Assembly (NCBI RefSeq): GCF_004010195.1 | Contig: NC_057719.1 | Span: 19,813,189 to 19,863,338, forward strand | DNA: 50,150 nt | Source of the DNA: Chiloscyllium plagiosum | Lineage: Eukaryota | Direction: 5' to 3' | Shown here: one piece after another, positions 1 through 50,150 of the stretch | How the letters are laid out: each line of letters starts with the position of its first letter | Position numbering within the stretch: position 1 is the stretch's first letter | Translations under genes and position numbers: made by a program | Notes under the pieces: model-generated | What the model saw: the letters and a program-made list of their open reading frames with translations, nothing else | Databases searched by the model: none | Told to the model about the DNA's origin: nothing

Positions 1-580
1 GGCCCTGGTGAGAATGCACCTGGAATATTGTGTGCAGTTCTGGTCTCCAAATTTGAGGAAAGACATTCTGGCTATTGAGGGAGTTCAGCGTAGGTTCACG
101 AGGTCAATTCCTGGAATAGCAGGACTATCATATGTTGAAAGATTGGAGCGACTGGGCTTGTATACCCTTGAGTTTAGAAGACTGAAAGGGGATCTGATTG
201 AGACGTATAAGATTATTAAAGGATTGGACACTCTGGAGACAGGAAACATGTTCCCGCTGATGGGTGAGTCCTGAACCAGAGCTCACAACTTAAAAATAAG
301 TGGTAGGCCATTTAGGACAGAGATGAGGAGAAACTTCTTCACCCAGAGAGTGGTGGCTGTGTGGAATGCTCTGCCCCAGAAGGCAGTGAAGGCCAGGTCT
401 CTGGATTCATTTAAGAAAGAGTTGGATAGAGCTCACAAGGATAGTGGAATCAAGGGTTATGGAGATAAGGCAGGAACAGGATACTGATTAAAGATGATCA
501 GCCATGATCATATTGAATGGTGGTGCAGGCTCGAAGGGCAGAATGGCCTACTCCTGCACCTATTGTCTATTGTCTATTGT
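1..580 (+). mobile_element. CR1/HER1-type LINE, 3' end
   Basis: ORF 8-274 HLEYCVQFWSP...GDLIETYKII is the CR1 ORF2 C-terminus; ends in a (CTATTGT)n tail at ~560-580. Confidence 0.93.
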
Positions 581-769
581 GTTGAACAAGAAGCGCTGAG
601 GACTCCAAAAAGTACAAAATGTACTCTTCAATGTCCACAACTATTGATTGAGTTGGTCAAGTCCTAAAGGGCATTAAGACAAGACTGGATCCATAGCAAG
701 TGATAAAAGATTCAATGAGAGGGAAAAGAACATAAAAACCAATGTCGTAAATTGGAAACATAAACTGAG

Positions 770-866
770 GAACTGTTCTGAGGAAGGGTCACTCCATCTA
801 AAAGGTTAACTCTGATTTATCTCCACAGATGCTGCCAGATCTGCTGAACTTTTCCAGCAATTTTGT
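770..866 (+). mobile_element. Decayed PLE-type 3' end with degenerate hammerhead motif
   Basis: GTT-CTGAGGA-AGGGTC...GTT-AAC followed by CAGATGCTGCCAGATCTGCTGAACTTTTCCAGCA, the same layout as the PLE 3' end at 47067-47159. Confidence 0.6.
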
Positions 867-899
867 TGGGCTAAAAGCATACCTATTTCATCCACACCA

Positions 900-1920
900 G
901 CCTGTTCCCTGCAAATATATCTGTCCATGACAGTATCAGTGGGAGTGATCATCAGACAGGCTTTGTAGAGACAAAGCCTTTTTCTTCACTTTGAGGATAG
1001 CCTCCCTCATACTGTGTGGAACCATCATCATGCTAAATGGGATAAACTTTGAACAGATTCCATCAGCTCAAGCCTGGGCATTCATGAGGTGCTCTGGTCC
1101 ATCAGCAGCAGTAGACCTGTACTCAAACACAATCTGCAACTTCAAGGCATGGCATATTTTCCAATTAACCACTCCCATCAAATCATGGGATCAATCCTGA
1201 TTCATTGAATGATGCAGGAGAACATTACCACTGGGCACCTCTAAAATGAGGTGTCAACTTGGTGAAGCTACAACCCAGGGCTACTCGTGTGCTAAATATC
1301 ATAAGCAGCAAGTGGTAGACAGAACTAATTGATTCGCCAACTGATAGATCAATTCTAAGCTCTGTAATCCTGCCATGTCCAATTGTAAATAGTGGTGGGC
1401 AATTAAACTCACTGGAGGCAATGGCTCCACAGATATTGTCATTCTCAATGATGGAACAGCCCAGCAGGTCAGTTTTAAAGGTAAGGCTGAAGCATTTGCA
1501 ATAATCTTCAGCCAAAAGCGCTGAATGAATGATCCAAGTTTGCATCCTCCTGAGGTCCCCAGCATTACAGCTGTCAGTTTTCAGTCAATTTGATTCTCTC
1601 CACATGATATCAAGCAACAGTAGGAGGCATTTGATACTGCAAAAGCTGCAGGTCATGACTATATTCTGGCACCTGTGCAGAAGATATGTGCTCCAGAACT
1701 TGCCACACACCTAGACAAGCTGTTCCAAAATTGCATCTACCCTGCCAATGTGTGGAAAGTGGTCCACGTATGTCCTGTCCACAAAAAAAAGGGACAAACC
1801 TAACCCAATCAAAACGTTAATATCAGTAAACCAATTAAAGGTATACTTAATCTTCTTAAGGGCAATTAGGGATGGGCAATAAATATTCTCCCAGCCAACA
1901 AAGGCCACATTCTCTGAAAG
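900..1920 (+). mobile_element. Old non-LTR retrotransposon RT fragment (older 'family B', CR1/L2-like)
   Basis: Frameshifted KAEAFAIIFSQK, CAPELATHLDKLFQ, WKVVHVCPVHKK; 3' motif GGGCAATTAGGGATGGGCAATAAAT has related copies at ~2930 and ~26470 (minus). Confidence 0.7.
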
Positions 1921-1960
1921 AAGAAGAAAAGCCTTTTCCTTCTTCAAATTCCAGCCTTTT

Positions 1961-2585
1961 AGAGTCATAGAGTCATAGAGATGTACAACATGGAAACAGA
2001 CCTTTCGGCCCAACCCGTCCATGCTGACCAGATATCCCAACCCAATCTAGTCCCACCTGCCAGGACCCGGCCCATATCCCTCCAAACCTTTCCTATTCAT
2101 GTACCCATCCAAATGCCTCTTAAATGTTGCAATTGTACCAGCCTCGACCATATCCTCTGGCAGCTTATTCCATACACGTACCACCCTCTGCGTGAAAAAG
2201 TTGCCCCTTAGGTCTCTTTTATATCTTTCCCCTCTCACCCTAAACCTATGCCCTCTAGTTCTGGACTCCCTGATCCCAGGGAAAAGACTTTGCCTATTTA
2301 TCCTATCCATGCCCCTCATAACTTTGTAAACCTCTATAATTTCACCCCTCAGCCTCCGACGCTCCAGGGAAAACAGCCCAACCTGTTCAGACTCTCCCTA
2401 TAGCTCAAATCCCCCAACACTGGCAACATCCTTGTAAATCTTTTCTGAACCCTTTCAAGTTTCACAACATCTTTCTGATAGGAAGGAGATGAGAATTGCA
2501 CGCAATATTCCAACAGTGGCCTAAGCAATGTCCTATACAGCCGCAACATGACCTTGCAATTCCTGTACTCAATACTCTGACCAAT
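1961..2585 (-). mobile_element. CR1 LINE 3' fragment
   Basis: Minus ORFs LYRTLLRPLLEYCVQF and FFTQRVVRVWNKLP; (CTATGACT)n tail at 1961-1980. Confidence 0.93.
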
Positions 2586-2594
2586 ATTTATCCA

Positions 2595-2740
2595 TTTGTG
2601 GCTGTGTCTTCAGCTACCTCACCCTAAGCTCCAGAATTCCCTCTCTAAAATAATTCATGTCTCAACCACTTTCCTCTCTCTTGAAATGTACATTATTGTC
2701 CAAGGTATGGTCACCTTTTCTAATATCTCCTCATGAGGTT
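2595..2740 (+). mobile_element. Possible L2 LINE 3' relic
   Basis: GGCTGTGTCTTCAGCT...CCTAAGCTCCAGAATTCCCTC resembles the L2 'AFS..P.LWNSLP' end; heavily decayed. Confidence 0.4.
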
Positions 2741-3033
2741 TCATAACAAATCTTTGAGGACCAATAGAACAACAAGTCACTCCCTGCCTCAGAGTTCAAA
2801 TCCAACTCCAGAACTTGATAACTGAGGAAAGCATATCCATAACAACAGGTTGGACAACAATTTACGGTACTGTCCAACATAGATTATTTTCAAAACTTGT
2901 TCATGGGTTGGGGCACTGCTAATTAAACCAGCATTTATTGCCCATCGCAGATTCCTACTTCAATTGATTGGTTTGGAACAGCTATTTCAGAGAGAAGATA
3001 CAAGTCAGCTGTATTGCTGTGGGTCTGGAGTCA

Positions 3034-4176
3034 TCATGAAGCTAGTGGACCTGTGCCTCACCACCCACTTCACCTTCAACAACATAATCTACAAACAAAC
3101 CAACGGCACACCCATGGGATCTCTGCTATCAGGATTCATAGCAGAAGCAGTAATGAAAAGACTAGAACAAACAGCCCTGCCAATCATCAAACCAAAAGTC
3201 TGGGTCCGCTACGTAGATGACACCTTTGTCATCACAAAACAAAACAAGATAGAAGAGACATTTAACATCATCAACAACACCCTCACCGGCATAACGTTCA
3301 CCAAGGTGGAAGAAACCGACAACAAACTCGCATTCCTGGATGTCACAGTCGAAAGAAAGGACAACGGAGAACTACAAACCCGCGTATACAGAAAACCGAC
3401 AAACACTGACCAAATACTTAACTACACCAGCAATCATCCCAACACACAGAAATGAAGCGGTATCAGAACACTATTCCAATGAGCCACCACACACTGCAGC
3501 ACAGACGAACTTCAGAAAACAGAGGAGAACCACCTATACAACATATTTGAGAAGAAAGGATACTCAAAAAATACAGTCCGCAGATTCCCCAAGAACAAAC
3601 CACAATGAGCAGACCAAACGCAGCCAGAAACCCTAACCACCTTACCATACATCAAAGAAGTTTCAGAAATGACAGCCAGACTACTAAGACCCCTCGGAAT
3701 CCTAGTAGCACACAAACCCACCAACACTCTCAAACAAAAACTAACAAACTTCAAAGACCCAGTACAACCCATGGACAAAACCAACGTCATCTACAAAATT
3801 CCATGCCACAAACACTACGTAGGACAAATAGGAAGAAAGTTAGCCACCTGGATACACGAACACCAGCTAGCCACAAAAAGACACGACCCTCTCTCCCTCG
3901 TAGCCCTACACACGGATGAAAAAAACCACCAATTCGACTGGGACAACGCATCTATCCTGGGACAAGCTAAGAAAAGACATGCCAGAGAATTCCTAGAGGC
4001 CTGGCACTCCAACTACAACGCAATAAACAAATACATAGATCTAGATACCATCTATCAACTCCTCAGAAAACGAACAAGAAATGACATCACCACAAACCCC
4101 AGGAATCCCATCCAGGACAAACACATAAATAGAAAGCAGGAGACAACAGGTTCGCTTCACTTGGACGTCGCCACTG
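3034..4176 (+). mobile_element. Penelope-like element (Penelope/Poseidon-type), 5'-truncated: RT plus GIY-YIG, disrupted
   Basis: GTPMGS...WVRYVDDTFVI...FLDVTV...VYRKPT (RT) and NVIYKIPC..YVGQ.GR..IHEHQ..REFLEAWH (GIY-YIG); in-frame stops. Confidence 0.93.
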
Positions 4177-4499
4177 TCCTTGACTTCCCTTGTCAGCCAT
4201 CGATTTTGTCTAAATGTTTACAATGGTCATGATTAAGTCAGCTCTTTTATTCCAGATTTTCATTGATTTAAATTTCACTGTTTGCCATGATGTGATTTCA
4301 GATCATCAGTCTGGATCTGCAGGATTACTTGCCATTACACCATCGCCTCCTGAATGTGGCATTGCCAGGTGGTAAGAGCCGGAGAGATTCCTAATCAGCC
4401 ATGCGATAGAAGGAAAATTGAAGCTTCTACTATCACTATGTGTAGCTCCTGACTACAACAGGCATGTAAAAAGTGCAGTTTTTCACAGCAACTCAATCT

Positions 4500-4665
4500 C
4501 ATAGAATACCTACAGTGGGGAGGCTGGCCATTTGGCCCATCAAACCTGCACTGACCCTCTAAAGAGCATCCCATGCAGACCAACCACCCCCTCCCCCAAC
4601 CCTACCCCCATATCCTCCATTTCCCATGGCTAATGCACCTAATTTACACATCCTGGACACTATGT
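4500..4665 (-). mobile_element. HE1-like SINE, 3' part
   Basis: Matches the 3' half of the full copy at 38762-39090 in reverse. Confidence 0.75.
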
Positions 4666-5370
4666 GCAATTTATTTAGAAAATATAGAACTTAGAACAGT
4701 ACAGCAGGGTACAGGCTTTTGGTCCCTGATGTTGTGCTGGCTTTCTGTCCTATTCTAAGATCAGACTAACCTACATACACTTCATTGTACTATCTTCCAT
4801 GTGCCTATCTGAGATGTCCCTAATGTATCTAACTCTACGACCACCGGTGGCAGTACATTCATGCACTCACTACTCTCTGAGTAAAGAACCTACCTCTGAC
4901 ATCTTCTCTAAACTTTTCTCCAATTATCTTAAAAAAAGCCCCCTCATGACAGACATTTCCGCCATGGGAAAAGGTCTCTGGCTATCCACTCTATCTAAGC
5001 CTTTCAACTTCTTGTACATCTCTATCAAGTCACCTCTCATCCTTCTTCACTCCAATGAGAAAAGTCCTAGCTCCCTCAACCTTTCTTCATAAAGGCATGC
5101 CCTCCAGTCTGGGCAGCATCCTGGCAAATCTCCTGTGCATCCTCTTTAAAGCTTCCACATCTTTCCTATAATGAGGCGACCAGAACTGAACACAATATTC
5201 CAAATGTGGTTTAATCAGGACTCTATGGATCTGCAGCATAACCTTGTGGCTCTGAAACTCAATCCCCCCACTAATGAAATCCAACACACCATACACCTTC
5301 TTAACAACCCTATCAACATGGGTGGCAAAGTTGAGGGATCTATGGACATGGACCCCAAGATCCCTCTGTT

Positions 5371-5540
5371 AGATTAGATTTTAGATTACATTACAGTGTG
5401 GAAACAGGCCCTTCGGCCTAACAAGTCCACACCGACCCGCCGAAGTGTAACCCACCCATACCCCTACATTTACCCCTTCACCCAACACCACGGGCAATTT
5501 AACATGGCCAATTCACCTGACCTGCACATCTTTGGACTGT
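5371..5540 (-). mobile_element. HE1-like SINE, 5'-truncated, nested in CR1
   Basis: AATCT-type tail; CTGTT repeated at 5366-5370 and 5537-5541; host CR1 resumes after it. Confidence 0.85.
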
Positions 5541-5748
5541 TCCTCCACATTGCCAAGAATCCTGCCTTTAACCCTTATTCTGCATTCAAATGAATCACTT
5601 CACACTTTTTTAGGGTGAACTCCATCTGCCACTTCTCAGCATAGTTCTACATCCTGTCAATGTCCCATTGCAATCTACTACAGCCTTCCAAACTATCCAC
5701 AACTCCACCAACCTTTGTGTCATTGGCAAATTTACTAATCCACCCTTC

Positions 5749-6491
5749 CATAAGACCATAAGACCATAAGACCATAAGACATAGGAGCCGAAATAAGGCC
5801 ATTCGGCCCATCGAGTCCATTCCGCCATTCAATCATGGCTGATGGGCATTTCAACTCCACTTACCCGCATTCTCCCCGTAGCCCTTAATTCCTTGAGACA
5901 TCAAGAATTTATCAATTTCTGCCTTGAAGACATTTAGCCTCCCAGCCTCCACTTCACTCTGTGGCAATGAATTCCACAGGCCCACCACTCTCTGGCTGAA
6001 GAAATGTCTCCGCATTTCTGTTCTGAATTTACCCCCTCTAATTCTAAGGCTGTGTCCACGGGTCCTAGTCTCCTCACCTAACGGAAACAATTTCCTAGCT
6101 TCCAACCTTTCCAAGCCATGTATTATCTTGTAAGTTTCTATTAGATCTCCCCTTAATCTTCTAAACTCCAATGAACACAATCCCAGGATCCTCAGCCATT
6201 CCTCGTATGTTAGACCTACCATTCCAAGGATCAGCCATGTGAATCTCCGCTGGAAACACTCCAGTGCCAGTATGTCCTTCCTGAAGTGTGGGGACCAAAA
6301 CTGGACACAGTACTCCAAATGGGGCCTAACCAGAGCTTTATAAAGTCTCAGTAGCACAACGGCGCTTTTATATTCCAACCCTCTTAAGATAAATGACAAC
6401 ATTGCATTCGCTTTCTTAATCACGGACTCAACCTGTATGTTTACCTTTAGAGAATCCTCGACTAGCACTCCCAGATCCCTTTGTACTTTGT
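5749..6491 (-). mobile_element. Young CR1 3' fragment nested in older CR1
   Basis: Uninterrupted 221 aa ORF (QRDLGV...WNSLP); (TCTTATGG)n tail; near-identical to 19081-19854. Confidence 0.93.
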
Positions 6492-6649
6492 ATTTACACT
6501 TCCTCATCCAAGTCATTTATAAAAATCACGAAGAGCAGAGGTCCCAGAACAGATCCCTGCAGAAAACCACTAGTCATCAAGCTCCAGGCTGAATACTTTC
6601 AATCGACTACCACCCTTTGTCTTCTATGGGCCAGCCAATTCTGTATCCA

Positions 6650-6818
6650 CGAGGTAAAAACATGACTGCAGATGCTGGAAACCAGATTCTGAATCAGTGG
6701 TGCTGGAAGAGCACAGCAATTCAGGCAGCATCCAACGAGCAGCGAAATCGATGTTTCGGGCAAAAGCCCTTCATCAGGAATAAAGGCAGAGAGCCTGAAG
6801 CGTGGAGAGATAAGCTAG
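6650..6818 (-). mobile_element. PLE (Neptune-type) 3' end inserted in CR1
   Basis: Matches 49308-49430 plus an extra ~45 nt tail; host reads CTGTATCCA|GACAGACAGG across it. Confidence 0.85.
6746..6781 (-). ncRNA. Minimal type I hammerhead ribozyme motif (stem III palindrome mutated)
   Basis: AUUC CUGAUGA A GGGC-UUUU-GCCC GAA ACAU C GAUU. Confidence 0.7.
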
Positions 6819-8974
6819 GACAGACAGGTTTCCCTGTATCCCATGCCTCCTTACTTTCTGAATGAGCCTACTATGCGGAATCTTATAAAAACGCCTTGCT
6901 AAAATCCACGTACACCACATCCACTGGCCTACCTTCATCAATGTGTTTTATCACATCCTCAAAGAATTCAATAAGGTTTGTGAGGCATGATGTGCCCCTC
7001 ACAAAGCCATGCTGACTATCTCTAATCAAACTATGGTTTTCCAAGTAATCATTAATCCTGTCTCTCAGAATCCTCTCCAATATATTGCACACCACAGACA
7101 TAAGACTGACTGGCCTGTAATTCCCAGGATTATCCCTATTCCCTTTCTTGAACAAGGGAATAACATTTGCCACCCTCTAATCATCTGGCACTACTCTAGT
7201 GGACAGTGATGATGCAAAGATCATCACCAAAGGTGCAGCAATCTTTTCCCTTGCTTACTGTAGTAATCTTGGGTATATTCTGTCTGGCCCAGGGGACTTA
7301 TCTTTCCTTATGTTTTTCAAAATTTTCAGCACATCTTCTTTCCTAACATCAAACTGTTCTAGCATATCAGCCTGTTTCAAGTTTCAAGGTCCCGCTTATT
7401 TGTGAAGTTAAGAACCTCTCCTACTTCCTCTGACTCCAGGCGCAAGTTCCCTCCACTATCCCTGATCAGCTCTACCCTCACTCTGGCCATCTTCTTGTTC
7501 CTCATATAACTGTAGAACGCCTTAGGGTTTTCCTTAATCCTACTCGCTAAAGCTTTCTCATGCACCATTCTAGTTCTCCTAAGTCCACTCTTCAGTTCCT
7601 TCCTGGCTAGCTGATAACTGTCTAGAGTCCTGACTGATCCTTGCCTCCTCAACTTTAAGTAAGCTTCATTCTTCTTCTTCTTGACTAGATGTTCCACATC
7701 CTTTGTCACCCAAGGTTCTTTCACCCTACCATCCCTTCCTTGCCTCAGTGGGACAAACCTGTCCACCACTACCAGCAAGTGCTTCCTAAATGACCTCCAC
7801 ATTCCTATCGTGCATTTCCCTGAGAACATCTGTTCCCAATTTAGGTGCCCCAGTTCCTGCCTAATAGCATTACAATTCCCCCTCCCCCAATTAAATACTT
7901 ACCCTTACCATCTGCTCCTATCCCTCTCCATGGGTATAGTAAATGCTATGGAGTTGTGATCACCATTATTGAAATGCTCTCCCACCAAGAGACACCTGGC
8001 ATGGTTCGTTGCGAAGCACCAAATCCAATATGGCCTCCCCTCTAGTCAGCCTAACTACATGTTGTATTAGGAACCATTCCTGGACACACCTGACAAAAAC
8101 TGCTCCATCTAAACTATTTGAACTAAGTAAGTTCCAATCATTATTAGGGAAGTTGAAGTCACCCATGACAACAACACTGTTACTTGTACACTTTTCCAAA
8201 ATCTGACTCCGAATTTACTCCTCCGTGTCTCCGCTACTATTGGGGGATCTATTGAAAACTCCCAATAAAGTGATTGCTCCTTTCCAGTTTCTGACTTCCA
8301 CCTATACTGACTCTGTAGACCAACCCACCTCAATAATTTCCATTTCTGCAGCTGTGATACTATCCCTGATTAGTAATGCCACTCCCCCACCTCTTCCTCC
8401 CTATTCCTTTTGAAACATCTAAACCATGGAAAATCCAACAACCATTCCTGCTCCTGTGATATCCATGTCTTCGTAATGGCCACAACATCATCGTTCCAAG
8501 TACTGATCCCTGCTCCGAGTTTGTCACCCTTATTCCTGATACGTTTGAATTGAAATAGACATACTTCAATCCATCGCACTGATTTACCTTTGCCCTTCAA
8601 GTGCTTAACCCTCCTCACAGACTCTCTGCATGCTGTATCTGGCTATTCACTACCTACTCCATCATGTGATCCATAGCTCTGATCTAGTTTAAACCCTCCT
8701 GAACAGTTCCATCAAACCTCCTGCCCAGGATATTGGTGCCCCTCCAGTTCAGATGCAACCTGTCCTTCTTGTGCGGGTCCTACCTTCCCCAGAAGGTATT
8801 CCAACGATGCACATATCTGAAGCCCTCCCTTCTATGCTAGCCCTGCAGACACATGTTCATCCGCACTTGCTCTCTGTTCCTAGCCTCACTAGCACTTGGC
8901 ACCGGTAGCAATTCTGAGATTACAACTCTAGCCTTCTAGCTTCCAACCTAACTCCCTATATTTCCTTTCCAGCA

Positions 8975-9149
8975 AGGTCAGTCCACCGAACATTGCACAT
9001 CCTTGGAATGTGGGAGGAAACCGGAGCACCTGAATGAAACCCATGCAGACACAAGGAAAATTTGCAAACTCCACACACAATCATCTGAGGCTGGAATTGA
9101 ATCTAGGTTCTTGGCACTGTGCTAACCACTGAGCCACTTGTGCTGCCCT
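8975..9149 (-). mobile_element. HE1-like SINE, 5' tRNA-derived part
   Basis: Minus strand GTGGCTCAGTGGTTAGCAC (A box-like) and GATTCAATTCC (B box-like). Confidence 0.8.
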
Positions 9150-9879
9150 CCCTTTGAGAGTTTGTCATCATAGTTGGCTGTTGTGGATCAGATGGGAGCC
9201 AGCAGCACACAAATTTCAACTCCAGTGGGGTAGATCTAAGATCTTCCTCCTTGCCATACCTCTGGTGAAAATCAAAACACTGTGGGTTAGTCTTGTCTTC
9301 AGGCAAAAAACTAAGGGATAAGCTCACATTTCTTTTTACAGTATTAAGGGTGATATTAAATACATGCTCCTGTTGTTGCAAATGCACAGTATTGATCTAC
9401 AAGCTGGGTAATGTATTGTGACTGGCATTATTTCTAGGTGTCTGGGTCTGAAAGTAGCAATATGATTTGAAATATGAACAATGACAGACTGAGTACTATT
9501 TTAAAACAAAATCAATCATTTACTTTTAAGCTTTTCTGTTGAGTAATTATTTTAATTATGGCATTTTATACTTTGATTAATATCTCACTTCAAAATCCAG
9601 CAACTTACCTTTAATAATTGAGAAACATGAATGAAATCCAATCAATTTTCATGATAATGGTTGTACTATATACGTACTTTGGCTGTGAAAGCAGGTGAGA
9701 GGCTGAGATTTCTGAGGCACATAACTCACCTCCTGAATCCCTAAATCTGTGTAAGACATAGGTCAGGAGTGTGCTGAAATCCTATCCACTTGACTGGATT
9801 ATAGCTCCACAAACATGCGAGAATATCCGGGAGAAACAGTGATCAGTGCCCATCAACCACCAACTTCAAAGCTTCAAAG

Positions 9880-10636
9880 CTGTCGAGTAGAATCACTGAA
9901 AATAATGCATCCCTCCCCAATGAGCTCAATGCATTCTCTGCTTAGTTCGAACAGGAGGTCAATGAAATGATGTCACCTGCTCTGACAGCTTTGGGTCCAC
10001 CTGTATGCACAGTCACTGCTGCAAATGTCAGATCTTGAGAATGTACCCATGGAAAGTGATTGGTCTAATGGAATCCCCAGCCATCCACTCAGATCCTGCA
10101 TGGACCAGGTGGTGGAAGTATTCACAGACACCTCTAAACTCTCCTTACTCTGATCTGAGCTCCCACTTGCTTCAACAAGACAACCGTCAGCCCAGTGCTG
10201 AAGGAAAATCAGGCAATGTGTCTTAATGACTACTGCTTGGTGGCTCTAACATTCATCGTTATGAAATGCTTTGAGAGGTTAGTAATGGCACGCATGAACT
10301 CCAGCCTCCCAGATTACCTTGATCCACTACAATTCGCCTATTATCACAACAGGTCCACAGTATAGACACAATATTTCTGGCCTTACGTTCATCCTTGGAA
10401 CATCTGGATAACAAGGATACCTCTGTCAGACTCCTATTGATTGTATCTCTTGCCTTAAACATCATAATTCCAGACAAGTTCATCTCCAAACTCTGAGACC
10501 TAGGTCTGTGCTTCCCCCTTTGCAACTGGAGCCTTGACTTCCTGATGCACAGACTGCAATCAGTAAGGATAGACAACAATACCTCCTCCATGATCAGCCT
10601 CAACACTGGTACCCTGCAAGACTGCATACTCAGCCA
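9880..10636 (+). mobile_element. Rex1/Babar-type LINE RT fragment
   Basis: Translates with frameshifts to [54 protein letters not shown], typical of Rex1 RT. Confidence 0.8.
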
Positions 10637-12439
10637 CCTTCCCAAAGCCAAATAGAGATTAGAAAAATACTGCCCTGCTCAGTGACTCTCACATCCAATG
10701 AGCTAATAAGAGAAAAATCCGTCGCTGCATTTATCACACTTGAAATATCAAGGATGAAATTCAAAATTAAGCTGTTTAGATATCTGACACTAGATGGTGC
10801 TGTTGCACCAGCTGCCACTTCTAATTCCATCACTCAACCATGCCTTCATTTTCTTATTCTGGACAATTAAGCAGCTTGGCATGTTGTTGCCATTGCTGAC
10901 AGAAACATCACCCTTTCAGCTTCATCGCTCATTAGGACAGGTTCCTTTCTGTATCACTATATTACATTTCATGCACACTTGGACTCTTTGCCCATTGGAG
11001 GCCAGGAGCAGCGTCAGCCGATGGAAATCAAGTGGTCGATTTACATCTGCTGAACAATCCTGACTTCGTTTTAAAAGCTCAGCTCAGCTGCTCCACAACT
11101 CAGATAATGGAGCTGGTGAGCTCCAAGCCCAATAATACATAACAGAGCATACTTTCAAATGTACAGGGTTGACCCATCATGATTTAGCAGCTCAGAACTA
11201 AGTAATTACATATCACCGCAAGGTAATATCCAGCAGCTGCTGCACGGATAAAGTCTATAGTTAGACAGGACTTCACAATCCAGAGGGTCAACTTCCATAC
11301 AGATATTGGCAGGAGTGCCGGGGAGGATTACATACCAAAGCTCTGAACATGTTTCTCAACTGCTGCTTTCACATCCCTTCTGAACAGTTTTGCGAACAAA
11401 TTATTTTCATGTCAATAGAGGCATCTTGAATAAAAATAGGTAGAAGTTGTTCATTAAAGGCTCTGAGAGTGATATGAAAATATTTCACTTTTGCCAAGGT
11501 GTAACTTAGAATCTTTTCTGATATTTGTCTTCTGAGCCAATTGTGACAGGGACTGGTGTGAAATGAAGCTTGGAAAAGGACATGAAATAATTATCAAATT
11601 GTTCCATTTTAGAAGAGTGTTTGTGTACTGTATTGTTACCACTTTTGTAAAACAAATTAAAAGTATTCCAACCATATATTGAATGCATTTTATCAATTTT
11701 TGGCCTCAGGCCAAAATAGGTCATTCTATTTAGAAATGCTCAAATTAGCTGATTATTGTTTGTTATGTTTGGAGAGAGTGAGACATTTATAAAATAACAG
11801 ATGAAAAAACAGAGGATATATGAAAGTGGAATTCTTTTGATATAAACTATTCATGAGTGTTTCATCCAAGTAACATTTCAATTAATGATGAGGGTTTACT
11901 TTCATATTAAAAATATTGTGTTTCATGGAGAATGGGGTACAAAATAGAAGGTGTACCAGAGCGGTCAGCAAACACCAGTGCTAAAATGGATCTTCTACCG
12001 CTCTCAAAGAGGCTTATTGTTTGCTGGTTAATGTCTTGCACATTGCAGGAAAATGTCAAGCCCCTTTCATTATGTAAATTGAGATTTTATGGCATACATA
12101 GGGCTAATTGCGATTGGTGGTAGTATGCAGTTTTGGATTATAGCCAAAGAGGCCCCGAAAAAGTAAACTTGTTTTACTGGAGTCAAAAGGCATTGCAGTA
12201 CAACATAAAAGACCTGAGATACAACTGCTCCTCCAAAAGCTTATAAACCCCAATCCCAGTTTCTTCCACCACCCAGACTGGTCCGATCCTCAAAAAATTA
12301 AAATTGTGGTCCTTGTAAATTATTGACTAAATGCTAGCTATCCCTCGATGGGCATAAGTGCCAAGTTTTAAGTTCAGAGCTCTGTCTTCTTTGGCACGGA
12401 TGAATCTATAGCACCTGGTCATCACAGTAGGAGCACGGT

Positions 12440-12640
12440 AAAGGGTTGTGAATCTGTGGAATTCCCTGCACAGTGAAGCAGTTGATGCTAAAGCAAGGAT
12501 TGATAGATCTTTCTACAGGAAAGGAATTTAGGGTTATGGTGAGTGGGTGGCTAAGTGGAGACGGGTCCCTGAAAAGATCAACCATGATCTTATTGAACAG
12601 TGGAGCAGGCTTGATAGGCCAGATGTCTTACTCTGGATTT
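12440..12640 (+). mobile_element. Decayed CR1 3' end
   Basis: AGGGTTGTGAATCTGTGGAATTCCCTGC (RVVNLWNSL) plus a 3'UTR resembling 430-560. Confidence 0.65.
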
Positions 12641-12789
12641 AACAGCTACATCAGAACAATACATTATTGGGAAGATGTTATATATGACACCTTTGATACA
12701 TAGGTTATCATCAATCTCATCACTGATTCTTTTTATCATCCTGCTATTAGTTCCATTTCCACACCCATCTTCTGAATCATCAATATCTG

Positions 12790-13395
12790 CTCATAATCTA
12801 CAAGACACAAGTCAGGATGGCACAGTGATGGAATACTCCCCATTGGCCGAGATGGGAGCAACTCCACCAACACTCAAGAAGCTTGACATCAGCCAGGACA
12901 AAGCAGTTCACTTGATTAGCTCCCCATCCACCAACTTCTATCTTCACACCATTCACCAGTGATGCACAGTAGCAAAAGTGTGTATCATCTACAAGATGCA
13001 CAACAATAGCACACTAAGGCTACTGATACAGCATCTTCTAAATCCATAACCTCTAGCTTGTGGCACGGGGAGTAATCCAGATCTTACTACCTTCAAGGAC
13101 CTGCTTTTTAAATTCCTGCCTAACTTTATTTATTCTCCCTTTAGAATCTAATTCTTTTTCCTTCCCATGTCATTAGTTCCAATGTATAACATGGCCTCCT
13201 GCTGATCCTACTCCCCTTTGGAATATTCTGCACTGTCTCCAAGATATCCTTGATCCTGGCTCTGGGGAGGCAACACACCATTCTGATTTCTCGCCGTCAG
13301 CCGCAGAAACGTCTGGAGAAACAAAAGCAGCAGATACACAGAAAGACCGCCATCTACAAATTTGACTTGAGACCACACACCAGTCTTACCTGGAA
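12790..13395 (+). mobile_element. Old family-B LINE 3' region, first part (appears to continue at 23599-23765)
   Basis: QVRMAQ/MEYSPLA..GATPPTLKKLDISQDKAVHLI; resumes at 13315 after an inverted insert. Confidence 0.65.
13051..13314 (-). mobile_element. Isolated inverted CR1 ORF1 (esterase region) fragment
   Basis: Reverse complement of ~14364-14630 with scattered differences. Confidence 0.85.
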
Positions 13396-16294
13396 CTTAC
13401 TCCTTTTTGAGGTATTTTTGGTGTTGGAGATGATTTCCTCAAATTCCAGGAGAAATAATTATTGTTTACAAGCTGTTGCATTGTTTTCGAACTTTGGGGA
13501 CAAAAAGATCAAAACAACAGCACTTTAAAAAGGAGGAAGAGAGACAAAACCATAGACCACGTGGTCAGTGAGAGAGAGCAAGAAACAAACCTACACTACT
13601 GACTGAAACAACAGTGAGTCTGCACAGCTGCTGCCTTTGCTGTTTGTGTTAAAGTATTTCTGGACATCAGAATGTGTCTAATAAAAATTAACAAACAACG
13701 AAAATCACAGTTCACCTTGGAGGAACCTCTGTGGGATAGGTCACAGCACGGGAGCAGCTATGTACTTGGTTTGTAAGTGTAACCGCACCATTCTTTTTTT
13801 TTGAGTAGAATTGGCTTTTTTAGGTTATATGTTCTATTGAGATCTATCTCTTAATTAAAATTTTAAAATATAAAACATAGGTACTAAGTTAGCCTGGAGC
13901 AGTGATTTTTAGAGCAGTAAGATGGTGCTATTTTCTGGGTCTATACATTGGGATGATCTTCCTATCAGATGTGGGAGATTAGGGACAGTTTCCATGTTAT
14001 TTCCATATTGCCTGCAGGAAGTGTGTTTGCTTGCGAATCCTATCTGATCGCATGGATCAGTTGGAACGACAGATAGAGGCAATGAGGAATTTACATGAGT
14101 GTGATGGATGACATTTATAGGAAGGTAGAAAAACCGCAGATACAGTCAGGTAGATGGGTTACCTTCAGGAAAGATAGGAGAGGGAGGTAGATAGTGCAGG
14201 AGTCTCCTGTGGCTATCCCGGTGTGAAACAAGTACTCTGTTTTGGAAAATATAGGGGGTGATGGACTTGAACAGAAAAGTTTCTGGTACTGAGATTGGCT
14301 CTAATGTAACAAGGGGTATGTCAGGTTCCAAGTGATCGATTGTGAGAGGGGACTCTCTAGTCAGAGACATTTCTGCGGCTCACGGTGAAAAATCAGAATG
14401 GTGTGTTGCCTTCCCGGTGCCAGGATCAAGGATATCTTGGAGACAGTGCAGAATGTTCTCAAAGGGGAGTGGGACCAGCAGGAGGTCATTGTATACACTA
14501 GAACTAACGCCATAGAAGGGGAAAAGAATGAGATTCTAAAGGGTGAATATAGAAAGTTAGGCAGGAATTTAAAAAGGAGGTCCTTGAAGGTAGTTATATC
14601 TGGATTACTCCCGGTGTCACAGCTAGTGAGGTTAAGAATAGAACGATAGAGCAGATGAAAGCATGTCTGAGGAGCTGGTGTGGGGAGAAGCATTCACATT
14701 TTTGGATCATTGGAATTTCTTCTGGGGTAGAAGTGACCTATATAAGGAGAACGGATTGCACCTGAATTGGAAGGGGACTAATATACTGGCAGGGAGATTT
14801 GCCAGAGCTGCTCAGGAGGATTTAAACGAATAAGATAGAGATAGTGAGGAAAGAGATCAGTCTGAGACTGGTACAGTTGGGAAAAGGAGCAAGTCAAACA
14901 GTCAGGGTAGGCAGGAACAAAGCAGGTAATGACAGAGGACTAATAAATTAAACTGCATTTATTTCAATGCAAGAAGCCCCACAGGGAAAGCAGATGAACT
15001 CAGGGCATGGTTAGGAACATGGGACTAGGATACCACAGCAATTACAGAGACGTGGCTCAGGGATGGACAGGACTGGCAGCTTAATGTTCCAGGATACAAA
15101 TGCTATAGGAAGGATAGATAGGGGGCAAGAGAGGAGAGTGAGTGGAGTTTTGTGGTAAGGGACAGTGTTACAGCTGTACCGAGAGAGAATAGTCCTGGGA
15201 AGACATCCAGGGAAGTTATTTGGGTTGAGCTGAGAAAAAGGAAAGAGATGAGCACCTTATTAGGATTTTACTGTGGACACCCCTAATAGTCAGTGGGAAA
15301 TTGAGAAAAAATATTTGTAAGGGGATCTCAGTTATCTGTAAGAATAATAGGGTGGCTATGGTAGGGGATTTTAACTTTCCAAACATAGACTGGAACTGCC
15401 ATATTGTTAAGGGTTTAGTTGGAGGGGAATTTGTTAAATGTGTACAAGACTACTTCTGATAGAGTATGTGGATGTACCTACTAGAGAAGGTGCAAAACTT
15501 GACCTACTCTTGGAAAATAAGGCAAGGTAGTTGACTGAGGTGTCACTAGAGGAGCACTTTGGGACCAGCCACCATAATTTTATTAGATTTAAAATAGTGG
15601 TGGAAAAGAATAGACAGGATCTAAAAGTTGAAGTTCTAAATTGGAGGAAGGCTAATTTTGAAAGTATAAGGCAGGAACTTTCAAAAGTTGATTGGGGGCA
15701 GATATTCACAGGTAAAGGTATGGCTGGAAAATGTGAAGCCTTCAAACATGAGATAATTAGAGTCCATAGAACGTAGAACATAGAACATTACAGTGCAGTA
15801 CAGGCCCTTCGGCCCTCGATATTGCGCCGACCTGCCATACCAACCTGAAGCCCGTCTAACCTACACTATTCCATGTACGTCCATATGCTTGTCCAATGAT
15901 TACTTAAATGTACTTAAAGTTGGCGAATCTACTACCGTTGCAGGCAAAGCATTCCATACCCTTACTACTCTCTGAGTAAAGAAACTACCTCTGACATCTG
16001 TCCTATATCTATCACCCCTCAATTTAAAACTATGCCCCCTTGTGCTTGCCGTCACCATTCTTGGAAAAAGGCTCTCCCTGTCCACCCTATCTAACCCTCT
16101 GATTATCTTATATGTCTCTATTAAGTCACCTCTCAACCTTCTTCTCTCTAACAAAAACAGCCTCAAGTCCCTCAGCCTTTCCTTGTAAGACCTTCCCTCC
16201 AGACCAGGGCAACATCCTAGTAAATCTCCTCTGCACCCTTTCCAAAGCTTCACATCCTTCTTATAATGCGGTGACCAGAACTGTACACAATACT

Positions 16295-17214
16295 NNNNNN
16301 NNNNNNNNNNNNNNNNNNNNNNNNNNNNNNNNNNNNNNNNNNNNNNNNNNNNNNNNNNNNNNNNNNNNNNNNNNNNNNNNNNNNNNNNNNNNNNNNNNNN
16401 NNNNNNNNNNNNNNNNNNNNNNNNNNNNNNNNNNNNNNNNNNNNNNNNNNNNNNNNNNNNNNNNNNNNNNNNNNNNNNNNNNNNNNNNNNNNNNNNNNNN
16501 NNNNNNNNNNNNNNNNNNNNNNNNNNNNNNNNNNNNNNNNNNNNNNNNNNNNNNNNNNNNNNNNNNNNNNNNNNNNNNNNNNNNNNNNNNNNNNNNNNNN
16601 NNNNNNNNNNNNNNNNNNNNNNNNNNNNNNNNNNNNNNNNNNNNNNNNNNNNNNNNNNNNNNNNNNNNNNNNNNNNNNNNNNNNNNNNNNNNNNNNNNNN
16701 NNNNNNNNNNNNNNNNNNNNNNNNNNNNNNNNNNNNNNNNNNNNNNNNNNNNNNNNNNNNNNNNNNNNNNNNNNNNNNNNNNNNNNNNNNNNNNNNNNNN
16801 NNNNNNNNNNNNNNNNNNNNNNNNNNNNNNNNNNNNNNNNNNNNNNNNNNNNNNNNNNNNNNNNNNNNNNNNNNNNNNNNNNNNNNNNNNNNNNNNNNNN
16901 NNNNNNNNNNNNNNNNNNNNNNNNNNNNNNNNNNNNNNNNNNNNNNNNNNNNNNNNNNNNNNNNNNNNNNNNNNNNNNNNNNNNNNNNNNNNNNNNNNNN
17001 NNNNNNNNNNNNNNNNNNNNNNNNNNNNNNNNNNNNNNNNNNNNNNNNNNNNNNNNNNNNNNNNNNNNNNNNNNNNNNNNNNNNNNNNNNNNNNNNNNNN
17101 NNNNNNNNNNNNNNNNNNNNNNNNNNNNNNNNNNNNNNNNNNNNNNNNNNNNNNNNNNNNNNNNNNNNNNNNNNNNNNNNNNNNNNNNNNNNNNNNNNNN
17201 NNNNNNNNNNNNNN
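16295..17214. other. Assembly gap (N run)
   Basis: 920 Ns inside a CR1. Confidence 1.
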
Positions 17215-18050
17215 CAATCCCATTCCTCCGCATTTTGTACAATAGCCTACTGTGGGGAACCTTATCGAACGCCTTGCTGAAATCCATATGCACCACATCA
17301 ACCGGTTTACTCTCATCTACCTGTTTGGTCACCTTCTCAAAGAACTCAATAAGGTTTGTGAGGCACGACCTACCCTTCACAAAACCGTGCTGACTATCCC
17401 TAATCAAATTATTCTTTTCTAGATTATTATAAATCCTATCTCTTATAACCTTTTCCAACACTTTACCAACAACTGAAGTAAGGCTCACTGGTCTATAATT
17501 ACCAGGATTGTCTCTACTCCCCTTCTTGAACAGGGGAACCACAATTGCTATCCTCCAGTCTTCTGGCACTATTCCTGTAGACAATGACAATTTAAAGATC
17601 AATGCCAAAGGCTCGGCAATCTCCTCCCTGGCTTCCCAGAGGATCCTAGGAAAAAATCCCATCCGGCCCAGGGGACTTATCTATTTTCACACTGCAGGAT
17701 TTCTAATACCTCTTCCTTGTGAACCTCAATCACACCTAGTCTAGTAGCCTGTATCTCAGTAATCTCCTCGACAACATTGTCATTTGCTATAGTGAATACT
17801 GTTGAAAAATATTCATTTAGTGCTTCCCCTATCTCCTCTGGCTCCTCAGACAACTTCCCACTACTATCCTTGATTGGCCCTTTTTTTCCTTAAATACCTA
17901 TAGAAAGCCTTAGGGTTTACCCTGATCCTATCCACCAACAACTTCTCATGTCTCCTCCTGGCTCTTCTGAGCTCTCTCTTTAGGTCTTTCCTGGCTACCT
18001 TGTAACCCTCAAGTGCCCTAACTGAGCATTCACAACTCATCCTAACATAA

Positions 18051-18136
18051 TTCGGAGATGCCGGTGTTGGACTGGGGTGTACAATTGGACCCAATTAAAC
18101 CTGTTGGACTATAACCTGGTGTTGTGTGATTTTTAA
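18051..18136. mobile_element. 86 bp PLE-end insertion made of two oppositely oriented pieces, 13 bp TSD
   Basis: CATCCTAACATAA at 18038-18050 and 18137-18149; both pieces match the contiguous end at 47706-47790. Confidence 0.88.
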
Positions 18137-19080
18137 CATCCTAACATAAGCCTTCTTCTTCCTCTTGACCAGAGATTCCACTTCCTTTGTAAACCACAGC
18201 TCCAGCGCTCTACAGCTTCCTCCCGGCCTGACAGGTACATACTTATCTAGGACACACAGTAGCTTTTCCTTGAATAAGCTCCACATTTCTAAGGTGCCTA
18301 TCCCCTGCAGTTTCCTTCTCCATCCTATGCTTTCTAAATCTTGCCTAAATCTTGCCTAATGGCATCGTATCATTCAGATACAGTATGTTCCTGTTAGGGT
18401 GAAAGGCAAGGCTAGTGGGTGAAGGAATGCTGGATGACTGGAGAAATTGAGGTTTTGGTTAAGAAAAAGAAGGGAGCGTTTGTTGAGTATAGACAACAGA
18501 GATTAAATAAATTAGAAGAATATAAAAGCAGTAAGAGTATATTTAAGAGGGAAATCAGGAGGGCAAAAAGGGGATTATGAGATCGTTTTGGCAAATAGGG
18601 TTAAGGAGAATCCAAAGGGATTTTATAAAAGACATTACATTAAGGAAAAAGGGGTAACTAGGGAGCAAATAGGACTCCTCACGGATCAACAAGGCAGCCT
18701 ATGTGTATCAGCAGGAGATGGGGGAGATACTAAATGAGTATTTTGCATCAGTGTTTATTGTGGAGGATATGGAAGATATCACATGTGGGGAAATATATTG
18801 GTGGCATCTTGAAATATGTCCATATTACAGAGGAGGAGGAGGTGTTGAATGTCTTAACACGCATAAAGTTGGATAAATCCCCAGGACCTGATCAGGTGTA
18901 CCCTCAAACTCTGTAGGAATCTAGGAGTGTGATTGCTGGATATTTGGATCATTGATAAGCCACAGTTGAGGTGCTGGAAGACTGGAGGTTGGCTAACATG
19001 GTGCCACTATTTAAGAAAGATAGTAAGGAAAGGCTAGGGTACTATAGACTGATGAGCCTGACATCAGTCATGGGCAAGTT

Positions 19081-19854
19081 ATAAGACCATAAGACATAGG
19101 AGCGGAAGTAAGGCCATTCGGCCCATCGAGTCCACTCCGCCATTCAATCATGGCTGATGGGCATTTCAACTCCACTTACCCGCATTCTCCCCGTAGCCCT
19201 TAATTCCTTGTGACATCAAGAATTTATCAATCTCTGCCTTGAAGACATTTAGCGTCCCAGCCTCCACTGCACTCTGCGGCAATGAATTCCACAGGTCCAC
19301 CACTCTCTGGCTGAAGAAATGTCTCTGCGTTTCTGTTCTGAATTTACCCCCTCTAATTCTAAGGCTGTGTCCACGGGTCCTAGTCTCCTCGCCTAACGGA
19401 AACAATTTCCTAGCGTCCACCCTCTCCAAGCCATGTATTATCTTGTAAGTTTCGATTACATCTCCCCTTAATCTTCTAAACTCCAATGAATACAATCCCA
19501 GGATATGTTAGACCTACCATTCCAGGGATCATCAATGTGAATCTCCGCTGGACACGCTCCAGTGCCAGTATGTCCTTCTTGACACAGTATTCCAAATGGG
19601 GCCTAACCAGGGCTTTATAAAGTCTCAGTAGCACAACGGTGCTTTTATATTCCAACCCTCTTAAGATAATTGCCAACATTGCATTCGCTTTCTTAATCAC
19701 GGACTCAACCTGCATGTTTACCTTTAGAGAATCCTCAACTAGCACTCCCAGATCCCTCTGTACTTTGGCTTTACGAATTTTCTCACCGTTTAGAAAGTAG
19801 TCCATGCTTGTATTCTTTTTCCCAAAGTGCAAGACCTCGCATTTGCTCACATTG
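19081..19854 (-). mobile_element. Young CR1 3' fragment nested in antisense
   Basis: KCEVLHFG...QRDLGV...WNSLP; TSD AAGTT at 19076-19080 and 19855-19859; same subfamily as 5749-6491. Confidence 0.93.
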
Positions 19855-20670
19855 AAGTTGTTGTAGGGAATCCTGAGGGATATGACTTACATGTATTTGG
19901 AAAGGAAGACTGATTAACGATAGTCAACAAAACTTTGTGTGTGGGAAATCATGTCATACAAACTTAATTGAGGTTTTTGAAGAAGTAACAAAAAGGATTA
20001 ATGAGGACAGAGCGGTGAACATGATCTATATGGACTTCTGTAAGGAAAGGTTCAACAAGGCTCCTCATAGTAGACTGGTGAGCAAGGTTAGATCACATGG
20101 AATATTGCGTGCAGTTCCGGTTTTCTTCCTATTGGAAGGATGTTGTGAAACTTGAAAAGGTTCCGAAATGATTTGCAAGGATGTTGCCAGGGTTTGGATG
20201 GTTTGAATGAAAGGGAGAACCTGAATAGACTGGGGCTGTTTTCCCTGGAGCATTGGAGACTGAGGGGTGACCTTACAGAGGTTCATAAAATCATGAACAG
20301 CATGGACAGGGTAAAAAGACGAGGTCTTTTCCCCAGGTTGGGGGAATTTAGAACTAGAAGGCATAGGTTTAGTGTGAGAGGGGAAAGATTTAGAAGGTGC
20401 ATAAGGGATAACTTTTTCATGAAAAGAGTGGTGCGTTGTAAGGAATGAGCTGGCAGTTGAAGTGGTGCAGGCTGGTACATTTACAACATTTGAAAGGCAT
20501 CTGGATGAGTATATGAATAAGAAGGGTTTAGAGGGATATGTGCCAGGTGCTGGCAAATGGGACTACATTAATTTAGGATATCTGGCTGTTATCGATGAAT
20601 TAGACCGAAGGGTCTATTTCCATGCTGTACATCTTTTTGTTTTCCTGTCCAGGAGCAGCAGGAGACCCAG

Positions 20671-20682
20671 CGGAAGTGACGT
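20671..20682 (+). promoter_or_regulatory. Overlapping ETS/CRE-like motif in CR1 5'UTR
   Basis: CGGAAGTGACGT, 36 nt inside the TSD-defined 5' end. Confidence 0.4.
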
Positions 20683-20833
20683 GGCGACCAGTATATCCCT
20701 CCCATCCCTCTTCCTCTAACCAGAAGGAAAAGACTCTGTAAGGTAAGGCTTTTATTTTTTCTTGTTCTTTCTTTCTCATATATTTAAGTGCATTGTTTGG
20801 TTTTAGTTAGTTGATATAAAGTTAGGGCTTACA

Positions 20834-21752
20834 ATAGCAGGGGACCTCAAACCCACGGCATGTGCCTCTTGCTTGATGTGGGAGTTCTGTGATGTAGCTG
20901 ACATTCCTGACTCTTACACTTGCAGGAAGTGTGTCCAGCTGCAGCTGCTGTTTGATCACATGATGGCTCTGGAGCTGAGGATGGACTCACTGTGGAGCAT
21001 CCGCGATGCTGATGAGGTCGTGGATAGCACATTTAGTGAACTAGTCACACCGCAGGTTCGAATTGCTGAGGGAGACAGTGAATGGGTGACCAAAAGAAGA
21101 AAAAGAGCAGGAAGGCAGTGCAGGTGTCCCCTGCAGTCAACTCCCTCCAAAACAGGTATACCGTTTTGGAAATTGTTGGAGGAGATGGCTCACCAGGTGA
21201 AGGCGGGCACTGCTGTTCAGAAGGGTGGGAAAAATACTCATAGGGCCATAGTCATAGGGGATTCTATTGTGAGAGGAGTAGATAGGCGATTCTGTGGCCG
21301 AAAACAGGACTCCCGGATGGTATGTTGCCTCCCAGGTGCTCAGGTCAGGGATGTCATCGATCGGCTGCAGAGCATTCTAAAAGGGGAGGGTGAACAGCCA
21401 GTTGGCTTGGTGTGTATAGGCACCAACGATATAAGTAAAAAATGAGATGAGGTCCTGAAAGCAGAATTCAGGAAGCTCGGAGAGAAGTTAAAGCGGAGGA
21501 CCTCAAAGGTCGTGATCGCGGGATTACTACCTGTGCCACGAGCTAGCCAGTGTAGAAATGAAAGAAATACGCAGGATGAACACATGGCTTGAGGGGTGGT
21601 GTAGGAGGGAAGGGTTCAGATTTGTTGGGCATTGGGAGCGGTTCTGGGGAAGGTGGGACTATTACAAAATGGAGGGTCTACATCTGAATCGGACTGGAAC
21701 CAATGTCCTTGGGGAAGTTTTTGCTACTGCTGTTGGGGAGGTTTTCAACTAA
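20834..21752 (+). pseudogene. CR1 ORF1p relic: CxxC..CxxC zinc finger, coiled coil, SGNH/GDSL-like esterase
   Basis: CASC...CRKC, VIGDSIVR, IGTNDI, EGLHLN; presumed start reads ATA; stops and frameshifts present. Confidence 0.85.
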
Positions 21753-23930
21753 TGTGGCAGGGGGCTGGGAACCAGAGGAGAAGACTAGTGGACAGTGAGG
21801 TGGAAACTGGACACATATGAATTATGAAGATAGCATTAATAAGGGGAAGAATAGGTAGAGAGCAGATGAACACAACATAAATGGTGGCCTGAAGTGCATC
21901 TACTTTAATGCAATGAGTATAGTGTGTAAGGCAGATGAACTTAGGGCTTGGATTGGTGCCTGGGAGTATGACGTTATTGCAATCACAGAGACTTGGTTGA
22001 AGGAAGGGCATGATTGGGAACTAAATGTTCCAGTATATAGGCGCTTCAGACAGGACAGGGAGGAAAGTAAAGGGGCGGGTGGAGTTGCATTGCTGGTAAG
22101 GGATATCGTGGCTGTGCTAAAGGAGGACACTATGGAAGGCTTGGGTAGTGAGACATTATGGGTGGAGCTGAGAAATAAGAAGGGTGCAGTTACATTGTTG
22201 GGGCTGTATTACAGACCTCCCAACAGTGAGTGTAAGGTAGAAGAACAAATAGGCAAACAGATTATGGAAAGATGTAGAGGCAATAGGGTAGTGGTGATGG
22301 GAGATTTTAATTTTCCCAACATTGACTAGGATACACTTAGCATCAGAGGTCTGGATGGAGTAGAATTTGTAAGTAGTGTCCAGGAAGTTTGAGAACAGTT
22401 TGTCAATAGTCCGACGAGGGAAGGGGCCACATTGGACCTGGTACTGGGGAACGAGCCAGGACAGGTGGTAGAAGTTGCGGTGGGGGATTTCTTTGGTAAC
22501 AGTGACCACAATTCTGTAAGTTTTAGAATACTCGTAGACAAAGATGAGAGTGGTCCTATGGAAAGAGTATTAAACTGGGCCAAGGCCAATTATATCAAAA
22601 TTAGGCAGGAGTTGGGAAATGTGGATTGGACACAACTATTCGAAGGGAAGTCCACATTTGATGTGTGGGAGGCTTTCAAAGATAGGTTAAAGGCATAAGG
22701 TCGAGGCAGCTAAGAACAGAGTGGGCCTTGGAGGAATATCAGAAGAGTAGGACCAGTCTTAAATGAGGAATCAAGCGGGCTAAAAGGGGTCATGAAATAG
22801 CTTTAGCGTGCAGAATTAAGGAAAACCCCAAAGCATTTTATTCTTATATAAGAAGTAAGTGAGTAACTAGAGAAAGGATTGATCCACTAAAGGATAATGA
22901 AGGAAGGCTATGTGTCGAACCTGAGAGAATGGGTGAGATTCTGAATGATTACTTTACATCAGCATTCACTGAGGAGAGGAACATGATGTATGTTGAGATT
23001 AGAGATAGAAGTTTCATTAGTCTGGATCAAGATGTGCTGGGTATGCTCAAGGTTATTACGGTGGCCAAATCCCCAGGACTGGATGGGATCTATCCCAGTT
23101 GCCGAGGGAGGCAAGAGAGGAAATATCTGGGGCCTTGACAGATATCTTCATGGCATCAATGTTGCTTGTGTTGTACCCCTATACAAGAAGGGTAGTAGGG
23201 GGGACCTGATTGAAGTTTTCAAAATCTTGAAGGGTATAGGCAGGGTAGATAGCGATAAGCTTTTTCCCAGGGTGAAGGATTCAATAACAAGAGGTCACAC
23301 TTTCAAGGTGAGAGGTGAAAAGTTTGAGGGAGATACACATGGCAAGTACTTTACACAGAGAGTGGTAGGTGTCTGGAATGCATTGCCAGCAGAGGTGGTA
23401 GAGGCAGGCACGTTAGATTCATTTAAGATGCGTCTGGACAGATGCATGAGTAGGTGGGAAGCAGAGGAATACAGATGCTTAGGAAGTGGGCGATAGGTTT
23501 AGACAGTAGATTGGGATCGGCTCAGGCTTGGAGGGCTGAAGGGCCTGTTCCTGGGCTGTAAATTTTCTTTGTTCTTTGTTCTTATCTCTATGACTCTACA
23601 TTGTGTTCATTCACCATTTCTGCAACGCCTTCTAACAGCACTGTGGATGTAGCTATCTCCCAAGGACTGTAGCAGTTCAAAAAGACAGTTTATTGCCACC
23701 TCTTCCTGGACAGTTAGTGTTCAGCATTAAATGGTGGTCTAGTCAGCAATGCCCACATCCCAGAGCCAGTGCAATTGGTCAAAACATACTTGAGCCCAAA
23801 GCAAGTGGATGTGCTATTATTGTTATTGAAACATTATTTCCTCACTCATGAGATCTGCTTTCAAAGTAAATTCAGATATATGAGCTGAATGTTTTCTCGA
23901 GTGTCTTCTCTCTTTTGTAATGCAAATAAA

Positions 23931-24278
23931 GTCATAGAATCCGTAAAGTGTGGAAACAGGCCCCTTGGCCCAACAAGTCTACACCAACCCTCCGAAAAGT
24001 AACCCACCCAGACCCATTCCCCTACCCTATTATCCTACATTCATCCCAGATTAATGCACCTAAACTACATATCCCTGAATACTATGGGCAATTTAGCATA
24101 GTCAATTCACCCAACCTGCAAATACTTTCGATTGTCGGAGGAAACCAGAGCACAAAGATGAAACACCACACAGACACGGGGAGAATGTGCAAACTCCACA
24201 CAGACAGTAGTCCAAAGCTGGAAACGAACCCTGGTCCCTGGCACTATAAGGCAGCAGTGCTAACCACTGAGCCACCAT
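23931..24278 (-). mobile_element. HE1-like SINE, full length
   Basis: A box TGGCTCAGTGG, B box GGTTCGTTTCC, CR1-like 3' end GGGCCTGTTTCCACAC. Confidence 0.9.
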
Positions 24279-24879
24279 GTACCAGTAAACAAAGCTATAA
24301 ATAATCTGGCATTATTCCAACTAGATGGAGAAAATTGAGCCACCACTTGCATTAATTTGGAGAAAATGTTCTGAGAGTGGCTGTTAAAGTATAAAGTTGA
24401 AACAACTGTCTCTCAATGATGAGATGAAAATGTACTACAATATGCTTAGAATTGTAGAGAACTATTTTCTCACTTTGTGTTCATTTTTTTTAGAATGAGT
24501 TTTCCTTATTATGCTTCTTTCAGTCACTGTACCTTACCTATTCATTACTCATCAAGAGGCTTCAGTTACAGTTATCATCAAACGTAGATCAAAGATCTCA
24601 TTGATGCCTATCATTTATGAGTCATGGATAGAATTTATGTGTTCCTCTTTTTGCCTGTGATCAGTCTGCTGGTATAGGAAAGGTATACATTTTCTTACCA
24701 AAACTATCCAAAGGTTTTTGTGGTAAAATTAAGAAAGAATCTCTTATTATCAGACATTTGTTACTCACTCATTTCACACAATCTCTCACAACTTATTGTC
24801 TGGATGCAGATGAAGGTAAAAACAATAGGGTTGCAAAATACAATTATCTCAGTATCTCAAGGAGCTACACCAAAGACTA

Positions 24880-25740
24880 AAACACTTAGTAGAAGACTCG
24901 TGCCAGTCCATTCACTCCACCCAAGAATTCCTGAACACCTTCAAAGATACCAAGATAGAAGAGGATGAAATAATGGTCTCCTTTGATGTAACAGCCCTGT
25001 TCACATCCATTGACATCAACCTGACCAAATAAACAATCCGCTGGTTTTCCTGCAACAAACCCAAACAAGCAGATAAAACGCATCCAAAAACCTTAACCAC
25101 TCTCCCCTACATCAAAGACATCTCGGAAATGACTACCAGACTACTCAGACCCCTTGGCATCGTGGTCGCCCACAAACCCACCAACACACTAAAATAACAG
25201 CTAATGAACTTAAACGACCCTCTCCAGACAACAAGCAAAATGAACGTTGTTTATAACATACCTTGCAAGAACTGCAATAAACACGACATTGGACAAACAG
25301 ACAGAAAACTAGCCAACAGGATACATGAACATCAATTAGCCACAAAAAGACATGACCCACTATCCCTAGTATCCTTACATACAGATGAGGAAGGACACCA
25401 CTTTGACTGGGACAACACATCCAACCGAAGATCAGCCAAACAGAGATACACATGAGAATTGCTAAAAGCATGGCATTCCAATTGGAACTCTATCAACAAA
25501 CACATTGATTTGGACCCCATCTAACACCCTGTAAGAAAAAGAACAGGATATGACATCACCAACACAGGGGGACATTGCATCACCAACTCAGGAAATGACA
25601 TCACCAACCCAAGGAAACCTAAACACATAAATAAAAAGTGGGACATAACACCAGGGCTTCACCAGAGCTCACTCATGATGTCACCTAGTATGGTCTGAAA
25701 AGGAACCTTACAGCTCAGCGAGCAAACTTATATCCAGTAT
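24880..25740 (+). mobile_element. Penelope/Poseidon-type PLE, internally deleted, decayed
   Basis: MVSFDVTALFTSID joined to TLPYIKDISEMT; NVVYNIPCKNC...IHEHQ; broken hammerhead at ~25670-25710. Confidence 0.88.
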
Positions 25741-26459
25741 CTCAGTATGTTTCATGATAGGCCTGTCATTTCTGAGTTAAAGGAGATGCCTTAATGTTGA
25801 AGTGAACATTTACTAAAGGATTCTCAGAGAGATATGAGGTTTCTTGAAATAAAGTTTTCGGAGATTGGTTCACGTGCAAAGTTGAAGTTAGAACAGTTTG
25901 GGTAAATCCTTCTCTTGTTTTCAAGATATTTTCTTTATATTGTTGGTTCTTTGGATGACTTGTATTAGGTGTTAAGGCTTTTGGCTGAATTCTCTATTGT
26001 CTACAAACTATTTCTGCCAGCTTTTGAGAATAGATAACCATTATGGGTCTCTCATCATGTTTACAAGTTCAATGTCCTTTGACCAAAGAGTGATACGTCA
26101 ATTAATTGCAATCAGCCTGTATTGCCATTTAGTGCCTTGTGGTTCACAAAACCTAATTTGAATGAGGGGAACTGCCAAAATACAATGGAAGTTTTAATAG
26201 GATCCTTTCACATTCATCCTAGACAATTGAATTTCAATGTCTCATTTTGTACAGGGTGACACAGAGTGTTAGGTTGACTGGAATTCTATATTCCTTTTGT
26301 ATTATTATGTCCTTGAACACAATTGTCAATTCCCTGGACAGCTGCGAGTGTCCATATTTAAAAAGGTATTCTCTTGTCATTTAGGCATATCTGTTGGACA
26401 AGCAACAAAGGTTGCAGATTTTACAGTGGCCATGACTTTTTCTAGTCACGTACGTATCA

Positions 26460-26890
26460 TGGTTAGACTGGCATTTATTGCCCCTTCCGAATTGCCCTTA
26501 AGAATGTGGTTGTGAGCTACATTCTTAAGTAGTTGCAGTGCATGAGAAGAAGCTACATCATAGTGCTGGGAGGGAGGGGATTTGAATATTTTGATTGTGA
26601 CGCTATATCACCAAGTCAGAATGGTACATGGCTTGGAAGTGACCTTGTAGGTGATGGTGTTCTCATGCATCTGCTGCTTCTGTCCTTTTAGGTGGCAGAA
26701 AATGCTTGAAAGCATTGTCAATTACTGCACAGCTGTCACTATGCATCGGTGGTAAAGGAAACGAAAGCGAAAGTGCTGTATGTGGTGCCAATCAATCAGA
26801 CTGCTCTGTCCTGGATGCTGTTGACATCCTTGAATGATGTTGGAGCTGGATACATCTAGACAAGTGGAGAGCATCCCATCAAAGTTATGA
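26460..26890 (-). mobile_element. Old family-B LINE 3' fragment
   Basis: Reverse complement similar to 12830-13040 and to the GGGCAATAAATG end motif. Confidence 0.6.
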
Positions 26891-26914
26891 GGTATTCCTT
26901 TTTTAAAGAGAATT

Positions 26915-27194
26915 ATAGAATCTCTACAGTGAGGAAACAGGCCATTCAGCCCATTACATCGACACTGCTCCTCCAAAGAGCATCCCACCCCTACCTTATC
27001 CCTATAATCCTGAATTTCCCATGGCCAATCCACCTAACCAGCACACCTTTCGTGGGAGGAAATCAGAGCACCCGGAAAAAAACCCACACAGACACTGGGA
27101 GAATGTGCAAACTCCACACAGATAGTCACCCAATGATGGAATATAAACCCAGGTCCTCGGTGCTGTAAGGCAGCAGTGCTAACCACTGAGCCAA
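26915..27194 (-). mobile_element. HE1-like SINE
   Basis: Same head, body and tail as 23931-24278. Confidence 0.85.
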
Positions 27195-27425
27195 TGGGCC
27201 ATCCTTTTAGCTGATGGACCTGCACATTTTTGACTGGAAGTGAATTACTTGTTGCTTAATTCTTAACTATTGACCTGCTTGTGTTGCCATGGTATAATCT
27301 GCTAGTGTCCAAATTTGAAAAGTATTGATTGAAAGTTCATAATGAACTAGAACAATTTCAAACATTCCTTTTCATTTCATTATTTTCTGACTGTATCCCT
27401 GTTCATGAGTATCTGGTGCTATCAT

Positions 27426-27770
27426 TGGCTCAGTGATGCCAGCTTTGCCTTTGAAAATGTTGTTAGTTCAAGCCCCATTCAGAATACCTGAGCACATAAG
27501 CCAAGATGACACTTCAGAGCAGTACTTAAGGAGTAACATATTACATTTTCAGGTAAGATATTAAACTTGGGCATTATAAGCCATTTCAATTACATAGTAA
27601 AAAATCTCATAACACTATTTAAAGAACAGCAAGGGCATCCTTACTGGTGATGTGGCAAACATATATTTCTTATTAATATCACTCAAATAGATTATCTAAT
27701 TGCTTTCATTTTATTAATTGTGAGAGCTTACTGTGATCAATACACTGCCATGTTTCATACATTACAATCA
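27426..27770 (+). mobile_element. Ancient Deu-domain SINE (SacSINE1-like)
   Basis: tRNA-like head TGGCTCAGTG..GTTCAAGCCCC; body ...AGATTATCTAATTG...TGTGAGAGCTTACTGTG...CATTACAA; similar to 40620-40942. Confidence 0.65.
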
Positions 27771-27824
27771 AGATGTGTTGTATACTGGAGACTAATCAGG
27801 CTAGATTCTTTTATTTTGGAAGAC

Positions 27825-28110
27825 ATAGAATTCCTACAGTGCGGAAACAGACCATTCAGCCTATTGAGTCCATACTAATCCTACAAAGAGTATGCCACTC
27901 AGACACATACCCCAACCTTGTAAACTTGCACTTCTCATGGCCAATCCATCTAACCTGCACATCATCAACAGTAGGAGGAAACCGGAGCACCAGGAGGAAA
28001 CACACAGATACAGGGAGAATGTGAAAACTCCACACAGGCAGTTTCCCGAGGCTGGAATCAAATCCAAGTCCATGCTACTGCAAGGCTAACCACTGAGCCA
28101 CTGTGCTGCC
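27825..28110 (-). mobile_element. HE1-like SINE
   Basis: Same head, body and tail as other copies. Confidence 0.85.
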
Positions 28111-28804
28111 TTATTAGAATTACTTCATTAACATTTATTTAAAATTACTTCTGGCTGGAGCAATTGCAAGTTTGACTGAGACAAAATAAAATATTTAAAA
28201 ATGCAAAGCCACTCAGTCTGGTGTGGAGAGAACTAACAAATCTCCTATGTGTTGGCAATAGGGTGCAAAAAGACAAATTCTCTACAATATCCAAATTCAC
28301 TGAAGTCCACTATTGTTAGGAAGACATTTTAAAAATGATTGTCCTGAAAAGATTCACCTGAAAGGACCTCTTGAAAATATTAGCTGGAATTAATATTGCA
28401 AGGAAGATTGTGAGAGCTTTTGGCACATGGCTGACTTGGAAACTGTTGTCTGCACTTCCCTCTTTCTCTCTCTAAGTGAACCTGGCTCAGTTCTCATGTA
28501 AACAATCAGAGAAAAAGTAGCTGGAGGTGAGAACTTTAAATAATTCCTTCTGCTGACTGAATTCAGAAAACTCACTAACTAACCTTAGTTCTAAGTTAAA
28601 ACCCTTCTAAGACACCCACACGACTTCAAATGGTATTTTCTTTAAATATCTTCTGAGATGGATACTAATCTCTTTTATTTGTGTGTGTGTTGTGTAACTG
28701 CTCAAAAACCACATTCTTGATGCATGTCAGGATTATTTTTCTCAGGGCTGATAATGTGTTGCTGGAAAAGCGCAGCAGGTCAGGCAGCATCCAGGGAACA
28801 GGAG

Positions 28805-28840
28805 AATCGACGTTTCGGGCATAAGCCCTTCTTCAGGATT
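28805..28840 (-). ncRNA. Minimal type I hammerhead ribozyme motif
   Basis: AAUC CUGAAGA A GGGC-UUAU-GCCC GAA ACGU C GAUU; stem I AAUC/GAUU perfect. Confidence 0.8.
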
Positions 28841-28873
28841 CCTGAAGAAGGGCTTATGCCCGAAACGTCGATT
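28838..28873 (+). ncRNA. Minimal type I hammerhead ribozyme motif
   Basis: AUUC CUGAAGA A GGGC-UUAU-GCCC GAA ACGU C GAUU; predicted cut after 28869. Confidence 0.78.
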
Positions 28874-29469
28874 CTCCTGTTCCCTGGATGCTGCCTGACC
28901 TGCTGCGCTTTTCCAGCAACACATTTTCAGCTCTGATCTCCAGCATCTGCAGACCTCACTTTCTCCTCCTTATTTTTCTCAGGGTTAATCGGCAATAGCC
29001 TTGTTTTTTAATTTAAGAAACCTCATGATTAGCTGTTTATTGCCAATAATGAAAATAGATAACTATCTTAGGATTTGAAGGAAGTCTAGTCTTATGCTAA
29101 AAGAGAACTAAACATCTATGCGATCAACTGCGGAGATTTGGATAATTCTTTTCTCATCAGGTTATATCTGTGTATAGATACATTTTTCATGGTAAATTAT
29201 TCTCCACTAACTGAGAGGCCCCTACATCCAAAAAGTATAATCTTTATATTTCATTTTCATAAATGGTGATCTATGGTCACTGTAGGTGTTATTGCTGAGG
29301 AACTTGACTTTACTTTCCAACCCTTCGTCCTCTCTTGTGAACCGCTGGTGTGTTGTGTGCTTTGCCTCTAGCAGGGTATTGTAGCTGATATGTCAGTGCT
29401 TATGCCAGCTCCCATTGCACAAAACAAGACATGTTATGTGGTTCTGACAGATTCAATGAATGTTTATAT

Positions 29470-29670
29470 TGCGCTTGTCACCATAGTCTTACCAGGCCAT
29501 TGTGTTGTTCTCTCCTCAAAGAGAGATGAAGTTTAACCTTAGGGTCATCATGCCTCAGTTTAAGGGAAATGTTGAGAATGAGAGTTCTTCATGGTCACCT
29601 CAGCTGGTGTGGGAATTGAACCCATTCTCCTGTTGTTAAAACAGCAGGTATTTCAGTGTCTGGGCTAATA
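29470..29670 (-). mobile_element. Decayed tRNA-derived SINE (non-HE1)
   Basis: Minus-strand B box GGGTTCAATTCCC at ~29611-29623; family not assigned. Confidence 0.5.
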
Positions 29671-30589
29671 TTAATCTTTTCAGTTGCAAGCAGGAACATG
29701 CTTCTATCAGCATATCATGCTTCAAGTCATCCCAGTTAAGAGGGAATCTGGTAGCTTTATACCCTCACGTCAATGTTATGATATAGTGTTTCTGATATCA
29801 TAAACAAGCCACTTAAGATTATACTGCATTCTAACTGTGAGATATAATACAACAACTTCTTCCGAGCATGGAGTCTCCACTAAACAACAATTATCACAAG
29901 ATAGGTGAGTATCAAGAAATTTCTTGTCAAACGTGAAGTTCCATTGTTCTTTCATTGAGATTTTAAAAAAAAATCAATCCAGTAATCACAATCCTTCAAA
30001 ATCAAATCTACAAAAAGTATTAAATATGGAACCTTCATAACATCCGATGTGGTCAACATTGGTAACCCCATCTCCAGTTGTACTGAATCAAGTGGCACGT
30101 TAAGAGGAGGGTTAAAAGTTAAGTATGGGACTGGAGTCAAACACATATTAGTAGGTTCTCTTCATTAAAAGAACCAGTTGGGGATTTTTATGTCAATCGT
30201 TAAGGACCAGCCTTTCATTTTAAAATTCGTCATTTTTAAAACTGGATTTAAATTCTCAACTCACAAGTTTAGACTTGAAATTATTTTCCTTGCATCGTGA
30301 GTCGAAGCCTCTGGATCATTAACCCCCCAGCACAACTACTGTAAAAGGAAGTCACTGTAGATCGCCGTACTATCTCATGTTTATTAGGGGGCTAACACAG
30401 CTGATATGCTTTGCATTAGCCATTATTCTTGGAAGGTCAGGGAAAGTAACTATTTATCCCATTGTTATCTCTGTATAGAATAGTTCAGACTCACTGGACT
30501 CTTGTGTATTTCACCAGATGTGAAAACTTGCTTGAAACGTGGATCATCTAGTGCTGATGTTGTAACTCTAAATCTGGTTGGAATTTAGG

Positions 30590-31110
30590 AACATAGGAGT
30601 AGGAGAAGCCATTTGATCCTTCATTTATTTCCCCTGTTTTACAACCTGATCTAATCTCAATTGCATTTTCTGGTCCACTCCCCACCCACAACTCTTCAAT
30701 CCCTTGTCTATCAATTATATATTTAAATTAGCCTTGAATGCATTCACTGTATATTGGGAAAAACGTTCCACAGAACAATGACCTCCAGAGAAATAAAGTT
30801 TTCTTCATTCCATCTTAAATGGCAGACCCTATTTTTCAACTGTGACTCTCTCACTTCTCCCATAGGAGGAAGCACCTTATCTGCCCGACCAAGTCCACTC
30901 AGGATAATATATATTCCTCATTCTTCTTAACTCTGATGGGTACAGACCTAACTTGTTTAACCTTTCTTAAGATAAGTCCTTCATCTCAGAAATCAATTGA
31001 CTGAACCTTCTTTGAACTGTTTCAAATCCAATTATAATCATTTTTTTCAAATAAGGAGAGCAAAACTACATAGAACACCAAATGTAGTGTCACTTAAGAT
31101 GATAACGTAC
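30590..31110 (-). mobile_element. Decayed CR1 3' fragment
   Basis: Begins GGAACATAGGAG like other CR1 tails; minus strand FYVVLLS/LLEQF-like remains. Confidence 0.6.
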
Positions 31111-31249
31111 TGAAGAAATGCAAGTCTTTTTAATTCTATGTCTTGACAGATTCTCTGTAAAATGTGAAAGATTCTCCTGTTGTAAAGGTTGCAGACAGAA
31201 ATATAATTCTCTTTTCTCATAACCTCACCAGTATTATTCTTCACTTCCA

Positions 31250-32560
31250 GATTCTAGCCCTGAGGGCCTGACAACAGTGACATAGTTCAATTCCCTCACA
31301 CAGCTAGTCAAGGTCAGTGAATGCATCTTCACATGACATCTCCTACGCACCATATCACCAACCACGCACTCTGCTCAGTGCACCACACCCCCATTACTCA
31401 CCCATCAATAAGTCTGGCAGTCAGGGCTGAGGCATAACAGTCAAATACTCTACCTTACTCACAAACACACAGCAAGGGTGTGCTCATTCATCCTCATACT
31501 TCCTCATTACCTCCTCATACTTCCAACTGTTCATCTAGGACGAGGATATCATGCAAATGGAGTGCAAAAGTGAAGATACCTCTTTCTCCATAGCAGGACA
31601 TGATGACCTATAACTGGAGGGGTCAGTACAGAACTGGAATGGACCAGGTCAACATCTAAGCCCACTGCAGGAAACTGCTCCACATCGTGAAGCTAACATT
31701 TAGAGATGCTATTGCATTTGGTACTGCCAATACATTTCAGTGTGACAGTGCTTTCAAATCTTATAACTCTTCTCACTTTACACCCCTAACCTCAATCTGC
31801 TCTCTGATATGACACGCAATCTGCAGATTGTGTAGCATTGTAGCACGTTATTTTCCCATTCCACTTTCATCATCTCAATCCATCTGATTATATGCTGTTA
31901 GATTCTAAGAACAGTCACTCTGCCAGTAGTGCAGCTTCATGGGGTAGAAGTGTTGATAACATGATCTGAGACCCACAACGAACAGCTAGAGACTGCTTCA
32001 GCATTTACTTAAAACTGGAATAAGGAGTTAGATCATGCATGTGCTGAATAACCAAGCATGAATGGGTTGCAAATAGCTTGGAAGGAAGTACAGTTTGTGT
32101 ACCAGGTACCCAGTCACAGATTAGTTCTGCTACATTGGAATCAGATGAGGACCTAGATGAAACAACTTTTATGAAAATAATGATGTGGATGTTCACTGAG
32201 ATACTTGGTACGTTGACAATCACTCTCTAAAACCTATTGCTATCAATGGCATGGAGCATTCAGAACCAATGTGAAAGAGGGCATCGTGCAGTTTGTTGCC
32301 AAAGCTATCCACTCTGTGACCTTGCAAACCCAGCAAGGTGATCCAGTATCTCAAAGCTATTAATTTGGCTCCTATTACAGCTCAGGTAGAAGTTGCTTCA
32401 CACCTCAGTGCTCTAGTGGAAGTTCAGCAGAGGACATGAGATTCATGCTAGCTGCCTGGCAGGTTCAGCTTCCATCTGACGCAGGGGTCGCAGTTCTCAA
32501 AAGGGATGTCAGATTTATCTGTGTGTGTGCCCCAACTGATTCTTCTGGTTATTCTGTCAT
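31250..32560 (+). pseudogene. Decayed spliced Myb/SANT-like gene of PIF/Harbinger type
   Basis: LALRA*QQ*H..FNSLTQLVK|GTCAGT donor at 31313; acceptor TCTTTCTCCATAGCAG at 31596; DMMTYNWRGQYRTG..HLSPLQET; later ESDEDLDE..TEILGTL. Confidence 0.6.
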
Positions 32561-33094
32561 GGAATATAGAAACCATTTGCAAGGCCAGAATTTCTTACCT
32601 GAACCAAAATGCCTTTAAATTGAAGGTCTTGCAAGGCTATTTCAGAGTACAGTTAAGACACAACCATACTGCTGTGGATCTGAACTCATTTAGGCAAGAC
32701 CAGCTAAGAATGGCTGATATCTTTCTGTACAGGGGATCAGTGAACCAGATGGGTAGATAATATCAATTAATGGTATTTCATGGCACCAGCATTGAGACAA
32801 GCTTTATTTTCCAGACTTATGAATTGACATTAATATTCACCAGTTGCCATGACAGAATATGAACCCATTTTTTAAAAAAGAAACTCATTCAGGGGAAATG
32901 GGCACCAGTGGCTGTGACACCACTAGTTTGAGAAGATGGTGGTGAGTTGCTGTCTTGAGCCACTGCTGTCCATTTAAGGTGAGTACCTCCACAATGCTGT
33001 TACATAAGGAGACAGAGGAGTTGCTCCTCAAGCTAGCTTTGTGCTTCATTGCTTTATTGCAGCAAACCCAGAGCAGAAAGGTGACCATCAGAAA

Positions 33095-33420
33095 AAAAGT
33101 GGTTTATTGAAATGGTTGGCAGCTGGGAGATCAGGGTCAGTCCTACAGACAGATTGGAGGTGCTGCACAAAGCTGACACCCAGTCTGTGTTGGTCTTGCC
33201 AATGTAAGGAACATGCATTGTGAGTAACGAATGCAGTAGACTAGATTGAAAGAAGGATAGCTTGAATGTTGCTTCAACTGAAAGGTATGTTTTGGGATGT
33301 TGGACATTGAGGAAGCAGGAGGTGAATGGGAAATATTACACCTTCTGCGATTGCACAGGAGGGTGCAATTGAGAAGTGAGGAAACTTTAGGAGTGAGGGA
33401 GGCGTGGATCAGGGTGACCT
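33095..33420 (-). mobile_element. Decayed Neptune-type PLE GIY-YIG fragment
   Basis: Minus strand NLVYCIRYSQC..LYIGKT..RLGVSFVQHL, homologous to 46560-46660. Confidence 0.7.
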
Positions 33421-33940
33421 AACACTGACGAAGTGACTGCTTTGCAGAATGCCTCTGCTCTTTTGCAGGAGTACACAGACCTCCCAGTTATTTTCTGGAA
33501 AAGAAAGGTTGGCTACTTAGAGGCAAAGGATATCCCTGCAACCTCTACCACCCAACTGATGGCTCCAGATTGTTAATAAGAGATATCATGGAAATGCTTC
33601 TGTCATTTGGACAGCTTGGACAGGTGAGCATAAAGGGTTATTACAATGATTATTAGATTATACCTAACAGTTCATAGTGGTCAGCCAATTCATCCACAAC
33701 TTTACTTTAAGGCACAGCCATTGCCACCAGGAATAGAGGGACTGTCTCATGGAGAAAAAGAGCCATTTGAAACCTCTTCTTAACTCTGAATTGTTTCCAA
33801 GTGCCTACTGTGGTCTCAGTATTGAATTCCAGAATATTTAGAACCTGACTGTATTATGTCTGTTCTCCATTTTTTTCACCTTCCTCCACCCACACCCCCA
33901 CCCCCCTTCAGCCACATGCACAAACACATATCTTATAATG

Positions 33941-34365
33941 TTGAGTCATACACCACGGAAACAGATCCTTTGATCCAGCCAGTCCATGCCAAACATAATC
34001 CCAAACTAAACTAGTCCCACTTGCCTGGTCCTGGCCCATATCCCTCCAAACATTTCCTGCTTATGTGCTTACCTAAGTGTCTTTTAAACATTCTAACTGT
34101 GCTTGCATCTACCATTTCCTCAGGAAGTTCATTCCACATGTGAACCACCCTCTGTGGAAAACAAATTCCCCTCATATCGTTTTTAAATCTCTCTCCACTC
34201 ACCTTAAAAATGTGCTCCCTCTTCTTGAAATCTCCCATTCAAGGAAAAGACAACTACTTTTAACTCTCTCTATACCACTCATGATTTTATAAACCTCTAT
34301 AAGGTCACCTCTCAAACTTCTGCGCTCCAGGAAAAAAAGTTCCTGTCTATCCAGCCATTTTTTAG
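33941..34365 (-). mobile_element. CR1 3' fragment
   Basis: FPQRVVHMWNELP...FKRHL. Confidence 0.88.
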
Positions 34366-34369
34366 CTTA

Positions 34370-34812
34370 GAATCAGTCTAAACATTATGGCGCACACAGG
34401 GGGCTAACACCTTCAATGTATTATCTGGGCTGACACCAATTGCTGAAAAATGTGTTGCTGGAAAAGTGCAGCAGGTCAGGCAGCATCCAAGGAGCAGGAG
34501 AATTGACGTTTCGGGCATAAGCCGACACCAATTGTTAAAGTTCACTTGAGAATGTAACTTAGAAAAAAAGTTTTGCAATTTACATATGAAAGAAGTGAAA
34601 CTAACATGGTCATTCTAACAGATGAGAGACTTAACAAACAAGGTATTTTTCAATGTATAATTTCTGTTACATCATAATGTAAACTTTTGCGATAAATGCT
34701 GTGTCTTACAATCGTGTACTCCACAACCACCTGATGAAGGAGCAGCGCTCCAAAAGCTAGTGCTTCCAAATAAGCCTGTTGGACTATAACCTGGTGTTGT
34801 GTGATTTTTAAC
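34370..34812 (+). mobile_element. PLE 3' region (second family) with core-mutated hammerhead
   Basis: CAC CUGAUGA A GGAGC-AGC-GCUCC AAA AGCU A GUG at 34728-34762 (G12 is A); ends GTGATTTTTAAC like 18051-18136; absent from the paralog at ~41175. Confidence 0.75.
34443..34523 (-). mobile_element. Single-arm PLE end (same family as the palindromes) nested in another PLE
   Basis: Matches 44310-44389; TSD GACACCAATTG at 34432-34442 and 34524-34534. Confidence 0.88.
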
Positions 34813-34879
34813 CTTATTTTAAACATAGTAGAAAGTACTAATTCACTCATATTCATATCTTGATTTACATCAATGTTCC

Positions 34880-35135
34880 ATTTTTTTCTCTCTTTCTCAA
34901 CCATTAACAACCCATTTGTCTTTTTCTCTGGGCCTCTGCCTTTGTCAAAAGTATTTATAAAAGGAAGCATTTTCCAACACCTTTCCATTTTGAAAAAGAA
35001 TCAAACTAGACTCAAAACATTAATTCTGTTTCTCTCTCCACAGATACTGCCAGACCGGCATTATCCAGCAGAGTTTCTCCAGCATTCTCTGTGTTTATTT
35101 CAGCTTTCCAGCATCAGTGGCATTTTGCCTTTACT
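34880..35135 (+). mobile_element. Old PLE-type 3' end relic
   Basis: TTGAAAAAGAATC..GACTCAAAACATTAA..CTCTCCACAGATACTGCCAGAC, same layout as 770-866. Confidence 0.55.
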
Positions 35136-36334
35136 AAGACAATCATTTTGCCTTACTGACCACAATTCAGGACAAACACAATCCACAGCAGCTTTCACCA
35201 TATTAGGAAATAACTCATTAACTAATACCAGAGGAAAGAAAGAAACACTAACTATGTGCCTTGAACAATGAATCTTCAAAAACCCAAAGATACACAAACT
35301 CATCCACAAGTGAAACAGTCAACAGACAAGCTATTTGAGACAAATATTATAGTGTAAAATAAAGTCAGGGAATAACAATTTTGAAAATCCAATGTCCAGA
35401 TTGCAAGAGTGGGTGAAATTATTTCTCATATTTCCTTCTGATTTCAGTAGTAATGAAATATCGTTTTCTTTAAAGTAGATGGTCATTTTGATCATTGTTT
35501 CTATGGACCTTGTTCTTTCCATGTATTAGAATTCCTTCTTTCAAGATCTTGGTTTTTTTCTGTCTTTCCACTTAGTGAAAGAGATGGGAGAGAGGTGTTT
35601 TCTGTTTGCCAACTCTCATGGTCTCTGGATGCTCTTACATTTCTGTAACAAATTGCAGCTCAACCAATCCGAGGCCTGATGTCTCGCAGATTTCCTCAAC
35701 TCAAAAACCTCCTGGGCCACTCTGTCTCAAAGTAACAATTTTGCCACTTTGAAAGCAAAATTGTCATGCACGGCTAAACATCTGTATTATTGATTTTCAA
35801 ACTTGCAAAACTTTCCTGGTATTTCACTTCAACTTCCATTCCAGTCTGTTGTCTTCTAAGGAAAAAAAAGGGTACTTTCGACTGTCAACGTCTACTCTGT
35901 TAAATTTCCCCAGTCTTCAAATATCCACTAAATAAAAACCATTTTACTCAATCTCTCCCTAATTCCAGTAAAATGATCTAGTTAACCTTTCTTGACCCTC
36001 TTAGACACGTATATTTTACCATAGGCAATGGCAATAAAACTAAACAATACTTCAAAATTATCAGACCAAAGTCCTCCATTATTGCAGCAAGACTTCATTG
36101 TATACATGAACTTTGTTACAATAATGGCTAATATTCTATCAGCTTTCCTCACTTCTTGTTGCATATTCAGGTAAATTCGGGAAAACCCTATGAATTTCAT
36201 TATCTTTAAAGATCTTTAACACGGTCAAAATAAAACAAAATTACATAGAGCTTATGCAATACGATAATAGAAACAAGTCAATAGCCTGAGTCAAATATGC
36301 TGTGGTTCTGTTCGCCGAGCTGGAAGTTTTTGTT

Positions 36335-36374
36335 GCAAACGTTTCGTCCCCTGTCTAGGTGACATCCTCAGTGC
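36335..36374 (-). ncRNA. Minimal type I hammerhead ribozyme motif (third family)
   Basis: GCA CUGAGGA U GUCACCU-AGAC-AGGGGAC GAA ACGU U UGC. Confidence 0.75.
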
Positions 36375-36668
36375 TTGGGAGCCTCCTGTGAAGTGCTTCT
36401 GTGGTGTTTCCTCCGGCATTTATAGTGGCCTGTCCCTGCCGCTTCCGGTTGTCAGTTTCAGCCGTCCGCTGTAGTGGCCGGTATATTGGGTCCAGGTCTA
36501 TGTGTTTGTTGATGGAGTTTGTGGATGAGTGCCAGGCTTCTAGGAATTCCCTGGCTGTTCTTTGTTTCGCTTGCCCTATAATGGTAGTGTTGTCCCAGTC
36601 AAATTCATGTTGCTTGTCGTCTGCATGTGTGGCTACTAGGGATAGCTGGTCGTGTCATTTCGTGGCTA

Positions 36669-37215
36669 NNNNNNNNNNNNNNNNNNNNNNNNNNNNNNNN
36701 NNNNNNNNNNNNNNNNNNNNNNNNNNNNNNNNNNNNNNNNNNNNNNNNNNNNNNNNNNNNNNNNNNNNNNNNNNNNNNNNNNNNNNNNNNNNNNNNNNNN
36801 NNNNNNNNNNNNNNNNNNNNNNNNNNNNNNNNNNNNNNNNNNNNNNNNNNNNNNNNNNNNNNNNNNNNNNNNNNNNNNNNNNNNNNNNNNNNNNNNNNNN
36901 NNNNNNNNNNNNNNNNNNNNNNNNNNNNNNNNNNNNNNNNNNNNNNNNNNNNNNNNNNNNNNNNNNNNNNNNNNNNNNNNNNNNNNNNNNNNNNNNNNNN
37001 NNNNNNNNNNNNNNNNNNNNNNNNNNNNNNNNNNNNNNNNNNNNNNNNNNNNNNNNNNNNNNNNNNNNNNNNNNNNNNNNNNNNNNNNNNNNNNNNNNNN
37101 NNNNNNNNNNNNNNNNNNNNNNNNNNNNNNNNNNNNNNNNNNNNNNNNNNNNNNNNNNNNNNNNNNNNNNNNNNNNNNNNNNNNNNNNNNNNNNNNNNNN
37201 NNNNNNNNNNNNNNN
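36669..37215. other. Assembly gap (N run)
   Basis: 547 Ns inside a PLE. Confidence 1.
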
Positions 37216-38761
37216 ATGCCGTCTTTGTTGATAGGTTCAGCGTCCTGTTGTCTGTTCTGTATGTCCAGCAGGTTGGCTATTGTTTCTCTGGCTAGGGTTT
37301 TGTCAATAGAGGTGAACAGTGCCGTAAAGTCGAATGAGACCATATTTTCTTCCTTGTCTATGTGTATATTTCTGATGATGTCTAAGAATTCCTGTGTTGA
37401 CTGATTAGAGTGTCTGGATCCGCTGATCAGTTGTTTCAGTTTCTGCTGTATTTCTTTAGCCTGTTTGTGTGATGGTGTCCCTGGTAGTGATACTATGGGT
37501 CTGAGTGGGATGTCTGGTTTGTGCACTTTAGGTAGTCCATAGAATCTGGGGGTGTTGTTGCTTTCAGGTTTCATTCTTTGTAGGTCCGACCTGGTTATCT
37601 GTCCATTTTTTTGTAGGTTCCTCAGTGTGTTGTTTATCATATTGGTGAGCTGTGGGGTGGGGTCAAACTCCCTCTTTTGGTAGGTGTTGGTATCTGCAAG
37701 TCGTTGTTGTGCTTTTTGGATGACCGACATTCTGCCTTTGTCTGCTGGTAGTATGATTATGTTCTTATCGTTTCTTAGTGATTTTAGTGCTTCCCTCTCC
37801 TTGGTGTTGAGATTATGTGTTTGTCTTTGCCTTGTTATCAGGGATACGATACTTTGTCTCACTGTTTGTTGTGTCTCTTCTGTCAGTCCATTGTTCCTGA
37901 GTGTGCATTCTAGTGCTGCTAGGAAGTCTGCTGTCTTGGCGTCCCTGTGGTTGTACTTGAGTCCCTTGGCACACTCTCATTGCTGACTAATCCTCAAAAA
38001 TAATTTAACCTTAGGAGCGCAAGTAATAGAATTGGCAATAAAACAACTCTCCGGGTGGAATTTTGTAAGGTTCTGATTGACCTTGGATATGGTGAGATGT
38101 ATGGAAAAATCAGGTCACAAGTGTGTCGAGACTTATCTCAACGTTAGGACCATTTCACTCCTACCTTATGCTGTTCACAAGCAGTGATGAGAGACTCTCA
38201 CCAGGCAGTGCTGTGATGTCACTTGACAGTCATTATAGATTGTGAAACACCTTGTTAATGCCACAATTTGTCTCATTAATATTTAGACTCCTACCTTACC
38301 AAACTCACCAGAGCAACTATACATTGGTAAAACTCAACAGTGAAACCAGATTAAGGACATGGCACATTCCAGCTGCCACTTGCGAAAGACCTCCGTGTCA
38401 GAAACTGGGCACCAACATCAATAGCATGCTCCATTGGCACCTGCCACACTCAAACCACATCCATGGACATTGGCATCAACTTGTACCAGCTTTGAGAAAC
38501 CGTCATAGGACATCTCTGTTTCACTTACAGGACACTTCTGCACTTCAATGCTATAATGAGTTGCATCAGCAACTATTGTGATGCTGCAAAAAGGACATTA
38601 TGCTCAAAGACACACATCCAGTTGATGGGCTGGACCAGGTTGCAACTCTGGGTTCTTCACTCACTCTCATTGCACTCACTCACTCACTCTGCGCCTAAGT
38701 GGTTGCTCACAGCCTCACTTTGCCTTGCCAATTGTACTTTTCCCCACACCCAGAGCTACTA

Positions 38762-39090
38762 GGGTGGCATGGTGGCTCAGTGGTTAACACTGCTGCCTCA
38801 CAGTTCCAGGGACCAGGGTTCAATTCCAACCTCAGGTGACTATCTGTGTAGAGTTTGCACATTCTGCATGGGTTTTCTCTGGATGCTCTGTTTTCCCTTC
38901 ATGGTCCAAAGATGTGCAAGTTACATGGATTGGCCATGCTAAATTGCCCATAGTGTTCAGGAATATGTAGGTTAGGTGCATTAGCCACGGGAAGTTGCAG
39001 GGGGGTGAGTCTGTGTGGGATGCTGTGGGATAAGTCATGGGGACTTATTGGGCTGAATGGCCTGCTTCCACACAGTAGGCATTCTATGAT
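38762..39090 (+). mobile_element. HE1-like SINE, full length
   Basis: GGGTGGCATGGTGGCTCAGTGGTT (A box), GGGTTCAATTCC (B box), 3' end GGCTGAATGGCCTGCTTCCACAC..TTCTATGAT. Confidence 0.9.
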
Positions 39091-39269
39091 ACCAGGATCA
39101 CTTAACTGCTGTTTTGCATTGCCATTTAGTGCAGACAAAAAGGCAGCAAGCTTGTCATTTTTACAACAGCAGGCTTCCGTCATGTCTAAGGAGGTAACCT
39201 TTGCTCTGAGAGTCCTGCCACACTAAGTCAATTGCATTCTTCAATACCGGATGAGGCCCTGCTCTGAGT

Positions 39270-39878
39270 GCTCAGAGTCAGCATCCACTTCTCATAAAGG
39301 GTGAGGAGCTGAACAATGGTCAGCACACCATTGTCATGACACTTTCTGCCATATTGTGTGCTGACCATCTGGTTTCCTCCTGCAAAGAGAGAAAGGCAGG
39401 TCTTAAAGGAGATAGATATGGTGGCATAGCTGTTACTTTTTTTTACAGGTCGAGGAGTACCATGGGTTAATAAATAGGCAGCATAGAAATTATGCTGGTT
39501 TGTAGTGTGGCAGTTTGCGATGGGTGAAAGTGAATGGGAAATAGGTTGAAGGCATTAATGAGTGTGGTAGAGCATAAGACTTGTTGGGAGTTATGCATCT
39601 TGTTGGGAGCTGGGTGCAGTAGTAGAGACAGAGTGAGTTTGAGCTAATGGAGAGAAGGAGATGACAGTTGCCATCATGCATTGGAGGAAGGCATTGACTT
39701 TCTACCTGCAATGCTGGGCATCAATCCAGACAGGTGGCAACCTCAGACCCGACTGGCATGTTCTGGTTCATGGCTTCCACTGCTGGACCTGGGGGAGGAG
39801 GAAGTTCTGTGTTGGCATCACTCCATCCAGCAAGGCCTTCCTGGACTCTTCTTTCAAATCTTTCTCCCTATGTGCCAT
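39270..39878 (-). pseudogene. Second decayed spliced Myb/SANT-like gene of PIF/Harbinger type
   Basis: MAHREKDLKEESRKALLDGV..LLPQ../PVGSEVAT/DAQHCR*KVNAFL; acceptor CCTTTCTCTCTTTGCAG at 39380; then SAHNMAE../QLLTLYEK. Confidence 0.62.
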
Positions 39879-40942
39879 GTCAATTATCAGTAACTGTGCA
39901 GGGCAATTCCAGACTGACAATATCTGTCCAGGTATAGAACTGGCTTTTAAAGATGACAAGGGATGCTGGTGAATTCTGGGATATCCAGTGAGTGATGAGC
40001 AATAGGGCAGCATTCTAACACGAGGGATGCAAAATAGGCATGGTAAGTAATTAATGAAGTGAGGTTGGTAAGATAGGGCAACAGAACTCATGAGGCTTTA
40101 TGATGCAAAACATTCCAAACAGCTCAAAGCAAATCAGACTTTGCCAAACAAAAGGATTCAACTCTTTATTTCCGTTTCAGTACTTCAATAGCTTTAAGTG
40201 TCTTGTATTTTCGGACTACACAGTTAAAGTAGTTTTTGTTGTTATTTGATTTTTTTTAAATTGATGTTGCTTTGCTCTTTATAGTTTTCCAGCTTGTTAT
40301 ATTTTTTAACCTACAATGTTACTTTATTGTCCTGCACAGTAACACAGATTATTATTTCCGTTGTATAAAACACATTATTTACATTCAGATTCATCTCCTC
40401 CCCATTGCATGAATAAAACATCCAAAGCTGTTTCTTTGGTATGTATTTTGCTACTCAGGTACAAATATATATTTTATTTATTACTGAAACAACGCATCAA
40501 TAAATTTTTCAACATTTCCATGCTTCTCTGTTTCTTTGCCTCAATAATCTTTCAGATGTTGGTTTGCAAGTCATTCTGATTTTCTCTTTAATTTATTTGT
40601 CATGGTCTGGGTGTTACCTGTCTCTCAGTGATCACACGCCAGCTTGAAAAGATTATAGGATCAACGCCCACTTCAAAAATTCAACTGACACTCCAGCGCA
40701 GATAAGGAGATGAGCTGCACTATTGAGGCACCTGATTTAAGATGAGTTTTCAAATCAGGCAGCTGGATGTATTGCATCTCATAGTGCTTTTTGAAGGAGA
40801 GTAGAGCACTCTAACAAGGGTCTTGACCAATATTTATTCCTCAATTAACATGATTAAAATTGGTGTACAAGTCATTATCACATTGCTATTTATGGAGGTT
40901 TACTGTACACAAGTTGGCTTCAATGCTTCCCATATTACAATG

Positions 40943-41480
40943 TTCATTCCACATGCAAACCACCCTCTGTGGAAAATATTTTCCCCTCATGTCTTTTTAA
41001 AATCTCTCTCCTCTCACCTTGAAGATATGCTCCTTCATCTTGAAATCTCCCATTCTAGGGAAAAGACAGCTACTATTAACTCTGTCTATACCCCTCATGA
41101 TTTTATAAATCTCTATAAGGTCATCTCTCAACCTTCTACGCTCCGGTGAAAAAACTTTTGGTTTATCCAGTCTTTCTTTATTTAAACGTGGTGGAAATTA
41201 CTAATTCTCTCAAATTCACATCTTAATTTACATCAATGTTACATTTTTTTTCTCTCTTCCTCCACCGTTAATAACTCATTTGTCTTTTTCTCTGGGCCTC
41301 TGCCTTTGTCAAAATTATATATAAAAGGAAACATTTTCCAAAACCTTGTAGCTTTGAAAAAGAATCACACTAGACTCAAAACATTAACTCTGTTTCTCTC
41401 TCCACAGATACTTCCACACCAGCTGAGTTTTCCAGCATTGTATTTAATTCAGATTTCCAGCATCAGTGGCATTTTGCCCT
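40943..41480 (+). repeat. Composite copy (antisense CR1 piece, spacer, PLE-type tail) paralogous to 34128-35135, 10 bp TSD
   Basis: TATTACAATG at 40933-40942 and 41481-41490; colinear with 34128-34365 plus 34813-35135. Confidence 0.85.
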
Positions 41481-41514
41481 TATTACAATGGACATTACAC
41501 TTCTTAAGTGTGTT

Positions 41515-41802
41515 GGTTAGATTAGGTTCCCTACAGTATGGAAACAGGCCCTTTGGCCCAGCAAGTCCACACCGACCCTCCGAAGAGTAACCCACCCAGA
41601 CCCATTTCCCTACCCTATATTCATGGTCAATTCACCTGACCATCTCTGAATTGTGGGAAGAAATCAGAGCACCCAGAGGAACCCCACGCATACACGGTGA
41701 ATGTGCAAACTCCACACTGACAGTCGCCAGAGGCAGGAATCGACCCCAGGTTGCTGGCACTGTGAGGCAGTAGTGCTAACCACTGAGCCACCGTGCCACC
41801 CC
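41515..41802 (-). mobile_element. HE1-like SINE
   Basis: Minus strand GGGTGGCACGGTGGCTCAGTGG head; AATCT-type tail. Confidence 0.88.
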
Positions 41803-42646
41803 ATTTTATTGGCTGTAATGTACGGAGTAATGAAAGGCACTATAAATGCAAGTTTTTCTTTTAATTCTTAGTGGTTTCTTTTGACACACTCCAATTATCA
41901 AAAGAAATCCCAATTCTGCTTTCAAAATAGAAAAATACAAGAATGCTCGGGATCAGGAGCATGAAGACACAATCAGGAGATCTTGTAGATGGCATTCCGG
42001 CCTCAGAGCAAGCATCTCTGTGTTTGAGTCTTACCTGAGGACATGACATCCAAAGAAGGTATATTCATAATGTACCACCTGCATATCCTAAAGAGTATTT
42101 AGGTGCTTATATGGTCCAGTGTGTACGAAGGTACCCTCCTTATGGTCCAATGAGAAGAGACTTGAAAACAACATGTAGTTTGTTGCTTATTTGCATGTTA
42201 CTAAAAATAAAACTCACCATGAAGATCTAGCCTTGGGTTTGCCTTCAATGATATCTAACTTTATTCTCCATCTCATGTTAACCTCACTGTGTGTGGTGCT
42301 TATTGCCTCAATCATGTAAAAACCATTTCAAACTTTACCAGACCATATACAACATCTCCCATGAAGCTTTTCACTGATAATTATTGCTGTACATTTGTTA
42401 ATATAATTACATTCATCATTACTCTATCTACTCCCACAACCTTTGACCTCACAAATTCAGATAATCTGGTGGTTTCTTAATTCTCCCTGAAAATGTTCTC
42501 TTTAGACATGGAAGAGTGGTGTTTTTTGGGTAAAAGATAGCTGTCTTGGACAGTCTTTCTGAAGGCCTGAGATCTGAGGTTTTCCTCTTTTATTAGGTAC
42601 AACATTTGGTTCATCCCCATTAATAACATGATGATGGCTCAACCGT

Positions 42647-42688
42647 AATAGTTCTTTAATACTGCCCAATGGTTCTTTAATACTGCCC
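42647..42688. repeat. 21 bp tandem duplication
   Basis: AATAGTTCTTTAATACTGCCC / AATGGTTCTTTAATACTGCCC. Confidence 0.85.
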
Positions 42689-42999
42689 TCTTCAACTCAA
42701 GGTACAATATACAATGTTGATTTACATCTTCATATACAATCACAGCTTCTTTCTTTAAATCCCTCATCCACATCTGTAGTTCTATTCATAGCTCGAGCAA
42801 ATTAATCTCATGGCAACATGTATGGCCTGTTGAGTGCATTTACATTGGCCTCAAGCATGTACTGCTTGAAATCAAGAAAATTAAGGGGTGCAGCCAATTT
42901 CTTAGTCAGGATATGGAGCTGGATCCTCAACTTCTCTCCATCAGTAATACTTATCATGTTAGATTGCATTGGAGTGATGTGGACCTATAATTCAACAGT

Positions 43000-44272
43000 G
43001 TTATTTGAAATCAGAACTCTTGAATTTCTTCTTGAATGCCTCAGTTTAACCTGCTTCCATAAAAATTTCAGGCTGTCCATTCCACACCCTAACTGCATGC
43101 TGAGTGAAACAGTATTTTCTTACATTACCCTTGCTTCTTTCATAGATCTCTTCAAAATTAAGCCCTCTTATTATTTGTTTATGAGTTGAAACAGTATCTC
43201 CCAACAGATTCTATCCAACTTGCTCATGATTTTGAAAGTTTCCATCAGATTTCTCAAGAAGCCCCAACTTCTTTAGACTATCCTCATAGCTGAAGTTCCC
43301 TGAACCATTCTTGTAAAATGGTCCTGCACTCTCTCTAATGCATGCACATCTTTCCTATAATGTGGCGCCAATAACTGCACACAGTGTACCAGCAGAGGGC
43401 TAACAATTGTCCACAGAAGTTTAATATCACCTCCGTGCTCTTCCATTCTAAGCCTCTATTACTAAAGTAGAGGACTCTATGTGCTTTACCTACTGCTGTC
43501 TCTGCCAATATTGTCACTTCCAATGACCTGTGCACAAAAACACTGAGGTGTCCCTGCATCTGTAGCCCCCTTAGAATTTTAGCCCTATTTTATTTGTCTT
43601 TCAAAATTCTTCCGCCTCAATGCATCACCTGACACTTCCCTTCTTTAAAACCCATTTGCCACCTATCTGTCCCCAACTTGTCTAAGTTCTTCTCGAGTTC
43701 TACACTGTCTTCCTCACAGTTTACAATGCTTCCAAGTTTTGTGTTATCTACAAAATTTGAAATTTCTTCCTAAATCATTATTATATATCAGAAAAGACAG
43801 AAAACATAACCCAACCCCGGGAGAACTCCATACAAACCTTCCTCCAGCCTGAAAAATATCTATTACACTCTGTTTCCTATCAATACTTGTCAATTTTCTA
43901 TCTATGTTGCATCTAGCCCTATTATTCTCTGACCTATAAATTTCCTTAGAAGTTTGTTATGTGGTGCTGTATCAAATGTCTTATGAAAGTCAAAAACAGA
44001 AATTGCTGGAGGAACTCAGCAGGGCTGTCAACATTTAATGAGAGAAAGCAAAATTAAGATTTCATATCTAGTGACCCTGTTTCAGAACTGTTTCAAACGT
44101 TCAGCATCCGCAGTTCTTTGTTAGAATGTAATGTCTTCTGAAAGCCCATGTGCACCACATCAAAGCATAACGCTCATCAAATCTTTGTGTTACCTCTTCA
44201 AAAAAAAAATCCACCAAGTTAGTTAAAGACAATTTCCTTTTTAGAAATCCATACTGACTCTGTCTAATCAAC
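43000..44272 (-). mobile_element. Decayed CR1 RT region
   Basis: QGHLSVFVHRSL..RGLEWKSTEV; ISNFVDNTKLG; LIRQSQYGF-like motif at the palindrome insertion site. Confidence 0.75.
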
Positions 44273-44497
44273 TAGGAGAAAGTGAGGACTGCAGAGCTGG
44301 AGATCAGAGCTGAAAAATGTGTTGCTGGAAAAGCGCAGCAGGTCAGGCAGCATCCAAGGAGCAGGAGAATCGACGTTTTGGGCATAAGCTCTTCTTCAGA
44401 ATGATTCCTGAAGAAGGGCTTATGCCCGAAACGTCGATTCTCCTGCTCCTTGGATGCTGCCTGACCTGCTGCGCTTTTCCAGCAACACATTTTTCAG
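44273..44497. mobile_element. Second palindromic PLE-derived mini-element (opposite orientation)
   Basis: Arms ~44310-44399 and ~44408-44497 plus tail 44273-44309; TSD CTAATCAAC 44264-44272 / 44504-44512 (15 bp with 2 mismatches: 44258-44272 / 44498-44512). Confidence 0.92.
44404..44439 (+). ncRNA. Minimal type I hammerhead ribozyme motif
   Basis: Identical to 28838-28873; the mirror copy on minus has G12 changed to A and a stem II substitution. Confidence 0.78.
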
Positions 44498-45039
44498 CTC
44501 TCCCTAATCAACCCATCTTTATCCATGTAAGTACTAAGCACATCATACACTCATTGGTAAACTGGAATATTTGTTTTGCTAAGTAGGTTAATGATGCTAA
44601 AGTTGTCAGTCTCATCATGAAACAATCTAAAGCATTTCTATTTAAAAACAGAGGATTTGATTAATCCCATACACAACAATTAAGTTAAAGTACATATTTT
44701 TATTACGGCTCACATTTTTCTGGCAATTTGGCATCTTTATATCTGAACAGAAGGGAAGACAATGACGGGCATATAAAGCAAACAAAGGGTTGTAATAATC
44801 AGGACTTGAATTCTCAAGGTCCACAATACTGAAAGGTTCCTTACTCGCAAATGAAGAAATATTCTGACCTCAAGCAAAGTAAGGTTGGTATCCATACTTA
44901 CTGGCCCATGACATTCAATCCATCAGAAGTCTCAACATTAAAGGAAATAGGGAATAAATAGATTAGGTGTTACTTTGTTGTTTCAGATTTTTCAATTGAA
45001 CAGAAGACTTAAACAACAACAAATGGCACTGTTGTATTA

Positions 45040-45430
45040 TTAGTATGATAGTGTAAGTATTAGTAGTGAAAGTAGGCCACTGTTCCAATTTATTCCGCAC
45101 TTGCTTTGAGTAGAACAATCCAGTCTGTTTGATGCCTTTGCTCCAATGTAATGGCCCAGCATTCTTCCAGTGCCCCACCAATTTACTTTTGAAATAACTA
45201 ATGATCTCCACTTCCACCACTCTCATCAGTAACAAGTTCCAAGTGATTACCATTCACTTTGTAACAAAAATGCTATTCCTCATAACTCCCACTCATGCTC
45301 AAAACCTTAAATCTGCAACACTTCGAATGATCAAGTTTTATTTGTCTATCTTATCGAAGCATGTCATAATCTTCGATGCCACTATTAAATCTGCCAATCT
45401 CCTTTGCTCCACAGAAATAAATCTCAACAT
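45040..45430 (-). mobile_element. Decayed CR1 3' end
   Basis: MVITWNLLLMRVVEVEIISYFKSKL. Confidence 0.65.
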
Positions 45431-45835
45431 GCTCTCATTTTAATAAAATGAATATTTTGGATTCTAATAACAAGTGTAGACCTCAGCTGATTGGAATATT
45501 TAAACATGTCCTGTTTGTTTTTGGAGTGCTGGATATTCCAGTTAAGATTTGCCTTAAAACTTGATTCAGGCAATAATTAGGCCCACAAATCCAAACTGAA
45601 TAATAAGTGACCAACACCACCCTAGTACTCCTTTGACTTTCTAATGGCTTATTTTACTTGATCCACTCATCATTAGATGAGCGTCAATATTGTGCCAGTC
45701 TTGAGGCGGTTACAGAGATAGAGATGGTTGAAGCTGGTAAGGGATTCGAAAAGTAAGAAGAGAATATTAAGATCAAATAAACATTAAATATTGCAGAAAC
45801 TGGGCATATGAAATAAAAACAGAAAGTGCTGGAGA

Positions 45836-46140
45836 AAAGAAAAAAGAAAATGTACAGCCCAGGAACAGGCCCTTCAGCCCTCCAAGCCTGAGCCGATCCA
45901 AATCTACTGTCTAAACCTGTCGCCCAATTCCTAAGCATCTGTATCTCTCTGCTCCCCACCTACTCATGCATCTGTCCAGACACATCTTAAATGAATCTAC
46001 CGTGCCTGCCTCTACCACCTCTGCTGGCAACACGCTCCAGACATCCGCCACCCTCTGTGTGAAGTACTTGCTGCGTGTATCCCCCTTAAACTTTTCACCT
46101 CTCACCTTGAAAGCATGACCTCTCGTTATTGAATCCTTCT
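45836..46140 (-). mobile_element. CR1 3' fragment, same subfamily as 20635-23583
   Basis: Close reverse-complement match to 23275-23570. Confidence 0.92.
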
Positions 46141-46419
46141 AAAACACCTGTTTACATGTCTGATGGGCTCACGTTAACAGATGACACGGATCAGTTTTCT
46201 GTACTTAATAAGAACTAATATAACCACAGATAGACAACTATGAACTGTCAATGTATATTTCTACTAATTAGAACTCTAACCACCTTGTAAAACCCCACCA
46301 CACACATACAATTCAAAACGCATAGCCAAAAAAAAAAGTGCTAAGGATGGAAAGAAGGAAGTCACTGGGAAACAATTCAATAGTGCCAGTCCTCAGGATT
46401 CAATAGCCAGGTCCTTTTC

Positions 46420-47159
46420 AACCAACCCAACCTCCACTCCCGGCACCTTCCCTTGCAACCGCAGGAGGTGCAACACTTGCGCCCACACCTCCCCCCTCAC
46501 TTCTCTCCAAGGCCCCAAAGGAAACTTCCATATCCGCCACAGATTCACCTGCACCTCCACCCACATTATCTACTGCATCCGCTGCAGCCGGTGTGGCCTC
46601 CTCTATATTGGGGAGACAGGCCGCCTACTTGCGGAGCGATTCAGAGAGCACCTCTGGGCCACCCGGACGAACCAACCCAATCACCCTGTAGCACAGCATT
46701 TCAACTCCCCCTCCCACTCCACCGAGGATATGCAGGTCATTGGACTCATCCACCGCCAAACCACAACAACGCGACGGTCGGAGGAGGAGCGTCTTATCTT
46801 CCGACTGGGAACCCTCCAACCACAGGGGATGAACTTGGACTTCACCAGTTTCTTCATCCCCCCTCCCCCCACCTTGTCTCAGCCGAATCCCTCCAGCCCG
46901 GCACCGCCTTCCTGACCTGCAGTCTTCTTCTTGACCTCTCCGCCTCCACCCTACTCCGACCTATCACCTTCACCTTGACCTCTTTCCACCTATCACATTT
47001 CCAACGCCCCTCCTCCAAGTCCCTCCTCCCTACCTTTTATCTTCTCCTGCTGAACACTCTCTGCTCATTCCTGAAGAAGGGCATGTGCCCGAAACGTCGA
47101 ATCTTCTGTTCCCTAGATGCTGCCTGACCTGCTGTGCTGTTCCAGCAATAAAGTTTCAG
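46420..47159 (+). mobile_element. Neptune-type PLE, 5'-truncated: open Zn-finger plus GIY-YIG frame and 3' repeat
   Basis: Frame from 46442: GTFPCNRRRCNTCAH..IIYCIRCSRCGLLYIGETGR..RFREH..VAQHF..EERLIFRLGTLQPQGMN; possible TSD CCTTTTC 46413-46419 / 47160-47166. Confidence 0.93.
47067..47102 (+). ncRNA. Minimal type I hammerhead ribozyme motif, all elements intact
   Basis: AUUC CUGAAGA A GGGC-AUGU-GCCC GAA ACGU C GAAU; stem I AUUC/GAAU; predicted cut after 47098. Confidence 0.85.
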
Positions 47160-47197
47160 CCTTTTCTTTCCCAAGCCCTTCAATCCTTTGATGTTTT

Positions 47198-47529
47198 ATA
47201 GAATCCCTATAGTGTGGAAACAGGCTGTTCAGGCCAACAAGTCCACACCAACCCTCCGAAGAGTAATCCATCTAGATCCATTCCCCAACCTATTATTCTA
47301 TATTTACCCCTGACTAATGCACCTAACCCACACATCCCTGAACACTATGGGCAACTTAGTATGGCCAATTCACCTGACCTGAACATCTTTGGACTTTGTG
47401 AGGAAACCAGAGCACCCGGCAGAAACCCACGCAGACACGGGGAGAATGTGCAAACTCCACATAGACACTTGGAATTGAACCTGGGTCCCTGGCGCTGTAA
47501 GGCAGTAGTGCTAACCACCGTGCCGCCCT
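47198..47529 (-). mobile_element. HE1-like SINE, full length
   Basis: Minus strand GGGCGGCACGGTGG head, GGTTCAATTCC B box. Confidence 0.9.
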
Positions 47530-47705
47530 GAATGTTTTCATTCAGGTTCTTTCATATCTTCCCAGGAGGTACAGAGTGATTGATTCACAAATTAAAAATT
47601 CTTTGAAACAAACGCAGGAATTGCTGGAAAAGCACAATGGCTCTAGCCGCATCTGTGGAGAGAAATGGAGGGATGGTGCTTCGGGTCCAAAGTTCATTCC
47701 TCAGA

Positions 47706-47880
47706 ATATGGGGGTGCCAGCGTTGGACTGGGGTGGACAAAGTCAGAAGTCACACGACACCAGGTTATAGTCGAGCAGGTTTATTAGAAATAACAAGTTT
47801 TCGGAGCAGTGCCCCTTCATCAGGTGAAATTATTATTGATCAAAGGCAGTTGTCCAAAAGCTTGTGATTTCTAAGAAACC
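47706..47880 (-). mobile_element. PLE 3' end (second family) with hammerhead motif and a short inverted remnant
   Basis: Minus CAC CUGAUGA A GGGGC-ACU-GCUCC GAA AACU U GUU at 47792-47826; plus-strand TCCAAAAGCTTGTGATTTC at ~47853-47871. Confidence 0.75.
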
Positions 47881-49304
47881 TTCTTCAGAACAGATGGTAG
47901 CGAGGAAAACGTTGTTTTTTATGCAGAAGATAAGGTGGAGGAGGGGTAAGGAGTAAATGGTAGGTGGAGATAGAGCCCAAAGTGGGCAAAGGAGTAGTTA
48001 ATGCATAGTCTAGGAGAATGAAAGCTATTAGTGGACACTTAGTGGCTACTGATGGGTGGTGTGTAATAGCAGACCATGTCATAAGAAGGCCTGGTGTGTT
48101 GGGGCTGGGGTAAGGACTGGGAGAAGATGACTCAAATCCGAAAATTGTTGAACTTGATATTGATGGGGCATCTTGCTGGAGGTGGGATGCCTCCTTCACA
48201 GCTGGACACAACTGGTCACAATTCCACTAACCGATCAGCAACCCCTTGCTGGCTAATTTTCACTTTGTATGCATCTGACGCCATTTCAATTTCCCCCTAG
48301 TCCTGATATTTGCAGTACAACAGTGTAAAAAAATAGCTTGCAATAGCTTTCAGTAACTTGGTTTTTAAAAGTATGACAACTCCTTCATCAGTGGTTGGTG
48401 TAAAACAGCCCTTTTTCCCAATTCAGCCCCCATTCAAAAATAAACCAAAATAAAAATATGCCTTACCCTTACAAGATGAAACATCATTTCAGAACAGTAT
48501 TTCATCACAAGGCATGTGATATAAAACAACAAAACATGAGTTTTATTCTTCCTCCACCCCCCCACCTTGTGCAACATTATATAATCCTAGCATGTCTTAA
48601 ACCTCTAATTTATTCCATTATTTTACATCATGGCAATTTTATATATTGCATTATATATAATTATATATTACATTATCTTTTCCAGTGATATGCATATTTT
48701 TAAATATCAAGTGGTTGAAACAAAGAATCTAGCTGAATAGTCCCAAATTTTGAGTTTTAATTGTTCTAAAGAATGCATTGGGATTATGATAAAGGTGGAC
48801 TCATGTTTCTTTGTTAGAAATAGAATCCAAAATGTTGAAGGCCCGATAATAATACTAAGACACTTTTCTATGATTGTGTATTTCCTTTGATACAATTTAG
48901 TTTCTAAGAGAAGTAGCCCAACAGTTTCTGAGTTCCTGACTCATCATCTAACAAGGCTACATCTACCCCAAATCACGAGCATCAATTGCCACTTTGGAAG
49001 CTCTGGAAAAAAATCAGGGGAACCAATAAAGGTTCATTTATTAGGATTACTTTCAGTCTCTAAAATAACTGCTTAGAATTATGCTGTTTCTTTCAAACAT
49101 TTGTTAAAGGTACAGCTATTGTTTTGAAATTAGGCACAAATCTCCTACACATTCTGACTGACTTGGAAATATATCACCATTCCTTCACTGTTGCTGGGTC
49201 AAATCTGAAGGAAATAAGGGCTATGGGGAGAGTGCGGGTAAGTGGAATTGAAACACTCATCAGCCATGATTAAATGGCAGAGTGGACTCGAAGGGCTGAA
49301 TGGA

Positions 49305-50150
49305 TTCGTGGTGCTGGAAGAGCACAGCAGTTCAGGCAGCATCCAAGGAGCTTCGAAATCGACGTTTCGGGCAAAAGCCCTTCATCAGGTATAAAGGCAG
49401 TGAGCCTGGAGCGTGGAGAGATAAGCTAGAGGAGGGTGGGGGTATGGAGAAAGTAGCATAGAGTACAATAGGTGAGTGGGAGAGGGGATGAAGGTGATAG
49501 GTCAGGGAGAAGAGGGTGGAGTGGATAGGTGGAAAAGGAGATAGGCAGGTAGGACAAGTCCGGACAAGTCATGGGGACAGTGCTAAGCTGGAAGCTTAGA
49601 ACGAGGGTAAGGTGGGGGAAGGGGAAATGAGGAAACTGTTGAAGTCCACATTGACGCCCTGGGGTTGAAGTGTTCCGAGGCGGAAGATGAGGCGTTCTTC
49701 CTCCAGGTGTCTGGTGGTGAGGGAGCGGCGGTGAAGGAGGCCCAGGACCTCCATGTCCTCGGCAGAGTAGGAGGGGGAGTTGAAATGTTGGGCCACGGGG
49801 CGGTGGGGTTGATTGGTGCGGGTGTCCCGGAGATGTTCCCTAAAGCGCTCTGCAAGGAGGCGCCTAGTCTCCCCAATGTAGAGGAGACCGCATTGGGAGC
49901 AACGGATACAATAAATGATATTCGTGGATGTGCAAGTAAAACTTTGATGGATATGGAAGGCTCCTATAGAGCCTTGGATAGAGGTGAGGGAGGAGGTGTG
50001 GGCGCAGGTTTTACAGTTCCTGCGGTGGCAGGGGAAGGTGCCAGGATGGGAGGGTGGGTTGTAGGGGGGCGTAGACCTGACCAGGAAGTCACGGAGGGAA
50101 CAGTCTTTGCGGAAGGCGGAAAGGGGTGGGGAGGGAAATATATCCCTGGT
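49305..50150 (-). mobile_element. Neptune-type PLE running off the window end
   Basis: SLRDFLVRS..GTFPCHRRNCKTCAH..LYIGET..AQHFNS..EERLIFRLGTLQPQGVN. Confidence 0.93.
49357..49392 (-). ncRNA. Minimal type I hammerhead ribozyme motif (weak stem I)
   Basis: AUAC CUGAUGA A GGGC-UUUU-GCCC GAA ACGU C GAUU. Confidence 0.72.

What the first reader, a model, noticed from the sequence alone, without database searches (positions are those of the whole stretch)
775..49392. Four PLE families in one window show covarying minimal hammerheads with palindromic stem III
Seen: motifs at 775, 6746, 28805/28838, 34728, 36335, 44404, 47067, 47792 and 49357. The core CUGAnGA+1 nt...GAA is shared while helices differ yet pair: stem I AUUC/GAAU, CAC/GUG, GCA/UGC, GUU/AAC; stem II GGGC/GCCC, GGAGC/GCUCC, GUCACCU/AGGGGAC; stem III ACGU or AGCU, both self-complementary. 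Known: minimal PLE hammerheads are thought to cleave as dimers via the palindromic stem III. Inference: about ten motifs in 50 kb implies a very large genomic ribozyme load; ACGU-type families might cross-dimerise, and host pre-mRNAs crossing them might be cut.
Basis: partly seen in the sequence, partly recalled or inferred. Interest (0 to 1): 0.72.

Follow-up and report, generated by a model that had tools for sequence, protein, structure and literature searches.

The report
Fossil Penelope hammerheads, huge neutral load
The ten tiny self-cutting-RNA motifs are real and belong to four families of Penelope-like jumping genes, a pairing already known; this genome holds about 190,000 such motifs that decay like neutral DNA, and their ends suggest most were likely copied from an uncut RNA that begins right at the ribozyme.

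Summary
All ten motifs are present, far above chance. They are minimal type I hammerheads in the terminal repeats of four Penelope-like (PLE) families: three Neptune-like (A, B, D) and one Poseidon-like (C). This pairing is published (PMC4209133). Helices differ between families and still pair. Four of ten motifs have broken cores or palindromes, three sit in 94-97-bp hairpins, one has lost stem I; only 47067 and 36335 are intact and free.

The load is large: 130,619 + 48,431 + 3,936 core-intact motifs, plus 6,955 family-C half-motifs. It looks neutral: the core-breaking G12A (6,441) equals the pair-keeping change at the same CpG (6,396).

The proposed 47067 x 36335 heterodimer is predicted to fail, because stem I is intermolecular in a dimer and gives 0 pairs.

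The more useful signal is that 70 of 117 young family-A copies start within -8..+10 of the core, with a sharp edge at an initiator-like A and an excess of extra G; only 2 of 117 start at the cleavage site. This suggests uncleaved, capped RNA starting at the ribozyme is the template. The scan noted this reading before, in this and other genomes.

The parts
775..867 (+). Family D (Neptune-like, old) stub; hammerhead 775-810 broken (G12A, stem III AGGU)
6653..6813 (-). Family A2 stub with tail; hammerhead 6781-6746, palindrome broken (ACAU)
28748..28969 (.). Head-to-head A1 pair (97-nt arms, tail on right arm, 15-bp TSD 28733-28747/28970-28984); two core-intact hammerheads (C3 at 28836 minus, 28842 plus) predicted locked in one hairpin
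34356..34815 (+). Family B (second Neptune-like family) 3' piece; hammerhead 34728-34762 with G12A
34442..34523 (-).
36298..37976 (-). Family C (Poseidon-like) truncated element across an N gap; intact hammerhead 36374-36335; ATG at 36365 overlaps the start of stem II
44273..44503 (.). Head-to-head A1 pair (94-nt arms, tail on left arm, 9-bp TSD 44264-44272/44504-44512); plus-arm hammerhead core intact (C3 44408), minus arm G12A
46412..47163 (+). Family A3 5'-truncated element (start approximate): CX4CX2C linker, GIY-YIG endonuclease, 3' UTR; intact free hammerhead 47067-47102, predicted cut after 47098
47715..47826 (-). Family B stub starting at the hammerhead edge; palindrome broken (AACU)
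49308..50150 (-). Family A2 element running off the window: GIY-YIG endonuclease, 3' UTR; hammerhead core intact (C3 49388) but stem I reduced to 1 pair
43993..44090 (-). Further decayed family D stub (others near 47605-47706 and 47879-48200)

Best explanation
These are the minimal type I hammerheads of four Penelope-like retrotransposon families, left as neutrally decaying insertion stubs that were likely reverse-transcribed from uncleaved, capped element RNA that likely starts at the ribozyme's first base. Shown: motif anatomy, PLE linkage, copy numbers, end positions, equal CpG decay. Inferred for families A, B, D: transcription starts a few bases before the core (an initiator-like A at -4 in A and D; for A1 the ORF ATG is at +162). 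Reverse transcription starts inside the RNA at about +90 or +125, as shown in vitro for the anole element. It runs off the 5' end after 90-130 nt and often restarts, giving head-to-head or partial-tandem copies. The ribozyme is predicted to act only in source-element RNA, where the leader copy and the 3' pLTR copy pair through stems III and I, probably helped by the PLE protein; a cut would remove the capped first 32 nt. Dispersed copies are predicted to be mostly inert.
For: 5' ends of 117 young A copies in the unbiased sample: 70 at -8..+10 (3.7 per nt), 0.11 per nt at -73..-13, 0.46 per nt at +11..+66; 2 at +28, 8 at +25..+31. 3' ends: 36 at +85..95 and 53 at +120..127. B: 14 of 30 loci start at -12..-1. 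D: 26 of 30 at -6..0; both sets were chosen for an intact core. In 19 partial tandems scored, 6 of 14 measurable downstream units start at -4..-6. Extra G at -5 in 12 of 19 non-native A1/A3 junctions, 27% expected, p about 0.001. RNA-read loose ends reproduce +125 (338 reads), +85 (104), -4 (102), +5 (91). G12A 6,441 vs C11.1U 6,396 against 68,925 intact. [quoted passage not shown]
Against: No cleavage or transcription start was measured. Family C has no edge peak: 2 of 30 at -7..-2, 25 of 30 at -57 or further, and none at the start near -37 that I predicted from its TATA-like box. Extra G is absent in A2 (1 of 5) and common at other starts (6 of 15 at -2, 5 of 10 at -1); several G cases are microhomology at inverted junctions. 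A small peak does sit at the cut site: 5 of 24 truncated loci at +28; by eye about 14 of 79 in the listing, but about 12 at +33, where there is no cut. In D. virilis Penelope the start lies upstream, 46 nt before an intron whose end abuts helix I. Equal CpG counts could hide context effects: the ACGU CpG is uneven, 7,922 vs 9,897.
Confidence: 0.72

Rival explanations
1. Same identity, but the 5' edge is set by the PLE endonuclease or by resolution of the integration intermediate, not by the RNA start.
For: [quoted passage not shown] Tails and inverted pLTRs are attributed to endonuclease resolution.
Against: B (CAC) and D (AGTT) have the same edge peak without ATT. The same edge recurs at internal jump points of partial tandems. 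An extra G fits a cap better.
Confidence: 0.15
2. One reading: the dispersed copies are an active ribozyme load that dimerises, also across families, and cuts host pre-mRNAs.
For: About 190,000 motifs by pattern. 37 of 322 A/B/C copies in 1.17 Mb have core, stem II and stem I and no inverted partner. Copies are transcribed inside host RNA in both orientations. A subfamilies are mutually compatible.
Against: A x C and C x D give 0 stem I pairs; A x B gives 1 pair and a mismatched stem III. No excess or deficit of G12A. Published minimal hammerheads are inactive as monomers and weak as dimers; 8 of 9 Xenopus retrozyme dimers did not cleave.
Confidence: 0.08
3. The short and palindromic copies are a self-propagating non-autonomous element (retrozyme- or SINE-like) spreading through cleaved, circular RNA.
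For: Very high copy number and regular 90-130-nt size. Animal retrozymes derive from pLTRs.
Against: Copies keep the sequence 5' of the cut instead of starting at it; inversion junctions differ from copy to copy; no head-to-tail array of the motif in the window.
Confidence: 0.05

Closest known systems
Minimal hammerheads (min-HHR) in pLTRs of metazoan PLEs (Cervera and De la Pena 2014, PMC4209133; parts 1-2 of 4 read)
   Same: Type I core, extra nucleotide between 9 and 10.1, G10.1-C11.1 pair, palindromic 15.2-16.2, short helix I, several covarying families per genome, mostly solo copies, some close pairs on opposite strands; found in Poseidon and Neptune of fishes.
   Different: Counts reported there are about 4,000 (coelacanth) and 9,000 (Xenopus) by a structure descriptor; here about 190,000 by patterns (methods differ). 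Helix II is 4-5 bp in A, B, D. No shark is named in the parts read; supplements not read.
Poseidon element of Anolis, PAc (Frangieh et al. 2024, PMC11167929; parts 1-2 of 4 read)
   Same: Family C has its ATG at the start of stem II. All families show two 3' ends 30-40 nt apart, the two RT starts. Uncleaved RNA as template.
   Different: A 5'-end peak at the ribozyme edge is not described in the text read (Fig. S2 not seen). In family A1 the ATG is 162 nt downstream of the core.
EN+ PLE insertion structure: inverted pLTR, one-sided tail, variable TSD (PMC3846280, PMC8557442; passages read)
   Same: Head-to-head arms, tail on one arm only, 9-15-bp TSDs, partial tandems.
   Different: Here most insertions are reduced to the hammerhead and tail alone.
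Animal non-LTR retrozymes (bioRxiv 10.64898/2026.07.22.740005; parts 1-3 of 5 read)
   Same: pLTR-derived, non-coding, hammerhead-bearing; one cartilaginous fish in their sample.
   Different: Defined as head-to-tail tandem arrays; these copies are dispersed, solo or head-to-head.

Membership tests
Minimal type I hammerhead of PLEs | CUGANGA...GAAA..UH core with helix I open | tested here: met
   6 of 10 window motifs; genome counts with controls
Minimal type I hammerhead of PLEs | Extra base between 9 and 10.1; G10.1-C11.1 pair | tested here: met
   One extra base in all four families; first stem II pair mostly G-C or G-U (A 118 of 125, B 56 of 61, C 28 of 30, D 20 of 31)
Minimal type I hammerhead of PLEs | Palindromic stem III without loop | tested here: met
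   ACGU 64 and AGCU 28 of 158 core-only hits; next commonest ACAU 29 and AUGU 16 are CpG products
Minimal type I hammerhead of PLEs | Compensatory change in helices I and II | tested here: met
   Stem I pair 1: CG, CG, AU, UA; pair 2: UA, AU, CG, UA; stem II pair 3: GC, AU, CG, GC in A, B, C, D. Only four lineages; no R-scape test; the MAFFT alignment misplaced family B
Minimal type I hammerhead of PLEs | Self-cleavage as a dimer | not testable with these tools
   Only compatibility was computed
EN+ PLE | C-terminal GIY-YIG endonuclease with two Cys between the motifs, upstream of the hammerhead | tested here: met
   Pfam GIY-YIG on A2 (above cut-off) and A3 (22.5 vs 22.6 bits); B, C, D by tblastn and translation
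EN+ PLE | 30-40-nt tail, inverted or tandem pLTRs, variable TSD | tested here: met
EN+ PLE | RT phylogeny sister to telomerase; full-length ORF | not tested
   No full-length copy retrieved, no tree built
Neptune clade (A, B, D) | CX2-5CxxC linker before the endonuclease | tested here: met
   A: CX4CX2C; B: CX4CX2C in L246; D only degraded (L272). Nematis not separated by a tree
Penelope/Poseidon clade (C) | No linker zinc finger; ORF starts inside the hammerhead | tested here: inconclusive
   ATG at stem II start with a frame open through the tail; linker region lies in the N gap, but the 56% identical relative at 3609 lacks it
Non-LTR retrozyme | Head-to-tail tandem units each with a hammerhead | tested here: not met
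   No such array in the window; sampled copies are solo, head-to-head or short partial tandems

The most novel reading that the evidence does not exclude
In Neptune-like PLEs of this genome the hammerhead is the capped first 32 nt of the transcript. Reverse transcription primed 90-125 nt downstream runs off that cap, so more than 100,000 genomic stubs record in vivo that uncleaved RNA is the template. Cleavage would then be a protein-assisted decapping switch, not a step in making the template, and stem I would act as a family-specific code that stops families sharing ACGU from cutting each other.
Probability: 0.55. Interest if true: 0.6.

Novelty: new member of a known kind. Interest (0 to 1): 0.36.

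Why it matters
The role of the hammerhead in endonuclease-bearing PLEs is called unclear in PMC8557442. A genome with over 100,000 young copies gives statistics that small families cannot: where cDNAs end, whether cleaved RNA is ever used, and whether the host selects on ribozyme activity (no sign of it). It also shows that raw motif counts overstate the active load. The motif class itself is not new.

Tried and rejected
Rfam scan: no hammerhead model hit; the five hits are hairpin look-alikes below their cut-offs.

Monomer folding: no hammerhead fold and no stability above shuffles (z 0.44 and 0.45), as expected without a stem III loop.

MAFFT alignment across families put family B out of register, so no tool-based pair count was run on it; pairs were counted by parsing instead. 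Dimer energies are dominated by stem II and were not used.

An apparent deficit of G12A in the sample, which I read as selection, vanished genome-wide.

A predicted start near -37 for family C was not seen (0 of 30).

A 3' splice-site-like stretch at about +55..+75 showed no GT-AG joint among the listed joints (42 more not shown).

No RNA holder on record was listed for the stretch; run X21 laid 0 reads. Whether this window lies in a transcribed gene stays open.

Lunse et al. 2017 could not be read and is known here only through a review passage.

Searches for a shark hammerhead count or a start site at the ribozyme listed no paper on it; subscription papers and supplements were not seen.
Full report
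Setting. The window is G000:C10:19813189-19863338 of a 3.56-Gb genome. It is rich in LINE-like and PLE fragments. Earlier scan notes call the genome a shark; I did not test that. Positions below are relative to C3 of the hammerhead core (= 0); the predicted cut lies between +27 and +28 in family A.

Observation. All ten motifs are there. A strict descriptor finds 3 in the window and 0 in 20 shuffles. Six have an intact core and palindrome (C3 at 28836, 28842, 36371, 44408, 47071, 49388). Four are broken: 775, 6746, 34728, 47792. Of the six, three are arms of inverted insertions with TSDs; the 28748-28969 pair folds into a single hairpin (-204 kcal/mol, z -27.7). One has one stem I pair left. 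So only 47067 and 36335 are intact and free, and they are on opposite strands.

Families. A (subfamilies A1, A2, A3) follows a GIY-YIG domain with a CX4CX2C linker. B follows a different endonuclease, about 33% identical, with the same linker. D follows a degraded Neptune-like C-terminus. [quoted passage not shown] Linker definitions are from PMC8557442. Motifs were collected by core pattern without asking for helices, and the helices pair anyway, with different pair types per family (125 A, 61 B, 30 C, 31 D motifs). With four lineages this is clear by inspection but is not a formal covariation test. Most A copies have U-U at the third pair of stem I (81 of 125).

Load. Exact counts on both strands, with reversed-pattern controls: 130,619 (control 112), 48,431 (11), 3,936 (103), and 6,955 for the 3' half of C (0). 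These patterns do not require helices I and II. In 120 stretches of 10 kb (1,167,970 non-N bases) there are 400 hammerhead-region copies including decayed ones. 75 motifs have core, palindrome and stem II (64 per Mb). Of 322 A/B/C copies scored, 58 also have stem I and 37 of these lack an inverted partner. Published counts are about 4,000 and 9,000 for coelacanth and Xenopus, by another method.

Selection. G12 and the palindrome lie in CpGs. In A1, CpG positions differ from the majority base in 8-23% of 49 copies; most other invariant positions differ in 0-10%. At one CpG, C11.1U keeps a G-U pair and G12A removes the general base (role of G12). Genome-wide they number 6,396 and 6,441, so there is no sign of selection for or against activity after insertion. 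The second CpG is uneven (7,922 vs 9,897), so context effects of about 25% exist, and selection on a genic minority is not excluded.

Cross-dimers. If U16.1 and the cleaved base come from the partner strand, so does the 3' arm of stem I; this follows from topology and from the double-hammerhead model (Forster 1988, recalled; legend seen). For six natural motifs: A x A gives 3-5 pairs each way; A x C 0 and 0; C x D 0 and 0; A x B 1 and 1 with 2 of 4 stem III pairs; D on A 3-4 pairs with wobbles, one way only. The proposed 47067 x 36335 test is therefore predicted to be negative.

Ends of copies. I scored 117 A copies at 88% identity or more, with no N at the junction, out of 226 A copies in the sample. 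70 start at -8..+10 with a sharp left edge near -5/-4; 16 extend beyond -12; 8 start at +25..+31, 2 of them at +28. 89 end at one of two sites, +85..95 or +120..127. 67 of the 117 have an inverted partner. B and D show the same edge (14 of 30 and 26 of 30, chosen for an intact core); C does not. In partial tandems the downstream unit often restarts at -4..-6 behind a random point in the ORF 5' end (6 of 14 measurable). The A at -4 sits in an initiator-like context in A and D (consensus recalled). B has a TATA-like box about 30 nt before -8. A minor peak at +28 exists among 6,456 copies lacking GAA at +20..22: 5 of 24 truncated loci by script, about 14 of 79 by eye, against about 12 at +33. CpG decay and fold-back through stem I can both mimic it, so it is not proof of cleavage.

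RNA. In one poly(A) single-cell run listed under the same species label as the best DNA holders, 2,942 of 12,955,460 records laid on an A1 partial tandem. 94% ran on into unlike sequence. Depth was several hundred over hammerhead and tail but about 3-21 over the ORF 5' piece. Loose ends matched the genomic breakpoints, and no start or end pile-up was listed at the cut site (900 rows not shown). So the copies are mostly read through in host RNA, in both orientations. Such a library cannot show cyclic-phosphate ends.

Mechanism. Most likely the element RNA starts at the ribozyme, is copied uncleaved from internal start sites, and yields short stubs that often invert or jump. Cleavage needs two compatible copies, as in a tandem source transcript, and probably the PLE protein. 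The main rival for the edge is endonuclease cutting at ATT.

Comparison and verdict. Five searches listed no paper with shark counts or a start site at the ribozyme; supplements and figures were not seen and may bear on both. The scan has reached the stub and start-site readings before, on this and other genomes; my start-site note predates those look-ups, and the notes are not independent evidence. New member of a known kind; interest 0.36.

Noticed in passing
window 2883-4170 (+) and 24859-25760 (+): A fifth, Poseidon-like PLE family (RT and endonuclease fragments). Its hammerhead is cut off at about 4170 and decayed near 25680; more complete motifs occur in sample loci L123, L038, L055, L117.
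   Followed up: partly
family A, about +55..+75 from the core (e.g. window 28897-28918): Branch-point-like, pyrimidine-rich stretch ending in CAG resembles a 3' splice site (consensus recalled); sense copies in introns could be exonised. No spliced joint seen.
   Followed up: partly
family A, about -36..-29 (e.g. window 47035-47042): A TTATCT hexamer is kept in A1, A2 and A3 about 30 nt before the inferred start while its flanks differ; possible TATA-position element.
   Followed up: no
L182, L184, L189-L191, L199: Partial tandems join a hammerhead-first unit to random points 100-400 nt into the ORF 5' end, suggesting RT template jumps; they gave the A1 start codon at +162.
   Followed up: partly
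window 18069-18136: Small scrambled family B fragment with arms in both orientations, lacking the core.
   Followed up: no
window 33100-33364 (-): Old Neptune-like endonuclease remnant.
   Followed up: no
window 4502, 5383, 23935, 26916, 27826, 41523, 47199 (repeat family D1) and 24219, 27138, 41735, 47470 (D20): Abundant LINE/SINE-like repeats; several ORFs look like CR1/L2-type LINE pieces (label recalled; Exo_endo_phos hit at 21859).
   Followed up: no
window about 16295-17215 and 36669-37231: Two runs of N (1,467 bases in all) interrupt a LINE and the family C element.
   Followed up: no

Follow-up and report, generated by a model that had tools for sequence, protein, structure and literature searches.

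A gene-less head-to-head insert in the Chiloscyllium plagiosum genome is likely a by-product of Penelope-like element priming from both cut strands

The window analysed here, a stretch of 50,150 nucleotides (nt) of the Chiloscyllium plagiosum genome (NC_057719.1; 19,813,189–19,863,338), contains a 222-bp insert at 28748–28969 between identical 15-bp repeats. These repeats form a target site duplication, with the left copy at 28733–28747 and the matching right copy at 28970–28984 on the plus strand, and their length lies within the family mode of 14–16 bp. Around the centre base, 28839, arms of 91 nt (28748–28838 and 28840–28930) make up a 183-nt palindrome in which 28752/28926 is the sole differing pair. 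The palindrome is far from a chance arrangement (fold z = −26, matched by none of 200 shuffled sequences); a repeat finder stretches its arms to 97 nt at 98%, because the last bases of the target resemble the element. Numbering the element from the A at 28838 (+1), the short, tail-less arm (28748–28838, minus strand) is an inverted copy of about +93 to +3 with one mismatch to the other arm, and the long arm (28838–28969, plus strand) runs from the initiator-like A at +1 to +132. The long arm includes a 39-nt extension at 28931–28969 (plus strand), the tail of a Penelope-like element (PLE), which would span the roughly 38–39 nt between two putative reverse-transcription start sites. The centre junction (28837–28841) is of the commonest type in the genome. 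Open reading frames (ORFs) touching the insert and its flanks encode only 20–70 amino acids. Duplication, palindrome, one-sided extension and absence of coding sequence had all been described in the original prediction, and each holds at these coordinates.

The original prediction also matched the insert to the 3′ end of a PLE that encodes a GIY-YIG endonuclease. The arm is indeed 89% identical over 92 nt to 47069–47160, the 3′ end of a 5′-truncated coding fragment (46421–47160, plus strand) that comprises a linker with a CX4CXXC motif, the GIY-YIG endonuclease, a pseudo-LTR and a tail-less arm, but this copy belongs to a different subfamily and is therefore a relative of the insert, not its parent. 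A second head-to-head pair of the same family lies in the window at 44274–44501, with its tail on the left and a different centre. A solo tail-less arm starting at about +14 (34442–34523) sits between direct repeats of about 13 bp, and an older, diverged PLE-like family, which has the conserved 3′ half of the arm and the tail in common with this one, was seen at 828–860 and at many sampled places.

Among 16 loci with long ORFs, an ORF with RT and GIY-YIG domains precedes the arm in 14; that of locus L079 matches RVT_1 (1.2e-8) and GIY-YIG. Locus L031 preserves a natural tandem in the order truncated 3′ end, arm, tail and ATG, with the ORF starting at about +167. Because the arm follows the ORF and the tandem reads arm–tail–ORF, the arm is both the 3′ end of the element and the leader of the next unit; the long arm of the insert corresponds to both. 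The partial tandem upstream of the ORF that defines a pseudo-LTR is present in L031. The protein from the window fragment carries the CX4CXXC motif before the endonuclease, and a CX2-5CxxC linker motif in this position is a mark of the Neptune/Nematis clades; judged by this motif, the parent appears to be a Neptune-type PLE. No complete full-length parent was found among the 16 long-ORF loci or among 30 loci recovered with a 5′ ORF probe. With an RT/GIY-YIG parent, an inverted 5′-truncated copy, a tail at one end and a target duplication, the insert has the parts of an EN+ PLE insertion unit. In L031 (1560–1575), and also in the left arm of L101, the tail ends in a pyrimidine tract plus AG just before the ORF leader, resembling a splice acceptor; no clear donor was seen upstream.

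Each strand of the insert carries a candidate minimal type I hammerhead, called from the core consensus and the stems. On the plus strand the motif spans 28838–28873, with the core at 28842–28848, stem II at 28850–28861, a zero-loop palindromic stem III at 28865–28868 and stem I formed by 28838–28841 with 28870–28873 (one U–U); the predicted cut falls after 28869. The mirror motif on the minus strand (28805–28840) has a fully paired stem I of 4 bp, better than the native U–U form owing to the junction, and a predicted cut after 28809. As far as sequence motifs can tell, the proposal of a minimal hammerhead on both strands is borne out: the motif appears complete on each, and its plus-strand core begins two bases to the right of the centre, at 28842. 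An Rfam search (E ≤ 5) returned weak hairpin matches and no hammerhead. The core is kept in 37 of 47 relatives, 23 of which also keep the palindromic stem III, and stem II is 94% and stem I 71% paired across relatives, with weak covariation.

Folding models predict that the two copies silence each other. Predicted stem II formation is 0.96 in a single arm versus 5e-15 in the palindrome transcript, which is predicted to fold into a hairpin of −203 kcal/mol that masks the leader's own structure. This accords with the earlier suggestion that a hairpin of about 90 bp would form and the ribozyme fold be lost. A dimeric ribozyme was not the lowest-energy form in cofolding, and a consensus fold used to look for a conserved leader–tail stem left one 5-bp hairpin with no covariation. 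RNA reads from the family map to both strands, and 93% of them continue into unlike sequence, which suggests passive read-through. The hammerheads are probably inert passengers.

Short Penelope-like stubs without genes, such as this insert, number in the tens of thousands in this genome. The exact 29-nt centre of the insert has 1,380 matches across 3.56 Gb (reversed control, 0), or 17% of the 7,898 matches to near centres with arms at most 30 nt apart; an asymmetric-pair pattern has 6,139. An unselected sample, made up of five stretches picked arbitrarily (1.05 Mb, of which 1.02 Mb is not N), contains 180 arms. Head-to-head pairs in it number 35, a density of about 34 per Mb that extrapolates to about 120,000 pairs (~10^5) in the genome. 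A targeted set comprises 47 palindromes, 16 of them picked for the commonest centre; L094 was left out of the tally of duplications and outer ends, L008, L101 and L104 out of that of tail side and 5′ reach, and six short-armed loci out of the comparison of subfamilies and arm differences. Arm boundaries were tallied against a panel, since all-against-all comparison is confounded by palindromes matching one another. Eight DNA-like sequencing runs from the same organism contain 68–80% of the locus words. Tabulated over the sampled and targeted copies, the features that had been proposed as a check show an axis that clusters, duplications of mostly 14–16 bp and arms that differ less within copies than between them (3.2 versus 6.2).

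An exact duplication of at least 12 bp (mode 15) flanks 35 of the 47 targeted palindromes, the other 12 having no clear duplication. Where the duplication is clear, 29 of 35 long arms stop at +128 to +131, and 23 of 35 short arms stop at +92 to +95. A tail is found on exactly one arm in 33 of the 35 unselected pairs (two have none, and none has two) and on 48 of 106 unpaired arms in that sample. By analogy, the one-tail pattern matches the use of two start sites on opposite strands, as occurs in vitro for the Poseidon element. Where the short arm ends, target and RNA agree at 3.1 of 6 bases, versus 1.7 when permuted (n = 22); the way in which duplications were delimited biases this test upwards, so the result is suggestive that partial target–RNA pairing helps the second cDNA to start.

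The duplications bear on a trivial origin, in which the palindromes are an assembly artefact or the result of a later deletion that collapsed two neighbouring inverted insertions. One locus of the 47, L104, could be read in this way: its arms both carry tails and come from two subfamilies, its centre is a perfect AT, we found no duplication around it, and either two RNAs or a later fusion may lie behind it. Such a trivial origin is scarcely credible for the insert, however, given the duplications around 35 of 47 palindromes, arms that have aged independently (differing at 12.8% of CpG sites versus 2.5% elsewhere) and contigs from the RNA run that carry opposite-strand joints in this region.

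In contrast to the clean outer ends, the centres are scarred. The targeted palindromes have 28 different centres and 24 carry filler; 11 of the 17 fillers of at least 5 nt hold at least 5 nt copied from within 40 nt. Filler copied from nearby is the pattern of polymerase-theta end joining. Four subfamilies share the commonest centre, while most others are unique (47 loci), which indicates that palindromes are rebuilt at each insertion and not inherited from one master. The second alternative of the original prediction, a self-propagating, MITE-like family in which a master palindrome is transcribed and retrotransposed whole by PLE protein, would explain why 1,380 copies share one exact centre and why family copies yield RNA from both strands. 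It fares badly against the spread of that centre over four subfamilies, its modest share of near-centre matches, the heterogeneity of the remaining centres and a predicted transcript hairpin that hides the leader structure. We consider it highly improbable as the origin of the insert, although a minority of palindromes may have been re-mobilised. Identity as a MITE itself was rejected on the one-sided tail, variable centres, 14–16-bp duplications and retroelement parent.

A second route to a palindrome is fold-back self-priming, proposed for PLE palindromic junctions (PMC3846280), in which a single cDNA begun at the tail would fold its 3′ end back on itself and serve as template for the other arm. 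Some asymmetric centres fit the small loop that this would leave, and both arms of a copy usually carry the same subfamily marks: over 64 nt, arms differ at 3.2 positions within a copy and at 6.2 between copies, and in one distinct subfamily all 7 of its pairs are concordant. Discordance between arms is in excess at +43 (6 of 41, p = 5e-4), and one pair combines two subfamilies. A fold-back copy cannot hold sequence that its template lacks, yet 13 of 35 unselected pairs have a tail-less arm that extends 4 nt or more beyond the other on the 5′ side, against 11 in which the tailed arm does so and 9 that are level; in the targeted set the tail-less arm reaches further in 17 of 44. About four boundary calls in this tally are alignment artefacts; clear cases include +3 versus +32 and a tail-less arm at −32 versus +23. 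Fold-back is contradicted for such copies. Nor does it account for clean outer ends with scarred centres, or for the central A of the commonest centre, which lies on the strand of the tail-less arm in 9 of 15 copies and of the tailed arm in 6 of 15, as expected of a mismatch repaired either way. Fold-back could have produced a minority of copies but is a very unlikely source of the insert. The one-tail pairs, the duplications, the 5′ reach and the varied centres instead support the first alternative of the original prediction, a recurrent product of two priming events; a pair of independently primed cDNAs accommodates every case.

What sets the axis can be read from the 5′ ends of the arms. 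Of 118 arms that reach +5, 58 stop between −4 and +5, at 0.055 per nt versus 0.0019 upstream (about 29-fold), and 20 of these 58 have no inverted partner. The axis is thus ribozyme-proximal, as the original prediction held, but with the predicted cut 32 nt further downstream, it is not set by cleavage. Cleavage was considered as the axis and rejected: the cut site (+32/+33) shows a weak bump, with about 5 of the 100 listed asymmetric centres ending nearby (by eye). The excess of arm ends there is weak (9 versus 47, p = 0.05) and may leave cleavage a minor role.

The RNA start probably sets the axis. An initiator-like motif surrounds the +1 A in 36 of 47 relatives, a match that is cheap on this pyrimidine-rich strand (5–8 per 398 nt) and overlaps stem I, and the Penelope internal promoter with its initiator sits in the pseudo-LTR (PMC2377424). 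A hand count of the 100 listed copies in which −2 is already foreign gives, for the base at −1, C in 43, G in 30, T in 15 and A in 12. G is not native at this position and is in excess, at 30 of 57 non-C cases (p = 2e-5); C is commoner than G, so the ends are mixed. An extra G marks capped full-length L1 insertions (PMC2837659, PMC11702581). A single-copy cap test covered 25 of 30 loci, in which most junctions were filled. The RNA evidence consists of 2,580 reads mapped from one of two raw RNA runs, the other yielding none. Reads from dispersed copies have boundaries at +1, +85/+90 and +130/+131; no pile-up of RNA starts was seen in the single run that mapped, and the transcription start at +1 is therefore one that we infer.

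Dual priming might also operate with a 5′ edge set by a protein or structure stop, or by an endonuclease nick at the ATT of +1 to +3. The Poseidon enzyme favours ATT within its own pseudo-LTR (PMC11167929), ATT lies exactly at the edge, and ends at −1 and −2 are frequent, which together with the lack of an RNA-start pile-up speaks for such an edge. We nevertheless think it unlikely, because a cap fits both the excess of non-native G at −1 and the finding that five-base centres outnumber perfect AT centres (9 versus 2 of 49 places, hand count), and PLE initiator promoters sit in the pseudo-LTR (PMC2377424).

Several features of the copies are observed directly: their anatomy, the parent family, one tail per pair, a 14–16-bp duplication, clustered 5′ ends and scarred centres. 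With these in hand, we consider it probable that the insert consists of gene-less, head-to-head leader copies of about 92 and 130 bases that were primed from both cut strands, and that it is a dead-end by-product. Transcription from a pseudo-LTR promoter would begin at the initiator-like A immediately 5′ to hammerhead stem I and yield a capped RNA. The element's protein would bind the leader and nick both target strands about 15 bp apart, and each target 3′ end would prime a cDNA, one at about +130 and the other, aided by partial pairing with the RNA, at about +92; the short arm would be the cDNA primed from the left target end at this inner start site. If the start sites nearest the RNA 5′ end were used, both cDNAs would run off that end, and host microhomology-mediated end joining could fuse their 3′ ends, frequently adding filler copied from nearby. 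If the cap templated a C, the cDNA end would become an interrupted five-base palindrome and so give the commonest centre, in which the two cDNA ends would have annealed over five bases with a central A–A mismatch. Experimental precedent comes from another PLE clade: in vitro, Poseidon nicks and extends both strands, and two internal start sites bound its tail (PMC11167929). More broadly, we lean towards the view that two-strand, two-start priming is the normal insertion mode of EN+ PLEs and that the palindromes are twin strong-stop cDNAs of capped RNA, fused through host end joining. At loci L087 (4564–4740), L090 (4695–4778) and L084 (3469–3595), an inverted short arm lies upstream of a long coding copy, as in published PLE units; these loci likely reflect the same mechanism with one long cDNA.

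The type of insert is already known. Head-to-head PLE insertion units with an inverted pseudo-LTR, a tail and a target duplication have been described (Arkhipova et al. 2013, PMC3846280; Craig et al. 2021, PMC8557442), and the insert shares with them the 5′-truncated head-to-head copy, the palindromic junction, the 30–40-bp tail at one end, the duplication and the GIY-YIG parent. Unlike those units, both copies here are stubs of about 90–130 nt without an ORF, number ~10^5 by extrapolation and have their 5′ ends at one position. The copy statistics here favour dual priming and contradict the self-priming reading proposed in 2013 (PMC3846280). In the literature searched on PLEs, twin priming and the cap G, which lay outside subscription papers, Repbase and Dfam, we found no such shark palindromes, no PLE dual priming and no copy statistics favouring it over self-priming.

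Likenesses to other systems are partial. As with green anole Poseidon in vitro (Frangieh et al. 2024, PMC11167929), both strands appear nicked and extended, two starts bound the tail and the template RNA appears uncleaved; the parent here differs in its linker cysteine motif and in an ORF that starts at about +167, past the tail, and not inside the ribozyme. The main text of the Poseidon study does not describe palindromic products or their joining. LINE-1 twin or dual priming (PMC2837659, PMC11702581) likewise primes from both ends, keeps the duplication, end-joins the inner junction and adds a G at full-length 5′ ends. In the accounts given there, L1 twin priming copies adjacent, nearly non-overlapping RNA parts as a minority outcome, whereas here the same stretch would be copied from two fixed starts. 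The hammerheads resemble those of PLE pseudo-LTRs (Cervera and de la Pena 2014, PMC4209133) in the type I core, the bulge before stem II, the zero-loop palindromic stem III and the dimer type. That report includes opposite-strand hammerhead pairs 100–700 bp apart in Schistosoma; the motifs show no difference from ours, except that mutual silencing is predicted for the two copies in the insert. Non-LTR retrozymes (bioRxiv 10.64898/2026.07.22.740005) are also non-coding, PLE-derived and hammerhead-bearing, but form head-to-tail tandem repeats, whereas the insert is head to head and shows no sign of unit-length processing at the cut site. Identity as a retrozyme was rejected on this orientation and on ends at +1 rather than at the cut.

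The origin of tandem and inverted PLE structures has been stated to be open (PMC8557442). The minimal copies described here are numerous enough to separate the models, contradicting fold-back and matching the two-strand, two-start chemistry seen in vitro, and three predictions follow from them: an RNA start, nicks spaced about 15 bp apart and dependence on end-joining repair. They are probably by-products that record how PLEs insert, not a new self-spreading element. If dual priming is the normal route, the ~10^5 fossils would map where transcription begins, the two reverse-transcription start sites and the distance between nicks, and a single mechanism would account for inverted pseudo-LTRs, one-sided tails and solo stubs. 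The palindromes are also a large potential source of double-stranded RNA of about 90 bp in host transcripts.

Some copies have other surroundings. In L036 (1100–4800), four arm copies and one palindrome lie inside a short-period satellite and were apparently amplified together. The window bin at 16001–17000, with a GC fraction of 0.13, is probably a gap or simple repeat. In the L117 region (2900–3600; sample C5, 117000–117630), two near-identical short palindromes lie inverted about 600 bp apart, reflecting either a duplication or a feature of the assembly.
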